Source: Candidatus Omnitrophota bacterium
GTDB taxonomy: Bacteria > Omnitrophota > Omnitrophia > Omnitrophales > Aquincolibacteriaceae
NCBI GenBank assembly: GCA_035368605.1
Contig: DAOSLF010000008.1
Coordinates: 1,964-65,963 of the forward strand
Direction of reading: 5' to 3'
DNA: 64,000 nucleotides
Shown here: positions 1 through 64,000 of the stretch, piece after piece
Position numbering within the stretch: position 1 is the first letter of the stretch
How the letters are laid out: every line of letters starts with the position of its first letter
Program-made: the position numbers and the translations under genes
The notes under the pieces: model-generated
Database searches by the model: none
The model's input: the letters and a program-made list of their open reading frames with translations, nothing else
Told to the model about the DNA's origin: nothing

Positions 1-2
1 TG

Positions 3-158
3 ATCTGCGCGGGTCTCATTTTCGCGTACCACGTGTTCGGGGCGGTCAGCATCGCCTTGGGAAAATCGGGGAAACTCCTTCCGTTCCTGAGCGCCTGGGG
101 CGGCAACATCGTCTTTGCGACCTTCGCCTTTACCCGGTTCGATCGGGCGAATTACTAA
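3..158 (+). CDS. 3' end of LptF/LptG (YjgP/YjgQ) family LPS-export permease (partial; start lies outside the window)
   Basis: Frame-3 translation ...ICAGLIFAYHVFGAVSIALGKSGKLLPFLSAWGGNIVFATFAFTRFDRANY* resembles the conserved C-terminal helix of LptF/LptG permeases. Stop TAA at 156-158. Confidence 0.45.
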   Translation: MCAGLIFAYHVFGAVSIALGKSGKLLPFLSAWGGNIVFATFAFTRFDRANY

Positions 159-174
159 TCCCCAAAAACAAAAA

Positions 175-211
175 CTGAAAACAAAGCCCCGAACAAGGGA
201 CTTGTTTTCAG
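175..211. terminator. bidirectional rho-independent terminator between convergent genes
   Basis: Perfect 10-bp inverted repeat CTGAAAACAA...TTGTTTTCAG with a 17-nt loop. T-rich on the + side (ttttcaacc) and A-rich upstream, giving a T-run on the minus strand. Confidence 0.5.
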
Positions 212-214
212 TTT

Positions 215-496
215 TCAACCTTCAGTCTTGTTTTTCACATCGCCCGGTGGTAACGAGATAACGCCGCCGGCCAATTGCGCGGGGACCGCGATCACAGCAT
301 TCTTTCCGAAAAGCGATCCGAGCGTCGCCTGCGCCCTCGCGATCGCATCCTGCTGATCCGCTTCCTGAAGAGCATTTTCATAGGCAGCCTCTTTGCGCGG
401 GTCCGGAGAGAGGGACGCGAACACAACCGATGAGCCCAAAAAACAGGATACGGCAGACAAAACGGCGAGCTTTTTTGCAAAATCCATAACGCTCAT
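215..496 (-). CDS. small secreted/periplasmic hypothetical protein (93 aa, N-terminal signal peptide)
   Basis: ORF has a hydrophobic N-terminus AVLSAVSCFLGSSVVFA and lies immediately downstream of glgC in the same orientation. Confidence 0.45.
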   Translation of the reverse strand: MSVMDFAKKLAVLSAVSCFLGSSVVFASLSPDPRKEAAYENALQEADQQDAIARAQATLGSLFGKNAVIAVPAQLAGGVISLPPGDVKNKTEG

Positions 497-502
497 CCCG
501 CC

Positions 503-1765
503 TCATATCCTGGTTCCGGAAGGGATATGGGCCCCCTTGGGAATGATGACGATCCCGTCGCGGATGTAATAGTTGTCCCCGTCCTTTTTATCCAGACCAC
601 GGCTGTTCGTGATCTGAACGTTATCCCCGATCCCGACGTTCTTGTCGAGGATGCAGTTCTCGATCAGGCAATTCCTGCCGATCCCGATTTGCCGGTCTTC
701 ACCCGGCTTCGGCCATTCGTGATAATCATTCCCCATCAGGATACTTCTCCGGATCACCGTCCCCTGCCCCACAACAGACCGTAATCCGATCGTGCAGTGC
801 TGGATCTTCGCGCTGGTCAGGATACAGCCCTCGGACATCAGCACATGGTCCAGTTCGGTCTTGATGATCCTGGACGGCGGAAGGAACCGCGGACGCGTAA
901 ACACACGACTATCCGGCATGAGAAAGCTGAACGGCGGATTATGCTGCGTCATTTCCATACTCGCCTCATAGAAACTGCCGATTGTCCCGATGTCGCGCCA
1001 GTATCCCGTATGGATGTAACCAAAGACCTTGAACTTCTCGATTGCCTTCGGAATGACCTCCTTGCCGAAATCCTTTTCGTTTCCCTTGAGAACATCCAAC
1101 AAAACGTCCCGGCGAAACACATAGATCCCCATCGACGCGAGATACATCGGATTCTTCGACTTGACCCGGTAGAGATCACAGAGGTTTTTGGGCATAACAT
1201 ACGGGGAGGTATCGTCATCCTTCCCGGGCTTCTCGATGAAGCTGGTGATCCGTCCCTCTTTTGTCAATTTCATAATCCCGAACCCTTTCACCACTCGCTC
1301 CGGCACCGGGATCGTCGCGACCGTCACGTCCGCCTTTTGCATTTCATGAAATCCGAGAATCTCGCGGAAGTTCATGCGGTAAAGATGGTCCCCCGAAAGG
1401 ATCAGGAACGTATCGACGGCCTCGGCACGATAGTGTGGCAGGCATTTACGAACGGCATCGGCCGTGCCCTGGAACCAGTCGGTGTGTTCCGTCGTCTGTT
1501 CGGCGGCCAGCAGCTCAACACTCGTCTTGGTGAACGCCTCATAGGGATAGGTGCGATGGATATGGCGGTGAAGCGAGGCCGAGTTGAACTGGGTTAACAC
1601 ATAGATGAGCCGGAGTCCGGAGTTGATCGCGTTCGAGATCGGAATATCGACAAGGCGGTACTTGCCTCCGATCGGAACGGCCGGTTTGGAACGGTAACTC
1701 GTAAGCGGGAAAAGCCGCTTCCCCTGTCCTCCGCCAAGAATCAATGTCGTCACTTTCCCGACCAT
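503..1765 (-). CDS. glgC: glucose-1-phosphate adenylyltransferase (ADP-glucose pyrophosphorylase)
   Basis: 420 aa. N-terminal LILGGGQGKRLFPLT...KPAVPIGGKYRLVDIPISN nucleotidyltransferase motif typical of GlgC. C-terminal left-handed beta-helix region. Confidence 0.9.
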   Translation of the reverse strand: MVGKVTTLILGGGQGKRLFPLTSYRSKPAVPIGGKYRLVDIPISNAINSGLRLIYVLTQFNSASLHRHIHRTYPYEAFTKTSVELLAAEQTTEHTDWFQGTADAVRKCLPHYRAEAVDTFLILSGDHLYRMNFREILGFHEMQKADVTVATIPVPERVVKGFGIMKLTKEGRITSFIEKPGKDDDTSPYVMPKNLCDLYRVKSKNPMYLASMGIYVFRRDVLLDVLKGNEKDFGKEVIPKAIEKFKVFGYIHTGYWRDIGTIGSFYEASMEMTQHNPPFSFLMPDSRVFTRPRFLPPSRIIKTELDHVLMSEGCILTSAKIQHCTIGLRSVVGQGTVIRRSILMGNDYHEWPKPGEDRQIGIGRNCLIENCILDKNVGIGDNVQITNSRGLDKKDGDNYYIRDGIVIIPKGAHIPSGTRI

Positions 1766-2067
1766 GATAGCGTCTCCCCCATATTTTCCTGCTGAAAATG
1801 CTTCCAGAGAACTTTTCGGAACGTATCGTTCTCCTCCATGAGAAGGAATAGCCGCGAGCGGAGTTTTTCGACAAACGCCTCACGGTGCGGATATTGTTCC
1901 TGATTGACAAAAAGATCGATCCGTCTGATGTGGACGTCAATCTGCGCCATGTTCCTCCGAATCTGTTGCTTGACGATACGCACTTCCTCAGGCGTGTACT
2001 TTTCCGCTTCCGGCACAAGCGTCTTGGGCTGCGCCGCCGGAAGATCATACCCCACATGCAGGATCAT
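1750..2067 (-). CDS. hypothetical protein (105 aa) in glgC operon
   Basis: ORF overlaps glgC by 16 bp and overlaps the upstream receiver-like gene by 4 bp (translational coupling). No recognisable motif. Confidence 0.45.
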   Translation of the reverse strand: MILHVGYDLPAAQPKTLVPEAEKYTPEEVRIVKQQIRRNMAQIDVHIRRIDLFVNQEQYPHREAFVEKLRSRLFLLMEENDTFRKVLWKHFQQENMGETLSWSGK

Positions 2068-2465
2068 TTCGCATACCTCGTGATGATGTCCGAGAGTCCG
2101 TGGAGAAACTCGGTTTTCAAATAAATCCGGTCACAACCGGCCTGTTCAGCCTCATTTTTCACCGCAATCCGGGATCGACTCACAAATCCGACGAGCGGCA
2201 CACTTCTAAAATCGGCATTTCCGCGCATCTCGTTGAGCGTTTTATAGGCTTCGACCTCGAGGTTATCAAAATCGAGCACGGCCAGAAATGGCCTCAGCTC
2301 ACGGACGGACGCCATAAACGCTCCCGCATGGTCGAAATTCCGCGCCTTGAGCCCGAAGCGCGCGGCGCATTTCACAAGATGTCCGGCGATCGTGAGGTCA
2401 CGGACCAGTCCATACATCAGACTCCCCGCCCGGACCAGTCCGGAATCAAGAGGATCGTAGCTCAT
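2064..2465 (-). CDS. atypical CheY-like receiver-domain protein (133 aa)
   Basis: Alternating beta/alpha pattern with candidate beta3 Asp (FLAVLDFDN), beta4 Ser (PLVGFVSRS) and beta5 Lys (IYLK). Divergent N-terminal acidic pocket. 4-bp overlaps on both sides. Confidence 0.4.
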   Translation of the reverse strand: MSYDPLDSGLVRAGSLMYGLVRDLTIAGHLVKCAARFGLKARNFDHAGAFMASVRELRPFLAVLDFDNLEVEAYKTLNEMRGNADFRSVPLVGFVSRSRIAVKNEAEQAGCDRIYLKTEFLHGLSDIITRYAK

Positions 2466-3775
2466 GGGACCGGATCTTTCGACGTGACCTTCCGGAGCAC
2501 CGCAAGCTTGGCCTGGGCGTCGTTCCGCAACGATTCCGGCCCCCGGACCGTCGCCAGGTCCCGAGCCGCGTCCTCATAATCCCCTTTTTTTATCCTGGCG
2601 AGCGCGTCCTGATAGGTCGCAACGGTTTTCCGGTATTGACCGATCTCAAGATCGACCAGGATATCCCGTTTCTGAGCAAGATCCTCACGGACACGCAAGA
2701 GATCGGCCGCCGTTGCCGGGGCTGTCGCGGTAAGATCCGCCATCGCGCGCTGGATATCCTGGTCCACGAGATTGATCGCTGCGGGGTAGGCGGGCGGGTT
2801 GACCTGCTGCCGCGCGGCATCTTGGGCCTGAGCGACAACCGGCGCGACCTGATCGACCGAACGAAGGGCCTCATCCCAGTTCCCTGCCTGGAGGGAATTC
2901 ATCAACGCGGCGTAGGAGACCGCGACCTCGGACTCCTTCGCGCGCTGTCCCTGTTCCACAAGACTCTGGTTCAGGGCGCCGATCTTGGAAAGCGTATCGT
3001 TGATGAACGGCTTCAGCATGGTAAGCGCAACACCGCGATGTTTCTGGACATTGGTGGAATAAAGCGGGAACCCGAGCGACTCGACCAGAAGGTTACGAGT
3101 CGAGAGGAGATCGCCTTTGGCAAAGACATCCCCCGCGGCAAGGTATTTGTCCCTGAAGAGGTCTTTCAGCTTGTTTTTGTAGCTTCGGGGCAACGTGATT
3201 TTATAAAAACGTTCCTGCTCCGAGAGCATTTGTTCATATTGCGGAAGGGTCCACGAAGGCGCCGGAAGCTGCCCGGACCACCCCGTTTTGAATTTGACCG
3301 CCCGCAGAAGCACTATCTTTTCGGCTTCACTCGGCTGCGGTTTGTCAGGGGTCGGGACGACACGCTCGAGCAACGTTTTCTCCTCCGGGGTCAGGACAGG
3401 ACCCGGGACCGTCGATGATCCGGCGTTTTTTGTTTCGGTCCGCTCGACCCCGCTGATCGAAACGGTCCGGCCCTTTTCCGCGGTATGCCTGGACAGCTTC
3501 CCGTAAAGACCATAGGCGAGATAACCGGCACCCAAAAGCACGGCAAGAAAGAAGAGGACTTTCAGGAATATCCGGAGGAATTTCAACCCATTCCCGAGCG
3601 ACGGATGTCCCGAAGATGCCGCGGAACCGATATGCCCGATCTGTTCCGAAACCTCCGTTTCGTCCTTTCTTCGGACAGATGAGGACCAGAAACAAACGGG
3701 ACATTCTTTTGCCTCAGGAGTCTCGAGGGTAAAAGACTTGCCGCAATGATCACAAGTGAACTGATAATTCGCCAT
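2462..3775 (-). CDS. membrane protein with N-terminal zinc-ribbon (CxxC...CxxC), one TM helix and a large extracytoplasmic Ala/Gln-rich domain
   Basis: MANYQFTCDHCGK...ECPVCF zinc ribbon. Hydrophobic stretch FLKVLFFLAVLLGAGYLAYGLY. 437 aa. First gene of the glgC-containing operon. Confidence 0.55.
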   Translation of the reverse strand: MANYQFTCDHCGKSFTLETPEAKECPVCFWSSSVRRKDETEVSEQIGHIGSAASSGHPSLGNGLKFLRIFLKVLFFLAVLLGAGYLAYGLYGKLSRHTAEKGRTVSISGVERTETKNAGSSTVPGPVLTPEEKTLLERVVPTPDKPQPSEAEKIVLLRAVKFKTGWSGQLPAPSWTLPQYEQMLSEQERFYKITLPRSYKNKLKDLFRDKYLAAGDVFAKGDLLSTRNLLVESLGFPLYSTNVQKHRGVALTMLKPFINDTLSKIGALNQSLVEQGQRAKESEVAVSYAALMNSLQAGNWDEALRSVDQVAPVVAQAQDAARQQVNPPAYPAAINLVDQDIQRAMADLTATAPATAADLLRVREDLAQKRDILVDLEIGQYRKTVATYQDALARIKKGDYEDAARDLATVRGPESLRNDAQAKLAVLRKVTSKDPVP

Positions 3776-4285
3776 GCGTGGGATTATACACGAAGCTTTT
3801 TTCCCTGTCAGCGTCTCGTCTCCTCTCTGTCATGGAAGAATCTGAACGGGCGTGAACCGGATTATGCCGAGACAGAGACGGCTCGGGAGGAAAGGAACAA
3901 AAGCTCCGCTTGTTCCGGGAGTGGCGACGTCTCCGGGACAAGCCCTTCGTAGCCCGGGATCGGCCATCGGTCAAACCCCGCTAGGGGCCCGAATGAGGGA
4001 AGAAGGGTCTGAGGTGTCGATGCCCCGATGAAAAGGAAAGCGGCCCGAAGAGTCAGGGCGACTCACAGACATGGAAAAGAAGTCATGCATGCGAGTCGTC
4101 ATGGCGCTCACTCCGGCAGCGGCCGGAACCCTCGAGAGGTTGGAAGCGACGCTAACTCCCGGGCTCAGTTCAATCCTGATGAGGGCGAGAAACCATGGGG
4201 ACTTGGGACGCTCCTCCCCCGCTCTTCGCAAGATAAACCGAAAGAAGAAGTTAGAGAGATGATTCAAAGGAGGCAAACCCCGGTT

Positions 4286-6448
4286 TTATTGACCGGACGG
4301 GATTCGCACTGCGGTCTGCTCAAGGATATTGATGACCTCATTGGCAGGCAGCGGTTTGCTAAACAAATATCCCTGCAGGATATCACAACCCTGGGACTTC
4401 AGGATCTCAAGCTGTGCCTTCTCCTCCACCCCTTCGGCCACGACCTCGAGTTTCAAGCTATGAGCCATCGAAATGATCGCCTGGGTGATGGCGCGATCAT
4501 CGGCATCTGTCACAATATCACGCACGAACGACCTGTCGATCTTCAGCATGTCGATCGGGAAGGTCTTCAGATACGTGAGCGAGGAATACCCCGTTCCGAA
4601 ATCATCGATGGTGATGTGGCAGCCCATCTCCTTGAGCCTGCGGAGAGTTTCCGTCGTATCCTCGAGATGTTCCATGATGGTGCTTTCCGTAATCTCCAGA
4701 TCCAGCGAAGTCGGATCGATGCCCGTTTGCCGGAGAATGCTCATCACCATATCGACCATGTTCACATAGTGGAACTGGCGGGCCGAAAGATTGACCGAAA
4801 CCCGAAGGGAACGGAACCCGTCATTTTGCCATATCCGCTTCTGTTCGCAGGCCGTCCGGAGAACCCACTCCCCGATCGGATGAATCAGGCCGATATCTTC
4901 CGCGATCGGAATGAATTCCAGTGGAGGGATCGAACCCAGGTCGGGATGCTGCCAGCGGATCAGAGCTTCCACACCGCTCACCTTGCCGGTTCTCAAGTCG
5001 AGCTGCGGCTGGTAATGAAGCAGGAATTCGTTTTTCTCCAACGCGCGTCGGAGGCTGTTTTCGAGCACGAGGCGCTCGAAGCTATTGTTGGCAATGGCCG
5101 ACGAATAAAGCTGATAGCGGTCCTTGCCTCGGTCCTTGGCCAGATGCATCGCCGCATCCGCGTTTTTGATCAGCGAAGAGGGATCCTCCCCATCCTGGGG
5201 GAAAATCGCAATTCCGATGCTGCATGTCGTGAAGAGCTCGTGCTCCTGGATATGGAAGGGCGACTTGAAAACCATAAGGAGCTTATTGGCGACAGTTTCA
5301 GCGTGTTCCGGCTTCACAATCCTCGGCAAAAGGAGCATGAAATTACCGCCGCCGATGCGCGTGATCGTGTCCGACTCATACATGGTCTTCTGGAGACGCA
5401 CCGAGACCGCCTTGATCAGTTGATCGCCGATCGCATGGCCCAACGTATCGTTGATCCTCTTGAAATGGTCCAAGTCCATAATCAGCACGGCCCCCATCTC
5501 CTTTTTGCGGCGGGATTCCTTTATGGCCTGGTCCAGACGGTCCGTAAAAAGCTCACGATTCGGAAGATTGGTCAACGAATCATAATAGACCAGCTGATGA
5601 AACCTTTCCTTTTCCTTGGCACGTTCGGTGATGTCGAACATTACACCGTCGACATGGGTCACCTTCCCTCCCAGGCCCAGAATGCCGCGCCCCTGCTCAT
5701 GAACCCAACGAAAATCCCCGCTCGGATGACGAATCCTGTAATCGATATTGAAGGCGGTCGCCGACTGCACGGCCTTATTGAAAGCCTCACGGACAATTTC
5801 GCAGTCCTGCGGAAACACCAAATCGAAATATTTCTGGATACTCTGCTGGTTCAAGTCCCGATCCTGCACCCCTGCGATACCCTCGATCCCGGAACTGATG
5901 AACTCGATCTCCCAGACACCCGAGGCATTCAGGCTGTAACGGTAAACCGCCCCCGGGATATTGGACACGAGGCTTTTAAAACGCTCTTCCTTGTCGATCA
6001 AGGACCTCTGGGATTTTTGGTGTTCCTGATAATACTTTTGAAGCTCCGCCTGCGCCTGATGGCGGTTGAACGCATAAAGAATGCTCTTATTGAGCAATTC
6101 CCGGTCAAAACTTCCCTTTACGAGATAATCCTGAGCGCCTTGAGAAATAGCATTTGACGCCAGATCACGATCATCCACCCCCGTTAATATGACCACCGGA
6201 GTCTGGGGAGAAGCGTGGCGAACAGCCGTAAGTGAGTTCAAACCCGAACTGTCGGGAAGCGTGAGGTCTAGAAGAATGATGTCTATGTCGCCGAGCTTCA
6301 AACGGTCAATGCCAGACTGGAGCATTTTGGAACGGACGACCTCGAACGCGGGCGCGTTGCACTGAAGCAGCCGTTCATTGAGAAGGACAAAATAATTCGG
6401 ATCGTCCTCAATGAGCAATATTCTTAATTTTTTGCTTTGTGTCGTCAT
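4286..6448 (-). CDS. response regulator: receiver + PAS + degenerate GGDEF (GGGNF) + EAL phosphodiesterase
   Basis: N-terminal LRILLIEDDP...DIILLDLTLPD receiver. DLDHFKRINDTLGH...RIGGGNFMLLL, with GGDEF replaced by GGGNF. EAL domain with EALIRW, DDFGTGYSSL and KIDRSFV motifs. Confidence 0.85.
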   Translation of the reverse strand: MTTQSKKLRILLIEDDPNYFVLLNERLLQCNAPAFEVVRSKMLQSGIDRLKLGDIDIILLDLTLPDSSGLNSLTAVRHASPQTPVVILTGVDDRDLASNAISQGAQDYLVKGSFDRELLNKSILYAFNRHQAQAELQKYYQEHQKSQRSLIDKEERFKSLVSNIPGAVYRYSLNASGVWEIEFISSGIEGIAGVQDRDLNQQSIQKYFDLVFPQDCEIVREAFNKAVQSATAFNIDYRIRHPSGDFRWVHEQGRGILGLGGKVTHVDGVMFDITERAKEKERFHQLVYYDSLTNLPNRELFTDRLDQAIKESRRKKEMGAVLIMDLDHFKRINDTLGHAIGDQLIKAVSVRLQKTMYESDTITRIGGGNFMLLLPRIVKPEHAETVANKLLMVFKSPFHIQEHELFTTCSIGIAIFPQDGEDPSSLIKNADAAMHLAKDRGKDRYQLYSSAIANNSFERLVLENSLRRALEKNEFLLHYQPQLDLRTGKVSGVEALIRWQHPDLGSIPPLEFIPIAEDIGLIHPIGEWVLRTACEQKRIWQNDGFRSLRVSVNLSARQFHYVNMVDMVMSILRQTGIDPTSLDLEITESTIMEHLEDTTETLRRLKEMGCHITIDDFGTGYSSLTYLKTFPIDMLKIDRSFVRDIVTDADDRAITQAIISMAHSLKLEVVAEGVEEKAQLEILKSQGCDILQGYLFSKPLPANEVINILEQTAVRIPSGQ

Positions 6449-6650
6449 TACATTGACCTATTTATAGCAAGAACATCCTTTGTTCTCTATTGGCACCTTT
6501 CTAATAAAATAATATCATCTTTATCTGTATCTGCAAGCATCAAACTATAAATATTTAATATGTGTAGTATAACATTTCTACAAACCATTTCTATAAACTG
6601 AGAGCTGCTGCTATTTGATAAAAATGCCTCGCAGGAGTTGGAACCCTGGA
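6449..6650. other. AT-rich intergenic segment (likely promoter/UP region of the minus-strand regulator gene)
   Basis: About 200 bp that is far more AT-rich than the surrounding GC-rich sequence (e.g. ctatttatagcaag...aataaaataatatcatctttatctgtatctg), directly upstream of the minus-strand gene start at 6448. Confidence 0.4.
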
Positions 6651-6955
6651 TTCAGAGCATCACCCCCCTGCGGGCTTGTTTACCGCAATTCCCAGGATCC
6701 GCAAGCATGACATTAAAACCGGAAGTCCGGAAGGCCCGCCGTTTCATGTATGGCACCTTTCGTCCCATCATGGGTTCAGAAAAGAATCCCCCTCCTGCGG
6801 CACGCATCACAAGTTCCGGCATTGCGGGAAAAACACCCCCGCCAGGATATTTATTCCTTTCAGGATGGAGAACATCGACAGCATGATACCAGGATAGTAA
6901 CGCGATCGCGCACGCGGGAATCTGTTCCGATCGGAAGGAAAAAGGGACAAAACAG

Positions 6956-7038
6956 TGGGGAGTAGTGGATTCGAACCACTGAAGGCATAAGCCAACAGAT
7001 TTACAGTCTGTCCCCTTTGGCCGCTCGGGCAACTCCCC
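6956..7038 (-). tRNA. tRNA-Tyr (anticodon GTA), type II with long variable arm
   Basis: Reverse complement GGGGAGTTGCCCGAGCGGCCAAAGGGGACAGACTGTAAATCTGTTGGCTTATGCCTTCAGTGGTTCGAATCCACTACTCCCCA. 7-bp acceptor stem. Anticodon stem ACAGA/TCTGT with loop CTGTAAA gives GUA. T-loop GGTTCGAATCC. CCA not encoded. Confidence 0.85.
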
Positions 7039-7060
7039 ATGGAGATCTGGCGAATGAATC

Positions 7061-7133
7061 AGCTGGCGGAGGGATTTGAACCCCCGACCCGCTGTTTACA
7101 AAACAGCTGCTCTACCGACTGAGCTACGCCAGC
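7061..7133 (-). tRNA. tRNA-Thr (anticodon TGT)
   Basis: Reverse complement GCTGGCGTAGCTCAGTCGGTAGAGCAGCTGTTTTGTAAACAGCGGGTCGGGGGTTCAAATCCCTCCGCCAGCT. Acceptor GCTGGCG/CGCCAGC. D-arm GCTCAGTCGGTAGAGC. Anticodon stem GCTGT/ACAGC with loop TTTGTAA gives UGU. Confidence 0.85.
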
Positions 7134-7338
7134 ACGCAGGGTTTCGACTAAGAGGGCGCATTTTACAGGAAATGCAGATAAAAATAAAGGAAACCTTGCA
7201 TCCAGTCTTTCGGGGAGTTGAGGCGCCGGTCTTCGTCCCAATCGCCGGGAAATGTCCGTATTTTCCCTTCCTGCCCCGCCGGAGCAGCCGCCGGGGCCCC
7301 TTGACAGCCACTTTCACCTGTTGATCCACCCAAACAAA

Positions 7339-7377
7339 AATCCCCGTCCGCTCTCGGAAGAATGGACGGGGATCTTC
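7339..7377 (-). terminator. rho-independent terminator downstream of the small PLDc_N gene
   Basis: Hairpin ATCCCCGTCC-gctctcggaagaat-GGACGGGGAT with a T-rich run on the minus strand (tttttgtttg). Confidence 0.5.
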
Positions 7378-7394
7378 GTTTGGTGAAGGTGTTT

Positions 7395-7571
7395 TTAGGC
7401 GGCCTTCTTCTCCTTACCAAGCACAAAATACAGGATCATGCCGATAAGCGGCAGGATCAGTACAAGGATGATCCAGAGAATCTTTTTCGCCATGGTTTTG
7501 GAGCTTTTGGCGCAATCAACGATCGCGATGATATCAAGCGCGAGAATAATCAAACCCAACAATGTCTTCAT
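7395..7571 (-). CDS. small membrane protein with PLDc_N-type (phospholipase D-nuclease N-terminal) domain, 58 aa
   Basis: Not in the ORF track because it is under 60 aa. Translation MKTLLGLIILALDIIAIVDCAKSSKTMAKKILWIILVLILPLIGMILYFVLGKEKKAA matches the conserved two-helix pattern. Good SD GGAGG 7 nt upstream of the ATG. Terminator follows. Confidence 0.6.
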   Translation of the reverse strand: MKTLLGLIILALDIIAIVDCAKSSKTMAKKILWIILVLILPLIGMILYFVLGKEKKAA

Positions 7572-7596
7572 TTCAGCCTCCCGTTCGATCTAGGTT

Positions 7597-7636
7597 ATAA
7601 ACAAAAAGCGCCCCGTCCGAAGACGGGGCGCTTTTG
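7597..7636 (-). terminator. rho-independent terminator downstream of the DUF11 lipoprotein gene
   Basis: Perfect hairpin AAGCGCCCCGTC-cgaa-GACGGGGCGCTT flanked by T-runs on the minus strand. Confidence 0.6.
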
Positions 7637-7656
7637 CATAGCATCACAACCCGCGA

Positions 7657-9129
7657 TTAATAAACGTGGGTTGACTCTGTTTCGTCCACAGACCGCGTAA
7701 GGAAGTCGCTGGTGAGCTTGACAGAGGTGCGATGGTCACCCTCTTTCTTGGCAACACCAATAACCTCCCACGTGGCCTTCTGGCCGGCGCCAAGGGAAGC
7801 GAGAGGAGCAAATTCAACACTCTTCGCATCTTCCTTCACAGCCGCAGTCGGACCCTTCGAGGACTGGTAATCGAAATTCTCCTCAAAGCTGACCTTCACG
7901 ACGATGTTCGTGTCGGGAGCCGAACCCTGGTTGGTCACGGTGATGTAGAATTTCTCCGTGCCTCCGACCTGGATCGGATCATCGACGTCAATGGCTTCGA
8001 GCAGGAGAGCCGGGATACCCGCAATGTCCGTCTGGGTATTCGCCTCGTCCTGGCAGCAATAGCCCTTAGCCGTCGCCACGCTCATGCCGGAACCACCCTG
8101 CACGGCATTAAAGACCGCGTCCATCGACACGCTCTTGCCGGCACCCAAGGTTCCAACGTTCCACACCACGGAATTGCCGGAAGCGGATCCGCCTTCCGAC
8201 GCCGAAACAAATCTCATCCCGGCGGGAATGCTGGCCGTCACGACCGTGTCGACCGAATCAGTATCGCCGCTATTCTGCGCCGACACCTTATAGGTCGCGT
8301 TCTTCGTGACGAAGATCTTGCTCGGGCCGTCGATGCTGACCTTCAGCACAGGCTGAGTGACAGCGATCGAGACCGCGTTGGAAGCAGCCGTGAGACCGGT
8401 GGCCTCCGCATTGGCCTTGATCGAATACGTCTTGGCCTCGGCAGCTTTCAGGTTAATGTTGTAGGCTTTCGAATCGCCACCATTCAGGTCACCCACATTG
8501 ATTGCAACGGAGGACTGCCCGTCCGTCGTGGTGAGGCCTCCCGGCAGGTCAAGCCTGATCACAGCATTCCGCGCGAGCCCCGTCCCGGAATTCGAAACGG
8601 TGACCTTCGCCGGGATCACGTCGCAAAGAACACCCTGGGCCTGGGCTTCAAGGGCAAGCTCAAGGCTGGGCGAGATCGCTTCGGTCCCGCAGCAAAGCAC
8701 GGGTTTGTAATCGGACTTCGTGCAGGTCGCAGGACTGCCACCCGCATTCGCGACGGCGGTCAGGACGATCTCCCGCACTTCGTTCGGCTGCATCGTGCCG
8801 ATCTGAAGCTCAGACTCGCCGGACTGGATCGTGAGCCCTTCCGAAGCTCTTTCTGTAATCACAACATCTTCCAAAGGACAGGACCGAAGATTGGTCGCCT
8901 TGATCGTGTACTGGAAGGGTTGACCGACAACAACCTGTTCCGGCATCGATTTCTCGATCCAGAGAGCGCTGTTATCTTTATTGCAGCCCTGGACCCCATA
9001 GGCGCACTTGGTCGCCCTGGGAGCAGGGGCTGGCTCGCCACAACAGGTCGCGCAGCCGGAGAGGATAAATCCTGTACCGACAACAAGAACGAGGGCGAGG
9101 ACAATCATGAGACTCTTAGAGAGTTTCAT
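7657..9129 (-). CDS. lipoprotein with DUF11-type conserved repeat domains (cell-surface repeat protein)
   Basis: Signal peptide plus lipobox (VGTGFILSGC). Cys-rich CATCCGEPAP segment. Repeated roughly 100-aa Ig-like blocks (VKVSIDGPS..., TVTNQGSAPDTN..., LTAVANAGGSPATCT) typical of DUF11 repeat proteins. 490 aa. Confidence 0.65.
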   Translation of the reverse strand: MKLSKSLMIVLALVLVVGTGFILSGCATCCGEPAPAPRATKCAYGVQGCNKDNSALWIEKSMPEQVVVGQPFQYTIKATNLRSCPLEDVVITERASEGLTIQSGESELQIGTMQPNEVREIVLTAVANAGGSPATCTKSDYKPVLCCGTEAISPSLELALEAQAQGVLCDVIPAKVTVSNSGTGLARNAVIRLDLPGGLTTTDGQSSVAINVGDLNGGDSKAYNINLKAAEAKTYSIKANAEATGLTAASNAVSIAVTQPVLKVSIDGPSKIFVTKNATYKVSAQNSGDTDSVDTVVTASIPAGMRFVSASEGGSASGNSVVWNVGTLGAGKSVSMDAVFNAVQGGSGMSVATAKGYCCQDEANTQTDIAGIPALLLEAIDVDDPIQVGGTEKFYITVTNQGSAPDTNIVVKVSFEENFDYQSSKGPTAAVKEDAKSVEFAPLASLGAGQKATWEVIGVAKKEGDHRTSVKLTSDFLTRSVDETESTHVY

Positions 9130-9274
9130 TTTAGCCTCCTTGGTTGGTGAAGTGACCTAATAGCAGCAATTTCTTTGATAGAAGGAATTGCGGTCAGATT
9201 ATATCGTCTTGTGAAGATATTGCACGCTTTTTTTTACGGTTACGCATAGGTGAGCCGAGGCATCTCCCGAGGGG

Positions 9275-11626
9275 TCAAATGTCGTCATGATGCGACAGGA
9301 CCTTGTGCTCATGGAAGGAGTCCCCTCCCCGGAGCTTCCTTTTAAAAAGCCGCTGCGGCCCAAAAGGCTTCAGCATCACGAGAAAGATCGGGAGCACGAG
9401 AAGCGAGCAAAGCAGCGCGAGGAAGATCGTGAGGCTCGTCAACACGCCGAAGTGGACGGTGATGCGGAAACTCGCGCACACGCTCGCCGCGAACCCGAGA
9501 CACAGGATCAGGGTCGAGAGCACCATCGACTGCCCCACGTTACGGTAGGTGTGATGCAGAGACTGAAGGTAATGGAACCGGTGGTGGAACTCCTTTTCGA
9601 AGCGATAGATGAACTGGATCGACGCATCGACCACAAGACCGAGGACGATACTCGCGATCATCGCGGTCGCGGTCGAAAGCTCGATCCCCGTGTAGCCCAT
9701 GAACCCGTAGACCGCGAGAATCGGGAAGAGGTTCGGGATTGCGGCCAGGAGTCCGAGCTTCACGGAGCGGAAGATCAGGGTGATCACGATCAGGATGGAA
9801 AGGAACGCGAAGATGAAACTCCTCGCCTGCTCATGGAGCAGGCTTTTCGAGATCTTCCCGAGAAGCACGACGTTCCCGGTGAGCTTGTATTCAAAAAAAT
9901 CGCTCAGACGCTCGTCCAGATAGGCCCGGATCCTGTCTTCGAGCGCCGCGCCCTTCGTCGTGCCGATCGCGCGCATGCGCGCCTCGATGCGGACCTCCCT
10001 GAAATCCGGCGAGATCATCTTCCAAAGCTCGGGGTCCCCTGATTTCGCCATCCCTTTGAAATAGAGTTTCAACAGCCCGGGGTTATCCGGGATCTCGTAC
10101 TTGTCATCATCGTCCGCCCGGGCCTCGTTGATCTTCTTGACGAGGGTCGTGATGGAGTTCACCTTGGCGATCCCATCTTCGCTCTCCATATAGGTTTTGA
10201 ACTCATCGAGCTTCCTCAGGGTCTTCGGATCGACCATGAGCTCGCCGTCCTTCCGCCGGAGAACGAACCCGAGAGAATAAACACCGGTCAGGTTATCATC
10301 GATGAATTTCGTCGCAATCGCGAGCGGAAGCTCCGGCTTCATCTGTTTGACGATATTCGTGTCAACCTCGATCCTCTTCACACCCTGGACGGAGAAGAAA
10401 ATGATGACCGCGGTCACGAGCAGGATCAGCCATTGCCAGCGGCTCTCGAGGTTCTCGATGAATTTGATCAGGACCCGGTTAAAGAAATGGCTTTCGTCGA
10501 AGGCGTCGACCTTCTTGGGGCGGTACGGGAGGATCGGCAACAAAAGGATCGTCAGGATGATCTCCACAAAATACGCGTAGAAGGTGCCGAGCGCGGCATA
10601 GAGTCCGAAGCTCTGGATCGCGGGGATACGGTTCAGGGCCAGCGACGCGAACCCGAGGATCGCCGTGAAATGCGTCAGAAGACATGGAAGCCCCAGCTGC
10701 TGGATCGTGAGCAGCACGGTTTCCCTGAGGCTCGCGTGATGCGGCCGGATTTCAAAAAACAGATTGATGAGGTAGGTCGCGTTCAGCACGGCGACAATCA
10801 TGATCACGGGAGCAAGGAGGGAGGTCATAAGATTCAGCTCCTGCCCGAGCAACGCGATCGTTCCGAGCGTCCAGATCAGCGTCGTGAAAACAATCGACAT
10901 GGAAAGGAACATGCAGGCGAAACTTCGGTAAATAAAAAAGGTCACCAGCACGAGAATGACGGTGATGATCGGAATGAAGACCATCTGGTCCCGGTGGATC
11001 AGATGGATAAACTCATATTGCTCGACCGGCGCGCCCGCCATATAGAACTTGAGGCCGGGCCGCTCAAAGTCATCCAGATACTCTCTCAATTGCTTAATGA
11101 ACACACCGTTCGCCGCGGAATCCTCGTCAGTCTTGAGATAGACGACAATATTCGCGATCTTGCCGTCACGGGAAACGATGTTGCTCAGGTAAAGCTCGTT
11201 CGAGAGGATGCTCTTCCGCATCTCGGCGACGCTCTTGTCGCCTTCCTCGACCTCTTTGAACGCCAGTTCCGTCTTGACGCCGAGGAATTTATGACGGATG
11301 TCCTGGGCATTCGCGAGACTGATCACGCGCTCCACGCGGTCGAAGCTCTGGATGCCTTCCGTGACCCGTTTCAGGATGCCGAAATTGACATCCGTGAAAA
11401 GGTCGTCGGTCGACATCGCGACCGCGATCATCTGATCGGAGCCGTACTTTTCGCGGTATTCCTGGTAGTACTTGTAATCGGCGGACTTCTTGATGAAAAG
11501 AGGCTCGATGGAGGGATCGACCTTGAGACGCAGGACCGCATTCCCCATGATGAAAAGGCTTGCGACCATGGCAAGCAGCATGGGCCAGCGGTAGCGGTCA
11601 ATGAATTCAGCTAATTTGCGGAACAT
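9275..11626 (-). CDS. RND-superfamily exporter (COG1033/MMPL-like, two 6-TM bundles with two large periplasmic loops)
   Basis: 783 aa. N-terminal LAEFIDRYRWPMLLAMVASLFIMGNAVLRLKVDPSIEPLF followed by a periplasmic loop. Two TM clusters of about 5 helices each. Architecture matches MMPL/HpnN-type transporters. Confidence 0.8.
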   Translation of the reverse strand: MFRKLAEFIDRYRWPMLLAMVASLFIMGNAVLRLKVDPSIEPLFIKKSADYKYYQEYREKYGSDQMIAVAMSTDDLFTDVNFGILKRVTEGIQSFDRVERVISLANAQDIRHKFLGVKTELAFKEVEEGDKSVAEMRKSILSNELYLSNIVSRDGKIANIVVYLKTDEDSAANGVFIKQLREYLDDFERPGLKFYMAGAPVEQYEFIHLIHRDQMVFIPIITVILVLVTFFIYRSFACMFLSMSIVFTTLIWTLGTIALLGQELNLMTSLLAPVIMIVAVLNATYLINLFFEIRPHHASLRETVLLTIQQLGLPCLLTHFTAILGFASLALNRIPAIQSFGLYAALGTFYAYFVEIILTILLLPILPYRPKKVDAFDESHFFNRVLIKFIENLESRWQWLILLVTAVIIFFSVQGVKRIEVDTNIVKQMKPELPLAIATKFIDDNLTGVYSLGFVLRRKDGELMVDPKTLRKLDEFKTYMESEDGIAKVNSITTLVKKINEARADDDDKYEIPDNPGLLKLYFKGMAKSGDPELWKMISPDFREVRIEARMRAIGTTKGAALEDRIRAYLDERLSDFFEYKLTGNVVLLGKISKSLLHEQARSFIFAFLSILIVITLIFRSVKLGLLAAIPNLFPILAVYGFMGYTGIELSTATAMIASIVLGLVVDASIQFIYRFEKEFHHRFHYLQSLHHTYRNVGQSMVLSTLILCLGFAASVCASFRITVHFGVLTSLTIFLALLCSLLVLPIFLVMLKPFGPQRLFKRKLRGGDSFHEHKVLSHHDDI

Positions 11627-11666
11627 GGCAGTTATTTTATCATAGAAGGCGAGGCTCCGGCCCTTC

Positions 11667-11966
11667 TCAACCCGCTCCGATCTTCACAAGTTTCCGTTTC
11701 GATGACACGCCGCCGATGATCGCGACATGACTTTTGGGAACATGGAAATGTTCCGCGAGGAGACGGACCACGGCTTCATTGGCGCGGCCTTCGATCGGGG
11801 GCACTTTGACCTGGATCCGGAACCCGCCGCCCGCAATGGCTTCGACCCGATCCTGTTTCGCGTTCGCCTTGACCGTCACCGAAACTTTCACACCCTCTGT
11901 CTCCGTCGTTTTTAAACAGCGCGCCTTCAAAAACCCGTTGTTGGGCGACGGGAATCTTGCCGCCAA
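11667..11966 (-). CDS. DUF167 (YggU/UPF0235) family protein
   Basis: 99 aa. VKVSVTVKANAKQDRVEAIAGGGFRIQVKVPPIEGRANEAVVRLLAEHFHVPKSHVAIIGGVSSKRKLVKI matches the conserved DUF167 core. Confidence 0.75.
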   Translation of the reverse strand: MAARFPSPNNGFLKARCLKTTETEGVKVSVTVKANAKQDRVEAIAGGGFRIQVKVPPIEGRANEAVVRLLAEHFHVPKSHVAIIGGVSSKRKLVKIGAG

Positions 11967-12012
11967 AATTATCCGTTGGGAACCTGGCCGTTTCTACGTT
12001 AGAATTCCCGGA

Positions 12013-12483
12013 ATGAAACGAAGTTCCCCAATGAAGTTCAAAATCCTTTTCGGACTGGTCGTTTTGGGAGCGGTCGTAATCCCGGTTGTTTTCTTCGCCG
12101 CGAAAAAGCGTCCGGCGGAGCCCAAAGGAACGCCATCCGTCATCGAATTCCGTTTCAGCCTCCCCCAAGGCTATCAATTCACTCCCGAGGCCCCTTACAA
12201 GCTGACCTGCGGAACGGACAACCCCGGCGTGGCCGCATTCGGCAAAGCCTGCGGCAGCGATTTTTCCCCTTTCAACCCGCCTTATAAAATTCCGTTCATG
12301 GCTAATCCCGGGAAGGCCACGGTCTCATTCAAAGGGGTCTTTTATTACTGCGAAAAAGCGACCGGTATGTGTTTTTATGAAACCTTCGAGACCTCACTCC
12401 CTCTGACCGTGGAGGGAAACGCCCCGCTCACCATCTCCCGCATCTGGAATCTCTGGCCCAGCAAAAAACCAACCGAGGGCTAG
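12013..12483 (+). CDS. secreted hypothetical protein (about 156 aa, signal peptide, several Cys)
   Basis: Start ATG at 12013 (or 12031). N-terminal KFKILFGLVVLGAVVIPVVFFAA. The longer track ORF from 11734 is antisense to the DUF167 gene and was rejected. Convergent with rmlC. Confidence 0.45.
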   Translation: MKRSSPMKFKILFGLVVLGAVVIPVVFFAAKKRPAEPKGTPSVIEFRFSLPQGYQFTPEAPYKLTCGTDNPGVAAFGKACGSDFSPFNPPYKIPFMANPGKATVSFKGVFYYCEKATGMCFYETFETSLPLTVEGNAPLTISRIWNLWPSKKPTEG

Positions 12484-12499
12484 GGACCTGCGGCAAGAT

Positions 12500-13090
12500 T
12501 CAGGGAACCTTCTGCCGAAGATTCGCACCCTGGGCTCCGGGCCCCGGGCTCCAGGCTACATCCCCAAGTTTGGGATACTTGCCATCTTTGTCGGACAGGA
12601 TGAACTCCCGGTCCAGCACCGGCCACGGAATCGCAAGCTGCGGGTCATTCCAGATTATCCCGCGCTCATGGGCCGGTGAGTAATAATCGGAACATTTATA
12701 GAAAAACTCCGTCCCCTCCTCCAGCACGCAGAAACCGTGCGCGAAACCTTTCGGGATGTAGAACATCTTCTTGTTCTCCGCGGAGAGGATGAGCCCGAAA
12801 TGCTTGCCGAAGGTTCCGGAGCCCTCGCGGAGGTCCACCGCAACATCGAAAACCGAACCCCGCGTCACCCGAAGCAGTTTGGCCTGCGCCTTCGGGGCGA
12901 TCTGGAAATGAAGTCCGCGCAGGACCCCCTTCCGGGATGAGCTGTAATTATCCTGCACGAACTCGTCCGTGATCCCGTTCTGCGCGAACAGGTCCCGCCG
13001 GTAGCTTTCGAAGAAATAACCGCGCGCGTCATCGAACACCTTCGGTTCGATAATAATCAAGCCGTCAATCTCTGTGCGAATAAAGTTCAT
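12500..13090 (-). CDS. rfbC: dTDP-4-dehydrorhamnose 3,5-epimerase
   Basis: MNFIRTEIDGLIIIEPKVFDDARGYFFESY...GLHFQ...KGFAHGFCVLEE is the RmlC cupin signature. Start moved to the internal Met at 13090, which has an AAGGAG RBS. Confidence 0.85.
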   Translation of the reverse strand: MNFIRTEIDGLIIIEPKVFDDARGYFFESYRRDLFAQNGITDEFVQDNYSSSRKGVLRGLHFQIAPKAQAKLLRVTRGSVFDVAVDLREGSGTFGKHFGLILSAENKKMFYIPKGFAHGFCVLEEGTEFFYKCSDYYSPAHERGIIWNDPQLAIPWPVLDREFILSDKDGKYPKLGDVAWSPGPGAQGANLRQKVP

Positions 13091-13179
13091 TGGCTCCTTA
13101 ACGGGACTCGTTCCCCGGGACGAAACGTTCATTTACATCTTTGAAATCCACGGACCCCAAGGCACCCCCGCTTTTGTTT

Positions 13180-13536
13180 TTATATGGTCAGGCGTTCGAT
13201 CTCTTCCGCGACACGGATGAGATCGAATGGTTTCTGAAGGAAGGAGTCGCGCCCCAGCGATTCGGCTTCATCCATCAGGTTCTGGTCCACGTAGCCCGTC
13301 ACCATGACCGTTTTGGTTTTGGGGCATTTCTCTTTCGACGCCTTCAGGACTTCGATCCCTGAGGCGTCCGGAAGTTTCACATCGATGAAAACGATTTCAG
13401 GCTGCATCTCTTCGAGGATCCGGATTCCCTGCTTCGCCGTATCGGCAGTCCGGACCACATACCCCTCTTCCTCGAGAAACCCTTTCACTTCCTCGACGAT
13501 CCCCGCTTCATCATCCACGATCAGAATCTTCTTCAT
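13180..13536 (-). CDS. single-domain response regulator (CheY-like receiver)
   Basis: MKKILIVDDE...FIDVKLPDASG...VMVTGY...KPF canonical receiver residues. 118 aa. Confidence 0.85.
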   Translation of the reverse strand: MKKILIVDDEAGIVEEVKGFLEEEGYVVRTADTAKQGIRILEEMQPEIVFIDVKLPDASGIEVLKASKEKCPKTKTVMVTGYVDQNLMDEAESLGRDSFLQKPFDLIRVAEEIERLTI

Positions 13537-13581
13537 GGCCTGTATGATACTCCATCCCCGCGCTCCGGTCCAAGGGCCGCC

Positions 13582-15933
13582 TCACGGCCGGTTCGGCCGA
13601 TTCCGCGCTCCGGGATCTTGCCGCGGGAACCGGCTTGACTTCGGAGCCTCTTCGTAAACGGGGAGCGTCAGCGTGAACGTCGTCCCTTCACCAACCTTTG
13701 ATTTCACGGCGATGGTTCCCCCGTGCAGTTCAATGATGTATTTGCACATGTAAAGGCCGAGGCCGGAACCCTTGCCGGACGGTTTTGTCGTGAACCCGTA
13801 ATTGAAGATCTTTTTCCGGACTTCCTCCGTCATGCCGCCACCGTTGTCCGTGAAATAGATCGCGACCATCTTGGGGTTCTGCGCGTCGGGTTCCGCACGC
13901 ACCGCGATCTTCCGGTGACGTTTGCCCGCCATGGCGTGGTAGGCGTTGATGAACATATTAAGAAAAACCTCCTGAAGCCGTTCGAGGTCCCCCCGGATGA
14001 GCGGGATACTGCCCGGCACGTTGAAATCCACCTCCGTCCCGGACAGGTTATCCAGATAGGTCTGGAACTGGACAAGCGGCAGGGTCTCTTCGAGTATCAG
14101 CTTGAGCGAGAGCGGCTCGAACTTGCCCTTTTCCGATTTCTTGAGAAGTCCCGTCAGCGTATTCACCACCGCCTTGATACGCTCGACGTTCTTTTCCATC
14201 TTGTCGAAAACATCAGCGATCTCGGCCACCTTCACATCGGGATCCTTCCTGTATTTCAGGATCGCCCGCGACACATTCATCGAAAGGATCGTAAGAGGGT
14301 TGTTGACCTCGTGCCCGACGGACGCCGCGAGGCGCCCCAGGGTCGCCATCTTCTGTTCGTGGATCAGCTGCGCCTGCGCGTCCTGGAGCTGTTTGTTCGC
14401 GCCTTCCGCTTCATCCAACGCCCGCTCAAGCAGCCCGCGCGAACGTTCGAGCTGCTCGTTGATCTGTTCGAGATCGAGCGAGCGGCGTTTGGTCTCGTCA
14501 TAGAGTCTCGCGTTCTCGATCGCGATGGCGGATTCCTGGGCAAGCGTGCAAAGGAGGTTCAGGTCTTCGGTCGAATAGTATTCCCCCGATTTCTTTTCGC
14601 CGAGCAAGAGAATGTTTTTCAGCTCCCGCCCCAGGAAGCTCGGTACGCAGCAGGTCGTCTGAAGGTACATCATGCGATCGCGGATCGCCTCGTAATCCCA
14701 AACGGATCCCTCCGTTTTCTTCCGCCGGTACTTTACGTCTTCGATCTTTTCCCGGATGCGTTCAATATCGACCGATTCTTTGTGGTGCGCAATGTAGTCG
14801 ATGAGGGGGTCGTCCTCATTCAGAACCAGCGAGTAGAACTTCTTGTCGTAACCGCGCTGGTAGGCAAGGTTGAAATCATTGCTTTTCGGATCGCGGATCA
14901 GCACCGCGGCATTGCGAACACGCATCTTCATCGTCACGAAGTGGATGACGAGACCCAGCAAGCGTTCAAGCGACTCGATATTTGACATCCCGCGCGATGC
15001 GTCTTTCAGGAGCTTGTGATAATCATGTTTTTTCCGGAACAGGAACCTGTCCGTAAGGTTAGCCAGCAGCTTCCGCGCCGGATCGAATCCGAGCACCACA
15101 AGGAACATGACCGCGAACCGGGCCCAATAGATCTGGATTCCGGAATACGGATCGAGAAGCTTCTGAATGCCGAAGGTACCGAGAAGCAGGACCAGGGACA
15201 TGAAGCCCCAAAGCCCCGCGAAGATCACCGTATTCCTCAGAAGTTTTTCGATATCCAGGAAACGATACCGGGAAATCGAGCACATCGCAACGAAGCTGAA
15301 GAGCGCCACGCCGTAGGGGCCGTAAGGAAAAGGGAAAAACCCGAGGCCGTAGACAGGCAGGAAACAACCGATCCCGCCCAGATATCCGAGCAGGTTCGCG
15401 CCCGTGAAGAACAGGGCCTGTTTTTTCCGGGCTCCTTCAAAGCTCAGCGCGGCCCTGATCAAAATGGTATGGGTGTAGAAGACCGTCACGCAAGAGAAAC
15501 CGAACCAGGCCGTGTATAACTTCCCGGCATCCGGAAAAAAAGGGAACCCGAACTTGGACGAGACCCCCGAAAAAAAGAGTTGGGGAAAGAAAAGAATGAC
15601 CGCCAGAAAAAAAAGGGTGCTGATGTCAAAGGCGCGAACCACCGGCGTCGTCTCTTTCCGACCGACATAAACGCACGTGAAATGCAGGAAAAAGACGGGG
15701 ATCAGGGCGGCGCCGGCATGGAAAAGCTGGCTAAAAAAAAGCGAGGCCGCCGGATCCCGGACGGTCGTCGCCAGCAGAACGAAGATCGCCCAGAAAACGA
15801 TGGCGCTCCCGTAGTGGACGAACTTGCGAATGATGACCTGATTGCTGCCGCGGTAAAAAACGATCCCCACGAGGGTCAGATTGACTAGGGCGGTAAAGAA
15901 AGTGGCAAACTGGTAATGATTAGCGGGGCTCAT
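13582..15933 (-). CDS. sensor histidine kinase: N-terminal polytopic membrane domain + GAF + HisKA + HATPase_c
   Basis: About 8-10 N-terminal TM helices. GAF-like middle region. H-box HEVNNPLTIL. N/G1/G2 boxes (NAYHAM, DNGGGM, GSGLGL). 783 aa. Confidence 0.85.
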   Translation of the reverse strand: MSPANHYQFATFFTALVNLTLVGIVFYRGSNQVIIRKFVHYGSAIVFWAIFVLLATTVRDPAASLFFSQLFHAGAALIPVFFLHFTCVYVGRKETTPVVRAFDISTLFFLAVILFFPQLFFSGVSSKFGFPFFPDAGKLYTAWFGFSCVTVFYTHTILIRAALSFEGARKKQALFFTGANLLGYLGGIGCFLPVYGLGFFPFPYGPYGVALFSFVAMCSISRYRFLDIEKLLRNTVIFAGLWGFMSLVLLLGTFGIQKLLDPYSGIQIYWARFAVMFLVVLGFDPARKLLANLTDRFLFRKKHDYHKLLKDASRGMSNIESLERLLGLVIHFVTMKMRVRNAAVLIRDPKSNDFNLAYQRGYDKKFYSLVLNEDDPLIDYIAHHKESVDIERIREKIEDVKYRRKKTEGSVWDYEAIRDRMMYLQTTCCVPSFLGRELKNILLLGEKKSGEYYSTEDLNLLCTLAQESAIAIENARLYDETKRRSLDLEQINEQLERSRGLLERALDEAEGANKQLQDAQAQLIHEQKMATLGRLAASVGHEVNNPLTILSMNVSRAILKYRKDPDVKVAEIADVFDKMEKNVERIKAVVNTLTGLLKKSEKGKFEPLSLKLILEETLPLVQFQTYLDNLSGTEVDFNVPGSIPLIRGDLERLQEVFLNMFINAYHAMAGKRHRKIAVRAEPDAQNPKMVAIYFTDNGGGMTEEVRKKIFNYGFTTKPSGKGSGLGLYMCKYIIELHGGTIAVKSKVGEGTTFTLTLPVYEEAPKSSRFPRQDPGARNRPNRP

Positions 15934-16615
15934 GAGAAAAAAGACGCCTTAAAGCTTTCCAGGGAAACAAGGCTCTGGTCTCGTTCATGCACACAACATA
16001 AGATTCCCCTACCTTGCGGACATGGTTCCTTTCTTCTCCCGGGAGCCACGTGTACTGAAGCGGGATGTACAGGCAAAGAGCGAAAAGGAATCCCAGGATC
16101 GAGTTAAGAATAAGCGGAATGCTCAGGACCTCCAGGAAAATAGCCGCGCAAATCGGATGATGGATGTACCTGCAGGGCCCAAGGCGGATCACGCCCTCTT
16201 TGCTCGCTTTCCCGGCGCCGATCGCATGGACGGCCCACTGGCTTCCGAGCGCCTTCATCCCCCACCACCGCAAGCGGAAGGAAACGGCATAAAGGATCAC
16301 TCCGATCACCGTAATAGCCAGGGAAAGCGCGGGTCGGAAGATGAACCCCTCCGCACAGCTCAGAAAACAAAGAACAATGTAGGCCGGCGTTGTCGCGATA
16401 AGGGTCCAGTCGCCGTGCAACTCGCACGGACGCCGTTCCTTGGGCGTGTAAAACGTTTCCCACACCCTCTCAAATGAATGGAGGACAATGAAGACGAGAA
16501 AAAAAAGACGGAAAGTTCCTTTTTCGGAGAGGGCAAAGAAAATGCCGGCAAAAAACGGGACCCCCACCGCGCCCAAAAATGCCGGGGCCTGGATCCAGGA
16601 TGTTTTTTTTGACAT
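15920..16615 (-). CDS. ICMT/PEMT-family integral membrane methyltransferase (isoprenylcysteine carboxyl methyltransferase-like)
   Basis: Polytopic protein with C-terminal GVIRLGPCRYIHHPICAAIFLEVL matching the RHPxY...EE SAM-binding motif of ICMT/phospholipid methyltransferases. 231 aa. Overlaps the histidine kinase start by 14 bp. Confidence 0.6.
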   Translation of the reverse strand: MSKKTSWIQAPAFLGAVGVPFFAGIFFALSEKGTFRLFFLVFIVLHSFERVWETFYTPKERRPCELHGDWTLIATTPAYIVLCFLSCAEGFIFRPALSLAITVIGVILYAVSFRLRWWGMKALGSQWAVHAIGAGKASKEGVIRLGPCRYIHHPICAAIFLEVLSIPLILNSILGFLFALCLYIPLQYTWLPGEERNHVRKVGESYVVCMNETRALFPWKALRRLFSHEPR

Positions 16616-16619
16616 GATT

Positions 16620-17066
16620 TCAATCCCTCCGATGGTAGTCGGGGATCACGGCTAATATTTCCCCAGGGACCGGGGCGAACCCATTACGCAGGGAATCCAC
16701 GAATACGACCGCATACCCGGTCCTGCAAAAGAGATCGCCGCTGTTTTTCCGGTAGAACGAAACGATCATATCGAAACTGACGCGACCGATCTTGCCGACC
16801 GTCAACCGGGCCTCGATCGAATCGCCAAAACTCGCCCCCGGGAACATCTCGAGATTAATCTTGCTTGCCATCATCTTGATCGGGCGGGACGACACCTCCG
16901 GAAAACTATCGATCGTTGACTGGAAAAAAGCCTCCCGGACATAATTGGTCCACTCGTCAACGACGATCAGATCCACGGTTTTTTGGGCAAGGGAGATCGC
17001 TTCTTCCCCGCTTCGCGCGACCGGCACACGGCGCCTTGTTTTTTCAGCAACTGCCCGACCGAACAT
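16620..17066 (-). CDS. hotdog-fold (4HBT/YbgC-like) thioesterase; 5' region appears frameshifted relative to an upstream receiver-like start (see findings)
   Basis: C-terminal SFGDSIEARLTVGKIGRVSFDMIVSFYRKNSGDLFCRTGYAVVFVD matches 4HBT thioesterases. N-terminal VARSGEEAISLAQKTVDLIVVD looks like a receiver domain. A strong RBS+ATG at 17109 opens a receiver-like start (MPKTILLVDD) in another frame. Confidence 0.5.
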   Translation of the reverse strand: MFGRAVAEKTRRRVPVARSGEEAISLAQKTVDLIVVDEWTNYVREAFFQSTIDSFPEVSSRPIKMMASKINLEMFPGASFGDSIEARLTVGKIGRVSFDMIVSFYRKNSGDLFCRTGYAVVFVDSLRNGFAPVPGEILAVIPDYHRRD

Positions 17067-17216
17067 GTCACAAGGTCTTTGTCATCGACAAGGAGGATCG
17101 TTTTGGGCATCGGGGTACCCTCCTCTTCACTTTTGTATCGGTCTTTTGCGATTTAACTGTAGTAGGAGGGCCCGGTTAGGCGGGGCAAAGACGCTATCGT
17201 GACGGGAGCAAAAAGG

Positions 17217-19403
17217 TCACGATCGCGGGAATCGGATCACAAACACAGAACCCTTCCCGGGTTCAGACTGGGCCGTAATCGAAGCCCCGTGACGTTTGAG
17301 GATTCCGAAGCTCACGGAAAGACCGAGACCGGTCCCTCCCCCCACATCTTTAGTCGTAAAGAAGGGGTCAAAGATCTTCTTAAGGTTCTCCTTTGAGATA
17401 CCGATGCCGTTATCGGTCACGCGAAGCTCAACCGCCTCCCCCGCCTCTTGTATGCCAACCACGATCTTTCCCGTACGCTTCGCGGCCAGGATAGCATCCT
17501 TCGCATTCACGAGGAGATTCGTAAAAACCTGTTCCAGCTCGCCGGAGATCCCTTTTACGGGAGGCGTGTCCACAAGCTCGGTCTCGATCGTGATATTCTC
17601 CTGCTGGAACTGGAACTTGAGGAGGGCAACCGTGCTTTTCACAACCTCCCGAAGGTCCGTGTCCTTCAGCGGGGATTCTTCCGCGGTCTTCCGGGCGTAT
17701 TTCATGAGCTTCTGCACGATCCCCTGACAGCGCTTCGCCCCCTCCTCGATCAGCGAGATCGATTCCATATCGTCTTCCCCCGCACTCATGCGGAGGATCT
17801 GGGCATTGGTGAGCACCGCCGTAAGCGGATTATTGATCTCATGCGCCACGCCGCCCGCGAGTGTGCCGAGCGTGGCAAGCTTCTCGGCCTGCACAAGCTG
17901 TTCCTGCATCTTCGCGAGTTCACGCGTCCGCTGATCCACCCTCTCTTCCAGGACCTGGTTCCAAAGCTGAAGTTCATCGCTCAGTTTCCGGATATCCTCA
18001 AACCGCACCGAATTCGAAAGGGCAATCGTGACGGGCACCTTGAGACGGTTCAGGAAGTGAATCTCGTTAAATCCGTAGCGGCGCAGGTTGCTTTTTCGGC
18101 CGAGATTCGCAAAGCCGATAAGCCGCCCTCCCAGAACAAACGGTAAAATGACCTGAGACTGTGTTTCCGCAAAAAACGACTCCAGCTCGGATTTAAATCC
18201 TCCCACCGCCGGATCGCTCACAACAAGCGTTCCGACCACGGCCCCGTCCGTCGCGGTCAGCCACTCCAGGAGCGGGCTATGCCCCACGACCGGGCGAAGG
18301 TTCCGTATTCCCTTTGCGATCGCGGGAAGGAATCTCTTGGTCGAATCGTCATAAAGATAAACGGAAAGGCGGCGGACAAAAAGCTCGTGGCGCAGCAGGC
18401 GCGCGAAGCTTTGGAGGAGGTCCCGGAGATTCTTCAGATGCACGAGCTCGGCCGAAAAGCGCTCGAGGACGGCCATCAGGTTCGTATGCTGCCGTTGAAA
18501 AAGTTTCCCCAAACGCGGCTGGACCGCCCGATAGTAGAAATAGAACACAAAGAGCATCGCGAGAAAATAAAGGCTCGCGGCCAACGGACTGAGGTCCGCC
18601 ATCATCGGCTGTATCGTATAAATGATACCGGCGAACGGAAGCACCGCGACTGCGCTCGTCGTAACCCACATCACCGTCATGTGAATCGCGGTCTCGATAT
18701 CCATGAGACGGTAGCGGATCACGCAGTACCCGATGATCGTCGTAAAAAGGAACATGGGAAGGAACGCAACGGGGAACGCACGGATGCCGTAATTGGGAAG
18801 ATATTCGATGGAACCAAGAAAGGCGATCGCATAGGCAATGAACATCAGCTTTGTGTTCTTCTTGAGAAGAGGTGCTTCGGCCTCGCGATGGATGCGCAAA
18901 AAATTCTTGAAGGAAAGGATCATGAGGGCGTAGAACCACACGATGAAAACGGCCTCAAGCGGTCCCGCCTTCGGGAAAAAGCCGGTCGGATACGGATACA
19001 TCCCTTCCACGATCCCGGGCGTCAGGCCGCAGATAAGGTAGAATCCGAGCGCGCAGAGGTAGTGGAAGACGATCCATTTCACCTTGCGCCTGAAAAGGCT
19101 GGCGTTCCAGGTCACGATGAAAAAGTACACGGCAGGCGTGATGAAGATGATGCCGAACCAGGTATACCATCGCGAGAAAACGGTCGCGACCGCCTCATCC
19201 GTCATCGAACACGCGATCCCGACGCCCGTGAGCCAGATGCCGGCCGTGACATTCGTCACCGTGTAGGCGATGTGCGTCACGGTCTTTTTCCCCTGAAAAA
19301 GCACAAAGAGCCCTTCGAGCGTGATCAGGACGCCAACGATGAAGTGAGGGAGGGCGTAGTTATTCCAGTAGAAAAGCTGCGGATCAAAAATAGAGTTCAT
19401 CAT
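17217..19403 (-). CDS. sensor histidine kinase: polytopic membrane domain + GAF + HisKA + HATPase_c (paralog of 13582..15933)
   Basis: About 10 TM helices at the N-terminus. GAF region. H-box [11 protein letters not shown]. HATPase G-boxes ([14 protein letters not shown]). 728 aa. Confidence 0.85.
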
Positions 19404-22046
19404 GATGGATGGCCCGGTTCATGACATCATGAAGGACGTTCATGTACTTTTCAACCTTTTCCCGAGGTCCCTTCATGCTCACCACGCCGACCCGACCTCC
19501 GTTCGCGGCGGGAAGGGAAAAATTGCTGAACGCGATAAATCCGTCCGTATGGACATCGCTCGCGGGAGCGACAAAAAAATCCGCTTTTTTTATGATCGTG
19601 ATCCCGAGCGAGCCGACGAATTCCTGAAGAGGCCGCATCAGGAATTTCGACGTGGCTTCGTAGAGAACCGCCGGCGCCGGCGTATAGGCTTCAAGGAGAG
19701 CGTAGCTTTCGCTCCTTCGCTTCCGCGTGGCGAAAAGCTGGCGGTTGAATTCCTGCTGAAACGCGAAGAAGCCGCGGTCGGGACGGTGTTTATCGAAATA
19801 AATACCGGGCCGTATGAAGATGAACCCGAGCGTCCGGCCGCGATCTCCTGCGGCTCGCAGATCGACGGGGATCGCGAACTTGATATCCTCGAACTCGCGG
19901 TATTGCGCCAACTTCCAGATCAATAGCGCCGCGGATGAAATCACCTGCTTGGCACGGCGGCCAAAGCGCTTGTTAAGCTCATTCCTCACCCGGAGAAACG
20001 GCCGGAAATCAAGGAACTGGTACGCGTGGAAGACGCCGCCGTCGCCCGAGGCCGTCGAACAGCGGTCCGGCACCATTCCCTCGCGATATCCTGAATCCGG
20101 AAACACAAACCCGCTGCGGACACCCCATTGTTTCTTAAGTTCGTTCAGGACCTCCTGGGAAGGGACGCCGTCCACCGGGACGTGACTGAACTGGAACCAA
20201 AGATCAGCCGAGCAAAGATCCGGTGTCATCCGGCATACGATGTTCAGGATTCCCGGTCCGGGATGCTTGGCGTCAAGGAACTGCGGCACCTGAAAACGGC
20301 TGGACGCTCCGATGGCAAGGGCCTGGGGAAGGATCTCAAAACGGACAAAAGCGGCGCTCAATATCCGGCCGCTGAAATCCCTGGCCCGCTCCTTCCATTG
20401 CACCGGAATGGCAGCGGACTTCCGGGAAAACCATTTCTTCCATTCCCGCGCGAGGAGGATCGGCCTTTGCTTGTCCGGCTTATCACCGGTCGCATTGTAG
20501 GCCTGGATGATCCCGTCAAGGAGGAGCGTTTTGAGATCGGCCGGCATCTCTTCAAACCCCTCACCCCCCGTTCCCGGATCGATCAGGGGTTCCAGACGAA
20601 CCAGTTTTCCGGATCCGTCAAAGTCGGCTTTTACGATATCCAGCAGGCCCTTTGGTTCCGCCTTCGCGCAAAACCGCCTCCACGCGAGCCGGTAGTGAAA
20701 CATCGGCTGTGACCGGAGGAACTTCGCGAGTCTTTGGATACAGTGCCGCTTGGCCGCCGCGGGGGACCGATCCCGATGATCCGGTGCGTCCGACCAGAAG
20801 TCGAGATCAAAAACGGCCAACGCGAACTTGGCCTGTTCGGTCCTCAGGTAGGATTCCGTCACCCTGCGCCAGCCGTCCAGTCCTTTTCCCGCCCCGGCTT
20901 TACGAAGCAAACCAAGAATCCTGACGATGGCAAAAAAGAACAGGGTTCCGAAATTCAGCCGGTCCGTGTAGCGATCCATCCGAAATTTACGCATGATGTA
21001 CGGGATGATCCGGGGACCGTGCGCCCGGATGCGAAAGATTCCCCGGGGTTCCACATACCCGTTCTTCCGGTACCAAGCGACCGCTTTCGCGAGCGTTTTG
21101 CGCAGCGGGGTCGCGGGATAACCGAGCTCCCGGACCGCTTTGGAACCGTCATAGGCGCCGGTCTTCAGGCAGAACCTGATGCCCTCGGTCGGCATGAGCG
21201 GTTTTTTCCGGAACGCATAATGCGAAAGGAACTCATCGATATACGTGAAGCAAAAAAGAGCCCAGTAAGGAATCCGGATTCTCGGTGCCCGGACCCCGGA
21301 AACTTGCTCCAGCGCGCGAAAGATCTCTTTAAGGGTCGGATGATCCGGGTTCGCGAGAATGTAACGCTCGCCGATCCTCCCCTGCTTTGCGGCGGCGATA
21401 TGGGCCTGGGCAACGTCATCGGCATCCGCCACGCTCCACCGGGTGTCAAAATACCCCGGATAGCTTTGATTCAGGAATTTGACGATCACATCGCCCGTCG
21501 GGGTGGGCTTGTGATCGCGCTCACCGATCACGATCGCGGGATTCAGGATCACCGCGGGAAGCCCTTTCGCGCAATACTTCAAAACTTCCTGTTCGGCCAA
21601 AAACTTGGAGCGGGCATAATGGCTTGCGCCGCGCTCCCTGAAACCGGCGCTTTCATCCGCGGGTTGCCCGTCGCTTCGCGCGTTGATCGTCGCGATCGTA
21701 CTGGTATGAACAAACTTCCGGACCCCGTACTTCAGAGAGGCCGACAGCATATGGACCGTGCCATCCACGTTGATCCGGTACATGGCTTTGGGGTTTTTGA
21801 TCCAGAAAGGATAAAAGGAGTAAAGGGAGGCGAGATTAAAAACGATCGAACATCCCTGAACGGCCGTTTCAACGGCCTGAAGGCTCGTAACATTGCCATT
21901 CACCACTTCAACATCAAGATGTTCGAGCAGGAGACTGTCCCGACGCTGGCGCACCAGGACCCGGACTTGATATCCGGCGGCGAGCAGATGACGGACAAGG
22001 GTCGAACCGATAAAACCCGTGCCGCCCGTCACCAGAACTTTCATGA
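19384..22046 (-). CDS. bifunctional fusion: N-terminal NAD(P)-dependent epimerase/dehydratase-type (CCR/3beta-HSD-like) reductase + C-terminal HxxxDG acyltransferase (WS/DGAT- or condensation-like)
   Basis: MKVLVTGGTGFIGSTLVRHLLAAGYQVRVLVR Rossmann motif with a YxxxK-type SDR core (YARSK). C-terminal about 430 aa carries FQFSHVPVDGVPS, compared with the HHxxxDG catalytic motif of wax-ester synthase/condensation domains. Start set at the internal Met at 22046; the 37-codon N-terminal extension was judged spurious. Confidence 0.55.
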
Positions 22047-22162
22047 TCTCAAACACCCCCGGAACAGACCGGGGGGCAACTCCGGGATGCCCCCGATCCG
22101 GATTCGCGTGACCGCTATCGTTTCCACGGGACCAAACCCCGGTTGGGAAACGCATCCCGCCA

Positions 22163-23740
22163 CTACGACTTCTCCGCCATTTTACCGATCGCGATGATCT
22201 CCTGATCGATCAGCTGCCGATGCCCCCAGAAAAAGGGCGCCAGGCGGAACCCGTGCTTGTTCGCAAGGCGGAGAATCTCATCCATCTTCTCTTTCGTGAT
22301 ATGTCCCTTCCCCCACGAATAATTCTCATACCGGCCTTCGAGCGCCAGGACCATGGCTTCGGAAAAACAACCGTAGAGCACCCTGCGAGACGGCAGTCCG
22401 ATATCGAATCCCGTATTGAACTCCACGGGAAGTTCGCAAATGCCGCCCGCGAAGATCAGGATGTCGTGACGGTCCGTTTCCGCATAAGCGATGTTCTTGG
22501 GATACCCGACGTCGCACACGATCGCGCCCGGTTTGAAGCTCGAGATCTCCACGATGGATTGCGGCGCGCTTGCGGCGGCGATCACGATATCCGCGTCCTT
22601 CACCGCATCGTTGTTGTCGTGGCTGCCGCGAAACTTCGCACGGCGAACGGCCTTGATGGCCCTCGCCATCTTCTTCAGATTATGCGGACTACGGCTCGTG
22701 ACGGTCACTTCCCTGGTCATCGAGGCAAGCACCCGCGCGCACGCACTGCCAATATCGCCCGCTCCGCCAATGACCGTGACCTTCGCCCTGGCAAGGTCCA
22801 CTCCCATGAGCCCCGCGGCCTTCACCACCCCTTCGACCGCCAGGGCGGCCGTAAGCGTATTGCCGGTCGTCACCGGAATCCGGACCTGTTTGAGGAATGA
22901 CTTCCCGAAGCGTTCTCCGGCGATCGAGGTAAAACCTCCCAGGGCCACGATCCCCAGACCATGACGTTCCGCCACCTTGCAGGAATCGACCACCTTCCGG
23001 ATCACGTTCTCCATATCGAGGGCCAGCATTTCGGGGATGATATTACAGACGATGAAAGCCCCGCGAGTCACCGCACCGCTTTCCGCCCGGAACTCCTTCA
23101 CATCGTACGAAACGTAGGAGGGCATGAGATCGAAGATCTTCGCGAGAAAGCCCTGGGACGGTAATTTAAAATCCGGATTGAAGGACCTGAGATAACTCAC
23201 GAGATGCTGGAAATTGTAGGGATGACCGATCACGCCGAATCCCGATACCGCGCGAAGCGGCCGGGTGCCCGCCTGACCGTAACGGCATTCAATGAGCGCA
23301 TTCTCGAAGGACCGGAGCAGGGTTTCGAAGAACCCGCGGATTTTCTCGGTGACCATTCCCCCGACGATCTGGTCCATAACCGGGATTCCGAGACGGATCG
23401 CCGCTTCCACCGTGATCTCCGTGCTGTCCGATGGCCCTTCCGCCAGGATCCAGCGTCCCTCGAAGCTCTCCAGATCACCTTCCAGTGCCCTGAACCGCAC
23501 GGTAAAACTCCGGTACTCGAAAAAAGCCTCTTCCCGCCATTGGATCGGCAATCCGTCTATCTGGACCTTCCAGGAGGTAACCGAGCGTTTCCGGTCACGG
23601 TCGACGATATGACACTCCTTGATGGCAGGTAACAGGGACGGGAAGTCCTCCACCCGCGTCAGCAGACGAAGAACCTGCCAGCGCTTCGCGGGCAGAACCC
23701 GGCTGATCTTGATAAAAGAACTGCTTTCTGAACCTGACAT
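22163..23740 (-). CDS. fusion of SRPBCC (polyketide-cyclase/START-like lipid-binding) domain with long-chain acyl-ACP reductase (AAR)-like domain
   Basis: N-terminal 150 aa has the SRPBCC pattern. The rest aligns motif-for-motif with cyanobacterial acyl-ACP reductase as recalled from memory: FGVIGH, ALGGFTSI, TTGNT, GGAGDIGSACARVL, DVGYPKNI, CFSEAMVLALEGRYENYSWGKGHITKEKMDEILRLANKHGF. Confidence 0.65.
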   Translation of the reverse strand: MSGSESSSFIKISRVLPAKRWQVLRLLTRVEDFPSLLPAIKECHIVDRDRKRSVTSWKVQIDGLPIQWREEAFFEYRSFTVRFRALEGDLESFEGRWILAEGPSDSTEITVEAAIRLGIPVMDQIVGGMVTEKIRGFFETLLRSFENALIECRYGQAGTRPLRAVSGFGVIGHPYNFQHLVSYLRSFNPDFKLPSQGFLAKIFDLMPSYVSYDVKEFRAESGAVTRGAFIVCNIIPEMLALDMENVIRKVVDSCKVAERHGLGIVALGGFTSIAGERFGKSFLKQVRIPVTTGNTLTAALAVEGVVKAAGLMGVDLARAKVTVIGGAGDIGSACARVLASMTREVTVTSRSPHNLKKMARAIKAVRRAKFRGSHDNNDAVKDADIVIAAASAPQSIVEISSFKPGAIVCDVGYPKNIAYAETDRHDILIFAGGICELPVEFNTGFDIGLPSRRVLYGCFSEAMVLALEGRYENYSWGKGHITKEKMDEILRLANKHGFRLAPFFWGHRQLIDQEIIAIGKMAEKS

Positions 23741-23856
23741 GCTGGCCTCCGGCTTAACCAGTTTTATCGGCCAGAAAACGCGTTTATTAACTTGCGTGCG
23801 GGAAGGAGGGCAGGATGCCGAACACGGTCAGCAATGAAGGCGGATTTTTCCAATAA

Positions 23857-23893
23857 AAAAGCAGCCCCGCCGGCGAAGGCGGGGCTGCTTGTC
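23857..23893 (-). terminator. rho-independent terminator downstream of the CBM-like gene
   Basis: Hairpin GCAGCCCCGCC-ggcgaa-GGCGGGGCTGC with a T-run on the minus strand (ttttttattgg). Confidence 0.55.
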
Positions 23894-23915
23894 AAACGTT
23901 ACTTCGAAACCGCGA

Positions 23916-24521
23916 TTACTGTCTTTCGAGAGAGACCTGATCGATGAAGATGGTCCCTGTCTTGGGGTTCGAGTTGATGTCATCGAACACCACGACGAAC
24001 TCGTTCAGCGAATTCCAGTTCTCGATGCGGCGGAACTTCTCGAAGGGAATGCAGACCTTCTGCCACTGATCGGTGATATCGCTCACGATGTACGGAGATG
24101 CTTTTCCGGACATATCCTTGAGCTCAAGCTTCACGCGCTTCGTGTAGCCGGTCTTCGCATCACCCTTGATAAAGAAACAAAGGGTGTTGTACGGGGTCGC
24201 ATCCTCGCCATTCATTTTCATCCAGAACCCGTTATACGCGGGATTCGGAGAATCAACGTCATAATCCAGACGGATCGAATAGCCCGCCGGATCACCCTTC
24301 GCATCATCCGTCGCGAAGGACATCACCGTGCCCTGGGTATCATCGTTCGGATCCTTGTCCCACCCGCCGAAATCACCGCCGATATTGTTCGGCTTGTCAC
24401 CGGTATCAAAATCAGCGATCACAAGCTCTTCAGCCGCGAACGCCGTCGGGAGAGAAAATCCAAATCCCAGCACCATCAAACAAACTAGGGGCAAAGCAAC
24501 AGCAAGTTTAAACATCTTCAT
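23916..24521 (-). CDS. secreted protein with carbohydrate-binding-module-like beta-sandwich domain (CBM4/9/11-like)
   Basis: Signal peptide MKMFKLAVALPLVCLMVLGFGFSLPTAFA. Trp/Asp-rich beta-sandwich pattern (IADFDTGD...GGWDKD...FFIKGDAK...TIFIDQVSL). AT-rich promoter region upstream. 201 aa. Confidence 0.45.
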   Translation of the reverse strand: MKMFKLAVALPLVCLMVLGFGFSLPTAFAAEELVIADFDTGDKPNNIGGDFGGWDKDPNDDTQGTVMSFATDDAKGDPAGYSIRLDYDVDSPNPAYNGFWMKMNGEDATPYNTLCFFIKGDAKTGYTKRVKLELKDMSGKASPYIVSDITDQWQKVCIPFEKFRRIENWNSLNEFVVVFDDINSNPKTGTIFIDQVSLERQ

Positions 24522-24737
24522 TTTTTGTTGACTCCTTTTCTTGGAAATGTACTTCTGTGGCGAGGGTCGAAAGGAGTATACACGCTTATAAAAGTTTTTA
24601 CAAGAAAAGTCAGTGTTTTTGCAAAAAAAATCAGGCTAGCACTTTCTATCAATCTTATCATTAAATCATTTTAATTTTTTTGCTTTTTGTCTTTTCCCGG
24701 TCAACGCGGAGATATCCGAAGCGTTCACAGAAAAACC

Positions 24738-25034
24738 TCAAATAAATTCAAGGAGGGATTCGGTCAGCTGGGCTACGGGATCGGTGCGGATCAGTTCAAG
24801 CGCGGATTGCAGGCAACTGTCAATCCGGACACGCTCACTACCCACCATGCAAACCGCGAGATCGGCCCGCTGCCATTTATCATGATGACCGGTTTCGGCG
24901 ACTGAAACATTCCATCGCTCTCGAAGCCGGTCTTTCAGGCTCCTCAGAACCATCCTTTTCTCCTTGAGAGAGCCCGAAGAAGGGAGAATGATATGAACCC
25001 TTAGCAGTCCGATGACCGGATCGTGACTGATCAT
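24738..25034 (-). CDS. DUF503 (YlxP-like) family protein
   Basis: 98 aa. LLRVHIILPSSGSLKEKRMVLRSLKDRLRERWNVSVAETGHHDKWQRADLAV matches the DUF503 conserved core. Confidence 0.7.
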   Translation of the reverse strand: MISHDPVIGLLRVHIILPSSGSLKEKRMVLRSLKDRLRERWNVSVAETGHHDKWQRADLAVCMVGSERVRIDSCLQSALELIRTDPVAQLTESLLEFI

Positions 25035-25053
25035 GCGGCATCGCCGGAATGGA

Positions 25054-25653
25054 TTACACCTGAGAAATCGAGTCCGCGACCTCTCTCAGACGCCTGAGCT
25101 TCGAACGATCGTCATCGGACACAACCGAGCGCGAAATCTCGTTCAGGCCATTCTTGATCTCCTCGACCTTGGCCCGGCCGGCCTGGGAATGCTTGATCAG
25201 GGTATTGACATCGTGCGCAAGCTCGTGGAAAAAATCCCCTTCGCGCAACTTGACCTCAGTCACCGTCTCTCCCCGGTTCATTTTCAGAAGCGTCTGCCGG
25301 AGGCGGTGGATGGGACCCGCTACGCGGTGAAGAAAAACGATACCGTAACCACCGATAATGAGAAGCGTCACAATCAAGACAAGGGTGACCCGTATTATGA
25401 CGGCGTAGCTCACATCGGAGAGAATCTGGAGCGGGTTGATCTTGCCGAACTGCAGGCTATGACTCCCGAACGCCGCATCATAGATCGTCTGGTGGATAAA
25501 ATACGCGCAGGTGGCCGAGGCGACCATGAACAGCAGGATCAGCATGAAAGAGAATTCCCGCTGCATCGGCCGGTGGATGATGAAGTTCTTCACCTTCCGC
25601 TTGTACGGACGGTGTCCCTGCGCAGCAGTCTGAACGTTGGCGTTCGTATTCAT
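25054..25653 (-). CDS. small membrane protein with two TM helices and a HAMP domain (no output domain)
   Basis: Two hydrophobic helices (FMLILLFMVASATCAYFI and VTLVLIVTLLIIGGYGIVFL) followed by HRVAGPIHRLRQTLLKMNRGETV...DFFHELAHDVNTLI, a HAMP signature. Immediately downstream of the RND operon. Confidence 0.55.
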   Translation of the reverse strand: MNTNANVQTAAQGHRPYKRKVKNFIIHRPMQREFSFMLILLFMVASATCAYFIHQTIYDAAFGSHSLQFGKINPLQILSDVSYAVIIRVTLVLIVTLLIIGGYGIVFLHRVAGPIHRLRQTLLKMNRGETVTEVKLREGDFFHELAHDVNTLIKHSQAGRAKVEEIKNGLNEISRSVVSDDDRSKLRRLREVADSISQV

Positions 25654-25705
25654 CGTTATGTCTCCTTCCCTGCCCCGGAGGGGCGGTTAGAAATACCGCT
25701 GGATT

Positions 25706-28700
25706 TTATGTGTTTGTGCGGCGTTTATTGAACAAAAAAAAGCTTCCATCCCGGATGGCCGACACCCCCGCCTGGAGCAGATGCGTTATATCATCCACGC
25801 AAAGGACAAAGGCCGGAAGAACGAAAAGGGTCAAAATGGTTGAACTGATCAACCCACCAATAACCGTAATGGCAAGCGGGGCCCAAAGATCGCTCGCCTG
25901 GCCAAAACTCATTGCCATCGGGAGAAATCCGAGAACGGTCGAGGAAGTGGTCATAAAGATCGGCCGCAAACGGTCCATGCCCGCCATCGTCCACTTTTCC
26001 TCTTCGGGCATTGAGGTATCCAGATGCTGGTAGCGATCGACCAAAAGGATCGCCGCGTTCACGACATAACCCGCGAGCAGGATGATCCCGATAAAAACCT
26101 GCGTGCTCAAGGGGCGCGGCTGAGGCAGCCAGGTGATCCACGAGTCAGGTATCCCAAGCAGCTTAAGCGGCCACGTGATCAGCAGCGACCACCGCAGGGC
26201 AAGCCAGACCCCAATCGTTGCCATGGGAACCGTCGCCATGATCAGGGCCGGGAAGCGATAACTCTGGAAAAGGCACGCCATGACCATGAAGATCAGAAAA
26301 ACGGTCACCACGACGGCCAATCCGAGCTCGGATTTGCTCTGCATGAGCTCTTCAAATCCGCCTCCGAATCTCCAGTAGTAGTCGTCCGGAAGTTTTACAT
26401 CCTGGATGGCCTTTTTGACGTCCTTGGCGATGAGCTCGATCGGACGTTTTACGTCCCCCTTCACGAAGACATACCGGTGCTTGTCCTTCCGGTCAATGGT
26501 CTGAGGCCCGGTCGAAGGATAGAAATTCGCGATCTCGCTGATCGGGATCTGCGTGTTCTCCCTCGTTTCGACATAAATCTGTCCCAGATCCTCGAGCTTC
26601 TGCCGGTAGATCGCCTGGAGACGCGTGATCGTTTCGATCTCCTCCCCTTTCGAAAGCTCATGGAACTTCGTCGGCCGCATCCCGCGCACGAGCGCGTGCA
26701 TGCTGTCCGCGACGGATTTCACGGAAAGCCCGTACATCGCGGCCTTCCCCTTGTCCACGACAAGCGAATATTCGGGGCGTTTACGGAGGTCGGTCATCAC
26801 GAGGTTTGACAATCCGTCGACCTTGGACATGCGGTTGGCAAACTCCTTGGCGAGCCTTTCGAGTTCATCGCCGTCCTGCCCGTAGATATTGATGACCAGC
26901 TTCTTCGATTCGGAAGAACCCGCGCCCTCGTCCACGATCAGGCTGTAATCCGGATGGATCTCCTTGATCGCGGCATTCCCCTGTTCGTCGATCAGCTTCA
27001 TGATCTCATCCTTTGAGAATAGCCTCTTCCGCTGGGGTTTGAGACGGACAAAGAGCCGCAGGTCATCTTTCGAAACGGTCGTGGAGAAAAGCGTCACGTC
27101 GGGTATCTTGGAGAGCAGTTCCTCGATTTTCTGCATGGCTTCGTCGTTCGATTCAAGCCGCGCTCCCGCGAGCGGGAATGTGATAACCGCGAACTCGTTT
27201 TCCTCGAAGGAAGACGGCCAGTCGATCGGCGTCTTGGCAATCCCGAAAATCCCGAGGCAACAGGCGACCACCATAATCCCCACCACAAGCCAGCGGGCGC
27301 GGAAGACCCCGTGGAGCGCTCCTTGATAAAGATCTTTCATCTTATGGATGAAGCGATCCGAAAGAGTCTGGGTACGGGCATCGAGCTCGGCCACAGCGAA
27401 CTGCTTTATCAGCATCGGGATCAGCATCAAGGCCGAGAAAAAAGAGGCGATCAGCGCCACGCAGATTGTGAACGCAAAACCTCCGTAGGTCAGCTGAATG
27501 GTCTTGTCGATAAAAACGATCGGCAGAAACACGACCAGCGTTGTCGTCATGGACGCCAAAAGCGGGAGCCAGACCTCTTCGCTTCCGTCACGGATCGCAT
27601 GCGCCGCGGAGGCCCCGCCTTCCCTTTTGGAAAATATGTTCTCCATAATGACCACCGCGGTATCCACCAGGAGACCGACCGCCAGTGAAAGACCGGAAAG
27701 CGTCATCACGTTGATACTGATGCCCGCCGCCGCCATACAGATGAATGTGGCCATGAGAGAGGTAGGGATCACAACAAGGATGATCGCGGAAAGACGCCAG
27801 CGCATGATGTAAAAATAGATCACCCCCATGGTCAGGACCAACCCAATGAGCAGTGCCAGTTTGACATCATCGATCGCCCGTTTGATCGCATCCGCCCGGT
27901 CGTTGACGAAGACGATTTTGATCGAATCCTTGTGATCGGCCTCGAAAGCGTCCAGAACCCGCGTCAGGTCGTCGGCCACATCCAGCGTGTTCGCGAGACT
28001 CGCCTTTTTGACGTAGACCGTAACGTTCTGTTCCAGGTTGAGGCGGGCCTGGTCCGTCGCCTCGAGGTAGGAATCCTTGACCGTCGCGATCTCTTTCAGG
28101 GAAATGATCGATCCCTGTCGCGTCGCTTTCACGCCGAGCTCCCCGATCTCGTCCACGGTCAGGAACGACCCCATGCTCCGGATCGCGTACTCGTATTTTC
28201 CCGTCTCGACGTTCCCGGCGAGGAGATTGATGTTGCTCTGACCGAGTACGTCCATGACGCGCTCCACCGAAATGTTATAGGCCACCAGTTTGTCCCGGTC
28301 GAGTTCGACAAGGATCTTCCGTTCGCGTCCTCCGTAGACCTCGACGCTCGCGACGCCGTCCACGCGGCTCAGGATCGGCTTCAGCTTGATATCCACCATC
28401 TCACGGATCTGTTCGGGCGTCATGGAATCCGAGGTGACTGCGAACACGAGAATGGCCGCCTGCGCGTCGTCATAGTTGGCAATGACCGGCTTTTCGATCT
28501 CCTTCGGGAGAAGTGGCCGCACCCGCGCGAACTTCTCGCGGATTTCGAGCGCCGCGAAGTTCATGTTGGTTCCCGGTTCAAACTCCATCGTCACGCGGGA
28601 TTCGGCCTCGCGGGAACTCGAATAGAGGTTCTTCATTTTACTGACGGTCCCGACGGCTTCCTCGATGGGCTTCGTGATCATTTTCTCAACGTCCTGGGAA

Positions 28701-28867
28701 GGCAGACCGCCGCGGGCGCGGACCACGATGCTGACGATCCCCTGGCTCTGGCCCTGATAAAGCTCCACCTTGAGACGCATCAGGGAGATCATCCCGAGGA
28801 CAAGGACAGCGGCAAAGATGATGGCCGTAAAAACCGGCCGCTTGAGGGAGACGCTCGGGAGGCCCAT
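25706..28867 (-). CDS. RND efflux transporter permease subunit (AcrB/MdtC-like), second of tandem pair
   Basis: 1053 aa, 12-TM HAE-RND architecture with two large periplasmic loops. Conserved TM4 region (AAAGISINVMTLSGLSLAVGLLVD). Confidence 0.9.
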   Translation of the reverse strand: MGLPSVSLKRPVFTAIIFAAVLVLGMISLMRLKVELYQGQSQGIVSIVVRARGGLPSQDVEKMITKPIEEAVGTVSKMKNLYSSSREAESRVTMEFEPGTNMNFAALEIREKFARVRPLLPKEIEKPVIANYDDAQAAILVFAVTSDSMTPEQIREMVDIKLKPILSRVDGVASVEVYGGRERKILVELDRDKLVAYNISVERVMDVLGQSNINLLAGNVETGKYEYAIRSMGSFLTVDEIGELGVKATRQGSIISLKEIATVKDSYLEATDQARLNLEQNVTVYVKKASLANTLDVADDLTRVLDAFEADHKDSIKIVFVNDRADAIKRAIDDVKLALLIGLVLTMGVIYFYIMRWRLSAIILVVIPTSLMATFICMAAAGISINVMTLSGLSLAVGLLVDTAVVIMENIFSKREGGASAAHAIRDGSEEVWLPLLASMTTTLVVFLPIVFIDKTIQLTYGGFAFTICVALIASFFSALMLIPMLIKQFAVAELDARTQTLSDRFIHKMKDLYQGALHGVFRARWLVVGIMVVACCLGIFGIAKTPIDWPSSFEENEFAVITFPLAGARLESNDEAMQKIEELLSKIPDVTLFSTTVSKDDLRLFVRLKPQRKRLFSKDEIMKLIDEQGNAAIKEIHPDYSLIVDEGAGSSESKKLVINIYGQDGDELERLAKEFANRMSKVDGLSNLVMTDLRKRPEYSLVVDKGKAAMYGLSVKSVADSMHALVRGMRPTKFHELSKGEEIETITRLQAIYRQKLEDLGQIYVETRENTQIPISEIANFYPSTGPQTIDRKDKHRYVFVKGDVKRPIELIAKDVKKAIQDVKLPDDYYWRFGGGFEELMQSKSELGLAVVVTVFLIFMVMACLFQSYRFPALIMATVPMATIGVWLALRWSLLITWPLKLLGIPDSWITWLPQPRPLSTQVFIGIILLAGYVVNAAILLVDRYQHLDTSMPEEEKWTMAGMDRLRPIFMTTSSTVLGFLPMAMSFGQASDLWAPLAITVIGGLISSTILTLFVLPAFVLCVDDITHLLQAGVSAIRDGSFFLFNKRRTNT

Positions 28868-28870
28868 GCG

Positions 28871-31800
28871 CTAGTCCCCGGGAAGGGACTCTTCTTCGGC
28901 TCCGGCCGCAGGGGACAGCTCCTCCTCATAGCCGAGGAACCTTTCAAAGCCCCTGTTTACGAGGATATAAAGGCACGGCAGGACGACCAGAGTGAGGAGC
29001 GTGGAAGAAAAAAGGCCGCCCATGGCGGTCACAGCCAGCGGCGACAGAAGGTCGGCACCTTCACCCGACAGAGCGAGCGCGACCGGCAACATGGCAAGGA
29101 TGGTCGTCGTTGCCGACATCAGAATGGGACGCGTACGGGTCTTCACGGCCTCCCACACGGCATCGACCATTTCCTTCCCTTCGGCACGTAGCTGATTGAT
29201 GTATTCCATGAGCACGATACCGTTGGCCACGACGACCCCGCCAAGCAACACGAGCCCGAGAAGAGAAATGACGTTCAGCGTGTTCCCCGTCAGCTTGAGA
29301 GCCAGAATCGCGCCGCCGAAAGAAAGAGGCACGGTGACCATGATGATGAGCGGTTGGAGGAACGATTCGAACTGGGCCGCCATGATCATGTAGACGAGCA
29401 TGACCGCGAGCATGAACGCGAACGTCACTCCGCCGAAGTTCTCCTTGATCTCCTTCGCCTTGCCGGACAGCTTGACCTGGAAATCCTCGGGGATATCGTC
29501 CGGCACCTTGAGACCGGCGAGGAACCGCTGGAGATCCGCCAGGACGTCCTTGTCCTGGCGCGATTTGTCGATATCGGCTGAAATGGTCACGGTGCGCTCC
29601 TGGTCGGCACGCTTGATCTCACTCGGCCCCTGGCCACGCTCGATCACGACGAGCTCTTTCATCGGGACATGGACATCGAGAATCTTGGAATAAAGAAGCA
29701 GGTCCCCGAGACCTTCGATATCGGAGCGGTCCTTCTCACTCAACCGGACGCGGACATCGAACTCCCGCCCTCCCTCGCGAAACTGGGTGGCCACCACGCC
29801 CTCGATCGCGGCCTTCGCCGTCAGGGAGATATCAAGGGCAGAGATACCGTAAAGCGCCGCGCGTTTTTTATTGATATCCAGCTTGGTCTCGGGGGATTTT
29901 TCGCCGATGTCATCCTCGATATGGATGATCCCCGGAATACCCGACAGCTTTGATTTCAGCCGCGAAACAAATTCATCCATGATCCTGAAATCATACCCCT
30001 TGACCTCGATCAGGATGGGCTTGACCGCCTGCGTGCCAACCGCGAACTCGCTTTCCTGGAGGACATATTCGACCTTGGCGCTCTCTCTTTCGAGACCAAG
30101 GGCATCCGTTTTTTTCTTCAGGGATGCGACCACGGCGGATGATGTCCTTTTCCGGTTCTGATTGAGGGTCACAAGAATCTGCCCCTGGGACGGGCGAAGC
30201 GTTTCGATCTTGATCTCGCCTCGGCTCGTTTTTTCGCTACCGATCGCAACCGAAATGTCCTTCACGTCCTCTTCTTCACGGAGGACTTCCTCGACCCGCA
30301 TGCAAACCCTGTCGGTGACTCCGAGACGTGTCCCCAGCGGCATGCTCACCTTAACATAGAATTGTCCCTGGTCGGTTTTCGGGAGTACTTCGCGGTCCAT
30401 CGTGGGAACAACAAAGAATGTCGACGCAAGGATCACAAAAACGATTATCAGGACGCTACCCATGATCCCGTTCTGGGCCCCGTGAGTCGGCTGGCTTCGA
30501 ACGCTCCGTTCAAGCGGGGCCAGAAGATCGATCGGCTGATAGTCCTGCTGTTTGATCATAACGTAAGTGGAAAGCAGCGCCACAAGGGTAAGCGGGATGA
30601 ACGTTGAGATGATCTGCGAAAAAATGATGCTCCAGGCAAGGTCCTTGAAGATCTGACCTGCTACGCCGGGAACGAAAACGATCAGGGGGAAAAAGACAGC
30701 GATCGTCGTGAGGTTCGAGGAGATCACGGGCCAGACGACCTCCGCGGCGCCTTCAATCGCGCCCTGTTCCGCGTTCATGCCGGCCTGACGTTTTCGGAAA
30801 ATGTTCTCCAGGACAACGATACTCGTGTCCGTGATCATGCCGATCGCGATCGCGAGCCCGCCAAGGGACATGATGTTGACCGTCACATTCGACAGCGCCA
30901 TCAGCAAAAAGACCCCGAGAATGGTCAGCGGCAGGGATACAACGACCAGCACCGACATCAGGAAGCTTTTGAGATACGCCCACAGGGTGATCAACGCGAG
31001 AATACCGCCCTGGGTGGCCTCGTGGGCGAGGTTCTTGATCGTATTGCGGATAAAGACCGAATGGTCGTAGATAATGTCCACCTTGACGCCGCGGCTCACA
31101 AGATCCTCTTCGAGGAAATCGAGCTCCTTGCGAAGGCGATCCACGGTCTGGATTGTGTTCGCGTTTGACTGTTTCTGGATGGAGAGCGTGATGTTATCCG
31201 CCCCGTTGAACCGGGAAATACTCGTCTTGTCCGCGAGCCCGTCAGTCACCGATCCGATATCCTTGACAAGGACCAGCCGCTTCTCAAGCATCTTTTTCTC
31301 GATCTCTTCGCGGGAGCGGTCGATCGTGAGGCGCGGACCTTCCGTGTCATCGCGTTCGATAAAACTGATCTCCTCACGGCGGACCTTCGCGACATCATCG
31401 ACGCCGACCACGGCAAAACTGATCTCGGAAACCGTCCGGAAATCCCCGACGGTCCTGATCAGGTATTCGTAAAGACCTTTTTTAATACTGCCCGCCGGAT
31501 AGGAGACGTTCGCCTCGTCCAGGGAATCAACGACTTCAAGAAGCGACCGGTGGTTGGCCTGCAGGCGCGGCATGTCGATATCGACGAGAATCTCCCGGTT
31601 CACGCCGCCCGAAATCGCTACGGACGCGACCCCTTCCACTTTTTCGAGACGGTCCTTGAGCATTTTTTCCGTGAGCATCTTGAGACGGACCGGAGGAAGC
31701 TCGGCGCCGGTCACGGAAAGCATGAGGATGGGGCGTGAGAGCGGATCGAATTTCAGAACAACCGGGTCATCGGCCTCTTTGGGAAGACGCTCCTTGATAA

Positions 31801-32140
31801 GATCGACCTTCTCGCGAACCGCAAGGGCGGCAAAGTCGATGTTCTGTCCCCAATTGAAAGACGCGATAATCGTGCTGCGTCCCTCGCGCGACACCGACTC
31901 GATCCGCTTCAGACCGGCCACCGAACCGATAGCTTCCTCAATCACACGCGTGATGAGAGTCTCAATCTCCTCAGGGGCGGCATTGGAATAATCCGTCACG
32001 ATGGTGATCTGGGGAAATGTGATGGGAGGGAAAAGCTCCTGCGGAAGTTTCTGAAAGGAAAGAAAGCCCAGGAGAACCAGGAGGGCGGACAACATGTAAA
32101 CCGTGACTTTTTTCTTAATCGAGAATTCGGGTAAACTCAT
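28871..32140 (-). CDS. RND efflux transporter permease subunit (AcrB/MdtB-like), first of tandem pair
   Basis: 1089 aa, HAE-RND architecture. SNVTVNIMSLGGLAIAIGMITD TM4 motif. Followed 3 bp later by the second RND gene. Confidence 0.9.
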   Translation of the reverse strand: MSLPEFSIKKKVTVYMLSALLVLLGFLSFQKLPQELFPPITFPQITIVTDYSNAAPEEIETLITRVIEEAIGSVAGLKRIESVSREGRSTIIASFNWGQNIDFAALAVREKVDLIKERLPKEADDPVVLKFDPLSRPILMLSVTGAELPPVRLKMLTEKMLKDRLEKVEGVASVAISGGVNREILVDIDMPRLQANHRSLLEVVDSLDEANVSYPAGSIKKGLYEYLIRTVGDFRTVSEISFAVVGVDDVAKVRREEISFIERDDTEGPRLTIDRSREEIEKKMLEKRLVLVKDIGSVTDGLADKTSISRFNGADNITLSIQKQSNANTIQTVDRLRKELDFLEEDLVSRGVKVDIIYDHSVFIRNTIKNLAHEATQGGILALITLWAYLKSFLMSVLVVVSLPLTILGVFLLMALSNVTVNIMSLGGLAIAIGMITDTSIVVLENIFRKRQAGMNAEQGAIEGAAEVVWPVISSNLTTIAVFFPLIVFVPGVAGQIFKDLAWSIIFSQIISTFIPLTLVALLSTYVMIKQQDYQPIDLLAPLERSVRSQPTHGAQNGIMGSVLIIVFVILASTFFVVPTMDREVLPKTDQGQFYVKVSMPLGTRLGVTDRVCMRVEEVLREEEDVKDISVAIGSEKTSRGEIKIETLRPSQGQILVTLNQNRKRTSSAVVASLKKKTDALGLERESAKVEYVLQESEFAVGTQAVKPILIEVKGYDFRIMDEFVSRLKSKLSGIPGIIHIEDDIGEKSPETKLDINKKRAALYGISALDISLTAKAAIEGVVATQFREGGREFDVRVRLSEKDRSDIEGLGDLLLYSKILDVHVPMKELVVIERGQGPSEIKRADQERTVTISADIDKSRQDKDVLADLQRFLAGLKVPDDIPEDFQVKLSGKAKEIKENFGGVTFAFMLAVMLVYMIMAAQFESFLQPLIIMVTVPLSFGGAILALKLTGNTLNVISLLGLVLLGGVVVANGIVLMEYINQLRAEGKEMVDAVWEAVKTRTRPILMSATTTILAMLPVALALSGEGADLLSPLAVTAMGGLFSSTLLTLVVLPCLYILVNRGFERFLGYEEELSPAAGAEEESLPGD

Positions 32141-32229
32141 CGCAAGCAGGATCCTGCCATTGGATTTGTCAGTCGCCCGTCAAAGCAACCTACGGTACCG
32201 TTAGCCCAAACAATGAAATTGAAACGGTG

Positions 32230-33807
32230 TCAGAGTTCGGCTTCCTGGGTCTCGACAAGACGGATCTTCTTTCCATCCTCCAGTCTTTCGAACCCGGTGA
32301 GAACCACGAGTTCCCCTTCCGTGACACCGGCATCCAGCTGAACATAATCCGTCCGGGTATAGCCGACCGTGACAGGGCGTTTTTCGACAACCCCAACCTC
32401 TTTCGTTTTCGCGGTGGCTTCTTCCAGAGTTGTCGCGGCCGCGGGTTTCTTTTTGAGCGCCATCGCCGCAAGCCCGGTCAGCCCGCCCTGGGGAAGGACT
32501 TCTTCGGGCTTCACGGCCGGTCGCTCAGACTCGTTCAGCTTGATCACATAAAGCCATTTCTCCCCCTCCCCGCCCTGGACAGCATCGGTCGGGACAACCA
32601 GTGCGTCCTTCTTGCTGTATAGCAGGATACGAACCCGGGCGAACATACCGGGCATGAGCAACCCTTCGGGGTTCTCGATCCGGACACGCGCCGTCGACGT
32701 CCGGCTCGTTCCCGAAATCTGCGGGGCGACATTTTCAATCACACCATCAAAGGATTTGTCGGGATACGCGTCCACGAAGACCTTCGCCTTCTGTCCGACC
32801 GAAATCTTCTGCACATCGCGTTCCACAATCCCGAACTCCGCGTAGACATATTCGGTGTTGATGTGCGTACCGACCAGGGTGCTTTGGGAGATGTTTTCGC
32901 CTTCCTGGATGTTCAACCCTCCCAGCATTCCCGAGGAAGGGGCGTAAAGGTTCGATTTCTCGAGCATTGATTCGTTCGCCTTCATCTCGAGACGCTGGGT
33001 CTCCGCTTCGTACTTCGCGGCGTCCAGTTCCAGCTTCTTCTTCTCAAGCGTCGACGCGGGAATGGCGCCCATCTTCAGAAGCTTCTCGTTCTCTGTCACC
33101 TCATTCTCGGCAACCTTGGCCTGTGACTCGGCCTTGTTAAAGGCCGCTTGCGCGCGTTTTAGACGAAGCAGGATATCATCCTGTTTCAGCGAGATCAGGA
33201 GCGCGCCTTCCTCGTAGCGTTCGCCTTCCCTGTAGTTGATCGAGCTGACGACTCCGGGTATCTCGAAGCTCAGCTTCACTTCCATCGCTCCCTTGATCGT
33301 CCCGAGAACGTTGAGGGAGTCTTCATAATTGAACCGCCCCACCTTGAATCCTTTCACCGCGACCGGCGCGTCCTTCGCGGCTTCCGCCTGCTGTCTCATC
33401 GTGTCTTTGAGGGAAACCTTGGCGGTCTTGTGGAAGAGACCGAAGATCGCCTTACCGCCGATAAAAAGCGCCAGAAGGACCACGAGCGCGATCACAGCCT
33501 TCGGCGCGTTCCGCAATATCCACGGGCCGTGAGGCTCTTTCACGGTCTTCGGCGCCACAAAGCTTTTCGGGGCAAGCGGCGGCTGAATCCGGGAGGACGG
33601 AGACGGCGCCGCCGGTTTCGCAACCGGTTTGGGCGCGGGTTCCGGTGCCGGGGGAACGGGCGAAGGCTCGGGAGCCTTCGGCTCTTCGTGATCCGGGTGC
33701 GAGAACTTCTCGATCAAACGTTTCAGTTTTTCAGGATCCGACCTCAGTCGCTCCTTGTCGTGAGGGTCCTGACCGGGACGATAATCGGGCGTTTTATCTG
33801 GGTCCAT
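32230..33807 (-). CDS. RND efflux periplasmic adaptor (membrane fusion protein) with Pro/Ala-rich N-terminal extension
   Basis: TM anchor, then coiled-coil hairpin (LEMKANESMLEKSNLYAPSSG), lipoyl/beta-barrel motifs and MP domain. N-terminal 120 aa is low-complexity Pro-rich. 525 aa. Confidence 0.85.
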   Translation of the reverse strand: MDPDKTPDYRPGQDPHDKERLRSDPEKLKRLIEKFSHPDHEEPKAPEPSPVPPAPEPAPKPVAKPAAPSPSSRIQPPLAPKSFVAPKTVKEPHGPWILRNAPKAVIALVVLLALFIGGKAIFGLFHKTAKVSLKDTMRQQAEAAKDAPVAVKGFKVGRFNYEDSLNVLGTIKGAMEVKLSFEIPGVVSSINYREGERYEEGALLISLKQDDILLRLKRAQAAFNKAESQAKVAENEVTENEKLLKMGAIPASTLEKKKLELDAAKYEAETQRLEMKANESMLEKSNLYAPSSGMLGGLNIQEGENISQSTLVGTHINTEYVYAEFGIVERDVQKISVGQKAKVFVDAYPDKSFDGVIENVAPQISGTSRTSTARVRIENPEGLLMPGMFARVRILLYSKKDALVVPTDAVQGGEGEKWLYVIKLNESERPAVKPEEVLPQGGLTGLAAMALKKKPAAATTLEEATAKTKEVGVVEKRPVTVGYTRTDYVQLDAGVTEGELVVLTGFERLEDGKKIRLVETQEAEL

Positions 33808-35719
33808 GGTTTCCTTCGAGCGTCAGGTATTCCTGAATACCGACGGCATGGTTGAGAGCCGCTTTCGCGGAGTAATAATCCTTAAGGGCCTTATGCAGAT
33901 CCCCCCGCTCCCGGACAAGATCGGATTCGGCCTGCATGTACTCGGAAATTTCGACCTCTTTGCGCTCAAGCCGGTGCCTCGCAAGATCACGGAGGCGTTC
34001 CCTCCACTTCGCGCGTTTGGTATTCGACCGCACCTGGATCAGGGCCTTCTGATAATCATAAAACGCCTGCTTCACGTCCTGCAGGACCTGCTTTTCGGCC
34101 TTTTCAAGTTCCACGACCTGGTTCAGCTTGTCGACCTCTGCCTGTTTGACGTTCACATAAGCGTCGAGGCCGTCCAGGATGCCGATCGTAAGATTGTTCT
34201 TCCGGAGGCTCGTTCCCTGCCCCGCGGCGTACTGGGTGATCGACGGCGCCTTCTTGTCCTTATCGTAAGTATAACTGACCTTGTTACCCCCAACGTTCCA
34301 GTTCAGCTCCAGCATCAGACGCCATTCACGTTTGAGAACCGGATCATCCTTGTAGCCTGCGCCGTAAACTTCCCCGATATCATCCGTCCACGCTTCACCA
34401 AGCGCTCCGGCTTCCCAGGTCAAAAAAGCCTTCGGAAGGAACTCCCCCCAGCGGACCCGTTCGCCAAGCCGGGTCGCCTGGAGTTTTGCGGCTTCAACCT
34501 GGAGTTCCGGGCGGTTCGCATAGGAAAGATCCACGACCTTCGGAAGCTCCGGCGTGATCTCATCTCCCAGGGATCTCGCCACGCTGACCCAGTCCGAAGC
34601 CTTGTCGCCGGGCTCTCCCTCGACCGATGTCGCTTTTTCAAGAATGGCGCTGAGGTCATAGGTCTTGACCAGCTGGACGGTATCCTCGACCGAAAGGTCC
34701 AGATAGCGCTGCATGTCGAGCTTCGCGATCTCGAATTCCTGCCTGGCGGTCTCAAGATCGAACTGCATTTGCGAGTAAAGCGACTGCACATTCAGCCGCT
34801 CGATCTCCGAGATCAGGTTCTCCCTGAATTTCTCCTCGGACATGTCGGCATAACGTTTCATCTGCGCCACGGCCGCCTCATGTTCGCTGATGGTCTGAAG
34901 GGTCCTCTGGTACTCGAAATAGGCGCGCGAAAGATCGAAGATGAGGTCGGAAATGATCTTGTCGTACTGCTTTTGGGAAGCTTCCAGGCTGGATTTCTCC
35001 TGGAGGAACGTGTTCCAGAGGATACCGCCGTTGAAAAGCGGCTGCCGGAGCGAAAAACGCCAATCCCTGCCCGTAAAGGCATCACCGCTGAGCGTTCCGA
35101 CCCGCGCATTGGTCGAAACGGACATTTCCGGGAAAAGTTTCCGGAAAGCGTAAAGCACGCGCCGGTTGTAAAGATTGATACTCTCATGTGTGGCGCGGGC
35201 CTGGGAATGGACCGATTTCGCGCGAAGAATGAGGCTGCTCAGGTCCTTGGGACCGCTCCGGAGGAAAGCGTCTTTTTGCTGGACCTTGATCGGCGTGATC
35301 GCGGCACGGATGTACATGCGATCAAGATAAGGCATCTGTTTTTGACGTTCGTCGCGCATGGCACGCACCTGCTGTTTCAAGGCATCGTTCATGGCCGCGT
35401 CAATAGATTCAGCCCTGACCTTTTCACTCTGGACGGAAGAAGGTTCCCGTCCCCGGAATTTCCGGGATTTTTTCTTCTGCGGCTCTTGCTCCGCTCGCAC
35501 GTCTTTCTTTCTGACGGCCTTGATCTCGTTGACCGCCGGCGGCGTCACGATCCCCGGCGCAAGGACCAACGCGGAAGTATCCTTGGAGAGTCCGGCGTCC
35601 TGGACCTGTGAAATACCGGGCTGCGGGGTGCCGCCGGCATCGTTCTGGGCATAGGCAATGGGGCAAAGGTTCGCCAGAAAGACAACGATGCCCGCAGATA
35701 TAAAAAGTCTGTTTTTCAT
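33794..35719 (-). CDS. outer-membrane efflux protein (TolC-like OMF) with N-terminal extension
   Basis: Signal peptide. Two OEP repeats with coiled-coil segments. 641 aa, with an additional approximately 150-aa N-terminal region. First gene of the operon, overlapping the MFP gene by 14 bp. Confidence 0.8.
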   Translation of the reverse strand: MKNRLFISAGIVVFLANLCPIAYAQNDAGGTPQPGISQVQDAGLSKDTSALVLAPGIVTPPAVNEIKAVRKKDVRAEQEPQKKKSRKFRGREPSSVQSEKVRAESIDAAMNDALKQQVRAMRDERQKQMPYLDRMYIRAAITPIKVQQKDAFLRSGPKDLSSLILRAKSVHSQARATHESINLYNRRVLYAFRKLFPEMSVSTNARVGTLSGDAFTGRDWRFSLRQPLFNGGILWNTFLQEKSSLEASQKQYDKIISDLIFDLSRAYFEYQRTLQTISEHEAAVAQMKRYADMSEEKFRENLISEIERLNVQSLYSQMQFDLETARQEFEIAKLDMQRYLDLSVEDTVQLVKTYDLSAILEKATSVEGEPGDKASDWVSVARSLGDEITPELPKVVDLSYANRPELQVEAAKLQATRLGERVRWGEFLPKAFLTWEAGALGEAWTDDIGEVYGAGYKDDPVLKREWRLMLELNWNVGGNKVSYTYDKDKKAPSITQYAAGQGTSLRKNNLTIGILDGLDAYVNVKQAEVDKLNQVVELEKAEKQVLQDVKQAFYDYQKALIQVRSNTKRAKWRERLRDLARHRLERKEVEISEYMQAESDLVRERGDLHKALKDYYSAKAALNHAVGIQEYLTLEGNHGPR

Positions 35720-35829
35720 AAGTTTATGACGGGGCGCATTTTATCATTTAAAAATACACTTTGCACGGACGTTATTCTATCGACCGCCGGGGAACGTGAC
35801 TTGATGGAAAATTCCGCGCTTTGTCCCGT

Positions 35830-36327
35830 TTATTCCGGCATCTTGCGATACCACCCGTCCAAGGGCTCCGAGTCGCAGGCCCCGGAAGGGAGATCATAGA
35901 CATTGCCGCGGCGGTCGGGGGTTCCCGCCGGCACCAGACACACTGTCCGGACACTCCGCTTGTCCGAAGCCGCGATCACCGTTGCGGGCACGTCCTTGTT
36001 ATATGAAATATCCGCGTTCCTCGCGGGGAAGGTATAGGTCTTTTCGAACTGGTCGCGGTCGTAACAACCGTTCCCGATGATTGCCTCCCCGATCACCCCT
36101 TCCGAGTCGAGATGGCCCCACTTCGTTCCGGCGGGAAGGACACCTCCGTGCTCCTGGACGTAGATACGCAGGCAGTAGGACATGGCGCGCAACCCGGCGA
36201 TCGCGCTATCCGCCCGCTTCTGATCGGCGCCTTTCCGGAAATTCGGGAGCGCGAGCGAAGCCCCGATGGCAATGATGATGACCACCACGATCAGCTCCAG
36301 AAGTGTCAAACCGTTCTTACGCGTCAT
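35830..36327 (-). CDS. prepilin-type N-terminal cleavage/methylation domain protein (GspH/PilE-like pseudopilin)
   Basis: MTRKNG|LTLLELIVVVIIIAIGASLALPNF class III signal with Glu5. 165 aa. Last gene of minor pseudopilin module 1. Confidence 0.7.
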   Translation of the reverse strand: MTRKNGLTLLELIVVVIIIAIGASLALPNFRKGADQKRADSAIAGLRAMSYCLRIYVQEHGGVLPAGTKWGHLDSEGVIGEAIIGNGCYDRDQFEKTYTFPARNADISYNKDVPATVIAASDKRSVRTVCLVPAGTPDRRGNVYDLPSGACDSEPLDGWYRKMPE

Positions 36328-39300
36328 ATCCTGTTCCTTTCACCGGTTCCTCCCGGAAATCCCTTCGGACAATCGAAAAAAGCAACATGCCCGACTTATA
36401 CGGCAAAGGCGGCGGGTTAGTCCTTAGTTTATCATTGAAAGAGTAGTCCCGGACCGGTGCGGTGTAGTACGGAGCCTCTGGCGCCGCGGCTCTGCTCCAG
36501 TAATAATATGTGGTCCCAAAAAAAGCCGGCGTTCCGTCGGAGCGCTTCATCTCTTCAGAATCCCATCCTGAGACAAGGCTTCCCCGAAAATGGAGCGTCG
36601 CCCTAGTGTCATCCGCGGGAGAATTGGGTGTTCCCTTCGTGTCATACCATAACTCCTGGAAATTGATCAGATTTTCCAGCCCGCCGCTGTACTTGGCTTC
36701 CCAAAGAGGCCCCTGAGCTTTCCATGTGTAACGGAGCTTCGGGAAATACGGAAAATAGTTCTGATCACGATCGGGGCAAAGTCCACTTCCAAGCCAGGAA
36801 GGGGACTCCTCGTTATCCGTCGTGGCAGGATCATCCACTGTCCAGTCGGGAAACTTCGTTAATAAATCCCGGTTGTTGTTTTTATCCGGATTAACATTGT
36901 CATATTTTGCACCGCAAATGCAATGGGAGGTCCGCGCGGACGTTTCCGTCTTCCACTCAGAAACCGAAATCCATCTGCAGGCGGGGACAGTTTTTTCTTC
37001 CGTAGGCGGATCACAGACGTACACGGAAGACGGGGTTTGCGCCGTTTGTTTGTACGACTCGATCCAGTTTTTTACGCAAGCATACTGAAGCGGAGCATCA
37101 ACCTCTCCATACCCCTTCCGGATTCTCCGGAACGTGACCCCGGGATATCCCATACTCGGGAACGGGAGTTCACCGCCGTCGCGTTTGTAGATAATGTATC
37201 CATCATCCACTCCCGCCGCAGTGCTGTTGTCCCGCACAGCTTCCGTAATCGGAATCTTTAGAGGATCCGTGGCTTTAAAATAATCCTGGGGCAGCCGGTA
37301 GGTGTTGACATTTTGAGTACCGGGGATCGGCGGATCAGTGCGACTGGGCGTTGCAGGATAAGGCACAGACGCCGAACTTCTCCGATAATATTCTCTGACA
37401 AGATTATAAGGAACCGTGGTCTTGTCGAGATAGTATTGAAACGTGCTTCCCGCAGCCTCCATGATGGTATTATTACTCTTAAGCCTTTGAACGAGCTCTG
37501 AATCCGGATTAAGGTAGCCGATACCATTCTCGTCATAAACGGAAGCAGGAACCCCCGGTGATTCATAGAAATTAAACTGATCGTCCCCAAAATAAAGGCA
37601 TGGAGTACGGTCAGGCTGTGATTCAACGGGTTCCGTCTTAAGGTCACAGGAGGGCATACTCCAGATCGCGGGTTTCAGCGGTTTCACCAGCTGGCTCGGG
37701 AGATGCCCGGTCACGACCGCCGCGTTCAGGATCGTGTCGGACGCGACACGCGACTCCAGCGTTTGGGCAGCTGTTTCATTATCGGAATTCCAGCTGTTGG
37801 ACAAGACACCAAAACTGTCACTGTAAAGATCGGCCGGCGGCACGTTGCGTTCGTTAGTGGCGCAGGCGCCTGATTTGAGTTCCTCCGCCGAGCAAGCATC
37901 CGTTAAGAGAACACCGTCGGCGTCATAAGGGTAAATGTTGTAATCCCCCTGAACCCAAAGGCGCCCATTCGTTACCACAGAAAGCCCGGATAGCGGAAGT
38001 TCCGCTCCGCCACTGACCTTGACAAGAAGAGGTCCCGCGCTTTCAGCGATCACAGGATAAGCCGGGACTGTCTGAACGTAGATCACAGGTTTGTCGGTTG
38101 AAAAATCCAGCCCGTAACGCTGCCGCATCCTGTTCAGAAAAGTTTTTACGTTGATCTCGATCAACCTGGCGGAACGGCGCAATCGATAGTCGTAAAAATT
38201 TTCTTTCAGATAAACGCCGTTCGCTTCGCTCCCGTCCAACAGCCCACTTGAAAATCCGAGCGAAGAGACCGTGGTCGCACCCGCCTTGTGGATGAACAGC
38301 TTGTAGGTCCTGCAGTCCGCATCGACACACCTGAAGACCAGGCTGGCACAGGTTTGGTATTTATACCGCCGAATCCGCTGGTCCTGCGGGTCATCGCTGT
38401 CGCCATCCCGGTCTTCATCGCCGTTAAGAGCAAGCGGCTCGATCAGCTTGTGAGGAGCCAGGTCTTTCCCCCCCACAGGGAGCGCGTGGCGCGTGACACC
38501 ATGAGAGGGATGGTCCGCGATCATCGCGCTGCGGAGATCCGACTTCTTCGGGAACCCCGTCCAGAAAGGGTTGACCATGGGCGCGGTAGAAACGGGGTTC
38601 GACGCTTCCCATCCCGGCAACAGTTTTCGGGCCTCTGCCCTGGAAGGCCCAATAGCAGCAGAAACGCTCAAGTCATTTCCAACCCCTGACTTGTAAGATT
38701 CGGCGTAGGGAACTTTGGAAGGGAAATCGCAGCTCGCTTCAGTCTTTCGGATCGGCGTGGAGGGAACGGCCGACGAAAGCAACACGTACGGCTTCGTTTC
38801 ACCTGGCTTCACAACCAAGATCGTATGGGCGGTGGCCCCGCCATACTGGACTGAGTTCCGGAACGTGTAAACGAACGGGGGAGCTTCGTCAGCATCATAT
38901 CCGAGAAATCTTTTCGCCGCGGGCTCCCCGTAAACCTCGACCCCTTTCGTCCCCTCAACATAAAAAGGGTGGGACGATTCATCGGTCTTGTAAAAATCCG
39001 GAACCGCCGCGCGGTATTTGTTGTTTTTGAGGAAATAATTCTCCGCAAGCGCAGTCTTGAAATAGAAGTAAATGTTGCCTGCGCTCCGGAGCGCGTAATA
39101 TTCGGTATTGGTGGAATCGTCCGGAGGCATCCTGAGCGTCAGCCTACTTCCGCTGCCGGTCATCAAGTAAACGTTCCCGTTCGAAAAAATCGGCCCCTGG
39201 AGTTCCCAATCCGGGCCCGCCGCGATCTCAAGGTCCGTGTTGTAAAAGACCGCATAATCAAAAAGCCGGCCGGTCCGCACTTGAATCTTCTGGGAATATT

Positions 39301-39808
39301 CCACGGACGTCCGGGTCAACGGATGGTGAAGCCGGATTCGAACCTCATAAAGGCGCTGATTTTCCGAGACCTGGGTCGCCGGATCCACCAGGACCTTGAG
39401 ACTTTGAACCTGAATATGCTGAAGCCCATCGAACCGGTAGTTGCCTCCCTTTTGGGGCTTCAGGAACGGCGAGTCGAACCACGTTTCAAGATTCTTCTGG
39501 AAAAGGACCTTCGACCCTTCCGATTCCTCGTAGACGACCAAGTCTCCCGAAGCGTCCGCCTCTGCGGAAGGGAAGCCGTTGGCCCGGACATAGTCGTTGA
39601 ATACTTTAAAGGTTCGATCGATCACAGCTTCGGCCGCCCACGCAAGCCTGATGCGGTCAGCCGTCCGCTGAATAGTCCGCTGCTGCATCCCCAGGCTTAT
39701 AAAATTCCCCGCGAGTACCAGCGAAATGGCAATCACCAGAAAAAACATCAAGATGATCGCGAACCCCTTCTGATTGTTCCTCATAATCCTTTCATTCCAG
39801 TTCGGCAT
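36317..39808 (-). CDS. giant GspK/PilX-like minor (tip) pseudopilin, paralog 1 (1163 aa)
   Basis: N-terminus QKGFAIILMFFLVIAISLVLAG...RTADRIRLAWAAEAVID is PilX_N/GspK-like (prepilin-like helix lacking Glu5). Shares conserved blocks with the two other giants (FDYAVFYNTDLEIAAGPDWELQGPIFSNGNVYLM, YYALRSAGNIYFYFK, FGVLSNSWN, YSGGLENLINFQE, C-terminal LRTNPPPLP...FRE). Contains DEDRDGDSD. Confidence 0.6.
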   Translation of the reverse strand: MPNWNERIMRNNQKGFAIILMFFLVIAISLVLAGNFISLGMQQRTIQRTADRIRLAWAAEAVIDRTFKVFNDYVRANGFPSAEADASGDLVVYEESEGSKVLFQKNLETWFDSPFLKPQKGGNYRFDGLQHIQVQSLKVLVDPATQVSENQRLYEVRIRLHHPLTRTSVEYSQKIQVRTGRLFDYAVFYNTDLEIAAGPDWELQGPIFSNGNVYLMTGSGSRLTLRMPPDDSTNTEYYALRSAGNIYFYFKTALAENYFLKNNKYRAAVPDFYKTDESSHPFYVEGTKGVEVYGEPAAKRFLGYDADEAPPFVYTFRNSVQYGGATAHTILVVKPGETKPYVLLSSAVPSTPIRKTEASCDFPSKVPYAESYKSGVGNDLSVSAAIGPSRAEARKLLPGWEASNPVSTAPMVNPFWTGFPKKSDLRSAMIADHPSHGVTRHALPVGGKDLAPHKLIEPLALNGDEDRDGDSDDPQDQRIRRYKYQTCASLVFRCVDADCRTYKLFIHKAGATTVSSLGFSSGLLDGSEANGVYLKENFYDYRLRRSARLIEINVKTFLNRMRQRYGLDFSTDKPVIYVQTVPAYPVIAESAGPLLVKVSGGAELPLSGLSVVTNGRLWVQGDYNIYPYDADGVLLTDACSAEELKSGACATNERNVPPADLYSDSFGVLSNSWNSDNETAAQTLESRVASDTILNAAVVTGHLPSQLVKPLKPAIWSMPSCDLKTEPVESQPDRTPCLYFGDDQFNFYESPGVPASVYDENGIGYLNPDSELVQRLKSNNTIMEAAGSTFQYYLDKTTVPYNLVREYYRRSSASVPYPATPSRTDPPIPGTQNVNTYRLPQDYFKATDPLKIPITEAVRDNSTAAGVDDGYIIYKRDGGELPFPSMGYPGVTFRRIRKGYGEVDAPLQYACVKNWIESYKQTAQTPSSVYVCDPPTEEKTVPACRWISVSEWKTETSARTSHCICGAKYDNVNPDKNNNRDLLTKFPDWTVDDPATTDNEESPSWLGSGLCPDRDQNYFPYFPKLRYTWKAQGPLWEAKYSGGLENLINFQELWYDTKGTPNSPADDTRATLHFRGSLVSGWDSEEMKRSDGTPAFFGTTYYYWSRAAAPEAPYYTAPVRDYSFNDKLRTNPPPLPYKSGMLLFSIVRRDFREEPVKGTGYDA

Positions 39809-40553
39809 GCAAAAAAACCGTTTTGGTGATCCCCGCTGTTTTCAGATCTTTTTTTGCGCCAAGCGCCGTCCCGACCGAGCCCCGGGCGCTGAGGCTGACG
39901 GAAACTGTTTTCTTCCCTGGGTCTGTCTTGAAGACGGGATAGACACCTTTGTCTTCGCAAAGATTTTTGGGCAACTCCGCAGCGGTGACACAGGCGTCTC
40001 TAAGACTTTCTTCGTTGTCCATTCCGGCAACCGTCACAGTCCCGTCATTATCCAGATCCGCATCAGCATACGGCGCGAACATCCCGGGGGTTGAAAGCTC
40101 GGTCTCGGTCCATAGACGACCAGCGGCCTCAGCAGCTCCAACCGTGTACACTCTGCGGACCAGCTTCGCCTCGGGAGGCACTCCCGACGCAAGCAGATAT
40201 CCGTACCAGACTTCCTTCGCGCCGGTTCCCGAACCAACCAGCGTACCCATCCAGATCTCTCCCTGTTTATCTTCGGAACGATAGTAGAAAGGACCCTGCA
40301 CCGGACTGTCCGCCGGAATCTCCGTGCCATCGGGATAATGGCTCAAAAACCCTTTCCGGACCCCACCCTGCAACTGCAGCTCAAAATCTCGGAAGATTGC
40401 CAGCAGCTCATTCTGCATCCTGGCACCCTGATCCTGGGCGACCTTGGACCCCGTGACCGAAAGATGCAAGGTGCTCATCGCGAACAACACGCTGCCCAGA
40501 ATGCAAACTGCGATGATAAGCTCCATCAAAGAGAGGCCGTGCGGTTCTTTCAT
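39792..40553 (-). CDS. GspJ/PilW-like minor pseudopilin
   Basis: MKEPHG|LSLMELIIAVCILGSVLFA prepilin signal. 253 aa. Paralog of 50742..51458 (shared VWYGYLLASG / VWYGYKFASG, KGVYPVFK). Confidence 0.65.
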   Translation of the reverse strand: MKEPHGLSLMELIIAVCILGSVLFAMSTLHLSVTGSKVAQDQGARMQNELLAIFRDFELQLQGGVRKGFLSHYPDGTEIPADSPVQGPFYYRSEDKQGEIWMGTLVGSGTGAKEVWYGYLLASGVPPEAKLVRRVYTVGAAEAAGRLWTETELSTPGMFAPYADADLDNDGTVTVAGMDNEESLRDACVTAAELPKNLCEDKGVYPVFKTDPGKKTVSVSLSARGSVGTALGAKKDLKTAGITKTVFLHAELE

Positions 40554-40556
40554 AGA

Positions 40557-40988
40557 TCACCCTGCATAAAAGACCGTGGTAACAGTCTCCTGTTTGTCAC
40601 ATTGAACACAAGGCTTGTTCTCGCCTTCTTTCCACGGATAATCCCACCCGATGCGGATAGTCACTTGCTTGAGGTCGGGATCGGATTCAAGAATCTCCAC
40701 CGTCCGGGTCATCGCGCCATGTTTGAGCTCACGAACCTCCGCGACCGCGCTGGTCCCGGGCTGAAGGCTCCGACCGTTGTCTTTCTTGGCCTCCGCGAGC
40801 ATCTTGTCGATCAAATGGACCGCGACCATTTTTTGCTGCATCGCGGCCGCGGCCCGGCTGACATGGCCCGTCACTCCGAGAACACCGGTGGCAACCACAG
40901 TGATCGCTGTAATGGCTACGAGAATCTCAAGCAGGGAGAACCCGCCCATCCCTTTCGAGTCACTTTGGGCCATTTCATCAGCCTTCAT
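40557..40988 (-). CDS. GspI/PilV-like minor pseudopilin
   Basis: ...SKGMG|GFSLLEILVAITAITVVATGVLG prepilin signal. 143 aa. Paralog of 51462..51917 (shared IGWDYPW motif). Confidence 0.65.
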   Translation of the reverse strand: MKADEMAQSDSKGMGGFSLLEILVAITAITVVATGVLGVTGHVSRAAAAMQQKMVAVHLIDKMLAEAKKDNGRSLQPGTSAVAEVRELKHGAMTRTVEILESDPDLKQVTIRIGWDYPWKEGENKPCVQCDKQETVTTVFYAG

Positions 40989-41044
40989 TTTCTGTTTCCT
41001 TTCGTTCCCGTCATTCTAGAACTCTGCGTCCCGAATTCAAGAGT

Positions 41045-41704
41045 TTATAGATCACACGGATTCCGGGCCGCCGTAAAACGGCGCCCTGAAAAACAGGACG
41101 GCGCCGAAACCAGCAAAAGGGCGCCCTGGCGCTGCAAGGGATTTCCGAACGATACATCCATGCCCCCGGAAAAGAAGAGGTTATCCCCTTCCTTCAGCGT
41201 CACGCCCCTGCCATCCACTTTTCCTTCGAAGCGCCCGCTCAGCGTCTGGAGGAAAACCGCGCCCGTACCGTTCAGGATACTGCCGTCAAACGACTTCCCC
41301 GGATCGACAAGCACCTTCCCGCAAAACAGCTCATCGATGGACGGCGAGAAGGCGATGAACTCGACCCCTTTCGAGGGGAAAGCAATGCGATAAAGCCCTT
41401 TCGGCGTCCCTTGGGAAAAACATTCCGGCAACGAGACTTCCGCCCTCCGGAAGATCCCGCTCACGGCCACCCCGAGCCCTTTCGCGATCATCTCGAGCGT
41501 GGCAATCGAAGGATTCCTGATCCTCCCTTTTTCAACCGCGGTCAGGGTCCTGGGATCGAGCCCGTTCGAACGACGACAGAGTTCCACGCCGCTGAGACCG
41601 CGCTCCTTCCGGAGCTCCAGCACCGACCGGCCCAGGTTGATCCCCGTTCGCCGGGGCTCACCCGACCGACCACCGGTTTTTGTCTGAGGGTTTTTCCGTT
41701 TCAT
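41045..41704 (-). CDS. XRE-family HTH transcriptional regulator with C-terminal cupin domain
   Basis: Start at internal Met 41704 with GGAGG RBS; the upstream 86 codons of the track ORF overlap the neighbouring gene's 3' end and look spurious. HTH_3 segment LGRSVLELRKERGLSGVELCRRSNGLDPRTLTAVEKGR. C-terminal cupin beta-strands. Confidence 0.7.
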   Translation of the reverse strand: MKRKNPQTKTGGRSGEPRRTGINLGRSVLELRKERGLSGVELCRRSNGLDPRTLTAVEKGRIRNPSIATLEMIAKGLGVAVSGIFRRAEVSLPECFSQGTPKGLYRIAFPSKGVEFIAFSPSIDELFCGKVLVDPGKSFDGSILNGTGAVFLQTLSGRFEGKVDGRGVTLKEGDNLFFSGGMDVSFGNPLQRQGALLLVSAPSCFSGRRFTAARNPCDL

Positions 41705-41747
41705 CGTCTTCCCTCCTCTTGCCGTACCCGCCCGCAGGCCGATACGG

Positions 41748-43691
41748 TTATGACGGGTTCTTTTCCAGCAAGATCTTTCCGAGCGTGTAACGCCGGGGCT
41801 TCCCTTCGTTCCGGAAGAACCACACCAGTTTCCCATCCCCTTCCTTCCGCTCGATATCATGGACCGCCGGCGAAAGGCGGACCGTAGATCCGGCGCTGGG
41901 GCGTATTCCGAGCGCGTCCCAACGCAGGGCGCCTTCGATGATATACCCCTGCCCGTCGGCATAGGACGCGGCGGACGCCTTGCCGGTCTTCAGGAACGAT
42001 TCGCCGCCCTGGAACCAGGACCAGGATTCGACTTCCGAACCGTCCGGGGAAGGACGGAATCCGATCTGGTAATCCGCCGCATCTTCCCAGAAGAGCCCAT
42101 CGCCTTCGGGATCCACGTAGAGCTCGAGAAGGTCGTCCCGCCAGAGTTGTTTCCCTGAATGTTTCGCGACGATCTCATCGTCCATCACCTGCGCGACGAA
42201 ATAAAGCGCCTGCTCGTCCCACGCGAACCGGATTTTCGCCGAAAGGTCCCTGGGGCCTCCGAAGGTCCCGTACTCCGTATTCGCTTCGGGCGTGAGCCGG
42301 ATCACGTCACCCGCCGGCCAGTCTTTCAGCATCGCGTCGGGTTTGATCCCCCCCGCGAGATACGGCGCGCGGTAGACCGGAGGGTCCGGCCACGGGAGCT
42401 CCATCGTTCCTTCTCTAAAACCGATTTTTTCGAACGCGCTCCGGACATACGGACTTTTCATCATCCGGTCCCATACGAGACCGCTGCGGTAATTCTCGAT
42501 CATCAGGAGAAGCGGCCCCTGGTCGATCGCGAGCACGCGGTCACTCGCCCAGTTCTTGTCCACGTTCATTGCGTCGGCAAAACCGTAGCGGCCCCACATC
42601 TTTTCGCCGTATTTTTCCCTGATCAGACGGAGACAGGCGATGGATTCCTTCGGCGTGAACACGATTGACGACCCGCAGGCCGTCGGTGCGATCGTCCCGT
42701 CATGCGCGACACCCCACCCGGGCGGCGCGCCGTACGCCTTGTAGCCGCCCGGACCGTCGGACGCGCTCAACCCCCAGAACCCCTGCGCGTAGGTCCGGTA
42801 GGTCCCGGCATTGTCCTCGCAAAAAGCCTTGTTGGCGAGCGTCGCATTGACGGAATTCCTGAAATAATCGGCATATCCGTCATGTTTGTTCCGGAGGTCG
42901 AGCCAGACATGCGGGAACTGATGCGTGAAAAGCGGCGGCATCTGGATCACGCGGTAATCCCGGTAACTCCCTGCCGGACGGAGAATTTCTTTCCAGACCG
43001 AAGGATCGAGCGGATGACCGCTCGCGGGCGCGCCGATCGCGAGCACGTAAAGCAGGAGCGACTCGTCAAAATGGTCCCACCGATTCCGGCTGAAACCCGT
43101 CTCCGGCGTCCAGGCCAGCGCGAACGTCCTGCCGCCGTTCAGCATCCACGGAAAATCGATCCGCTCGTAGATCGCCTTCACGAGCCCCCGGATCCCGGGA
43201 TCGTCGTAATACTCCGCCGCAAAAAGGGCACCCGCGAGAAGAAGCGCCGTGTCGATCGGGGAAAGTTCGGAATTGTTCACGCGCCGGCCGGTCCCGGGAT
43301 CGAGAAAATGGTAGAAAAACCCTTTATGCTGAGGCGCATCGTTCAGAAGGAACTCAAGGGTCCGCCGGGTGAGTTCACGCGCCTTGCCGCGGTCCATCCA
43401 TCCGCGCTCGACACCAACGGGATAGGCGGTCAGCGCAAACCCGACACCGGCAATACTTGCCGGCGCCTGCGAAAGGCCCTTGTCCCGGTGCGCCGCGGCA
43501 TCCGGTACGAGGCCGTTATAGGGATTCACCTGTTCCCGGAAGAACCGGAAAGACCTCTCCTGGACTTCGTTCAGGAATTCCTCATCGGCCGGAGCGATCT
43601 CCGCCGCCCGGGCCAACGGGCAAAGACATGACATCATAGCGACCCAGACTGCCGTCATGAGGATCCTGCATTCAGAACACTGAAAACGCAT
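41748..43691 (-). CDS. secreted (alpha/alpha)6-type glycoside hydrolase resembling the beta-1,2-glucanase/DUF3131 (GH144-like) family, with C-terminal CBM9-like domain
   Basis: Signal peptide MRFQCSECRILMTAVWVAMMSCLCPLARA (start 43691, AAGGA RBS). Six-hairpin glycosidase-like core. C-terminal 180 aa matches the CBM9 pattern (FAWDEQALYFVAQVMDDEIV...WRDDLLELYVDPEG...GYIIEGALRWDALG). Confidence 0.55.
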   Translation of the reverse strand: MRFQCSECRILMTAVWVAMMSCLCPLARAAEIAPADEEFLNEVQERSFRFFREQVNPYNGLVPDAAAHRDKGLSQAPASIAGVGFALTAYPVGVERGWMDRGKARELTRRTLEFLLNDAPQHKGFFYHFLDPGTGRRVNNSELSPIDTALLLAGALFAAEYYDDPGIRGLVKAIYERIDFPWMLNGGRTFALAWTPETGFSRNRWDHFDESLLLYVLAIGAPASGHPLDPSVWKEILRPAGSYRDYRVIQMPPLFTHQFPHVWLDLRNKHDGYADYFRNSVNATLANKAFCEDNAGTYRTYAQGFWGLSASDGPGGYKAYGAPPGWGVAHDGTIAPTACGSSIVFTPKESIACLRLIREKYGEKMWGRYGFADAMNVDKNWASDRVLAIDQGPLLLMIENYRSGLVWDRMMKSPYVRSAFEKIGFREGTMELPWPDPPVYRAPYLAGGIKPDAMLKDWPAGDVIRLTPEANTEYGTFGGPRDLSAKIRFAWDEQALYFVAQVMDDEIVAKHSGKQLWRDDLLELYVDPEGDGLFWEDAADYQIGFRPSPDGSEVESWSWFQGGESFLKTGKASAASYADGQGYIIEGALRWDALGIRPSAGSTVRLSPAVHDIERKEGDGKLVWFFRNEGKPRRYTLGKILLEKNPS

Positions 43692-43725
43692 TGTTCCTTT
43701 CATAAAGAAAACAAGGTTGTGAACG

Positions 43726-46700
43726 TTATACCGCGCTCTCGTCTCTGATACCAAGGGGCTCGCCGCTACGCGGGTCCAGTTCCCTGAAGGTTTTCCGCGT
43801 CAGCGCGTAAACGGACGGCGTTCCCGGCGGCGGACTGGTCCTGAGAGTTTCATTATAAAAAGCCTTCCGGGCCGGCGCGCAATAATAGGCGGGTTTCCAA
43901 AAAGCGGGCCGCACTGTTTCCGAAGTGTCCTCCGGGAAAACGGTCGTTGAGATCCGGAGTTCTCTGGCATGCCAAGGAGCCGTCTGGACCCCGTAAAACC
44001 GGATCGTCTGCTGCCAGTCGACAACCTCCTTCTCGTTCACCAGTGAAATCTTTCCCCATTGTTCCTGGTAATTGATCAGGTTTTCAAGCCCTCCGCTGTA
44101 CCGGGCGACATAAAGCGGAACGTAGCGCCCGTGATAATATCTGATCCCTGAAGGCTCATAGCGTAACGATGGACCTGCTCCGCCCGTACAGGTGTAGGTA
44201 CATACCGGAGCCTCCGTTTCGCTGCCTCCCGTGCAAATGTTTTTACACACATAATCAGGCGTTGTCGAGATATAGTTAAGAGAAGGACCCGTGAGCCAAT
44301 CCGGCATAATCACATTGAAGTAAACACCACCCGTCAGCGGCACTCCCCTGACTTCGCACTCCGGCGGAACGGGCTGATAGGTCCGCCATTCCCAATCCCT
44401 TCCCGGACATCGCATCATGCTGTCGGTATTGACAGGGATATCCCGGTCAGGAAGCACATTCCCCGAAAAAACCACGTTCCGGTAACTTACGGCAGCGGAA
44501 CTGAACCCCGTATCGGCCGGATGGCATATCCTGTTCGTGGAAAAATCGCAGCGCCCGTCCGTGTTTTTTTTATCGCAACAGACAAGACTCCACTCGTTGG
44601 CGTCATTCTTTCTCGCAACCGGAATGGTATAAGCCACGCGAAATCCCCTGAGAATCTCCTTCTCGTCCGGGGTCAGCTGATCCCAGCGGGTAACGGTCCT
44701 CGTGACAATGATATTGTGCAAAAGTTTCTGGAGGGCCGTGCCATCAGGATCGGGCAGCGGCGGCGCCGAATCATCGGGGGAACTCCAGGCGAGTCCCCAG
44801 GGGCTTCCGGCGCCCCACCGGTCCTTTTGCGCGGTGTAGGACTGCTCCTTTTCCGGGGCCGAGAGACCCCTGACGCCGTTCGTGTTGTAATAGGTCCCGT
44901 CGTATTCCTTCCAGGCCGTGTTGTAGATCCGCTTGAAAAGCATCAGCGTCGGAACATAAAAAATACCCGTCGCCGTATCCTTCCGCAATTCACAATCAGA
45001 CCAATCAACCGGGTTCCCGGACGCGTCCAGCCCCGCCGGGCAGCGGGCACCGGAAACGGCAGGAACATGGCTCGCCCCTGTTTGGGAATACCAGCCGCTG
45101 GCATCAGGCGGCAGATCTTTCACGAAGGACCGCCGCGCCCACTGGAAACATTCTTCCGGATGATCCGCATCGCACCTCGGGAACGTTTCTTCAAGCTGGG
45201 AAGGCACAAACCCCGTCACGACGGCGGTATTGACCATCGAGGATCCGGCAACGGGCCGTTTGTCTAAAGATGTCGCCCCGCCGTAAGAATCCTTCCAGCT
45301 GTTCGAAAGTATCCCGAAACTGTCGCTGAAAACCGCAGCCGGCGGAAAAACACAGGCGCGTTGGTCCCAATCCCCGGCGGAGCAGGTCCCTCCGGAGCGG
45401 GTTCCGTTCGGGTATTCGTAGGTGTTATAGTCCCCCTGGATCCAGAGACGCCCGTTCGTCACGACCGTGAGTCCCTTCGACAAAAGCTTTCCGCCGTTCG
45501 TCAGCCTGACAAGCGCCACCTTGTTTTCTCCGCTGGCCTCATAGGGACCTTCCGGAACACCGACGTACACAAGACACCCTGTGCCGCTGGTATCGCATTC
45601 AAACCCCGACAACACGGTATTCAGATTCGCAACATCGATCGTCACTGTGGGGAATTCCCCGCCCATCCGGTAATCGTAGAGCATGCCGATCGACGCAAAG
45701 GCACCGGCCGCAATCGCGCTACCCGCCCGGTCCGTGGCGGCAATGGGTTCGGTGTCTGTCGTGCAACTCAGCCGGAGATCCGCCATGGAGGCCAGCTTCT
45801 GTTTTCTGACCTCAACCTTTTCACCCTCGACCAACGGATCGATCAGGGTGTGAATTCCGTTCGGGGCGTTCGGATCCCCGACGGGGATGGCTCTTGACGT
45901 CACGCCCTCAACCGTATCCGCGACATACATTCCCGTCGGATCGGAAGCCGGAGCCCCCCAACGGTTGTTCAACACCTCTTTCTGGCTACCTTCCCCCGGA
46001 TTTTCAGACTTGGGATCGGCAGCCGTCCAGCCCGCAAGCCGCTTCGGCGGTTGCAGTCCCACCGGATCATAAACCGGCGTCGCATTCATAAAATCTCCGG
46101 CTTTTCCGTAATTCCCTGCGTCCAAATAGTAGGACGCGGCGGCGTCAGGCGGCCACAAAGGATATTGATTCAGAAAGTAATGGTGACTCAGGAACTTGAG
46201 GGGGATGTCATCTTTACCCGGGATCTGAAGAACGATATGCGGCTCATCATACAAAAAACTGGAGAACCGGATCTCGTTCCGCGGATAGTAGAACATTGGC
46301 ATGGCCTTTTCGCGGGTTCTGAACGCGTACGGTTCGAGTTCCATGCTGTCGAGTCCGTCAATGCCTCCGTAGCGGGACATCCTCTCGGCATCATCGGTCC
46401 GCAGGTAATCCGGCGCTCCGTTCACATAGGCTTCGTTCCGGTACCGACCATCTTTCTTGTCCAGAAAATAGTTCCGGGCCAGAAACCGCTTGAAGTAGAA
46501 ATAAATATGGCCCGCGCTCCGGAGCGCATAATAATTCTCCGGATCTTCGCCGATATTCGAGGGAAGGGAAAGCCGCAGTTGACTGCTCGGCCCGGTCATG
46601 AGGTAGATGTTCGCGTTGGAGAAAACAGGCCCCTGGAGATCATAATCGGTGCCCGAAGCGATCTCGAGGTCCGTGTTGTAAAAGGTGCTGTAATCAAAAA

Positions 46701-47235
46701 GTTTCCCGGCGGAAACCCGGACAACCTGGCTAAAGAAACTCGCGGAACCCGTATTGGGATTCGTCAACATGACGCGAATTTCATACTCGCGATAAGCGTC
46801 CGTCGGATTCGACATGGATGAGGAACTTTTGATCTGTCTCACGGACAGCGCAGACTGATCAAGCTGGACTATGACCGAGGGAAAGGGCCATTTGAAATCA
46901 TCGGCAAGACCGCTGAACCATGCCGCGATCTCCGAGGTGAACAAGGGCCCCTCCGTCTGCCCGGGCATGCTGTTCCGGACTTCAAGCGTATCGGCGTCAT
47001 AGTCCGGATACTGGGCGTTCGTTTCGACAAAATCCGAGAACTTTGCGAAAGTGTAATCAATCACGGCCTCCGCGGCCCAGTAAAGACGGATGCGGTCGAT
47101 CGTCCGCTGCGTCGTCAGCTGTTGCTGGCCAAGGCTCAGAAAACTCCCCGTCATGACCGCCACCATCGCGATCACGAGCGCGAGCGTCATGATCATGACA
47201 AAACCTTTTTGTTGTCTTCCACGCCAGTCCATCAT
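43726..47235 (-). CDS. giant GspK/PilX-like minor (tip) pseudopilin, paralog 2 (1169 aa)
   Basis: N-terminus QKGFVMIMTLALVIAMVAVMTGSFLSLGQQQLTTQRTIDRIRLYWAAEAVID. Conserved blocks shared with paralogs 1 and 3 (FDYSTFYNTDLEIASGTDYDLQGPVFSNANIYLM, YYALRSAGHIYFYFK, FGILSNSWK, YSGGLENLINYQE, C-terminal LRTSPPP...FRELDP). Confidence 0.6.
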   Translation of the reverse strand: MMDWRGRQQKGFVMIMTLALVIAMVAVMTGSFLSLGQQQLTTQRTIDRIRLYWAAEAVIDYTFAKFSDFVETNAQYPDYDADTLEVRNSMPGQTEGPLFTSEIAAWFSGLADDFKWPFPSVIVQLDQSALSVRQIKSSSSMSNPTDAYREYEIRVMLTNPNTGSASFFSQVVRVSAGKLFDYSTFYNTDLEIASGTDYDLQGPVFSNANIYLMTGPSSQLRLSLPSNIGEDPENYYALRSAGHIYFYFKRFLARNYFLDKKDGRYRNEAYVNGAPDYLRTDDAERMSRYGGIDGLDSMELEPYAFRTREKAMPMFYYPRNEIRFSSFLYDEPHIVLQIPGKDDIPLKFLSHHYFLNQYPLWPPDAAASYYLDAGNYGKAGDFMNATPVYDPVGLQPPKRLAGWTAADPKSENPGEGSQKEVLNNRWGAPASDPTGMYVADTVEGVTSRAIPVGDPNAPNGIHTLIDPLVEGEKVEVRKQKLASMADLRLSCTTDTEPIAATDRAGSAIAAGAFASIGMLYDYRMGGEFPTVTIDVANLNTVLSGFECDTSGTGCLVYVGVPEGPYEASGENKVALVRLTNGGKLLSKGLTVVTNGRLWIQGDYNTYEYPNGTRSGGTCSAGDWDQRACVFPPAAVFSDSFGILSNSWKDSYGGATSLDKRPVAGSSMVNTAVVTGFVPSQLEETFPRCDADHPEECFQWARRSFVKDLPPDASGWYSQTGASHVPAVSGARCPAGLDASGNPVDWSDCELRKDTATGIFYVPTLMLFKRIYNTAWKEYDGTYYNTNGVRGLSAPEKEQSYTAQKDRWGAGSPWGLAWSSPDDSAPPLPDPDGTALQKLLHNIIVTRTVTRWDQLTPDEKEILRGFRVAYTIPVARKNDANEWSLVCCDKKNTDGRCDFSTNRICHPADTGFSSAAVSYRNVVFSGNVLPDRDIPVNTDSMMRCPGRDWEWRTYQPVPPECEVRGVPLTGGVYFNVIMPDWLTGPSLNYISTTPDYVCKNICTGGSETEAPVCTYTCTGGAGPSLRYEPSGIRYYHGRYVPLYVARYSGGLENLINYQEQWGKISLVNEKEVVDWQQTIRFYGVQTAPWHARELRISTTVFPEDTSETVRPAFWKPAYYCAPARKAFYNETLRTSPPPGTPSVYALTRKTFRELDPRSGEPLGIRDESAV
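47056..47211. repeat. 156-bp direct repeat copy A (5' end of giant paralog 2)
   Basis: Positions 47056..47211 are identical to 50539..50694 except for one mismatch (gcgagcg versus gcaagcg). Encodes the PilX_N-like helix. Confidence 0.85.
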
Positions 47236-50200
47236 TTACGAAACGGTCTCCTCCTGAACCCCGTACGGCTTCCCCGTTTTCGGGTCCAGTTCCCTGAAGC
47301 GCTTGCGGCTGACCGAAAACAGGCTCATCCCGGAACTATCCGGAAGGGGGGGCGGATTAGCGCGAAGGTTTTCGTTAAAATCATAATCCCGGATGGGCGC
47401 AAGATAGTAAGTAGTCCCATAAAAAGCGGGCTCCCCGGTTGTTTTGACCAGCTGCTTCGAATCCCAAATCGCCACAATATTCCCTGAAAAATGAAGTGCA
47501 AACTTGAGATCATCCCTCACATCTTGTGTGCCTCTGTCGTCGTACCATGCTTCCTGAAGATTGATCGTGTTCTCAAGACCGCCGCTGTAGCGCGGTTCCC
47601 AAAGGGCCCCATAAGCTCTCCACGCGTAGTATATTTTGGGATAAGACGAGAAATAGTTATCGGCTTCCTCAGGGCATATTCCCGACCCCAGAAAACCGGC
47701 TGGATTCGTCCAATCTTCAGGATGCCGGTCAAAATCCTGGGGCTCGCCCCCGGGGATGCCTGTCACATGCGGATTGCTTAGCGTCGCTTGGGGATTAGTG
47801 TATACATTCACGGCATCATCACATCGGCATTTCGCCTTCGTCTCCGTAAGACCGGTCCAGTGGGTCTGAGTGGTACAGGTATCCGGAACAACATCCCCCC
47901 CCGGTGTTGTCAGGCATGACTTGGACTGAACATAATAATTCTTAACTTCGCTGTTTTTGATGCACGTGTAATGAACCGGATAATCCGGGCCCGCAGATTT
48001 CCAAAGTTTTCTCCAGTAAACTCCGGGATAATTCGAACCTGCGAATGGCCGGTCGGGGCTTTCCTCCCAATAGAACCGTTGATCCCAAACAGGACCGTCA
48101 GAAACGGTGTCGGTTCCTCTTGTTTCCACAATAGGGAGGGGTTTTGGATCGACCGGATCAAAATATTCTTGCGGCATTCGATGAACGCTGACATCCAGAA
48201 CAGCACCTGGGTTTTCGACACGGGAAGTCTCCACATAATCGGCCGCCCCAAGCAATTTCGTCATGGCGATCGTGGTCGTAGAAACACTTTGAGGGGCAGG
48301 ATGATTGGTCGCCAGGAGAGCGTTAAACTGCGGGCTATTCACCATCATGTTATTTTTGGCTTTGAGCTCCTGGTAGTAATTTCCCGTCCGTTTGAGATTC
48401 CAGATCCCTCGAGAATCGCGCTCAATGTCCTCCCAATGAAAACCATCCGGCGAATAACAAATAGTGGGAGCCCCGTAAAGACACGGGATCGTGTCCGGAT
48501 CAGACGCGCATTGAGCGAGGTTTATAGGCTTCAGCGCAACTGCACCGGGCCTGGTCGCGCAGAGCTCGATCGTTTCGGGATTCGTGTCCCCGCCAGGCCA
48601 AGGCGTGGGCACCGCCTTCACAAGCTGGCTCCGCAGAAAACCCGTAATGACAGCGGCATTCAGGATCACATCTTCCTTCAGGACCCGTGTTCTGTCGGCA
48701 ATCAGCTTCGTTGTCGTATTAATCAGATTTCTTCCGGCGTCTTCAATGCCCATGTTCCAGTTATTGGATAACACTCCAAAACTATCGCTGTAAAGATCGG
48801 CGGAGGGTGGCCTGCATGACGAGTCGGGATTCGCAATATCGGCGAAGGCGCAGCGTTGCCCTGTTTCGGGGTCAGTCACATTATAATCCCCCAGGACCCA
48901 TAATCTCCCGTTCGTCACGACCGACAGCCCTGCCGCAGGCAGTTCCGCCCCGTTGCGGATCCGCACCGCCACCGGCGCCGGTTTCCCGTCTCTCCAGGTG
49001 TCGGGCGATTCCGTGCGGATGTATATTGAAGGGCGGTGCTCCGATGAAAAAGCGATCCCTTCCTCCGACGTAATAGCCCCGAGAAACCGGTGTACGTCTA
49101 TATCCAAAAGGCGCACAGCAGCCCCCAGACGATAATCGTAAAAAGTCCGGAACTCGAGTCCGGAGTTCGGCCAGTCAGCAATAACTCCCGTGGACAGATC
49201 TTTGGTCTTCCAAGAACCGCCGGCCGGATCTTTGATCTTTAGCTGATAACTTCCATCCTTGCAGGAACCGTCGGAATCATCCACCGAGCAGACAAAACGT
49301 ATATTGGCGTACGTTTCGAATTTGTACTTGGCTACCAGGGGAGATTCTCTCCCGTCAAGAGGTTCAATGAGGACATGTGTGTCTAACCGGCCGTCTCCCA
49401 AAGGAAGCGCTTTCCGGGTCACCCCCTGTTTGCGGTCAGCTATCCATAACCCGTGGCCCTCCCCCGGAAATCCGTTCCAGTAAGGATTCACGAAGGGCGG
49501 ATCAGAAACGGGATTTTCAGGCGTCCATTCCTTATGGAGTTTCCGGACACCTGAGCGATCTGACCGGTCAAAGGCCGTGGAAATACTGACCTTTTTATCG
49601 GGGGTGTAGTCCTTGGCATATCCCAGATAAGGAGCATTTCTCAATCTGTGATCGGTGAAGGTCATCGGCGTGGACGGTTTCGAGGCAGACAAAAAATCGA
49701 AGTATTCCGCGACCGCTCCGGTGATCTTCTTGACTTTAATGGTGTGGGACGAAATGCCGCCGTATTCCAATCCATTCGAAAAAGTGTACAGCAGCGGCGG
49801 AGCAGACGTATAGTTAAGGGTCGTCAAAAGGTGGGGCGAGGGATACACCTCGACTCCCCGGAAGGGAGCTCCGGAGCTATAATCGGCACTGTTAAGGGGG
49901 TGGGTCGCCAGGTCTGTCCTGTAGATGCTCTCCTGGACGGCATCCCTGTAGTAGCTGTTTTCCAGAAGATAATTAGGCGCGAGAGTGGTTTTGAAGTAGA
50001 AATAAATATTCCCCGCGCTTCGCAGCGCGTAATACTCGGGGTAACTCACATCATTCGGCATTTTAAACGTCAACGTGGTCCCCTTGCCGTTCATCAGGTA
50101 AACATTCCCGTTTGAAAAAACAGGACCCTGCAGTTCCCAATTGAGCCCGGGCGCGATCTCGAGGTCATCATTGTAAAAAACACCGAAATCAAAGAGCGTT

Positions 50201-50745
50201 CCGGTCCCGACGGAAATTGTCTGTAAATACTCCGACACCGACCCCGACAGCGGATTCGAAACCCGGACGCGGATCTCATAGATCCGTTTGTAAACATCGG
50301 TAAGCGTCGAAGAATCCGCTGTGACGGTCACATCATCCAGCGAGAGATGCTTCATAAAAACTTCATTTCCCCAGAGCGCCTTGAACGGACCGGAAAACCA
50401 TTCGGCAAGCCGTGTCTGGAACCGATCATTGACCCTGGAAACAACCGTCCCGGTATCATCATAAACAAGGCGCCCTGATTCTATAATCGGGGGAAATCCA
50501 TTGGCGCGGGTATAGAAGTAAAACATCCACTGACTCTTATCAATCACGGCCTCCGCGGCCCAGTAAAGACGGATGCGGTCGATCGTCCGCTGCGTCGTCA
50601 GCTGTTGCTGGCCAAGGCTCAGAAAACTCCCCGTCATGACCGCCACCATCGCGATCACGAGCGCAAGCGTCATGATCATGACAAAACCTTTTTGCCGTTT
50701 CATGATGTTCTCTCGCTGAATGTTTCCGCTCAGGGTCTCCCTCAA
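47236..50745 (-). CDS. giant GspK/PilX-like minor (tip) pseudopilin, paralog 3 (1169 aa)
   Basis: N-terminus identical to paralog 2 over about 52 aa. Conserved blocks FDFGVFYNDDLEIAPGLNWELQGPVFSNGNVYLM, YYALRSAGNIYFYFK, FGVLSNNWN, YSGGLENTINLQE, C-terminal LRANPPPLP...FRELDP. Abuts paralog 2 with no intergenic gap. Confidence 0.6.
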   Translation of the reverse strand: MRETLSGNIQRENIMKRQKGFVMIMTLALVIAMVAVMTGSFLSLGQQQLTTQRTIDRIRLYWAAEAVIDKSQWMFYFYTRANGFPPIIESGRLVYDDTGTVVSRVNDRFQTRLAEWFSGPFKALWGNEVFMKHLSLDDVTVTADSSTLTDVYKRIYEIRVRVSNPLSGSVSEYLQTISVGTGTLFDFGVFYNDDLEIAPGLNWELQGPVFSNGNVYLMNGKGTTLTFKMPNDVSYPEYYALRSAGNIYFYFKTTLAPNYLLENSYYRDAVQESIYRTDLATHPLNSADYSSGAPFRGVEVYPSPHLLTTLNYTSAPPLLYTFSNGLEYGGISSHTIKVKKITGAVAEYFDFLSASKPSTPMTFTDHRLRNAPYLGYAKDYTPDKKVSISTAFDRSDRSGVRKLHKEWTPENPVSDPPFVNPYWNGFPGEGHGLWIADRKQGVTRKALPLGDGRLDTHVLIEPLDGRESPLVAKYKFETYANIRFVCSVDDSDGSCKDGSYQLKIKDPAGGSWKTKDLSTGVIADWPNSGLEFRTFYDYRLGAAVRLLDIDVHRFLGAITSEEGIAFSSEHRPSIYIRTESPDTWRDGKPAPVAVRIRNGAELPAAGLSVVTNGRLWVLGDYNVTDPETGQRCAFADIANPDSSCRPPSADLYSDSFGVLSNNWNMGIEDAGRNLINTTTKLIADRTRVLKEDVILNAAVITGFLRSQLVKAVPTPWPGGDTNPETIELCATRPGAVALKPINLAQCASDPDTIPCLYGAPTICYSPDGFHWEDIERDSRGIWNLKRTGNYYQELKAKNNMMVNSPQFNALLATNHPAPQSVSTTTIAMTKLLGAADYVETSRVENPGAVLDVSVHRMPQEYFDPVDPKPLPIVETRGTDTVSDGPVWDQRFYWEESPDRPFAGSNYPGVYWRKLWKSAGPDYPVHYTCIKNSEVKNYYVQSKSCLTTPGGDVVPDTCTTQTHWTGLTETKAKCRCDDAVNVYTNPQATLSNPHVTGIPGGEPQDFDRHPEDWTNPAGFLGSGICPEEADNYFSSYPKIYYAWRAYGALWEPRYSGGLENTINLQEAWYDDRGTQDVRDDLKFALHFSGNIVAIWDSKQLVKTTGEPAFYGTTYYLAPIRDYDFNENLRANPPPLPDSSGMSLFSVSRKRFRELDPKTGKPYGVQEETVS
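50539..50694. repeat. 156-bp direct repeat copy B (5' end of giant paralog 3)
   Basis: See copy A. Flanking sequence on both sides is diverged. Confidence 0.85.
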
Positions 50746-51458
50746 CCGGCACTTGAATGAAGACTGATCGCCCGTGTCGATCCGGGAGTTGAAGCGGGCT
50801 TCTTCCCGCCCAGCACCATCGAACTGGCTTTCAGGCTGATATAGACCAGTTTTTTATCACCCGAGATCTTGAAAACGGGATAGATTCCCTTATCTTCGCA
50901 ATTCGTTTTGGACTTGGCATCCTGAAGGCACAGGTCCCGTGTTTTCTTTTCGGCGTCATCGATGACCCCGTTCCCATCCGCATCCACTGAATCCGCATAA
51001 GGCATCAGCATCCCGGATGAGGAAAGCACCGTTTCGGTCCAGACCGGTTTGTCGGCACCCACGGTATAAACGCACCGCACAACCTTCGCCGGAGTGTTTC
51101 CGGAGGCGAATTTGTACCCGTACCAGACCTCAACAGCATCCGCGCCTTCGCCCACCACGATGCCAAGCCATAATCCCCCCGCCCCGCGGTAAAAGTAAGG
51201 GCTCGAGAGCGAATGACCCTTGGTGAAACCCGTGTCGACCGGCTGCGTGGTTAGCGTCCCGCCCACGATTCCGCCGCGAAGATAGACCTCCGCGTCACGA
51301 AAAATGAAGTCTATCTCGTTCTGCATCCTGGTGTCCGTCTGCGCGATCAGAGAAGTCCCCACCGTCGAAAGGTACAGCGAACTGCCGCCCAGGATCACCA
51401 CCCCCGTGATCACCAGCGCGAGTACCAGTTCCAGAAGCGTCAATCCCCGGTTTTTCAT
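50742..51458 (-). CDS. GspJ/PilW-like minor pseudopilin (module 2)
   Basis: MKNRG|LTLLELVLALVITGVVILGGSSLYL prepilin signal. 238 aa. Overlaps the giant paralog 3 start by 4 bp. Confidence 0.65.
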   Translation of the reverse strand: MKNRGLTLLELVLALVITGVVILGGSSLYLSTVGTSLIAQTDTRMQNEIDFIFRDAEVYLRGGIVGGTLTTQPVDTGFTKGHSLSSPYFYRGAGGLWLGIVVGEGADAVEVWYGYKFASGNTPAKVVRCVYTVGADKPVWTETVLSSSGMLMPYADSVDADGNGVIDDAEKKTRDLCLQDAKSKTNCEDKGIYPVFKISGDKKLVYISLKASSMVLGGKKPASTPGSTRAISLHSSAG

Positions 51459-51461
51459 GGC

Positions 51462-51917
51462 TCACTCCTTGAAAAGAACGGTAACCATGGATTCCTGCTT
51501 GTCGCAGGCACGGCCATCTCCCGAAAGGGCGCAGGAGGTCGTCTGAATCGTCCACGGATAGTCCCAGCCGACCGTCACGCGCACTTCCTTGAGCTCCGTG
51601 GACGACGGTTCCGGATAGACCCCCGTCACGGACATCACGGCGTTCTTCAGCGTCTTGAGGACCTCAGCGTCCTTGATCTCGACCATTGTCACGGTCCCCG
51701 GCGCCACGGTCGCCGTGACCGTCTGGCCGTCCGAGGCCTTGATCTCCGCCAGCTTCCTGTCGATCAGCTGGGCCGCCGCGATCCGCTGTTGCATAAGCAT
51801 GGATGACCGCTTGGTATGGATCGTCGTCCCCAGGAAACCCGCCGCCATCACGCTGATGACCACGACCGCGATCACGACCTCGAGCATCGAAAAACCGCAC
51901 GCTTGCGCTTTTCTCAT
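51462..51917 (-). CDS. GspI/PilV-like minor pseudopilin (module 2)
   Basis: MRKAQACG|FSMLEVVIAVVVISVMAAGFLG prepilin signal. 151 aa. Confidence 0.65.
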   Translation of the reverse strand: MRKAQACGFSMLEVVIAVVVISVMAAGFLGTTIHTKRSSMLMQQRIAAAQLIDRKLAEIKASDGQTVTATVAPGTVTMVEIKDAEVLKTLKNAVMSVTGVYPEPSSTELKEVRVTVGWDYPWTIQTTSCALSGDGRACDKQESMVTVLFKE

Positions 51918-52005
51918 TTCCAGTTCCTCCTGAATTTAAAAACAAACAGCGGTCCCGGACAGAAAGGACCCCGCATGATAACTGTCTTCTTCGTCTGTCT
52001 CATTT

Positions 52006-52398
52006 TCACACTCCGAAATAAACCGTCTTTTTGATGAGGGCCGTGAGCGCCGGCATCGAACCGCTATGTCCTCCTTTTTCCACAACGGGAGGGTTCCCGT
52101 GGCGACGGATATCGGCCAGTTCCTCGCCCGAAACCGAATCGAAAAAAACGATCACGGGGAGGTCCGGCCACCGGCGCCGGATTTCGGCGTAGCATTCCCG
52201 CCCATCCATGACCGGCATCTTGATATCGAGCAGCACGGCATCGGGCCGGGTCCGCGCCATCCTGTCCAGGGCCTCGCTCCCGTTCGCCGCGGACATGACC
52301 TCGAAAGCCGGCCGGGTCTTCCCGTCAAGGTAGTCCCGGACCGTAGCCGCGATCTCCCCTTCATCGTCGACGACCAGGAGCTTGATGATATCAGGCAA
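52006..52398 (-). CDS. response regulator receiver domain protein (TTG start as drawn; may be the C-terminal domain of a frameshifted two-domain protein)
   Basis: LPDIIKLLVVDDEGE...AVLLDIKMPVMDG...VIVF receiver signature. 130 aa. No RBS or ATG at its start. The upstream ORF 52400..52742 reads into it in another frame. Confidence 0.7.
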   Translation of the reverse strand: MPDIIKLLVVDDEGEIAATVRDYLDGKTRPAFEVMSAANGSEALDRMARTRPDAVLLDIKMPVMDGRECYAEIRRRWPDLPVIVFFDSVSGEELADIRRHGNPPVVEKGGHSGSMPALTALIKKTVYFGV

Positions 52399-52836
52399 CG
52401 GAAGCGTTTCGATCCATTTTTTTCAAATCCCGCGGAATCCGGCAGACTGAAACCGGCCCGGAAGACCGGATCCGGTTTCGCGGCGGGGCCTTCCGCCAGA
52501 AAATAGCAGCGAAAGTTCCTGTCGGTCTGCGTCTGGACCCTTATTTTCTGGAGAAGCGGCAGGCTGAGGTATCCCGGCGCGGTAAAAACCATCGAGGGAA
52601 GTTCTTTTGAAAAAAGCGTGAACGCGGAATTCCGGTCACGGGAGAAAAGAACCCGCGCGGGAACATCGGAGAAATATTTTTCGAGGAAGGACGTCCAGGC
52701 GCTTGCCGCTGCCGCGAAGACCGCGATCTTTTTCCGCGCCATCAGAGACCCGGAAAGAAGTTAAGGTTCACACAGGATCTCCCGTTTGTTGTGGTTCACC
52801 GGCGCCCGGGACAAGGCCGCCCCTCACCGGATCGGT

Positions 52837-53262
52837 CTATTTCAGGTTGGGCCAGTATTGCCCATTCTCGGGGTCATAATCGCCGTCGCCGGTCCAGACG
52901 CCCGTTGCCTGAAGTGTCAGGTTACCATTGGTCCGCGAAGCCGTGACATGCCCGGACGCATCGGTGCTGAAGTTCCATCCGTGCCGCGAATCCTCGAAAT
53001 TGATACTGAGAGTATCTTTGATCCCGTCTGCCTCAAGGGCATCGGGATAACGACCGTGCTCATCGTGATACTGGAGGAGCGCGCGATGGATGGGCCCCAT
53101 GATGGCGATGGCTTCCGCGGTAGCGGCTTTTTCCGCATGGCCGAAAAACCGCGGGATCGTGAGCGAAGCAAGGATACCGATGATAACGACCACGATCAGA
53201 AGCTCCGTCAACGTGAACCCTTCATGATTCGCTCCTGGATTCATGGCCATATCTTTTGTCAT
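52837..53262 (-). CDS. type IV pilin / GspG-like major (pseudo)pilin, tandem paralog 4
   Basis: ...NHEG|FTLTELLIVVVIIGILASLTIPRFF prepilin signal with Glu5. Start uncertain (ATG at 53262, 53250 or 53244). Confidence 0.65.
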   Translation of the reverse strand: MTKDMAMNPGANHEGFTLTELLIVVVIIGILASLTIPRFFGHAEKAATAEAIAIMGPIHRALLQYHDEHGRYPDALEADGIKDTLSINFEDSRHGWNFSTDASGHVTASRTNGNLTLQATGVWTGDGDYDPENGQYWPNLK

Positions 53263-53273
53263 GTTAGCCCGGG

Positions 53274-53708
53274 TTACGACGGCCTGTTGGGGTGCGTCCC
53301 GCCCCATGTTCCGTCCTCAATGTCGAGAGTTATGGTTTCGCCAACCTTGCTGTTGTCACCTTTATCGCAGGTGTGGCGAGTCGCCGTAATCGTTCCCAAC
53401 GTTCCGTTCGCAGTAACCGTATAGTTAAAGCATCTTTTGTTGTTGCTGTTCGGGCTTTCGAGTCCGACCTTGAGCCAATTTGTAGTGTCGCCAGTCGTCA
53501 GAGATTGAAACTCGTCATTTTCCAGCTGGTAGGCGAGCTCACCCTGCCGGATCGCACCCATCATATTGATCGCTTCGGCGACGAGGGCTTTTTCCTTCTG
53601 GGGGAAAAACCGCGGCATCGCGATCGCGCCGAGAATACCGAGAATCACGATCACCATGAGAAGCTCCGCCAGCGTGAAACCGCTCTTTCCGGTCCATGAT
53701 TTTTTCAT
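53274..53708 (-). CDS. type IV pilin / GspG-like major (pseudo)pilin, tandem paralog 3
   Basis: MKKSWTGKSG|FTLAELLMVIVILGILGAIAMPRFFPQKEKALVAEAI. 144 aa. Confidence 0.75.
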   Translation of the reverse strand: MKKSWTGKSGFTLAELLMVIVILGILGAIAMPRFFPQKEKALVAEAINMMGAIRQGELAYQLENDEFQSLTTGDTTNWLKVGLESPNSNNKRCFNYTVTANGTLGTITATRHTCDKGDNSKVGETITLDIEDGTWGGTHPNRPS

Positions 53709-53730
53709 AGCGGGCTCCCTTTCGTCCGAA

Positions 53731-54147
53731 TCAGTTTTCGGGCGCGAGCGGATGAATGCCGGTGCCCGTACTGTCCCACGCGCCGTCTTTTAGTTTTAAT
53801 TTGATGACCTTGCCCCCATAGTTTGCATCCGTTCCTCCGCGCGTCGCGACCACCGTACTGTTATCCACGGAATAAGTAAAGCGGGAGGAATCGGGGTCAT
53901 CAAGGCCGATCTTGTTCCAGTCCGCGTCGCCGGAGTTTTGGGTGAGCTCCAGATAATCGCCGTTCTCGAGCCTGTAGGAGAGCTCGGCCTGGCGGATGGC
54001 ATGGAGCATCGCGACGGCCTCGGCCACGATCGCTTTTTCCTTCTGCGGGAAGAATTTCGGCATCGCGATCGCCCCGAGCAGGCCGAGGATCACGACCACC
54101 ATCAGCAGTTCCGCCAGCGTAAAACCTTTTTTGCTGTTTTTCACCAT
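53731..54147 (-). CDS. type IV pilin / GspG-like major (pseudo)pilin, tandem paralog 2
   Basis: MVKNSKKG|FTLAELLMVVVILGLLGAIAMPKFFPQKEKAIVAEAV. 138 aa. Confidence 0.75.
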   Translation of the reverse strand: MVKNSKKGFTLAELLMVVVILGLLGAIAMPKFFPQKEKAIVAEAVAMLHAIRQAELSYRLENGDYLELTQNSGDADWNKIGLDDPDSSRFTYSVDNSTVVATRGGTDANYGGKVIKLKLKDGAWDSTGTGIHPLAPEN

Positions 54148-54211
54148 ATCGCCTGTTTTTTTGAAACCAACAACCTAAAGTTAAAGCCAAAGGGAACAAC
54201 TGCGACCAAAA

Positions 54212-54243
54212 CAAAGGGGCAGTCTGCACGACTGCCCCTTTGA
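54212..54243 (-). terminator. rho-independent terminator after the first pilin gene
   Basis: Hairpin AGGGGCAGTC-tgcacg-ACTGCCCCT followed on the minus strand by ttgttttgg. Confidence 0.5.
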
Positions 54244-54252
54244 AAAGACCTG

Positions 54253-54684
54253 TTACTTTGGCATACACCCTTTTGACGAATCCGTAACAGAAACAGCAGT
54301 AAAATTGCCTGAACAATCAAACCCGGTAGCATCAATAGCAAGCGTAATCGTACTATTCGCGGTGTTCGTCATCTTTGAAGTGGCTTTGCAGTCGCCACCA
54401 TTTGTGCATGTATAGGTAAACGACCCTGACTTTATTTCCCGCAGCCCGAGTTTTGCTAGATTGGTGGTATCATTGTTTGAGCTAATCGCAACACCACCGC
54501 CGCCGGTTGAATCCATGTAAGTTGCCTGGGCACGGCGCAAAGTCCCGAGCATCTGCTGGGCTTCGGCGATGGCGGCGCGTTCCGTCTGCGCGGTCATGCG
54601 GGGAAGGATCAGGGCCGCGAGAATGGCGATGATCACGACCACGATCAGCACTTCAATGAGCGTGAAACCTTTTTTATTCATCAT
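54253..54684 (-). CDS. type IV pilin / GspG-like major (pseudo)pilin, tandem paralog 1 (probably the main expressed pilin)
   Basis: MMNKKG|FTLIEVLIVVVIIAILAALILPRM. 143 aa. GGAG-type RBS. Own terminator downstream. Confidence 0.75.
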   Translation of the reverse strand: MMNKKGFTLIEVLIVVVIIAILAALILPRMTAQTERAAIAEAQQMLGTLRRAQATYMDSTGGGGVAISSNNDTTNLAKLGLREIKSGSFTYTCTNGGDCKATSKMTNTANSTITLAIDATGFDCSGNFTAVSVTDSSKGCMPK

Positions 54685-54747
54685 GGAATTTCTCCTTTGT
54701 TTTTAACAGTGCACCCGTAAAACCTTGCGCCGCGTTTTCCCTATTAC

Positions 54748-56094
54748 TTAACCGCCCATCCCGCCGCGTGTCGAGAGTTCGATGATCGGGAGGAACATGG
54801 AAACGACGATTGTCCCGATCACGACGCCCATGACCACCAGCATCATGGGCTCCAGCATCGTCGTCAACCGGGTCAAAAAAGCGTCAACCCGCTCTTCATA
54901 ATAGGTCCCGATGAGGTCGAGGAACTTCTCGAGCTGTCCCGTCTCCTCCCCGACCGATAAAAGCTGCGTCATGAAGACCGGGAAGACCCGCCGCGCCTCG
55001 AGCTGGGCGCCGAGCCCCTGGCCGCCGCGCACGCCCTGCGCGACCTGTTTGATACCGGCCTCAAGATACGCATTTTCGACGAGCCGGGCGCCGATGTCAA
55101 GTGCCTGGAGGATCTGGACGCCCGATTTGAGGAGCGTGCTCATGCCGCGCGCAAAACGGACCACCGCGATCTGGATCGACATCTCCCCGAAGAACGGAAC
55201 GCGAAGGAACATCATGTGCATGAAAAACCGGATCTCGGGCGAGCGTTTTATGAGGAACCCGAGTATGATGAACGGAACCGGGATGAGGAGCAGGAGAAAG
55301 GCATGATGCCGAACGAGATCGCTCGCGGCGACCACGGCCTGCGTCAGCGCGGGAAGCTCCATTTTCTGCTGTTCGAAAATGGCGCTGAACTTCGGCACGA
55401 TGTAGATCAGCAGGAACGTCAGGGCGCCGATCACCGCGACGGTCAGGATCGACGGATAGAAAAACGCCGTGACGACCTTCGACTGGATGCGGGCCGAGGC
55501 CTCCTGGTATTGGGCGATCTCCTCGAGGCATTCGGGAAGTTTCCCGGTCGATTCGCCGACCTCCACGAGGTTCACCCACACCCACGGAAAAACCCCCTTG
55601 CGCTCGCGGATGGCGTGGCCGAACGAGCTTCCGCCCGAAACCGACTTCGTGATCTTTTCGATGATATTCTGGAAATGAGGGTTCGGAGTTCCGCGCCGGA
55701 CGATCTCGAGGGAACGGATGAGCGGAATGCCGGCCTTGAGGAGCGTCGAGAGCTGAACGGCGAAGAAGATCAGCTCGCGGGTGCTGACGCCTTTCCCGAG
55801 GACAATCGAGGACGTCTTGCGCGCGCGCTTTTTCGGCGCGGGCGCGGGACGCGCGGCGCCGGCCGTCACGAGCTTGGCGGCGCTTTCGAATTCCGCATGG
55901 CCGGGCTGTTTCACCGCGACCACGAGATAGCCCTGGCCGAGCAGACGGTACACGCATTCGTCGATCGACGAGGCCTCGATCGTGACATGTTTCAGTTCGT
56001 TCGGATTATCCCTCAGACGCACCCGGCATTCGTACCGCTCCGGGTGATCTCCGCCGCGAGGGGGCATGCCGGCTTGCGGGTTATTCATAGGCAA
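54748..56094 (-). CDS. type II secretion / type IV pilus inner-membrane platform protein (GspF/PilC family) with N-terminal extension
   Basis: Two T2SSF repeats (LLKAGIPLIRSLEIV...; LLKSGVQILQALDIG...). 3 TM segments. 448 aa. About 90-aa N-terminal extra region. Confidence 0.85.
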   Translation of the reverse strand: MPMNNPQAGMPPRGGDHPERYECRVRLRDNPNELKHVTIEASSIDECVYRLLGQGYLVVAVKQPGHAEFESAAKLVTAGAARPAPAPKKRARKTSSIVLGKGVSTRELIFFAVQLSTLLKAGIPLIRSLEIVRRGTPNPHFQNIIEKITKSVSGGSSFGHAIRERKGVFPWVWVNLVEVGESTGKLPECLEEIAQYQEASARIQSKVVTAFFYPSILTVAVIGALTFLLIYIVPKFSAIFEQQKMELPALTQAVVAASDLVRHHAFLLLLIPVPFIILGFLIKRSPEIRFFMHMMFLRVPFFGEMSIQIAVVRFARGMSTLLKSGVQILQALDIGARLVENAYLEAGIKQVAQGVRGGQGLGAQLEARRVFPVFMTQLLSVGEETGQLEKFLDLIGTYYEERVDAFLTRLTTMLEPMMLVVMGVVIGTIVVSMFLPIIELSTRGGMGG

Positions 56095-57775
56095 CGCTCA
56101 GAATCTCCTCGATCGTAGTGACGCCCCGTTCCACCTTCTTGAGGCCGTTCTGGAAAAGGGTCTCGTATTTTTTTTCCTTTTGCAGCCTGCGCATGGCGTC
56201 GAGGTTCGCGTCCTTGACAATGAGACGCCGGATGTCCTCATCAACAGGGATAACCTCGTAGATCGCGGCGCGACCCCAGTAGCCGATATTGCGGCATTTC
56301 GAACAGCCTTTGGCCCGGTAAATGGTTTCGGCCCGGATCCCGTAATCGGAACGCTCCTTGTCGGTGGGCCGGTAGGCTTCCTTGCAATCCTCGCAGAGGA
56401 GACGGATCAGCCGCTGGGCCGCAACAAGCGCGATACTGCCCGACACAAGATACGGCTGCACCCCGATATCGATCAACCGGGTGACCGCGGTCACGGCATC
56501 GTTCGTGTGAAGGGTCGAGAGGACGAGGTGACCGGTCAGCGACGCGCGGATACAAATCTCAGCCGTCTCAAGGTCGCGCACCTCGCCGACCAGAATGACG
56601 TCCGGGTCCTGGCGAAGAAACGCCCGCAGTCCCGAGGCAAAGGTCAGCCCGATATCCGGCTTCACCTGGACCTGGTTCACGCCCGTAATCTGGTATTCAA
56701 CAGGGTCCTCAATCGTGGTGATGTTGATGTCGGGCGAATGAATCTTGTTGAGGGCAGCGTACAGCGTGGTGCTTTTGCCGCTCCCCGTCGGGCCGGTCAC
56801 AAAGATCAGTCCGTACGGCCGCGTGAGCGCGAGCTCGAAATGCCGGAGCTGTTCCTCCTCGAAACCGAGCGCCCTCAGGTCCAGAAGGTCGGTGCGTTTG
56901 TCCAGGATACGCATGACCACCTTTTCACCGAACACGGTCGGGACCGTCGAAACGCGGACATCGATACGGCGCGCCTTGTAGGAAAGGGAAAACGAACCGT
57001 CCTGCGGGACCCGCTTTTCGGCGATGTCCAGCTTGGAGATGATCTTGATACGGGACACGACCGCGTTGTGAAGCTCGCGGGGCGGCGGCGGCAGTTCATA
57101 AAGGGTACCGTCGATGCGGTAACGGACCGTCAGCTTGTCGTAGAACGGCTCGATGTGGATATCGCTCGCGCGGTCGTCGAGGGATTTTTTGATCATCATG
57201 TCCACGAGCCGCACGACGGGGGCCTGTCCCGCTTCGGCCATCGCGGATTCGAGATCGACCCGCGATTCGTCCTTGGTCTCGATATACTGCTGGCTCGCGG
57301 CATCCACCTCGGACGAGGAGACTACTTCCTGGAGATCGGTCACGCTGTAATACAGGTCAATCGCACGCTTGATATCGGCTTCCGTCGAGAGCACAGTGAG
57401 GATGTCAAGCCCCGTCATTTTCCGGAGGTTATCGAGGAAGATCAGGTCCGGCATCTTCCCGACCGCGATCTTCAGCGACCGCTCGTCGCGGGAAAGCGGA
57501 AGGACCAGGTGTTTGCGGGCAAAATCCGGCGGGATGACCTCCTTCAGGCGCTGGTCGATACGCGGCACCAGCTCATCGGGAGAAACAAAGGAGATGCCGA
57601 GCTGTTCGGAAAGCGCCACGCGAAGATTCGCCTCGGTGATGAAACCAAACCGGATCAGGACCTGGCCGAGAGGTTCACGCGTTTCTTTCTGCTCGACGAG
57701 GGCCTGCGAAAGCTGCTGCACGGTGATCATTTTTTTACCGATCAGGATCTCGCCCAGCAAACTGTTGAGTCTCAT
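56081..57775 (-). CDS. type II secretion / type IV pilus assembly ATPase (GspE/PilB family)
   Basis: N-terminal T2SE_Nter domain (LGEILIGKKMITVQQLSQALVEQ). Walker A GPTGSGKSTT. Asp/His boxes. Tetracysteine CEDC...CSKC. 564 aa. Confidence 0.9.
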   Translation of the reverse strand: MRLNSLLGEILIGKKMITVQQLSQALVEQKETREPLGQVLIRFGFITEANLRVALSEQLGISFVSPDELVPRIDQRLKEVIPPDFARKHLVLPLSRDERSLKIAVGKMPDLIFLDNLRKMTGLDILTVLSTEADIKRAIDLYYSVTDLQEVVSSSEVDAASQQYIETKDESRVDLESAMAEAGQAPVVRLVDMMIKKSLDDRASDIHIEPFYDKLTVRYRIDGTLYELPPPPRELHNAVVSRIKIISKLDIAEKRVPQDGSFSLSYKARRIDVRVSTVPTVFGEKVVMRILDKRTDLLDLRALGFEEEQLRHFELALTRPYGLIFVTGPTGSGKSTTLYAALNKIHSPDINITTIEDPVEYQITGVNQVQVKPDIGLTFASGLRAFLRQDPDVILVGEVRDLETAEICIRASLTGHLVLSTLHTNDAVTAVTRLIDIGVQPYLVSGSIALVAAQRLIRLLCEDCKEAYRPTDKERSDYGIRAETIYRAKGCSKCRNIGYWGRAAIYEVIPVDEDIRRLIVKDANLDAMRRLQKEKKYETLFQNGLKKVERGVTTIEEILSVAYE

Positions 57776-57826
57776 ATTCCTCCGTTCCGGCTTCCGGGAA
57801 CGCCGGTCACTTGCCTTGGCCTGTCT

Positions 57827-59728
57827 CTAATTCGGAATCTCCTGAACCGCCGGGATCCCCGAAATATCTTCCTCATAGGAAGGTACGGCGGGTATCGCGG
57901 CCTGGGACGCCGGCGTTGACACTTTGCCGTCCAGCGTATCAAGCGTCGCCTGCATCAACCGTTTCCGGACGTCGAAATAGCTTTCATAATCAATGGGTTT
58001 TTCCTTCCCGTCCTTGAGTTCCCGGTACCATTCCTTCTTTTTCACATCATAGAAGGGCGCCTTTTCATCCTCAAATTTCAGGCGTTTGTCCGGGACATCG
58101 GGAGTTCTGAGCTCCGACGGATCGCGGATGATGTAGGGCGTCAGGAAAAGGATCAGTTCGCGGTCTTCGATCGATTTGCCGCTATTCGTGAAAAAGGCCT
58201 TCCCGACGACGGGGATGTTCCCGAAGAACGGCACTTTCCGGTCGTTCTTGGTCTGATTGCTGAAGAGCATCCCGCCAAGCGCGATGGTCTGGCCGTCATT
58301 CACCATCAGGGTCGTCCGCGCCGTGCGGACCGTCGTGTCACCCGTCTCGGAGGCGCTCACCGCGATAGTTGACTCGGCCACCGTCGCGAACGTCGGCTCC
58401 ACGGTCAGGGTGATCTGGTTACGCTGGTTGACGAGCGGCGTCACGCGGAGGATCGTGCCGACCTCGGCGCGCTCGATACTTTCCTGCGTCGTGCCGGCCG
58501 CGGCGCCGGAGGTCGTGAAGGTCGTCACGCCGATCGCGGCGTTGGTGGAGATCTTGATTAGCGCGGCGTGGTTGTCGAGGACCAGAATCTTCGGTTTCGC
58601 GATAACCTTGATCTTGTTCGCGTTTTCCAGAGCCTGGATCGTCAGCGTAAAATTCCGGAAATCGCGGGTACCGCTGGTCGTGATGGTCCCCGATTCAATG
58701 CGGGGGTCATACTGGTTCGCGGCGTCCTTGAGGGTGTTCCCGACATTGCTGAAGAAATCCCCCAGACTTTGCGTTTCCTGGGTACTGCCGTTAAAGCGGA
58801 AAGGCCAGTCGGTCGATGACACGCCGCCCGTGATCGTGCCGAGGTTGCCGCTCTGATCGCCCCACCGGATACCGACCGCGCGGCTGAGGTCCTCGAACGT
58901 TTCGACGAGCAGGACATTGATGAGAACCTGATCGACGGGACGGTCCAGCTGCTGGAGCGCGGCGGAGATCATCTTGAGCCGGTCCTCCGAATCCGTCACA
59001 ATGAGGCTGTTCGTCCGGTCATCCACGGAGACTTTTCCGCGGTCCGAGAGTATCTTTTCGACGGCCGCATACACCGCCGCCCCTTCCAGGTCGGTGTCAT
59101 CTTCATTATCGTTATTCTGGGTCAGGGTCGTCAGCCCGCCGCCGATGCTGCCGGAACTGCCCGAACTTCCGGAACTGCCGCTGCTCGATACTTCGATCTC
59201 TTTCGGCTTGCTGACGCGGATGTAATAGAGCTTGAACACGCGCGTCAGAAGCGGTGGCTGTTCGGGGGCGTCCGCCGAAGCGCGAAAAAGATAGATGTTC
59301 CGGCCGGGGATGAAATCATAGCTGACATTGCTGCCGTGGGCGATGGCCTGAAGCGCATCCTCGAGGGTCACATCGGCAAGCGTCATGTTGACCTGGCGTT
59401 CGGCGACCTCTTTGCCGGCCACGAAGTTGATTCCGCTCAATGAGGCGATCACATTCAGGACGTTGATCAGGGACGCGGATTTGAAGTCGAGAAAGAACTT
59501 TCCGGCATCTGTCCGCTCGACCTGCATTTTCGGGGTTTCCTTCGCCGCGGGCGCGCTTGCCGGCACTCCGGCGTACGGTTCGGGCGGACTGCCGTACGGT
59601 GACCCCGGGTCGGCATAAGCCGGATAGTTCCTGTTCGGGTCCTCGGCATGGACCGGCCCGGGCACCCCGGCGACCGCCAGAGTCCCCGCCAAAATCATTG
59701 CCATGATCCTGAGATTTTTTTTATGCAT
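57827..59728 (-). CDS. secretin (GspD/PilQ family) outer-membrane channel
   Basis: Signal peptide. N0/N1 domains (VSVDDRTNSLIV). Secretin domain (KIKVIAKPKILVLDNHAALIKIS...GTILRVTPLV). Ser/Gly low-complexity insert. 633 aa. Confidence 0.85.
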   Translation of the reverse strand: MHKKNLRIMAMILAGTLAVAGVPGPVHAEDPNRNYPAYADPGSPYGSPPEPYAGVPASAPAAKETPKMQVERTDAGKFFLDFKSASLINVLNVIASLSGINFVAGKEVAERQVNMTLADVTLEDALQAIAHGSNVSYDFIPGRNIYLFRASADAPEQPPLLTRVFKLYYIRVSKPKEIEVSSSGSSGSSGSSGSIGGGLTTLTQNNDNEDDTDLEGAAVYAAVEKILSDRGKVSVDDRTNSLIVTDSEDRLKMISAALQQLDRPVDQVLINVLLVETFEDLSRAVGIRWGDQSGNLGTITGGVSSTDWPFRFNGSTQETQSLGDFFSNVGNTLKDAANQYDPRIESGTITTSGTRDFRNFTLTIQALENANKIKVIAKPKILVLDNHAALIKISTNAAIGVTTFTTSGAAAGTTQESIERAEVGTILRVTPLVNQRNQITLTVEPTFATVAESTIAVSASETGDTTVRTARTTLMVNDGQTIALGGMLFSNQTKNDRKVPFFGNIPVVGKAFFTNSGKSIEDRELILFLTPYIIRDPSELRTPDVPDKRLKFEDEKAPFYDVKKKEWYRELKDGKEKPIDYESYFDVRKRLMQATLDTLDGKVSTPASQAAIPAVPSYEEDISGIPAVQEIPN

Positions 59729-59778
59729 GATCCGTTCTCCCCTTTCTTGGGAAACAAGCTGTCAATATCCCGCGAGCG

Positions 59779-60255
59779 TCAAAATGAAGCCGTATCCTGC
59801 TCCCGCTGTTCCGAAACCGGTTTCCGGGTCCTCCGTTGCTGAAGTTTTTTCAGCTCGCTTTCGGAAAGCATGGACAATGTCTGCGGGAGACCTCCGGTCT
59901 CGATATCCACTTCCCGTTTCCGGACCGAGACAAGCTTGATACCGTTCTTTTCCTCGCCCTCGAAGAAGACATCGCCGTTCATCACCGCGTAGGCGTCCTC
60001 GGAACCGACGCCAATCCCCTGCAGTTTGATGTTCGAGACGACAGGCGCCGCAACGACCGGTGCCGCGGGTTTTTCAGCCGGGATCGAGGAAGCGAACGGG
60101 TCCCGCACCTCCTGCTGGGCGTTCTCGACCGCGGAGGAAATGGAAGTCCCTTCCGACAGTCTGTCTTTTAAGGGCTCCTCGCCGCGCGCGACGACAGGCA
60201 TCGCGCCTGAGACGAATGCCAGGAGCATCAGGACCATTACGATTCGCTTTGTCAT
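59779..60255 (-). CDS. PilP/GspC-HR-like periplasmic protein (putative)
   Basis: Start at internal Met 60255 with an N-terminal hydrophobic anchor MTKRIVMVLMLLAFVSGA. C-terminal beta-sandwich pattern IKLQGIGVGSEDAYAVMNGDVFFEGEEKNGIKLVSVRKREVDIE, as in PilP. Confidence 0.45.
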   Translation of the reverse strand: MTKRIVMVLMLLAFVSGAMPVVARGEEPLKDRLSEGTSISSAVENAQQEVRDPFASSIPAEKPAAPVVAAPVVSNIKLQGIGVGSEDAYAVMNGDVFFEGEEKNGIKLVSVRKREVDIETGGLPQTLSMLSESELKKLQQRRTRKPVSEQREQDTASF

Positions 60256-60794
60256 TTTCCCGCCTTTTGTCTCAGATAAGTGTCCATTATCATCCGGACC
60301 TGCAGCAGAGGGACTTCCTTTTCGGATCCCCGACCGCCGCTTCGCGTCTGTGTCATGCTGATATCCTGAATGAATACGGGAGGCCGCATCTGTTCCAGGA
60401 CCTTCAGATAATTCAGCAGCGCAAAATAAGTGCATCGCATGTCCGCCTCGGCCCGAAGCCGGACATAGTTGTCGGCGTTTTCCGTCCGGGGTATCAGCCC
60501 CTGGAGCTCAACTTTTTGCTGACTTGCCAGATCGGAAAGCTTGGCGATAAGGATCGGGCGGTCATCCATGTTCGCCAGCAACGCCTCGCGGCGGGCAACC
60601 TCTTCCTTGAGAGCGGTGATTTCCCGGTAAAGCTCCAGTTTCTTTTGGGAGGTCTTTATTTCACCGTGCAGCGTCGCGATCTCCCCGATCGCGGGACGGA
60701 CCAGGGTCAGGAACCCGAAGAAAACGCACAGGAGAGCGACCGCGATCCCGATCCCCCATTCCATGTGCCGCGCTTTCAGTTTCAAACCCGCCAT
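60252..60794 (-). CDS. PilO/GspM-like inner-membrane pilus/T2SS assembly protein
   Basis: Single N-terminal TM helix (WGIGIAVALLCVFFGFLTLV), then coiled-coil and ferredoxin-like domain. 180 aa. Position between the PilM-N fusion and PilP. Confidence 0.55.
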   Translation of the reverse strand: MAGLKLKARHMEWGIGIAVALLCVFFGFLTLVRPAIGEIATLHGEIKTSQKKLELYREITALKEEVARREALLANMDDRPILIAKLSDLASQQKVELQGLIPRTENADNYVRLRAEADMRCTYFALLNYLKVLEQMRPPVFIQDISMTQTRSGGRGSEKEVPLLQVRMIMDTYLRQKAGK

Positions 60795-60810
60795 CGTCCC
60801 GTCCCCGCCT

Positions 60811-62334
60811 TTATTCGGCCGTGATCCTGAAACGTGTCACGTCCCGGTTCATGACCTTTTCCCTTTTGATCTCTTCAAGTTTCACATCAGAAAAAGCATC
60901 GGCAAAAACCTTCTTCCCCTCGAGCGATTTCAGCCAGACATTGACGGTCTGGGCCTCTTTCTCGGCATTCCCGAGAAAACACACGCCCCGGAGATTCATC
61001 CGTGCGGCCTGCGATGCGGCGCCCGTCTCTTTCCCCGGGGACTTTTCCACCGAGATATAATCGATCCAGACCGACTTCGGGATCCCCTGTCCGATTGCCG
61101 AGAGGAGCGTGGACATTCTTGCCTTGGCATCGGTGGCTCTCTGAAGAAAGGAGGTCTTCCGCGCAAGCGCAGACCATTGTTCTTCCAGCGCCGCCACGGG
61201 CTGGGACACCACGGACTGGTCAACGCCCGACCCGGCCGAGAAGATCCCTTCATACTGCTGATTCAGCTGGAGAATGAGCGGCTGGAACACGACGAGCCGG
61301 ATCAACGCGAACACGAGAAAAATCGCCGCCGCCCCTCCCGCGAGGATGGCCACGAACGAAGCCGGCTTCAGTTGCCGGTCTTCGGGCGGAAGGAGTTTTA
61401 CTTCTCCGACCGGTGATTTGTATCCAAGCGAACGGAGCGCGAGGCCGTACGCGATGACGATCGAGTGCATGACATCCTGGGGGATATCCTTTTCGTCCGG
61501 AAAAACAGCCAGATCGAAACGGACCGTGTAGTTAAAGGCGTGCTCGAGATATTCGACCCAGAGTTTGAGATCACCAAAGCCGGACAGGAACACCTGCTGG
61601 ACGGCCTCGCCGCCGGTAAGCTTGTAGAAATAATCGAGAGAAGCCTTGATCTCGTCAAAAAAGCGGGGCTTGTCCTCCTCCGGTTTTCCCGCCAGAAGAA
61701 AGTCCCGGGACAGATAAACGGCACCCTTCATGCTGAACGTAAGATTGACGTTCCCGTCTGACTGTAGCGTGACAAGGCAGCAGGTCTTGGACTTCTGGAG
61801 CATATTGAGGGAGGCAAAAACCCGGCCGACAGCAGCATAGGCGGGCTCAATCATGAGAACCCTGGCGGACGCGGCACGCAGATCGCTCAGACACTGACTG
61901 AGAATATCCTGCTTCATCGCGGTCACCGTGACGGAAAAGACGTTCTTGTGGGTCATCTGTTCGCTATGATCCATCACGGACTCGGAAAGCTTGAAGGGAA
62001 TGTAGCGGCTTGCTTCAAAACGGATCGTCTCGTTCATTTCCTTCTTCGGAACGGCCGGCATGATGAAATGCCGGGTCACGATGTGGAAGGGGCTGACCGC
62101 CGCGGTCACAAAGGCTCCCGGTTCCCGAATTTTATCAAGCGCCCTACGGATGGCCCTTGCCTCCGGGGACAATTTTTTGAGCCTGTGGGCTTCCTTGCCG
62201 AGAACGGGTTCTCCGCTCTCTTCGGCAATTGGTTCGACCGCATAGGCCTTGACCTGCGGCCCCTTGGCGGTCAAGAGAACGCTCACCGCGATGATTTCGT
62301 TCCGGCCGATGTATACCCCGACACCCTTTGACAT
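60811..62334 (-). CDS. PilM-PilN fusion (GspL-like): actin-like cytoplasmic domain + TM + periplasmic domain
   Basis: N-terminal VGVYIGRNEIIAVSVL... PilM-like ATPase-fold domain of about 320 aa. TM helix FVAILAGGAAAIFLVFALIRLVVF. Periplasmic C-terminal domain of about 150 aa. 507 aa. Confidence 0.6.
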   Translation of the reverse strand: MSKGVGVYIGRNEIIAVSVLLTAKGPQVKAYAVEPIAEESGEPVLGKEAHRLKKLSPEARAIRRALDKIREPGAFVTAAVSPFHIVTRHFIMPAVPKKEMNETIRFEASRYIPFKLSESVMDHSEQMTHKNVFSVTVTAMKQDILSQCLSDLRAASARVLMIEPAYAAVGRVFASLNMLQKSKTCCLVTLQSDGNVNLTFSMKGAVYLSRDFLLAGKPEEDKPRFFDEIKASLDYFYKLTGGEAVQQVFLSGFGDLKLWVEYLEHAFNYTVRFDLAVFPDEKDIPQDVMHSIVIAYGLALRSLGYKSPVGEVKLLPPEDRQLKPASFVAILAGGAAAIFLVFALIRLVVFQPLILQLNQQYEGIFSAGSGVDQSVVSQPVAALEEQWSALARKTSFLQRATDAKARMSTLLSAIGQGIPKSVWIDYISVEKSPGKETGAASQAARMNLRGVCFLGNAEKEAQTVNVWLKSLEGKKVFADAFSDVKLEEIKREKVMNRDVTRFRITAE

Positions 62335-62340
62335 ATCTGA

Positions 62341-63417
62341 TCAGTTTTCCCCGGCAGACAAAGCCGCCGCATTCCGCTCTACTGAAACCTGTTGATTCTC
62401 GGTGATCCGCTCCAGAGCCTGGGCATCCCAGACCGACACACCCGCGACACCCGGATAGACCTCCTCCACATTTCCAACGGCAACGACCTCCGTTCCGTTC
62501 AGGAAGTGAACTTTCTCTCCGGGGCGAACCCCCCGCCTGGCGCCAACATCAACGATCACAAACCGGTATCGGCTATTTATCATAACGACTTTACCCAAAA
62601 GAGGTTCAGACCCGGGCATCCCGGCTTTTTGCATGGAAAAACCCGGAGGCGACACGCCCTCGCTTCCCGAACCTTTTGAAACAGATTTAGCCTCATTCAG
62701 TTCCTTCCGCAGCCCGAGGACAACGGCATCCCGCTCACTGACGGCATTTCTGAGGGTATCCAGCTCCGCCTGGTAACGAAGCGCCAGCTGAAGAGCCTCT
62801 TTCCGGTACTCGGATTCCTCGTTGCGGCTGCTGCGGAGATCCTCCGAGGCCGCCTGAATTCTCTCCGACATGGCTTTGATCCTCGCTTCGAGATGACGGA
62901 TGGTCCGTTCCTTTTTCAGGAGGACGGATTCCCATTGCCGGAGATCTCCGCCGGACTGGATTGTCAGCCGGAGTTGGGGCGGGTTATCCGGACGTCCGGG
63001 GAAAAAGTAGAGATAAGCGAAAACCCCGGCGATCACCCAGGAGAGTCCAAGGAAGAGCACCCACCGGACCGGCAACGCGTTCTTTTTGACTTTCACGGTC
63101 CCGGGAACCGGTCGAGTGGTCGCGCTGGCATACCGGGAGACAAGTTTCAGGACCTTTTCTTCCTCCGCGATATGCTGTTTGATCTTTCCGGAAGGAAGAA
63201 CGCAGGTCAGGACGGAAGCGAATGAAGGAAAGAAACGGCGGCGGGAAGCGGGAGCCTGCCCACCGGGGAGAGCGGCCTTCCCCGAGATCGTTGGATTTGT
63301 TTGTCCGGCAGAATTTTTCCCCCGTACCACTTGCATTGTCGGCAACTCCGGTTCCTTAATTCGGATCGAGATATCAATCTGTGCGGATGACGTATGGTAC
63401 CCCAACAGCACGGCCAA
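62341..63417 (-). CDS. membrane coiled-coil protein with C-terminal PilP/GspC-HR-like beta-domain (putative GspC-like component)
   Basis: TM helix WVLFLGLSWVIAGVFAYLYFF. Long coiled coil (IRHLEARIKAMSERIQAASEDLRSS...). C-terminal VVMINSRYRFVIVDVGARRGVRPGEKVHFLNGTEVVAVGNVEEV. Start codon uncertain. Confidence 0.4.
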   Translation of the reverse strand: MAVLLGYHTSSAQIDISIRIKEPELPTMQVVRGKNSAGQTNPTISGKAALPGGQAPASRRRFFPSFASVLTCVLPSGKIKQHIAEEEKVLKLVSRYASATTRPVPGTVKVKKNALPVRWVLFLGLSWVIAGVFAYLYFFPGRPDNPPQLRLTIQSGGDLRQWESVLLKKERTIRHLEARIKAMSERIQAASEDLRSSRNEESEYRKEALQLALRYQAELDTLRNAVSERDAVVLGLRKELNEAKSVSKGSGSEGVSPPGFSMQKAGMPGSEPLLGKVVMINSRYRFVIVDVGARRGVRPGEKVHFLNGTEVVAVGNVEEVYPGVAGVSVWDAQALERITENQQVSVERNAAALSAGEN

Positions 63418-63481
63418 AGGAATGATTTTTTTGAAGACCGGAGAACCCTGAAAGGGACGTTGCGGCGGGTCGGCTGATTAT

Positions 63482-64000
63482 TTATCGGCTGATTTGCTTA
63501 AGGGAAAGCAGGGGATTGTGTTTTTTTTCGAAAGCGCTGATCGCCGATTCGTGCTGCAACGTGATCCCGATATCATCCAGTCCTCTCAGAAAGCGGTCCT
63601 TGACCGACGGGTCGATCTCAAAACGGAACACGTGGTCCCGATCGCCGGCATGCACGGTCACGGTTTGATCGACGAGATGAACGGTGGCTTCAAGCAAAGA
63701 CTCTTTTTCGGCGAAAGAGAAGATCATGTCAACGTCCGCCGGGGAAAGCTCGATCGTCAACAGACCGTTCTTGACGGAATTATTGCGGAAAATATCGGCA
63801 AACCCGGGAACGCGGCTCTTCCCTTCCCCGGCCCACGGCGCGATCACCGCGCGGAAACCGTACTGCACGATCGCCCAGACGGCGTGTTCGCGGCTCGACC
63901 CGCATCCGAAATTGTTCCGGGCAAGCAGGATCGTGGCGTTCCGGTACTCTTCCTTGTTGAGCACGAACGAGGGATCGGGTTTCCCGTCCGGGAGATACCG
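63482..64000 (-). CDS. leuD: 3-isopropylmalate dehydratase small subunit (partial, N-terminus beyond window end)
   Basis: [36 protein letters not shown]... aligns with the LeuD core ([21 protein letters not shown]). The reading frame stays open to position 64000. Confidence 0.85.
   Translation of the reverse strand, partial: [172 protein letters not shown]

What the first reader, a model, noticed from the sequence alone, without database searches (positions are those of the whole stretch)
35830..63417. Complete type IV filament (T2SS/T4P-hybrid) locus with duplicated minor-pseudopilin modules
On the minus strand, in transcription order, the locus contains a GspC-like coiled-coil protein, a PilM-PilN fusion (GspL-like), PilO/GspM-like, PilP-like, secretin, GspE/PilB ATPase and GspF/PilC platform. 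These are followed by four tandem major pilins, a receiver, a GspI-GspJ pair plus two giant GspK-like genes, a glycoside hydrolase plus regulator, and a second GspI-GspJ-giant GspK-GspH set. The mix of T4aP-type (PilO/PilP/four pilins) and T2SS-type (PilM-N fusion, GspK-like lacking Glu5) features is unusual. So is the duplication of the tip-complex module. No retraction ATPase (PilT) or prepilin peptidase is present in the window.
Basis: partly seen in the sequence, partly recalled or inferred. Interest (0 to 1): 0.8.

Follow-up and report, generated by a model that had tools for sequence, protein, structure and literature searches.

The report
Omnitrophota pilus locus with giant tip pilins
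This is an intact type IV pilus / type II secretion-like gene cluster from an uncultured Omnitrophota bacterium, of a kind already reported as common in that phylum, whose unusual feature is three ~1,160-residue cap pilins, currently annotated as hypothetical proteins, that probably sit at the filament tip.

Summary
The core is intact: a PilM-PilN fusion, PilO/GspM-like, secretin, T2SSE ATPase (E 7e-138), a platform protein and 12 prepilin-type genes.

The "hybrid" label means only that each part scores between T2SS and T4aP models and reaches no equivalog cut-off. By architecture it is a T4aP-type machine, as already reported for Omnitrophota.

Corrections:
- The first gene is not GspC-like. 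It has a TM segment, a coiled coil and a weak MreC-like barrel.
- The "receiver" is a 245-aa gene split here by an A7/A8 homopolymer frameshift.

This giant family has no Pfam model and is almost confined to Omnitrophota. About 600-aa relatives occur in Verrucomicrobiota. Tip-module multiplication recurs in related MAGs. A GH144 beta-1,2-glucanase+CBM9 gene with its regulator is syntenic in three lineages. No PilT or prepilin peptidase lies in the window or 10 kb upstream.

Verdict: a new variant of a known kind, of moderate interest.

The parts
62341..63417 (-). Accessory membrane protein (358 aa, or 331 aa from a later start): TM segment, coiled coil and a small C-terminal beta domain. It is not GspC.
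   Evidence: No Pfam or NCBIfam family at E<=0.01. Weak MreC barrel-core match: 0.075 here and 8.5e-4 in the L015 homologue. A homologue sits directly upstream of PilMN in L015 (27% identity, E 1e-12). The database search found only the protein itself.
60811..62334 (-). PilM-PilN fusion (507 aa): a cytoplasmic actin-like PilM domain, a TM segment and a periplasmic PilN-like domain. The topology matches GspL.
   Evidence: PilM_2 6.1e-12 (aa 6-175) and PilN 8.6e-4 (aa 410-506). TIGR01175 pilM 1.6e-13 and Amuc_1101 PilM-like 3.4e-13. Best PDB hits are Thermus and Myxococcus PilM. IMG names it PilM/PilN. The fusion is conserved in L003 and L015.
60252..60794 (-). PilO/GspM-like alignment protein (180 aa).
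   Evidence: T2SSM_b 5.3e-5, PilO 3e-4. GspM_XpsM 1.3e-14 at 54.3 bits, below the cut-off of 60.
59779..60255 (-). PilP / GspC-HR-position protein (158 aa) with a signal or anchor segment and no lipobox Cys.
   Evidence: No family hit even at E<=10, and no PDB sequence hit. It is conserved at the same position in L003 and L015, with an invariant C-terminal block. The assignment rests on position and size only.
57827..59728 (-). Outer-membrane secretin (633 aa) with N0/STN, one Secretin_N domain and the secretin domain.
   Evidence: Secretin 1.5e-38, Secretin_N 5.7e-12, STN 1.1e-5. PilQ 211.8 bits against GspD 198.4 bits, both below their cut-offs.
56081..57775 (-). Assembly ATPase (564 aa), PilB/GspE type, with an N-terminal MshEN domain.
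   Evidence: T2SSE 6.7e-138, MshEN 1.2e-14. GspE 612.4 bits and PilB 612.9 bits, both below cut-off. The c-di-GMP motif model NF053729 scores 58.7 bits against a cut-off of 38. The best PDB match over the full length is Geobacter PilB at 508 bits.
54748..56088 (-). Inner-membrane platform protein, PilC/GspF type (446 aa by the gene call).
   Evidence: T2SSF twice, 1.8e-56. GspF 314.9 bits, below the cut-off of 424; PilC models score 261-266 bits.
54253..54684 (-). Pilin G1 (143 aa, G|FTLIE), the probable major pilin.
   Evidence: N_methyl 2.2e-9. The N-terminus matches GspG. It is followed directly by the strongest terminator-like hairpin in the locus.
54212..54242 (-). Terminator-like hairpin (13-bp stem, 8 G-C pairs, then a T run) directly after G1.
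   Evidence: Overall terminator counts are not above the shuffles, but this stem is by far the longest.
53731..54147 (-). Pilin G2 (138 aa, G|FTLAE).
   Evidence: N_methyl 5e-7. 52% identical to G3.
53274..53708 (-). Pilin G3 (144 aa, G|FTLAE).
   Evidence: N_methyl 1.7e-6.
52837..53307 (-). Pilin G4 (141-156 aa depending on the start, G|FTLTE).
   Evidence: N_methyl 1.1e-6. Gene calls of 156 and 141 aa in sister contigs.
52006..52742 (-). Stand-alone response regulator. It is a 245-aa gene in a sister assembly, split here by an A7-versus-A8 homopolymer at about 52417-52424.
   Evidence: Response_reg 1.9e-17. The intact 245-aa version in L002 has the receiver at aa 123-200. A7 occurs in the window, L024 and L025; A8 occurs in L002.
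51462..51917 (-). Minor pilin I1 (151 aa, G|FSMLE), GspI/PilV-like.
   Evidence: N_methyl 4e-5. PilV 5.9e-5 and gspI 3.8e-4. 38% identical to I2.
50742..51458 (-). Minor pilin J1 (238 aa, G|LTLLE) with a GspJ/PilW fold.
47236..50703 (-). Giant cap pilin K1 (1,155 aa, KG|FVMIM, no Glu5).
   Evidence: Paralogue of K3, 39% identical over the full length. No Pfam family. Weak HpsA match.
43726..47235 (-). Giant cap pilin K2 (1,169 aa, no Glu5). Its region of about aa 700-1040 is unrelated to that of K1 and K3.
   Evidence: Aligns to K1 only at aa 16-713 and 1039-1168. 20 Cys residues.
50539..50694 (-). 156-nt patch that is 99.4% identical to 47056-47211. It encodes the leader and N-terminal helix shared by K1 and K2.
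   Evidence: It also shows up as cross-hits of L002. Elsewhere K1 and K2 are about 35% identical at the protein level.
41748..43658 (-). GH144-family (endo-beta-1,2-glucanase family) enzyme with a C-terminal CBM9 domain and an N-terminal hydrophobic signal-like segment.
   Evidence: Glycoamylase PF10091 6.5e-69, CBM9_1 5.9e-15. PDB 8xul 1e-78 and 5gzh endo-beta-1,2-glucanase 2e-48. Syntenic in L003/L004 and L019. The signal peptide was judged by eye.
41045..41704 (-). XRE-type HTH regulator (219 aa) with a weak cupin C-terminus, paired with the GH144 gene.
   Evidence: HTH_3 4.2e-9, Cupin_2 0.0086. Conserved beside GH144 in L003 and L019.
40557..40988 (-). Minor pilin I2 (143 aa, G|FSLLE), GspI-like.
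   Evidence: TIGR01707 gspI 9.5e-9 over model positions 1-96 of 101, at 35.7 bits, below the cut-off of 44.
39792..40553 (-). Minor pilin J2 (253 aa, G|LSLME), paralogue of J1.
   Evidence: 44% identical to J1, E 2e-62. No family hit of its own.
36317..39784 (-). Giant cap pilin K3 (1,155 aa, KG|FAIIL, no Glu5). This is the modelled member.
35830..36327 (-). Pilin H (165 aa, G|LTLLE), probably a GspH/FimU-type adaptor.
   Evidence: N_methyl 7.9e-6. Only the N-terminus matches GspG/GspH. A homologue follows K in L005, L009, L012, L014, L015, L017 and L019. The role is inferred from position.

Best explanation
One envelope-spanning type IVa-pilus-like machine polymerises small pilins into a filament. 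Its parts are the PilM-PilN fusion, a PilO/GspM-like protein, a PilP-position protein, a secretin, a PilB/GspE ATPase with an MshEN domain and a PilC/GspF platform. G1 is probably the major subunit.

Assembly is primed by one of several alternative tip complexes, each a GspI-like, a GspJ-like and a giant cap pilin: I1-J1-K1, I1-J1-K2 or I2-J2-K3. H probably links the tip complex to the shaft.

The cap pilins lack Glu5, so nothing can be added above them. Their GspK-like pilin domain carries a ComZ / ice-binding-type beta-solenoid and a variable, Cys-rich distal module. They would therefore both plug the tip, the job PilY1 does elsewhere, and present different binding surfaces.

What is shown: gene content, folds, absence of Glu5, paralogy and synteny.
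What is inferred: tip location, alternative use of the modules, an adhesive role, and any regulation by the response regulator or by c-di-GMP.
For: Core machine:
- The core HMM hits are listed in the observation check.
- The ATPase matches Geobacter and Myxococcus PilB over its full length.
- PilM is closest to Thermus and Myxococcus PilM.
- The secretin has N0 plus a single N domain.

Pilins:
- Twelve genes carry class III leaders (sequence).
- A strong hairpin follows G1.
- I2 matches gspI nearly end to end.

Giant cap pilins:
- No Glu at +5 in any of 33 family members.
- Conserved N- and C-terminal parts flank an indel-rich region at 700-1000.
- K2 carries a different module there.
- K1 and K2 share a 99.4%-identical 156-nt 5' patch encoding the helix that would pack against I1-J1.

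Precedent and lineage pattern:
- I-J-K-I-J-K, K-K and K-K-K arrangements recur in other Omnitrophota MAGs.
- Cyanobacterial PilX-solenoid/HpsA proteins and two priming sets on one machine (bioRxiv 10.64898/2026.02.12.705559).
- Multiple minor-pilin/PilY1 sets in Myxococcus (PMC7541494, PMC8833165).
- T4aP loci are common in Omnitrophota, and V. archaeovorus LiM is reported to express type-4a pili (PMC10066038).
Against: - No PilT or prepilin peptidase in the 74 kb inspected, so retraction and even processing are unproven.
- The platform, the pilin N-termini, the PilO-like protein and the I/J proteins score best against T2SS models.
- A Sec-type glycoside hydrolase gene sits inside the locus, as in dedicated T2SS operons.
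- Residues 706-745, 797-815 and 948-1003 of the K3 model have low confidence.
- The solenoid insertion point could not be checked because no coordinates were available.
- There are no expression or localisation data.
Confidence: 0.55

Rival explanations
1. It is a dedicated type II secretion system. A short periplasmic pseudopilus capped by I-J-K pushes Sec-exported cargo through the secretin. The first candidate cargo is the embedded GH144 beta-1,2-glucanase-CBM9 enzyme, and the HTH-cupin regulator would tie expression to substrate availability.
For: - Best or equal scores to GspF, GspE, GspM_XpsM and gspI, and the GspG N-terminus.
- GspJ and GspK folds.
- No PilT in the window.
- The PilM-PilN fusion has GspL topology.
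- GH144 plus HTH is syntenic with the locus in three lineages.
- The arrangement resembles pulA next to the pul genes (own knowledge).
Against: - No GspC: no HR-PDZ protein was found.
- No Pfam T2SSL or T2SSK hit.
- The secretin has one N domain and scores slightly higher as PilQ.
- Four tandem pilin genes and three 125-kDa caps are not expected for a periplasmic piston.
- All equivalog cut-offs are missed.
- GH144 is absent from several related loci (L005, L009, L014, L015).
- The solenoid cap class is so far tied to real pili (PMC6561018).
Confidence: 0.25
2. It is a competence (DNA-uptake) pilus. The solenoid cap pilins act like Thermus ComZ as tip DNA receptors, supplying nucleotides or genes to a small-genome bacterium.
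For: ComZ is the closest solved structure, and it binds DNA at a pilus tip (PMC6561018). Cyanobacterial PilX_Com sets prime competence pili.
Against: - No comEA, comEC or dprA homologue among the scanned ORFs of the window.
- The giants are twice ComZ's size, with variable Cys-rich modules.
- Their only named sequence relative is the motility / EPS-type HpsA, and that match is weak.
- Three divergent caps are not needed for sequence-independent DNA binding.
Confidence: 0.1
3. It is an Hps-like system. The filament and its HpsA-like caps serve secretion of, or adhesion to, the cell's own extracellular polysaccharide, with the GH144/CBM9 enzyme trimming that polymer.
For: All three giants match NCBIfam HpsA weakly but consistently at the start of the solenoid (5.5e-7 to 9.5e-4). 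HpsA-type PilX_EPS proteins are linked to EPS-dependent motility. A CBM-bearing glycanase lies in the locus.
Against: - The HpsA score is 17-28 bits against a cut-off of 400, so these are not orthologues.
- No glycosyltransferase genes lie within the locus.
- The link between GH144 and any self-made glucan is pure inference.
Confidence: 0.07

Closest known systems
ComZ, the tip-associated competence pilin of Thermus thermophilus (PDB 6QVI; PMC6561018)
   Different: ComZ is 554 aa and the giants are about 1,160 aa, with extra insertions (about 245-400) and a variable Cys-rich module (about 700-1000). Identity in the structural alignment is about 10%, and there is no detectable sequence hit to PDB. 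Three paralogues occur in one locus. No evidence of DNA binding.
Cyanobacterial PilX_EPS / HpsA solenoid minor pilins, and the two-priming-complex model (bioRxiv 10.64898/2026.02.12.705559)
   Same: Cap pilins that lack Glu5 and have an expanded solenoid, some over 1,280 aa. The solenoid is proposed to replace the PilY1 plug. Several PilX-PilV-PilW-FimT sets serve one machine. The giants give a weak NCBIfam HpsA hit.
   Different: Scores are far below the HpsA cut-off. The phylum is different, and this separate family has no Pfam model. Here the gene order is I-J-K-H and the modules lie inside the machine operon.
GspK-GspI-GspJ pseudopilus tip complex of the T2SS (ETEC 3CI0, P. aeruginosa XcpVWX 5VTM)
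   Different: GspK carries an alpha-helical insert of about 100 aa, not a roughly 1,000-aa beta-rich body. No Pfam T2SSK hit. The surrounding machine lacks GspC.
Myxococcus xanthus T4aP with several minor-pilin/PilY1 gene sets (PMC7541494, PMC8833165)
   Same: One T4aP machine and alternative priming/tip complexes encoded by paralogous gene sets, with a large (over 1,000-aa) tip protein.
   Different: There the large tip protein (PilY1) is a separate non-pilin protein. Here no PilY1 gene is found and the bulk is part of the cap pilin itself.
Type-4a pilus loci reported across Omnitrophota (PMC10066038), and the T2SS-like loci next to giant genes (bioRxiv 10.1101/2023.11.21.568195)
   Same: The same phylum and the same general class of machine, with a proposed role in attachment to host or prey cells.
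   Different: Those reports do not describe the ~1,160-aa cap pilin family, its multiplication or the GH144 linkage. No co-located F-type ATPase, rcpC gene or >20-kb ORF is present in this window.

Membership tests
Type IV filament superfamily | T2SSE-family assembly ATPase | tested here: met
   PF00437 6.7e-138.
Type IV filament superfamily | Polytopic GspF/PilC platform protein | tested here: met
   PF00482 twice, 1.8e-56.
Type IV filament superfamily | Pilins with a class III signal peptide (G|FxxxE) | tested here: met
   N_methyl hits in 8 proteins (I2 just below the cut-off). The motif is visible by eye in all 12, with Glu5 absent only in K1-K3.
Type IV filament superfamily | Prepilin peptidase (Peptidase_A24) | tested here: not met
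   Not found in any ORF of 150 aa or more in the window, nor in the 10 kb upstream. It may lie elsewhere in the genome.
Type IVa pilus machine (T4aP) | PilM, PilN, PilO, PilP alignment complex | tested here: inconclusive
   PilM is clear and fused to a weak PilN. PilO is weak (21.4 bits against a cut-off of 22). The PilP-position protein has no hit.
Type IVa pilus machine (T4aP) | PilB and PilQ at NCBIfam cut-off level (TIGR02538 equivalog; TIGR02515 subfamily) | tested here: not met
   PilB 612.9 bits against a cut-off of 675.65. PilQ 211.8 bits against 284.35.
Type IVa pilus machine (T4aP) | Retraction ATPase PilT | tested here: not met
   None in the window or 10 kb upstream. The rest of the genome could not be searched.
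Type II secretion system | GspC (TM, HR domain, and PDZ or coiled coil) | tested here: not met
   The first gene has a TM segment and a coiled coil, but its C-terminal domain resembles the MreC barrel weakly. No HR or PDZ domain.
Type II secretion system | GspD, GspE, GspF and GspM at equivalog level | tested here: not met
   GspE 612.4 against 630.25, GspD 198.4 against 351.35, GspF 314.9 against 424, GspM_XpsM 54.3 against 60.
Type II secretion system | GspI-GspJ-GspK tip pseudopilins | tested here: met
Type II secretion system | Secretion of folded periplasmic cargo | not testable with these tools
   The candidate cargo GH144-CBM9 is encoded in the locus. This needs a secretome experiment.
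GspK family (Pfam T2SSK) | Match to the T2SSK models | tested here: not met
   No Pfam family at E<=0.01 for K1, K2 or K3.
ComZ / PilX-solenoid cap pilins | N-terminal pilin helix without Glu5 | tested here: met
   Model helix 3-69. The +5 residue is L, M, F, A, V, S, Y or T in all 33 members checked.
ComZ / PilX-solenoid cap pilins | GskK-like pilin sheet plus an ice-binding-type beta-solenoid | tested here: met
ComZ / PilX-solenoid cap pilins | Solenoid inserted between the penultimate and last strands of the pilin sheet | not tested
The conserved C-terminal strand 1135-1146 is only suggestive.
HpsA (NCBIfam NF038301) | Score above the equivalog cut-off of 400 bits | tested here: not met
   16.9-27.6 bits over about 50 residues.
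GH144 endo-beta-1,2-glucanase family | Catalytic-domain homology | tested here: met
   PF10091 at 232 bits against a cut-off of 27. PDB 5gzh 2e-48 and 8xul 1e-78. Activity and substrate were not testable.
MshEN c-di-GMP-binding ATPases | Tandem 24-residue RLGxx(L/V/I)(L/V/I)xxG... motifs | tested here: inconclusive
   NF053729 scores 58.7 bits against a cut-off of 38. By eye, both motif copies lack the leading Arg (LLGEILIGKK..., PLGQVLIRFG...). The motif definition is from my own knowledge.

The most novel reading that the evidence does not exclude
The three giant cap pilins are interchangeable host- or prey-recognition heads on the pilus of a parasitic or predatory Omnitrophota cell. Their shared N-terminal helix patch lets K1 and K2 swap on the same I1-J1 base. 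The GH144 beta-1,2-glucanase-CBM9 enzyme embedded in the locus is an effector exported with the help of the same machine, and it attacks the periplasmic or cyclic beta-1,2-glucans of Gram-negative targets. The locus would then be a combined grappling and secretion device.
Probability: 0.12. Interest if true: 0.8.

Novelty: new variant of a known kind. Interest (0 to 1): 0.45.

Why it matters
Omnitrophota are uncultured, mostly ultra-small bacteria thought to live as predators or parasites. How they recognise and hold partners is unknown. This locus points to a concrete, testable candidate: a family of ~125-kDa cap pilins that has no Pfam model and is annotated only as 'hypothetical protein'. 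The family has a conserved pilin-solenoid chassis and a swappable distal module, and it is multiplied repeatedly within the lineage.

The finding also extends the recently recognised solenoid-PilX idea (Thermus ComZ, cyanobacterial HpsA) to Omnitrophota, with ~600-aa relatives in Verrucomicrobiota. That supports the view that a bulky cap pilin can stand in for PilY1. The machine itself is ordinary.

Tried and rejected
- **Apparent independent homologue.** P0002 and its contig L002 looked like a separate homologue, but they are the same organism (99.93% identity). They were not counted as one.
- **Giant-family profile against PDB sequences.** No hit at E<=1.
- **Pfam on ten distant family members.** Nothing except one weak PilX_N match.
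- **PilP-position protein.** No Pfam hit even at E<=10, and a three-sequence profile found nothing in PDB. 'PilP' therefore remains positional.
- **First gene.** The homologue search returned only the protein itself. The GspC reading is rejected.
- **HpsA orthology.** Rejected on score.
- **Rfam scan for riboswitches** (for example c-di-GMP) in the locus. Only two tRNAs were found, far upstream.
- **Promoter and terminator scans.** Terminator-like counts matched the shuffles and promoter-like sites were only modestly above them (11 found against 4.6±2.8 and 7.1±2.6 expected). Only the hairpin after G1 stands out.
- **ATPase assignment by score.** A tie between GspE and PilB.
- **Rest of the genome.** I could not search it for pilT, pilD or com genes.
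- **Solenoid insertion point.** I could not inspect the model coordinates to verify it.

Full report
**Observation**

The region 35830-63417 is one uninterrupted run of minus-strand genes with short gaps or overlaps. In transcription order it contains:

1. A 358-aa membrane protein with no family.
2. A 507-aa protein with PilM_2 (6e-12) at the N-terminus, a TM segment and a weak PilN domain (8.6e-4) at the C-terminus.
3. A 180-aa PilO / T2SSM_b / GspM_XpsM-like protein.
4. A 158-aa exported protein with no family.
5. A secretin (Secretin 1.5e-38, Secretin_N, STN).
6. An ATPase (T2SSE 6.7e-138, MshEN).
7. A platform protein (T2SSF twice).
8. Four ~140-aa pilins with G|FTLxE leaders.
9. A receiver protein.
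10. Two shorter minor pilins (I1, J1).
11. Two tandem ~1,160-aa proteins (K1, K2).
12. A PF10091 glycoside hydrolase with CBM9.
13. An HTH regulator.
14. A second I-J pair (I2, J2), a third giant (K3) and a 165-aa pilin (H).

Downstream lie TolC-like, MFP and two RND genes. Upstream lie leuCD and housekeeping genes.

**Source organism**

The proteins are found in several public assemblies and are named 'Candidatus Omnitrophota bacterium'. They cluster at ≥90% identity with proteins of 'Omnitrophica bacterium ADurb.Bin314', so it is a very close relative. The giants are annotated only as 'hypothetical protein'.

**Which kind of machine**

No component reaches an NCBIfam cut-off (for GspM_XpsM):

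| Component | Scores in bits (cut-off) |
|---|---|
| ATPase | GspE 612.4 (630); PilB 612.9 (676) |
| Secretin | PilQ 212 (284); GspD 198 (351) |
| Platform | GspF 315 (424); PilC 261-266 (700) |
| PilO-like | GspM_XpsM 54 (60) |

'Hybrid' therefore describes divergence, not a mosaic. The architecture leans towards T4aP:

- The ATPase aligns end to end with Geobacter and Myxococcus PilB, including the N-terminal domain.
- The cytoplasmic domain of the fusion is closest to Thermus and Myxococcus PilM.
- The secretin has N0 plus a single N domain.
- There are four tandem pilin genes. The first is followed by a 13-bp-stem hairpin, typical of a highly expressed major pilin gene.

Against a T2SS, there is no GspC. 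The first gene has a TM segment and a coiled coil, but its C-terminal domain resembles the MreC barrel only weakly (0.075 here; 8.5e-4 in its L015 homologue).

Against a complete T4aP, there is no PilT and no prepilin peptidase in the window or in 10 kb upstream.

T4aP loci have been reported as common in all Omnitrophota classes (PMC10066038). The machine as such is therefore not new.

**The tip modules**

- I2 matches the gspI model almost end to end (9.5e-9, below cut-off), and I1 is 38% identical to it.
- J1 and J2 are 44% identical.
- K1 and K3 are 39% identical over the full length. K2 aligns with them only over about 1-713 and the last ~130 residues.

The two modules are thus old duplicates. 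One exception is a 156-nt stretch, 99.4% identical between K1 and K2, that encodes the leader and the N-terminal helix. This is the part expected to pack against I1 and J1. Its homogenisation fits two caps sharing one I-J base, although that is an inference.

**What the giants are**

They have no Pfam family and no PDB sequence relative. They have only a 17-28-bit match to cyanobacterial HpsA.

An exhaustive profile search of 1.84 billion representatives gave:

- About 36 full-length giants.
- 89 hits below 1e-30.
- 1,877 hits below 1e-3. Many of these are 550-700-aa proteins that share profile positions 1-245 and 400-676.

A scan of species-representative genomes found full-length relatives almost only in Omnitrophota MAGs. 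Partial matches fell in ~600-aa proteins next to E5-bearing pilin genes in Verrucomicrobiae and Chthoniobacteraceae.

The AF2 model of K3 (38-sequence alignment, pLDDT 75, pTM 0.78) shows a 67-residue N-terminal helix, a pilin-type sheet and a large beta-rich body.

- Foldseek's only significant PDB hit is Thermus ComZ.

This is the same pair of resemblances described for ComZ itself: a GspK-like pilin domain with an IBP-like solenoid inserted. ComZ was argued to fit only at the pilus tip (PMC6561018).

None of the 33 family members with a recognisable cleavage motif has Glu at +5. Conservation is high at 1-75, 176-250, 601-700 and 1026-1125. Residues 701-1000 are indel-rich, carry most of the Cys residues and are modelled with low confidence.

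A 2026 preprint reports the same design in cyanobacteria. PilX proteins there carry solenoids, and an expanded HpsA-like subfamily exists. Two core minor-pilin sets prime two filament types on one machine, and the solenoid is proposed to replace the PilY1 plug. No PilY1-like gene is present in this locus.

**Lineage pattern**

Related Omnitrophota contigs show the following:

- The same machine order with one I-J-K-H set (L003/L004).
- I-J-K-I-J-K (L011).
- K-K (L005, L007).
- K-K-K (L010).
- A homologue of H after K in seven loci.

Multiplication of the cap or of the whole tip module is therefore recurrent in this group.

The GH144-family enzyme matches PDB 8xul (1e-78) and the endo-beta-1,2-glucanase 5gzh (2e-48). 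It has a CBM9 domain and is paired with an HTH-cupin regulator. The pair lies next to the tip genes in the window, in L003/L004 and in L019, but is absent from L005, L009, L014 and L015.

**Most likely mechanism**

A T4aP-like machine builds a G1-based filament that is primed and capped by one of three alternative I-J-K complexes. The giant caps act as both plug and variable adhesin (confidence about 0.55).

The main rival is a dedicated T2SS that exports the GH144 enzyme (about 0.25). A competence pilus and an Hps-like polysaccharide system are minor rivals. Deciding between them needs the rest of the genome (pilT, pilD, com genes), reference phylogenies, complex prediction and expression or secretome data.

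**Verdict**

The 'hybrid' and 'unusual duplication' claims are weaker than stated, because divergent T4aP machines with T2SS-like minor pilins and multiple priming sets are both documented. What is new is the Omnitrophota family of ~1,160-aa ComZ/HpsA-type cap pilins, its repeated multiplication and module swapping, and the conserved GH144 linkage. This is a new variant of a known kind, of moderate interest.

Noticed in passing
window 52006-52742 (-), homopolymer at about 52417-52424: The response-regulator gene is split by a poly-A tract. A7 occurs in the window and in two JGI assemblies (L024, L025). A8, which gives an intact 245-aa protein, occurs in ENA contig L002. This is either an assembly error or slipped-strand variation.
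   Followed up: partly
L003 14598-14979 (also L004): The orthologous response regulator of a different Omnitrophota species is also frameshifted, inside the receiver domain and at a non-homopolymer site. The shift is present in two independent assemblies. The gene may be decaying, or recoded, in more than one lineage.
   Followed up: partly
window 50539-50694 and 47056-47211 (-): A 156-nt direct repeat, 99.4% identical, at the 5' ends of K1 and K2, which are otherwise about 35% identical at the protein level. It looks like a gene-conversion patch. It also coincides with the end of contig L002, so it breaks assemblies and could mediate deletion of K1.
   Followed up: partly
window 54212-54242 (-): A 13-bp-stem, G+C-rich hairpin followed by a T run, directly downstream of the first pilin gene. 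It is the only outstanding terminator-like site in the locus.
   Followed up: no
window 4286-6448 (-) and ATPase N-terminus 57600-57775 (-): A receiver-PAS-GGDEF-EAL protein is encoded in the same window. The pilus ATPase passes the NCBIfam MshE-type c-di-GMP motif model at 58.7 bits against a cut-off of 38. By eye, though, both motif copies lack the leading Arg.
   Followed up: partly
window 25706-35719 (-): A TolC-like OEP, an MFP and two tandem RND pumps directly follow the pilus locus. This adjacency is conserved in L003, L005 and L019. No functional link has been established.
   Followed up: partly
window 7657-9129 (-): A 490-aa protein with DUF11 repeats, CARDB and a Chlamydia OMP6-like match, probably a surface or envelope protein.
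   Followed up: no
window 6956-7133 (-): Two adjacent tRNA genes, the only Rfam hits in the window.
   Followed up: no
L015 5816-8856 and 19565-22562: A related Omnitrophota MAG appears to carry two ORF pairs of ATPase and platform size around a single I-J-K-H set. Only the second pair was matched by tblastn.
   Followed up: no
window 56066-57919 (+) and 33806-35611 (+): Long antisense ORFs of 617 and 601 aa lie opposite the ATPase and TolC-like genes. They overlap well-supported minus-strand genes and are best read as by-products of composition.
   Followed up: no

What the first reader, a model, noticed from the sequence alone, without database searches (positions are those of the whole stretch)
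36317..50745. Three giant (~1165 aa) GspK/PilX-like tip-pseudopilin paralogs
Canonical GspK is about 330 aa and PilX about 200 aa. Here three paralogs each carry a PilX_N/GspK-type N-terminal helix with no Glu5 (QKGF[AV]...RIRL.WAAEAVID), followed by a C-terminal region of more than 1100 aa. That region has no motif I recognise. It does have conserved blocks shared by all three (FDY..FYN.DLEIA.G.D..LQGP.FSN.N.YLM, YYALRSAG.IYFYFK, FG.LSN.W, YSGGLEN.IN.QE, and a C-terminal LR.NPPPLP...FRELDP). Pairwise identity looks low, around 30-40%, outside these blocks, which suggests diversifying paralogs. Their position directly after GspI/GspJ-like genes suggests they form the filament tip. They may act as adhesin- or enzyme-bearing tip proteins, or as a PilX-PilY1-like fusion.
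Basis: partly seen in the sequence, partly recalled or inferred. Interest (0 to 1): 0.85.

Follow-up and report, generated by a model that had tools for sequence, protein, structure and literature searches.

The report
Giant solenoid-bearing pilus tip pilins
Three ~1165-residue paralogs in a type IV pilus locus of an uncultured Omnitrophota bacterium are oversized members of a known kind of pilus tip (cap) subunit, a GspK/PilX-like pilin domain carrying a beta-solenoid as in ComZ and HpsA, enlarged by two lineage-specific insertions, one of them hypervariable and a plausible attachment module.

Summary

- All three have a prepilin-type leader (G-1/F+1) and no Glu5.
- A and C directly follow a GspI-like and a GspJ-like gene. 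B follows C.
- No PilY1-type propeller or vWA domain was found, so a PilX-PilY1 fusion is not supported.

By sequence, the giants are an Omnitrophota-restricted offshoot of a large, mostly unannotated family of about 600-aa PilX_N/HpsA-like proteins (hhalign E 7e-64). They differ by two insertions, at about residues 229-412 and 706-1038 of A. The second is Cys-rich, hypervariable and was not modelled.

B and C share a 156-nt stretch (155/156 identical) that encodes the cleavage site and the alpha1 helix. This suggests gene conversion and shared docking partners.

Best reading: alternative tip adhesin pilins. It is a new variant of a known kind, of moderate interest.

The parts
36317..39808 (-). 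Giant paralog A (1163 aa): tip pilin candidate of the ComZ/HpsA-like class
43726..47235 (-). Giant paralog B (1169 aa). It follows C with no spacer and has no I/J pair of its own.
   Evidence: It is 33% identical to A. Its Ins2 does not align with that of A or C.
47236..50745 (-). Giant paralog C (1169 aa from a TTG; the probable true start is the ATG at about 50703, MKRQKGF)
   Evidence: It is 44% identical to A. A near-identical copy lies in the independent assembly L001.
39578..39808 (-). A residues 1-77: short basic leader, G|F prepilin-type cleavage site without Glu5, and a long alpha1 helix
   Evidence: Sequence. Helix 4-77 in the AF2 model. G-1 in 35 of 37 giants and +5 never Glu.
39254..39577 (-). 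A residues 78-185: beta-sheet of the GspK-like pilin domain (long strands 133-148, 151-162, 167-181)
38573..39124 (-). A residues 229-412: insertion 1. It is specific to the giants and holds the conserved YYALRSAGNIYFYFK block.
   Evidence: Local hmmsearch coverage of 88 short relatives drops to 0 here. hhalign shows a gap here.
37694..38572 (-). A residues 413-705: beta-solenoid core shared with the ~600-aa PilX_N/HpsA-like family (GRLW.QGDYN, SDSFG.LSN.W)
36695..37693 (-). A residues 706-1038: insertion 2, hypervariable and Cys-rich (8 of A's 14 Cys). Not modelled with confidence; fold unknown.
   Evidence: Identity A-B 3-14% and A-C 15-36%. pLDDT mostly 30-45 over 711-1020 (reported <50 segments span 713-1022, with local exceptions up to about 73). 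Absent from short relatives. Cys counts.
44101..45186 (-). B residues ~684-1045: insertion 2 of B (14 of B's 20 Cys). It does not align with that of A or C.
47590..48615 (-). C residues ~711-1052: insertion 2 of C (10 of C's 14 Cys)
36320..36694 (-). A residues 1039-1163: conserved C-terminal core (YSGGLENLIN.QE.W ... PPP) ending in a 13-residue strand (1142-1154). That strand is inferred to return to the pilin sheet as in ComZ.
   Evidence: Shared with all 88 short relatives. pLDDT 80-95 in most of this region. The return to the pilin sheet is an inference; no coordinates were available.
47056..47211 (-). B copy of the 156-nt repeat that encodes QKGF...AVID (cleavage site plus alpha1 helix)
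   Evidence: 155/156 identical to the C copy. The same 1-nt difference is kept in assembly L001.
50539..50694 (-). C copy of the 156-nt repeat
51462..51917 (-). GspI/PilV-like minor pilin I1 (has Glu5), upstream of J1-C-B
   Evidence: N_methyl match. TIGR01707 gspI E 3.8e-4 and PilV E 5.9e-5, both below their cut-offs. 38% identical to I2.
50742..51458 (-). GspJ/PilW-like minor pilin J1 (has Glu5)
   Evidence: N_methyl match. 44% identical to J2.
40557..40988 (-). GspI-like minor pilin I2 (has Glu5), upstream of J2-A
   Evidence: TIGR01707 gspI E 9.5e-9, profile positions 1-96 of 101, 35.7 bits against a cut-off of 44.35.
39792..40553 (-). GspJ-like minor pilin J2 (has Glu5). Its end overlaps the start of A.
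35830..36327 (-). 165-aa pilin with Glu5 directly after A. Candidate GspH/FimU-type adaptor, judged by position only.
   Evidence: N_methyl match. N-terminal GspG/GspH hits. A pilin of 165-185 aa follows the giant in L002, L004, L011 and L013.
52837..54684 (-). Four pilin genes with the N_methyl motif (54253-54684, 53731-54147, 53274-53708, 52837-53307): candidate major or accessory pilins
54748..62334 (-). Assembly machinery: platform GspF/PilC (54748-56094), ATPase T2SSE+MshEN (56081-57775), secretin with STN + Secretin_N (57827-59728), PilO/GspM-like (60252-60794), PilM-PilN fusion (60811-62334)
   Evidence: The same gene order is seen in L001, L002 and L013.

Best explanation
Each of the three genes encodes a tip (cap) minor pilin of a type IV pilus-like filament. 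It belongs to the same architectural class as ComZ of Thermus and HpsA/PilX of cyanobacteria.

Proposed mechanism:
1. The protein is made with a short basic leader. The leader is presumably cut by a prepilin peptidase after the conserved Gly (inferred; no peptidase gene lies in the window).
2. Its long hydrophobic alpha1 helix lacks Glu5, as expected for the first subunit, which has no subunit above it.
3. It bundles with the GspI-like and GspJ-like pilins encoded just upstream to form the priming complex (inferred from gene order and folds). The downstream 165-aa pilin may link this complex to the major pilin.
4. The GspK-like pilin sheet is interrupted before its last strand by an ice-binding-protein-type beta-solenoid. 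The solenoid therefore sits on the filament tip and can cap or plug it.
5. The Omnitrophota proteins add two insertions. The second (about 330 aa, Cys-rich, hypervariable, different in each paralog) is proposed to be the ligand- or host-binding module.
6. The three paralogs would then give one pilus machine three alternative tips. A works with its own I2/J2 pair. C and B work with I1/J1. B and C carry an identical alpha1 helix, kept so by gene conversion, which would let both dock on the same partners.

Shown here: paralogy, the leader without Glu5, fold similarity, homology to the PilX_N/HpsA-like family, and synteny. Inferred: processing, tip location, complex formation, adhesin function, and alternative use of the three paralogs.
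For: - **Paralogs and motifs:**
- **Leader:** G-1/F+1 and never Glu at +5 in 37 giants. The I-, J- and H-like neighbours all have Glu5.
- **Family:** the profile search finds 1032 cluster representatives at E<=1e-10. hhalign of the giants against the ~600-aa family gives probability 100%, E 6.9e-64. In the short family, PilX_N matches 15 of 75, HpsA 75 of 75 and GspK 15 of 75. In the giants, HpsA matches 27 of 37 and GspK 9 of 37.
- **Synteny:** the order I-like, J-like, giant, 165-185-aa pilin, downstream of PilMNO, secretin, ATPase, platform and pilins, recurs in several Omnitrophota contigs. Distant relatives P0154 and P0155 also follow 2-3 N_methyl genes.
- **Partners:** the I-like gene matches gspI. 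The J-like model matches XcpW, EpsJ and GspJ. I1/I2 are 38% and J1/J2 44% identical, close to the 44% between A and C, so the trio was duplicated as a unit.
- **Shared helix:** B and C share 155 of 156 nt over the alpha1 helix.
- **Insertion 2:** hypervariable and Cys-rich, with even Cys totals of 14, 20 and 14.
- **Literature:** ComZ is argued to be a tip pilin with the solenoid inserted before the last strand (PMC6561018). Cyanobacterial PilX/HpsA solenoids are proposed as tip plugs or adhesins (bioRxiv 10.64898/2026.02.12.705559). T4aP are common in Omnitrophota and proposed for host attachment (PMC10066038).
Against: - The three window proteins give no direct hit to PilX_N, T2SSK or N_methyl, even at E<=1.
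- The match to HpsA is local only: one 55-residue block, 27.6 bits against an equivalog cut-off of 400.
- There is no sequence-level link to ComZ.
- Foldseek support is weak (E 2e-3, probability 0.57).
- Insertion 2, about 28% of the protein, is unmodelled, so its role is a guess.
- The J-like model is of low confidence (pLDDT 51.8).
- No co-fold of the I/J/giant complex could be run.
- The return of the last strand to the pilin sheet could not be checked, because no coordinates were available.
- A 125-kDa cap has to pass through the secretin, and this was not examined.
- No PilT or prepilin peptidase gene lies in the window.
- There are no expression or localisation data.
Confidence: 0.7

Rival explanations
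1. Pseudopilus cap of a secretion system (a T2SS-like role). The giants stay periplasmic on a short pseudopilus. They act like GspK, as the piston tip that contacts the secretin and cargo such as the neighbouring secreted GH144 glucanase, rather than as surface adhesins.
For: GspK is the second-best fold match, and the I/J-like partners resemble T2SS pseudopilins. No PilT gene lies in the window. A signal-peptide-bearing Glycoamylase (GH144-type)+CBM9 gene lies inside or next to the locus in the window and in L002/L003, and probably in L013.
Against: The machinery looks T4aP-like: a PilM-PilN fusion, PilO, a secretin with STN plus a single Secretin_N, and four separate pilin genes. A 125-kDa cap with a hypervariable, Cys-rich module in three versions is hard to explain for a periplasmic piston. 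The closest architectural relatives (ComZ, HpsA/PilX) belong to extended pili (PMC6561018; bioRxiv 10.64898/2026.02.12.705559).
Confidence: 0.15
2. PilX-PilY1 fusion. The N-terminal pilin part is PilX-like, and the remaining ~1000 aa derive from a PilY1/PilC-type tip adhesin (vWA domain plus beta-propeller).
For: The total size (~1165 aa) equals that of PilY1. The gene order I-like, J-like, giant, pilin resembles pilV-pilW-pilX-pilY1-pilE with X and Y1 merged (established knowledge of the Pseudomonas fimU-pilVWXY1E operon). The function may well be analogous (tip plug or adhesin).
Confidence: 0.04
3. Membrane-anchored beta-helix enzyme. The N-terminal helix is only a signal anchor, and the solenoid is a polysaccharide lyase or hydrolase acting on glycans, functionally tied to the neighbouring glucanase rather than to the filament.
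Against: The best solenoid matches are non-enzymatic ice-binding and tapirin-type solenoids, not pectate-lyase-type helices. No catalytic family was hit. The conserved G|F site, the alpha1 helix, the GspK-like sheet, the strict position after I/J-like pilins and translationally coupled overlaps argue for a pilin.
Confidence: 0.06

Closest known systems
ComZ of Thermus thermophilus (PDB 6QVI), competence-pilus tip pilin
HpsA / cyanobacterial PilX-EPS subfamily (NCBIfam NF038301, IPR049774)
   Same: This is the only curated family with a sequence hit. The block LFDY..FYN.DLEIA.G..LQGP.FSN matches HpsA profile positions 276-331 (E 5.5e-7). HpsA matches 27 of 37 giants and 75 of 75 short relatives. 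These are very large PilX-type pilins with an extended solenoid plus undefined extra domains, encoded beside pseudopilins and proposed as tip plug or adhesin (bioRxiv 10.64898/2026.02.12.705559).
   Different: The score is 27.6 bits against an equivalog cut-off of 400, so the giants are not HpsA orthologs. HpsA is cyanobacterial and linked to hormogonium polysaccharide secretion and motility. The extra domains are not shown to be homologous to Ins1 or Ins2. According to the preprint, gene order in cyanobacteria places PilX first.
GspK / XcpX (T2SS tip pseudopilin) and PilX (T4aP core minor pilin)
   Different: The three window proteins do not hit the GspK, T2SSK or PilX_N models. GspK carries an alpha-helical domain inserted between beta3 and beta4, not a beta-solenoid (PMC6561018). 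The giants are 3.5 to 6 times larger.
The ~550-700-aa PilX_N-bearing solenoid family (unannotated; Verrucomicrobiota, Nitrospirota and others; includes Verru_Chthon cassette protein A-like members)
   Same: These are true sequence homologs over three blocks (A residues 5-228, 415-705 and 1039-1155; hhalign E 6.9e-64). They share the leader, the AEA helix motif, and the DLEI.PG, GDYN and YSGG.EN motifs.
   Different: They lack Ins1 and Ins2. The giants form a tight clade of about 40 cluster representatives, and every taxonomically named member is Candidatus Omnitrophota.
PilY1 / PilC tip-associated adhesins
   Same: Similar size (~1160 aa), and a possible functional analogy as tip plug, adhesin or sensor riding on the minor-pilin complex.
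   Different: PilY1 is not a pilin and has vWA and beta-propeller domains. Neither was detected here.

Membership tests
GspK/PilX-class tip (cap) minor pilin | Prepilin-type leader with Gly at -1 and a hydrophobic alpha1 helix | tested here: met
   QKG|F followed by about 25 hydrophobic residues in A, B and C. G-1 in 35 of 37 giants. Helix 4-77 in the model.
GspK/PilX-class tip (cap) minor pilin | Absence of Glu5 | tested here: met
   Position +5 is L or M in the window proteins and is never E in 37 relatives. The neighbouring I/J/H-like pilins have E5.
GspK/PilX-class tip (cap) minor pilin | Match to the curated sequence models (Pfam PilX_N PF14341, T2SSK; NCBIfam T2SS_GspK) | tested here: not met
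   No hit for A, B or C at E<=1. PilX_N matches 0 of 37 giants. Indirect support only: GspK matches 9 of 37 giants, and PilX_N matches 15 of 75 short homologs.
GspK/PilX-class tip (cap) minor pilin | Pilin-fold globular domain resembling GspK | tested here: met
   [not shown]
GspK/PilX-class tip (cap) minor pilin | Encoded with GspI/PilV-like and GspJ/PilW-like partners | tested here: met
   [not shown]
GspK/PilX-class tip (cap) minor pilin | Forms a heterotrimeric tip complex and locates at the filament tip | not testable with these tools
   No multimer prediction or experiment was available.
ComZ-type solenoid pilin architecture | Large triangular (ice-binding-protein-like) beta-solenoid joined to the pilin domain | tested here: met
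   [not shown]
ComZ-type solenoid pilin architecture | Solenoid inserted between the penultimate and the last beta-strand of the pilin sheet | tested here: inconclusive
   The model ends with a confident 13-residue strand (1142-1154), of the length seen in pilin-sheet strands. No coordinates could be inspected.
HpsA (NF038301 equivalog) | Full-length match above the curated cut-off (400 bits) | tested here: not met
   27.6, 22.1 and 16.9 bits, with one 40-58-residue stretch each.
PilY1/PilC tip adhesin | C-terminal PilY1-type beta-propeller and/or N-terminal vWA domain | tested here: not met
   [not shown]

The most novel reading that the evidence does not exclude
The three paralogs form a swappable host- or prey-recognition tip system of an ultra-small, possibly parasitic Omnitrophota cell. 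A conserved pilin-plus-solenoid chassis displays a hypervariable, disulfide-rich ~330-aa receptor-binding module (insertion 2) of a fold not yet described. Gene conversion of the 156-nt alpha1 cassette keeps different heads compatible with one I/J base, much as phage tail-fibre tips are exchanged.
Probability: 0.25. Interest if true: 0.7.

Novelty: new variant of a known kind. Interest (0 to 1): 0.42.

Why it matters
Omnitrophota are uncultured, mostly ultra-small bacteria suspected of depending on hosts. Type IV pili are their main predicted attachment device (PMC10066038), but what the pili bind with is unknown. These genes give concrete candidates for the pilus tip. They have a defined conserved chassis and a defined variable module that could be expressed and tested for binding.

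More generally, the results show that the ComZ/HpsA-type 'pilin plus solenoid' tip design reaches well beyond Thermus and cyanobacteria. It extends to a family with more than 1000 50%-identity cluster representatives whose solenoid core matches no Pfam family. The results also show that the design tolerates large insertions.

The identical alpha1 cassette in B and C is a simple, testable example of how paralogous tips may stay compatible with one priming complex.

Tried and rejected
- Pfam on the three proteins gave nothing at E<=1. Pfam on 37 giants gave only scattered single hits (EF-hand, dockerin) in one member each.
- PDB sequence searches with the I-like and J-like profiles matched only N-terminal pilin helices.
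- A second word-index protein search with the 37-sequence alignment returned almost nothing new because of the candidate cap. The third search, on the J-like pilin, gave only four proteins.
- Foldseek against afdb50 was unavailable. Foldseek against the PDB was weak apart from ComZ.
The permitted 5-sequence alignment gave a low-confidence J model.
- The PilX-PilY1 fusion and a beta-helix enzyme were considered and rejected, as detailed under the rival explanations.
- An assembly artefact as the cause of the identical B/C stretch was rejected, because an independent assembly keeps both copies with the same 1-nt difference.
- No inverted repeats that would suggest an invertible switch were found in 35000-53000.
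- Tandem paralogs in other genomes (L004, L006) do not share an identical alpha1 helix (52-62% identity there), so homogenisation is not a general rule.

Full report
**1. The observation**

They are paralogs. MAFFT gives 33% (A-B) and 44% (A-C) identity, with 56% mean column identity. After a short basic leader each protein has QKG|F and then about 25 hydrophobic residues. Position +5 after the Gly is Leu or Met, not Glu.

The genes are real. Close and distant homologs exist in metagenomes, with conserved gene order.

**2. The surroundings**

The three genes sit in one minus-strand cluster. Read in the direction of transcription, it contains:
- a PilM-PilN fusion (60811-62334);
- a PilO/GspM-like gene (60252-60794);
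- a secretin with STN, Secretin_N and Secretin domains (57827-59728);
- a T2SSE ATPase with an MshEN domain (56081-57775);
- a GspF/PilC platform protein (54748-56094);
- four pilin genes with the N_methyl motif (52837-54684);
- a response-regulator gene;
- a GspI/PilV-like pilin (I1, 51462-51917), a 238-aa pilin (J1, 50742-51458), then C and B;
- a Glycoamylase (GH144-type)+CBM9 gene and an HTH gene;
- a second GspI-like pilin (I2, 40557-40988), a 253-aa pilin (J2, 39792-40553), then A;
- a 165-aa pilin (35830-36327);
- an outer-membrane factor and RND efflux genes.

All of these neighbouring pilins have Glu5. Only the giants lack it. I1/I2 are 38% and J1/J2 44% identical, about the same as A and C, so an I-J-giant trio was duplicated as a unit. 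B is an extra tandem copy behind C.

**3. Relatives**

A word-index search of 5.8 billion proteins found only nine clusters. The one named hit is from Candidatus Omnitrophica. A scan of one genome per GTDB species found seven loci, and every record that names a taxon is a Candidatus Omnitrophota MAG.

In those contigs the order is the same: machinery, pilins, I-like, J-like, giant, then a 165-185-aa pilin. Genes often overlap at their ends. There is one giant (L002, L011, L012, L013) or two in tandem (L004, L006).

The exhaustive profile search gave 1872 cluster representatives at E<=1e-3 and 1032 at E<=1e-10. About 40 are full-length giants (900-1330 aa). Beyond them lies a far larger set of 550-700-aa proteins that match in three or four stretches.

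A profile-profile comparison of the giants with 75 of these shorter proteins gives probability 100% and E 6.9e-64. In the residue numbering of A, the shared core is 5-228, 415-705 and 1039-1155, and these three pieces are contiguous in the short proteins. The giants therefore differ by two insertions, Ins1 (229-412) and Ins2 (706-1038).

The short family ties the whole group to known pilins:
- Pfam PilX_N matches 15 of 75 (best E 1.6e-12).
- NCBIfam T2SS_GspK matches 15 of 75, and EPS_HpsA matches 75 of 75 in several stretches (best E 1.5e-27). A few also hit Verru_Chthon cassette protein A and tapirin.
- Among the 37 giants, HpsA matches 27 and GspK the N-terminus of 9, but PilX_N matches none.
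- The three window proteins themselves hit only HpsA, through one 40-58-residue block (E 5.5e-7 to 9.5e-4; 17-28 bits against a cut-off of 400).

Named short members come from Verrucomicrobiota MAGs ('hypothetical protein') and from Thermodesulfovibrionales ('pilus assembly PilX N-terminal domain-containing protein'). More distant relatives (P0154, P0155) also follow two or three N_methyl pilin genes.

**4. Structure**

AlphaFold2 on A with the 37-sequence alignment gave pTM 0.75 and mean pLDDT 68.6. The model contains:
- a helix at 4-77;
- long antiparallel strands at 133-181;
- many short strands from 187 to about 712, mostly at high confidence;
- a low-confidence stretch at 713-1022;
- a confident C-terminal part that ends in a 13-residue strand at 1142-1154.

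- then PilX, XcpX, other pilins and tapirins.

The only Foldseek hit close to significance is again ComZ, though it is weak (E 2e-3). No PilY1/PilC, propeller or vWA structure appears.

This is the architecture described for ComZ: a GspK-like pilin domain with an ice-binding-protein-like solenoid inserted before the last strand, too bulky to fit anywhere but the tip (PMC6561018). It has also been described for cyanobacterial PilX proteins, whose expanded subfamily is HpsA-like and is proposed to replace PilY1 as tip plug or adhesin (bioRxiv 10.64898/2026.02.12.705559). I could not inspect coordinates, so the return of the last strand to the pilin sheet is inferred from its length and from the ComZ match.

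**5. What distinguishes the giants**

Ins2 is the variable part. In 60-column windows, A-B identity there is 3-14% and A-C 15-36%, against 40-65% in the core blocks. Ins2 holds most of the cysteines: 8 of 14 in A, 14 of 20 in B and 10 of 14 in C. The totals are even, as expected for an extracytoplasmic disulfide-bonded module. Its fold is unknown (pLDDT mostly 30-45).

B and C share a 156-nt stretch that is 155/156 identical (47056-47211 and 50539-50694). It encodes exactly QKGF...AVID, that is the cleavage site and the alpha1 helix. The A copy is 67% identical there, and the other conserved DNA blocks are 72-85% identical.

An independent assembly of the same organism (L001, 99.93% identical over 13.6 kb) keeps both copies with the same single difference, so this is not an assembly artefact. 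Identity at synonymous sites points to recent gene conversion. Tandem paralogs in two other genomes are only 52-62% identical in this region.

**6. Mechanism proposed**

Shown here:
- The giants carry a prepilin-type leader without Glu5.
- They have a GspK-like pilin domain and a ComZ/ice-binding-protein-type solenoid.
- They are homologous to PilX_N/HpsA-like proteins.
- They are encoded immediately after GspI-like and GspJ-like pilins inside a T4aP-like machinery locus.

Inferred:
- After cleavage by a prepilin peptidase, the giant forms the priming complex with the I- and J-like pilins through their alpha1 helices, and so ends up at the filament tip.
- The solenoid caps the tip.
- Ins2 is the binding surface.
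- The three paralogs are alternative tips. B and C use the same I1/J1 base because their alpha1 helices are identical.

T4aP are common in Omnitrophota and have been proposed to mediate host attachment (PMC10066038), so a role in attachment to cells or glycans is the most likely one. My confidence is about 0.7 for 'tip pilin of the ComZ/HpsA class' and about 0.5 for the adhesin role.

**7. Rivals**

- A T2SS-like periplasmic cap that serves secretion, for example of the conserved GH144 neighbour, is possible (0.15). It fits poorly with the PilMNO-type machinery and with a hypervariable head.
- A PilX-PilY1 fusion is not supported (0.04).
- A membrane-anchored beta-helix enzyme is unlikely (0.06).

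**8. Novelty**

The kind is known: solenoid-bearing PilX/GspK-like tip pilins, as in ComZ, HpsA and cyanobacterial PilX. The family membership is by homology to an unannotated but very large PilX_N/HpsA-like family. The following are new:
- an Omnitrophota-restricted clade of about double size with two defined insertions, one hypervariable and Cys-rich;
- three copies in one locus;
- the gene-converted alpha1 cassette.

I rate it a new variant of a known kind, of moderate interest (0.42).

Noticed in passing
window 47056-47211 and 50539-50694 (minus strand): A 156-nt direct repeat, 155/156 identical, encodes the cleavage site plus alpha1 helix of B and C. The rest of the two genes is only about 27-35% identical at the protein level. 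The same 1-nt difference is kept in the independent assembly L001, whose contig ends inside the repeat. This looks like recent gene conversion. Recombination between the two copies would delete the body of C.
   Followed up: yes
window ~52423-52430, within 52006-52742 (minus strand): The response-regulator gene between the pilin genes and I1 is split into two overlapping ORFs (196 and 130 aa) by a 1-nt deletion in an A run (A7 here, A8 in L001, where the ORF is an intact 245 aa). This is the only indel in 13.6 kb of 99.93% identity. It could be a sequencing error, a pseudogene or a slippage-type switch.
   Followed up: partly
window 41748-43754 (minus strand); L002 15378-17372; L003 15591-17372: A signal-peptide-bearing Glycoamylase (PF10091, GH144-type)+CBM9 gene, followed by an HTH regulator and OEP/MFP/RND efflux genes, stays next to the pilus locus in several Omnitrophota contigs. 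In the window it lies between the two I-J-giant sets. A functional link (secreted cargo, or a glycan ligand) was not tested.
   Followed up: partly
[not shown]
   Followed up: no
family level: More than 1000 50%-identity cluster representatives (E<=1e-10) belong to the ~600-aa PilX_N/HpsA-like solenoid family. No Pfam family matched the solenoid core in the 75 short members scanned, and most database names are 'hypothetical protein'. A domain model for the DLEI.PG / GDYN / YSGG.EN core would annotate many minor-pilin operons.
   Followed up: partly
window 41045-41962 (minus strand): The mechanical ORF for the HTH_3 regulator is 305 aa, but the homolog in L002/L003 is 188 aa and the HTH lies at residues 110-167. 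The real start is probably internal, so the upstream ~90 codons are likely non-coding.
   Followed up: no
window 4286-6448 (minus strand) and 56081-57775: A response-regulator-PAS-GGDEF-EAL protein is encoded in the window, and the pilus ATPase carries an MshEN (c-di-GMP-binding type) N-terminal domain. This hints at c-di-GMP control of pilus assembly.
   Followed up: no
L004 2-7910; L006 10001-15356: Other Omnitrophota contigs carry two tandem giants (1310+1305 aa; 1037+ at least 682 aa). Multiplication of the tip gene is therefore recurrent in the clade and not peculiar to this genome.
   Followed up: partly

Follow-up and report, generated by a model that had tools for sequence, protein, structure and literature searches.

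A predicted Sec-exported GH144-type hydrolase and its XRE-cupin neighbour probably head a phylum-wide efflux block in Omnitrophota

Introduction

Omnitrophota are uncultivated, mostly ultra-small bacteria for which parasitic or predatory lifestyles are suspected. Beta-1,2-glucans come chiefly from Gram-negative bacteria, which make them as periplasmic or cyclic glucans. An exported beta-1,2-glucanase that is conserved in this phylum therefore gives a testable lead to its food or targets. The closest known enzymes are the GH144 endo-beta-1,2-glucanases XcSGL (XCC2207, PDB 8XUL) and CpSGL (Cpin_6279, PDB 5GZH/5GZK). Regulators that join an XRE-type helix-turn-helix (HTH) to a cupin domain are represented by Vibrio cholerae 1Y9Q and E. 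coli PuuR (NF007408), and tripartite pumps with two AcrB-family permeases by the MdtABC/MuxABC type; we are aware of no report in which a pump of this type is conserved together with a glycoside hydrolase. A glycanase is coupled to a secretion system in Klebsiella, where the pullulanase PulA is a lipoprotein cargo of the pul T2SS and its gene lies beside its secretion operon.

Published work on Omnitrophota points to an attack machinery that involves T2SS-like loci, giant proteins and glycosyl hydrolases encoded nearby, the hydrolases being reported to accompany the T2SS-like loci (10.1101/2023.11.21.568195; 10.64898/2026.06.07.730766). A full-text search of the literature found no paper tying Omnitrophota to GH144. 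The window analysed here is a whole stretch of 64,000 nucleotides, and its source organism is a Candidatus Omnitrophota bacterium. One such hydrolase can now be given a precise identity, as a GH144 protein of the beta-1,2-glucanase type that ends in a CBM9-like tail. The partners conserved most deeply with it are a dedicated XRE-cupin regulator and an RND pump rather than pilus genes. This result mainly corrects a functional reading, involving known families and no new kind of system.

The hydrolase

The hydrolase gene (41748-43691, minus strand, stop codon included) encodes 647 aa and lies within an open reading frame spanning 41748-43754 on that strand, its ATG at 43691 being preceded, 6 nt upstream, by the Shine-Dalgarno-like sequence AAAGGA. 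Both this gene and the neighbouring regulator gene had been placed correctly by the earlier note, which also recognised the signal peptide. Read directly from the sequence, the N-terminus, MRFQCSECRILMTAVWVAMMSCLCPLARA followed by AEIAP, displays a charged n-region, a hydrophobic h-region and an A-x-A c-region, with predicted cleavage between ARA and AE after residue 29 (residues 1-29, 43605-43691, minus strand). Sec-type signal peptides are found at the N-terminus of all 22 orthologs inspected, and a conserved lipobox Cys is absent from all of them. A Pfam search detected no prepilin (class III) N_methyl motif in the hydrolase, which would be exported by the Sec pathway via this cleavable signal peptide.

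The (alpha/alpha)6 catalytic domain (residues 30-432, 42396-43604, minus strand) matches Pfam PF10091 (Glycoamylase) over residues 204-414 at 6.1e-69 (232 bits, cutoff 27). At the sequence level it matches XcSGL (8xul) at 1e-78, CpSGL (5gzh) at 1.8e-48 and the GH194 enzyme PgSGL3 at 2.5e-9, while a profile built from 23 orthologs matches GH144 at 3e-106 versus 4e-16 for the sister family; NCBIfam holds no model that matches the hydrolase. With the AF2 model (pLDDT 79), the top nine Foldseek matches are GH144 structures (E 2e-26, for 8xul, to 6e-17), followed by GH194, GH192 and GH189 relatives, the CBM9 structure 1i82 being found at 7e-10. The key positions of the family, whose functional roles as acid, base and clan residues have been described (PMC12102758), are conserved. 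E210 aligns with CpSGL E211 and XcSGL E239 (general acid), D147 with CpSGL E142 (base candidate), and the clan Phe and Tyr are represented by F255 (CpSGL F268, XcSGL F286) and Y317 (CpSGL Y330), the alignment of Y317 to XcSGL Y367 being ambiguous because of an insertion. All four residues are invariant across 23 orthologs.

Judged by sequence, modelled fold, and catalytic and clan residues alike, the protein belongs to GH144, clan GH-S, which bears out the earlier description of a beta-1,2-glucanase-like (alpha/alpha)6 hydrolase, and it can be classed from its sequence as an Omnitrophota-specific ortholog of the GH144 endo-beta-1,2-glucanases. Its probable activity is the cleavage of beta-1,2-glucan chains by the inverting mechanism of GH144, in which E210 would be the general acid and D147 the candidate base. 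Like XcSGL and CpSGL, it belongs to this Pfam family, has a predicted (alpha/alpha)6 barrel, retains a Glu at the general acid position and an acidic residue at that of the base candidate as well as the Phe and Tyr of the clan, and begins with a signal peptide. However, it is only about 33% identical to XcSGL over the structural alignment, and it bears a C-terminal CBM9-like domain, whereas the solved XcSGL and CpSGL are single-domain, XcSGL ending in a disordered tail (PMC12102758). The genomic partners differ as well: a regulator and an RND pump accompany the Omnitrophota gene. The partners of CpSGL, in contrast, are presumably genes for beta-1,2-glucan utilisation.

The tail of the protein forms a predicted beta-sandwich (residues about 462-647, 41751-42308, minus strand), matched by PF06452 (CBM9_1) over residues 481-624 at 5.6e-15 (56 bits, cutoff 23.4). 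It also matches CBM9-2 of the Thermotoga maritima xylanase Xyn10A (1i82), both by phmmer (1e-8) and by Foldseek (TM-score 0.79), and the Caldicellulosiruptor structure 7nwn with a TM-score of 0.74. The CBM9-like nature of the tail, already noticed earlier, agrees with both the family model and solved CBM9 structures, the Thermotoga domain differing in being joined to a GH10 xylanase rather than to a GH144 enzyme. The W-x-x-D-x-x-E segment of the tail (W517, D520, E523) aligns with PWEQDSVE of 1I82, which we take to belong to the sugar-binding site. CBM9 domains bind the reducing ends of glycans between two Trp residues; W517 corresponds to the first Trp of 1i82, and the invariant W624, the candidate for the C-terminal Trp, falls outside the alignment. 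CBM-type domains are typical of extracellular glycanases. This one probably tethers the hydrolase to its glycan, most likely at chain ends.

The regulator

Next to the hydrolase gene lies a gene for a 219-aa protein (41045-41704, minus strand), whose start at 41704 is preceded by GGAGGG 7 nt upstream and whose product is identical to the database gene call P0121. The HTH (residues 24-90, 41435-41635, minus strand) matches HTH_3 (PF01381) at 4.2e-9 (36.7 bits, cutoff 23), as it does in 27 of 27 orthologs. Over the cupin region (residues 105-201, 41102-41392, minus strand), Cupin_2 does not reach its threshold here (E 0.0086, 16 bits versus 27) and is present in 22 of the 27 orthologs, and the profile of the family matches the CENP-C cupin at 8.5e-5. 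The AF2 model (pLDDT 86) consists of five helices and a beta-barrel; its best fold match in the PDB by Foldseek is the HTH-cupin regulator 1y9q (1.4e-12), and the barrel also resembles HppE and RmlC-like cupins. Profiles and model point alike to the XRE-HTH plus cupin architecture that the earlier note had assigned.

This two-domain architecture is that of 1Y9Q and PuuR, the PuuR model giving a weak match over the HTH. Unlike them, the regulator belongs to a family confined to Omnitrophota within our search (159 hits), lacks a conserved His cluster, and is encoded head-to-tail between the hydrolase gene and an efflux operon. No invariant His was found in the cupin among 27 or 30 orthologs, and the metal-binding His/Glu motifs are missing; the invariant positions of the cupin region are F127, C128, G129, K130, G157, E172, G173 and N188. 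The cupin, which according to the earlier note could sense a sugar that controls the locus, probably binds a non-metal ligand or mediates dimerisation.

The efflux operon and its upstream element

In the window, a tripartite RND efflux operon (25706-35719, minus strand) was identified by matches to Pfam OEP, HlyD_D23 and ACR_tran and to NCBIfam RND_permease_2. It encodes an outer membrane efflux protein (OEP, 33794-35719), a membrane fusion protein (MFP, 32230-33807) and two AcrB-family permeases (28871-32140 and 25706-28867), all on the minus strand. The same components in one co-oriented string characterise the MdtABC/MuxABC-type pumps, and the permeases give weak matches to the MdtB and MdtC models, all of them far under the equivalog cutoffs.

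Upstream of the OEP gene, alignment A3 revealed a conserved non-coding region (35720-35829, minus strand) containing a GTCGATA box (35778-35784) and an extended -10-like element, TGATAAAAT (35738-35746), both on the minus strand. Within this region TGnTAAAAT is invariant in 15 sequences, and the heptamer G[CTA]CGATA occurs in 36 of 36 gaps between the HTH and OEP genes, against a background of 0.24 per kb; the longer motif has a single exact copy in the window. An Rfam scan of the window returned two tRNAs only, with nothing near the gene pair or the pre-OEP region. The pre-OEP region contains the only conserved cis element found, which thus precedes the efflux operon and not the hydrolase gene. 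Control of the hydrolase by the regulator through the GYCGATA box was considered and dropped, because the box precedes the hydrolase in one of 37 loci, which is chance level. The most likely target of the regulator is the efflux operon, which it would control via the conserved promoter region with its GYCGATA box and extended -10. Operators of XRE dimers are usually palindromic and the heptamer is not, so that it may rather serve as a promoter element or be bound by some other factor.

Conservation across Omnitrophota

The synteny sample consisted of 42 related Omnitrophota loci centred on the hydrolase, across which the string of GH144-CBM9, HTH-cupin, OEP, MFP and two RND permeases is nearly invariant. 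Downstream of the hydrolase, the HTH gene is found in 38 of 39 loci, the OEP gene in 35 of 36 and the RND genes in 31 of 31, and the gene tables of seven loci (L001, L003, L084, L085, L095, L096 and L097) contain an identical gene string. Overlaps of 4 nt between the hydrolase and HTH genes, seen in L001, L084 and L097, indicate that the two are translationally coupled in relatives. On the other side, a response-regulator-like gene lies at most 1.5 kb upstream of the hydrolase in 22 of 38 loci, and in many loci a CHASE2 kinase and a response regulator are directly upstream.

We give a probability of roughly 0.6 to the reading that the Sec-exported GH144/CBM9 hydrolase and the XRE-cupin regulator head a phylum-wide efflux block, around which other modules were inserted. 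The ancestral order would be an optional CHASE2 kinase, a response regulator, GH144/CBM9, HTH/cupin, OEP, MFP, RND and RND. The pair had been taken in the earlier note for an accessory of the minor-pseudopilin and giant-protein modules, a view that does not agree with an OEP-MFP-RND-RND string almost always downstream in the 42 loci. Since the pair and the efflux block are near-invariant and the modules lineage-specific, the hydrolase is no built-in part of the filament modules. The possibility raised earlier that the hydrolase is itself an independently regulated insertion turned out in reverse: the modules appear as the insertions and the pair as the ancestral head of the block.

Local arrangement

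In the window the pair sits between the second giant paralog (43726-47235) and a module with GspI-like, GspJ-like and 1163-aa genes (36317-40988). These genes share one orientation, and giant 2, hydrolase, regulator and the GspI-like gene are separated by 34, 43 and 56 nt; the earlier note had read this co-oriented arrangement correctly. The upstream module (43726-51917, minus strand), recognised by N_methyl motifs, comprises a GspI-like gene (51462-51917), a GspJ-like gene (50742-51458) and two 1169-aa paralogs (47236-50745 and 43726-47235), and it is absent at the corresponding position in the 12 nearest species-level loci. The downstream module (35830-40988, minus strand), also with N_methyl motifs, comprises a GspI-like gene (40557-40988; TIGR01707 gspI at 9.5e-9, below cutoff), a GspJ-like gene (39792-40553), a 1163-aa paralog (36317-39808) and a pilin (35830-36327). 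This module lies between the HTH gene and the conserved promoter region of the OEP gene, which adjoin directly in relatives: the region follows the HTH gene in 14 close loci, L001 among them, and in the window it follows the pilin at 35830.

Farther upstream are the conserved response regulator (52012-52742, minus strand), with an N-terminal domain of unknown type and a REC domain, and a T2SS-like core (52837-62334, minus strand) defined by Pfam and NCBIfam matches. The core encodes a GspL-like PilM-PilN fusion, an unknown 218-aa protein, a secretin, GspF, four pilins and a GspE/PilB ATPase with an MshEN domain. A sigma-70 scan gave 14 sites versus 7.0 +/- 2.8 expected and a terminator scan 20 versus 21.8; both being at or near chance, the operon structure is deduced from gene spacing.

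The pilus-like genes around the pair are, by this comparison of sequences, later and lineage-specific additions. In the clade of the window, the block abuts the T2SS-like operon. In this species, two pseudopilin-plus-1160-aa modules would have been inserted: the upstream one parts the response regulator from the hydrolase, and the downstream one parts the XRE-cupin regulator from the efflux promoter, which stayed with the efflux operon together with its GYCGATA box. Modules flanking the pair on both sides were found in this species only, the spread of this layout being judged from the hydrolase-centred loci.

Function and location of the enzyme

The earlier note had suggested an enzyme working with the filament, for example in glycan binding or degradation at its tip; in that case the hydrolase would act physically with the GspI/J/K-like tip complexes (the 1160-aa proteins). 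The position of the gene between the modules, co-oriented and with short gaps, agrees with this, and co-transcription with the upstream module is conceivable in this species, given the 34-nt gap and a hairpin and promoter-like site that follow the response regulator and not giant 2 (in a scan near chance level). However, homologs of the 1160-aa proteins lie at most 10 kb from the hydrolase in only two of the 42 loci (L012 and L026, both upstream), the signal peptide of the hydrolase is an ordinary one that lacks a prepilin motif, and the identity among the three giant paralogs is just 35-39%, which marks them as old, relocated paralogs and not as partners that co-evolved with the hydrolase. 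A role at the filament tip is therefore very improbable. Release of the enzyme by the neighbouring T2SS-like system is another matter, and as a rough estimate its odds fall a little short of even. In the fuller version, the folded enzyme, after Sec export, would be pushed through the secretin by the T2SS-like pseudopilus and act extracellularly, its targets being, for instance, the beta-1,2-glucans of neighbours or hosts that are Gram-negative, which is a sizeable possibility with the balance somewhat against it. It is favoured by the conserved signal peptide, by the CBM-type domain, by a precedent in Klebsiella of a Sec-exported glycanase gene beside a T2SS-type operon, and by the T2SS-like core directly upstream of the block in 12 of 12 loci of the clade of the window (at least 60% identity). 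T2SS substrates carry, to our knowledge, no recognisable sequence signal. When loci were scanned for motifs and their ORFs read, pilin genes turned up inside the block in L013 and the window only, those of L013 being unrelated and at the same junction; inside or beside the block they recur throughout the clade of at least 58% identity, L013 included, which makes a functional link to the pseudopilus machine possible there. Glycosyl hydrolases also accompany other Omnitrophota T2SS-like loci (10.1101/2023.11.21.568195; 10.64898/2026.06.07.730766). Nevertheless, the core lies within 10 kb in only 2 of 17 deeper loci (50-60% identity), whereas the efflux linkage is universal, no prepilin-like ORFs were seen near the gene in about 22 deeper loci, and, unlike PulA, the hydrolase has no lipobox and its T2SS adjacency is limited to one clade.

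Location in the periplasm is rated, again roughly, on a par with release by the T2SS-like system. The specific proposal that the enzyme trims the cell's own or imported beta-1,2-glucan-like periplasmic glycans, forming one stress-response unit with a pump that expels the products or a co-occurring toxic compound, is rather unlikely. It would account for the universal, co-oriented GH144-HTH-OEP-MFP-RND-RND string, for the response regulator and CHASE2 kinase directly upstream in many loci, and for the sugar-uptake genes missing nearby. No GH94 phosphorylase, GH3 glucosidase or sugar ABC transporter was found near the hydrolase in the window or its relatives, and this lack of genes for beta-1,2-glucan utilisation also counts against the preferred reading. 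Against the periplasmic proposal, housekeeping enzymes of the periplasm seldom carry a CBM9-like domain, and the efflux operon has its own conserved promoter, so that its adjacency to the hydrolase may reflect shared regulation only. It is more doubtful still that the GH144 match reflects a scaffold only and that the Omnitrophota clade acts on another beta-glycan. The identity to XcSGL is about 33%, and the AF2 loops 308-343 and 370-386, where XcSGL has insertions, are modelled with low confidence near the pocket, so that specificity could differ from that of XcSGL; substrate-recognition residues vary in the SGL clan, and the PgSGL4 group is inactive on beta-1,2-glucan (PMC12102758). Yet the characterised GH144 members all act on beta-1,2-glucans, and the acid, base and clan residues are all invariant. 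A broader picture, slightly less probable again, makes the block one functional unit of an Omnitrophota apparatus for interaction with host or prey, in which the glucanase would attack osmoregulated or cyclic periplasmic beta-1,2-glucans of Gram-negative partners and the co-regulated pump would handle the products or a toxin. The block would be wired into the T2SS-like/pseudopilus locus in the clade of the window, and the junctions between response regulator and GH144 and between HTH and OEP would be repeated landing sites for pseudopilin and beta-helix genes (window, L013, L003). The preferred reading remains that of the pair as head of the efflux block.

Giant genes, composition and assembly

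The idea that in deeper lineages every block is preceded by a true giant gene was discarded: it holds for L084 (10,303 aa) and L097 (2,209 aa), and not for L085, L095 and L096. A metagenome scan with giant paralog 2 as query returned no relatives. When GC and GC3 were compared as possible marks of insertion, GC3 was 0.60-0.66 in the giants, lower than the 0.75 of the GH144 gene, and 0.63-0.83 in the pilin genes of the same modules. The response regulator is frameshifted in the assembly, tblastn with the L001, L003 and L085 orthologs finding it in two frames joined near 52416-52437, and it is intact as a 245-aa ORF in three of five assemblies of the same population. The arrangement of the window as such was assembled independently in at least four metagenomes and is therefore not an assembly artefact.

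Organization of the locus

Nearly all real genes of the 64-kb window are found on the minus strand. From position 62334 downward (-), this strand carries a T2SS-like core consisting of a GspL-like PilM and PilN fusion, an uncharacterized 218-aa protein, the secretin, a GspE/PilB-type ATPase with an MshEN domain, GspF, and four pilins. Next below lies a response-regulator gene (52012-52742, -), followed by an upstream module (-) with a GspI-like gene, a GspJ-like gene and two 1169-aa paralogs, by the GH144-CBM9 hydrolase (41748-43691, -) and, directly below it, by the XRE-HTH plus cupin regulator (41045-41704, -). A downstream module (-), again with a GspI-like and a GspJ-like gene, plus a 1163-aa paralog and a pilin, and then the efflux operon (25706-35719, -), encoding an OEP, an MFP and two AcrB-family permeases, complete the arrangement. 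The placement of the pair between two pseudopilin modules, as described in the earlier note, is confirmed, and the identical gene order in at least four independently assembled metagenomes shows that it is no assembly artefact. The population occurs in digester samples, for example JGI 3300010344 and 3300025682.

The hydrolase and its regulator

The hydrolase starts at an ATG at 43691, six nucleotides downstream of a ribosome-binding-like sequence, AAAGGA, and has 647 aa. As read from the sequence, its N-terminus has the features of a standard Sec signal peptide, with Arg2, Arg9, a hydrophobic core of 15 residues and an ARA|A site, in agreement with the earlier prediction of a signal peptide. 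Such a peptide stands at the start of all 22 orthologs inspected, none of which shows a conserved lipobox. The later starts chosen by some gene callers, which give 622-636 aa, would eliminate the signal peptide and are less likely.

The earlier description of a beta-1,2-glucanase-like enzyme with a CBM9-like tail also holds. Pfam assigns the protein to PF10091 (6.1e-69) and its C-terminal part to CBM9_1 (5.6e-15). The best sequence match among solved structures is XcSGL from Xanthomonas (8XUL, the E239Q mutant; 1e-78). Bacteroides "putative glucoamylases" and CpSGL (5GZH, 1.8e-48) come next, while the GH194 enzyme PgSGL3 reaches only 2.5e-9. XcSGL and CpSGL are assigned to GH144, and their functional residues have been named (PMC12102758). 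In profile alignments, E210 corresponds to the general acid (CpSGL E211, XcSGL E239), D147 to the base candidate CpSGL E142, F255 to CpSGL F268 and XcSGL F286, and Y317 to CpSGL Y330; these four residues do not vary across 23 orthologs. The AF2 model (pLDDT 79) places GH144 structures at the top of the Foldseek ranking (2e-26), and its C-terminal beta-sandwich resembles CBM9-2 from T. maritima (Foldseek 7e-10, TM-score 0.79; 1e-8 by sequence against 1I82). Since Pfam, structure-database matches, aligned residues and predicted fold agree, the assignment to GH144 with CBM9 is secure, and family membership suggests beta-1,2-glucan as the substrate. Hydrolase and regulator thus add new members to the known families GH144, CBM9 and XRE-cupin, and the domain fusion is specific to the phylum. 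In matches from Verrucomicrobiota, Elusimicrobiota and Acidobacteriota the tail is mostly missing.

The regulator starts at 41704, with GGAGGG seven nucleotides 5' of the start, and its 219 aa agree with the orthologs (199-224 aa) and with the database gene call, P0121; an identical protein is found in "Candidatus Omnitrophica bacterium ADurb.Bin314". The proposed XRE-HTH plus cupin architecture was borne out, with a significant HTH_3 match in Pfam and a cupin that scores below threshold in the window protein and is detected as Cupin_2 in 22 of 27 orthologs. Its profile matches a PDB cupin, and the AF2 model (pLDDT 86) shows an HTH of five helices plus a beta-barrel, whose best fold match is the HTH and cupin regulator 1Y9Q. 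The aligned orthologs share no invariant His in the barrel, so the cupin is probably not metal-dependent. All 159 homolog hits come from Omnitrophota-type sources, and by its database homologs the organism belongs to Candidatus Omnitrophota.

A conserved efflux block

The genomic context was compared across 80 genome loci collected with the hydrolase profile, plus loci from exact-protein look-ups, onto which the window proteins were mapped by tblastn. Counts refer to 42 distinct loci, each with a CBM9-tailed hydrolase of 50% or higher identity, and denominators are limited to loci with enough flank. The HTH-cupin gene lies immediately 3' of the hydrolase in 38/39 loci, and the block includes an OEP in 35/36 and an AcrB-type permease in 31/31, with constant order and strand. 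The linkage between hydrolase and RND pump is very strongly conserved. These neighbors are absent around the hydrolase matches in Verrucomicrobiota, Elusimicrobiota and Acidobacteriota. A response-regulator-like gene occurs within 1.5 kb upstream of the hydrolase in 22 of 38 loci, frequently abutting or overlapping its start (0-nt gap in locus L001, 4-nt overlap in L085), and a CHASE2 histidine kinase is likewise frequent upstream of the block.

The earlier note had proposed, as one possibility, that the hydrolase works with the filament. A role as an enzyme of the filament modules is not supported: apart from the window, just L012 and L026 carry homologs of the 1160-aa proteins (the three paralogs of the window) close to the block, upstream in both cases. 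In the clade with at least 60% identity, 12/12 loci encode GspE, GspF or a secretin no more than 10 kb upstream; in the clade with 50-60%, just 2/17 do so.

Several other genes were observed upstream of the block. In deeper lineages, CHASE2 sensor proteins, either histidine kinases or GGDEF proteins, recur a short way 5' of the genes for response regulator and GH144 (L084:7924-9942, L096:7281-9425, L085:2458-4257). A 10,303-aa ORF ends a few kb upstream of the block in L084 (L084:1-2345), as does a 2,209-aa protein with a Pel9A-like beta-helix in L097 (L097:1-249); no very large ORF precedes the block in L085, L095 or L096.

Modules inserted into the block

In the nearest relatives (L001, L004, L039 and others), four pilins are followed by the response regulator, GH144, the HTH gene, a gap of about 80-300 nt and the OEP. 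The counterpart of this gap in the window (35720-35829) lies right after the pilin gene at 35830 rather than after the HTH gene, which means that a 5.2-kb module (GspI-like, GspJ-like, 1163-aa protein and pilin) separates the regulator gene from its usual following promoter region. In the same way, the other module, of 8.3 kb, lies between response regulator and hydrolase. The three 1160-aa paralogs are only 35-39% identical to each other, which points to old duplications.

In the wider clade of the window (at least 58% identity), both junctions appear to have served repeatedly as landing sites, since two other loci also carry extra genes there. In L013 (L013:12184-15386), motif scan and direct reading revealed a pilin of 122 aa at the junction of GH144 and HTH, whereas the interval from HTH to OEP holds, on the other strand, three or four genes that resemble minor pilins. 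Upstream of this block stands UvrA instead of a T2SS. In L003 (L003:7608-9861), Peptidase_S74 and NosD beta-helix proteins occupy the junction between response regulator and hydrolase, where the window has its pseudopilin/giant module. The motif scan found no prepilin-like genes near the block in about 22 deeper loci.

The 1163-aa (36317-39808, -) and one 1169-aa (43726-47235, -) protein show weak NCBIfam HpsA matches (5.5e-7 and 2.5e-5, respectively; residues about 167-224). In cyanobacteria, HpsA is the large protein encoded at the hormogonium-polysaccharide locus together with pseudopilins, and this similarity may hint at the nature of the giant-plus-pseudopilin modules.

Transcriptional signals

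Alignment revealed a conserved element in the pre-OEP gap of the relatives. It ends in TGnTAAAAT, an extended -10-like sequence that is invariant in 15 aligned pre-OEP sequences and stands some 25 nt ahead of the OEP start (35738-35746, -, in the window), which implies that the efflux operon has its own conserved promoter. In addition, the heptamer G[CTA]CGATA (background frequency 0.24 per kb) is present in 36/36 loci between HTH and OEP or within the last HTH codons, and upstream of the hydrolase in only 1/37. The window copy, GTCGATA (35778-35784, -), some 50-60 nt ahead of the OEP start, provides the single exact match to the longer motif in the 64 kb. This heptamer is the best candidate for the site of the regulator, which, if so, would control the efflux operon locally. 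The heptamer is, however, not palindromic, and so could instead belong to the promoter or be bound by a different factor.

Downstream of the response regulator and ahead of the first GspI-like gene, a hairpin with a T-run that resembles a terminator is combined with a promoter-like pair of hexamers (51951-52003, -), the only such combination in the neighborhood. A promoter-like TTGAAT-16-TAGAAT (41013-41040, -) follows the stop codon of the regulator, ahead of the second GspI-like gene. Each is one match to the consensus, and the scans, being close to chance level, count for little.

Proposed function and location of the hydrolase

The hydrolase would be exported via Sec, with cleavage of its signal peptide, and its GH144 domain would cut beta-1,2-glucan by inverting hydrolysis, with E210 as acid and D147 as base, while the CBM9-like domain would tether the enzyme to the glycan. 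Hydrolase and regulator are probably expressed together, given their tight spacing in the window and the 4-nt overlap of both genes in L001, L084 and L097; in the present species, the upstream pseudopilin module may be co-expressed with them as well. From the periplasm, where it may remain, the enzyme could possibly leave the cell as cargo of the T2SS-like system. Secretion is favored by the CBM domain and by the adjacency to T2SS genes, which is specific to the clade, but not by the universal linkage to efflux or by the deeper lineages that lack a nearby T2SS.

Giant genes of Omnitrophota flanked by T2SS-like loci and glycosyl hydrolases have been read by their authors as prey-cell-wall machinery (preprints 10.1101/2023.11.21.568195 and 10.64898/2026.06.07.730766), and type IV and Tad pili have been described as symbiosis markers in this phylum (Seymour et al.). 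GH144 is mentioned in none of these three works, and no paper of the searched literature combines it with "Omnitroph".

Other features of the window

The response-regulator gene is broken by a frameshift near 52416-52437, so that ORF 52152-52742 holds its N-terminal part and ORF 52006-52398 its REC domain. It is an intact 245-aa gene in 3/5 independent assemblies of the same population, so the frameshift reflects strain variation or sequencing error. The ATPase (56081-57775, -) scores equally as GspE and PilB, and the c-di-GMP-binding MshEN domain lies at its N-terminus (3.6e-16). As the window also encodes a REC-PAS-GGDEF-EAL protein (4286-6448, -), the T2SS/T4P machine may be under c-di-GMP control. 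The sole Rfam matches in the window are two adjacent tRNA genes (6956-7133, -).
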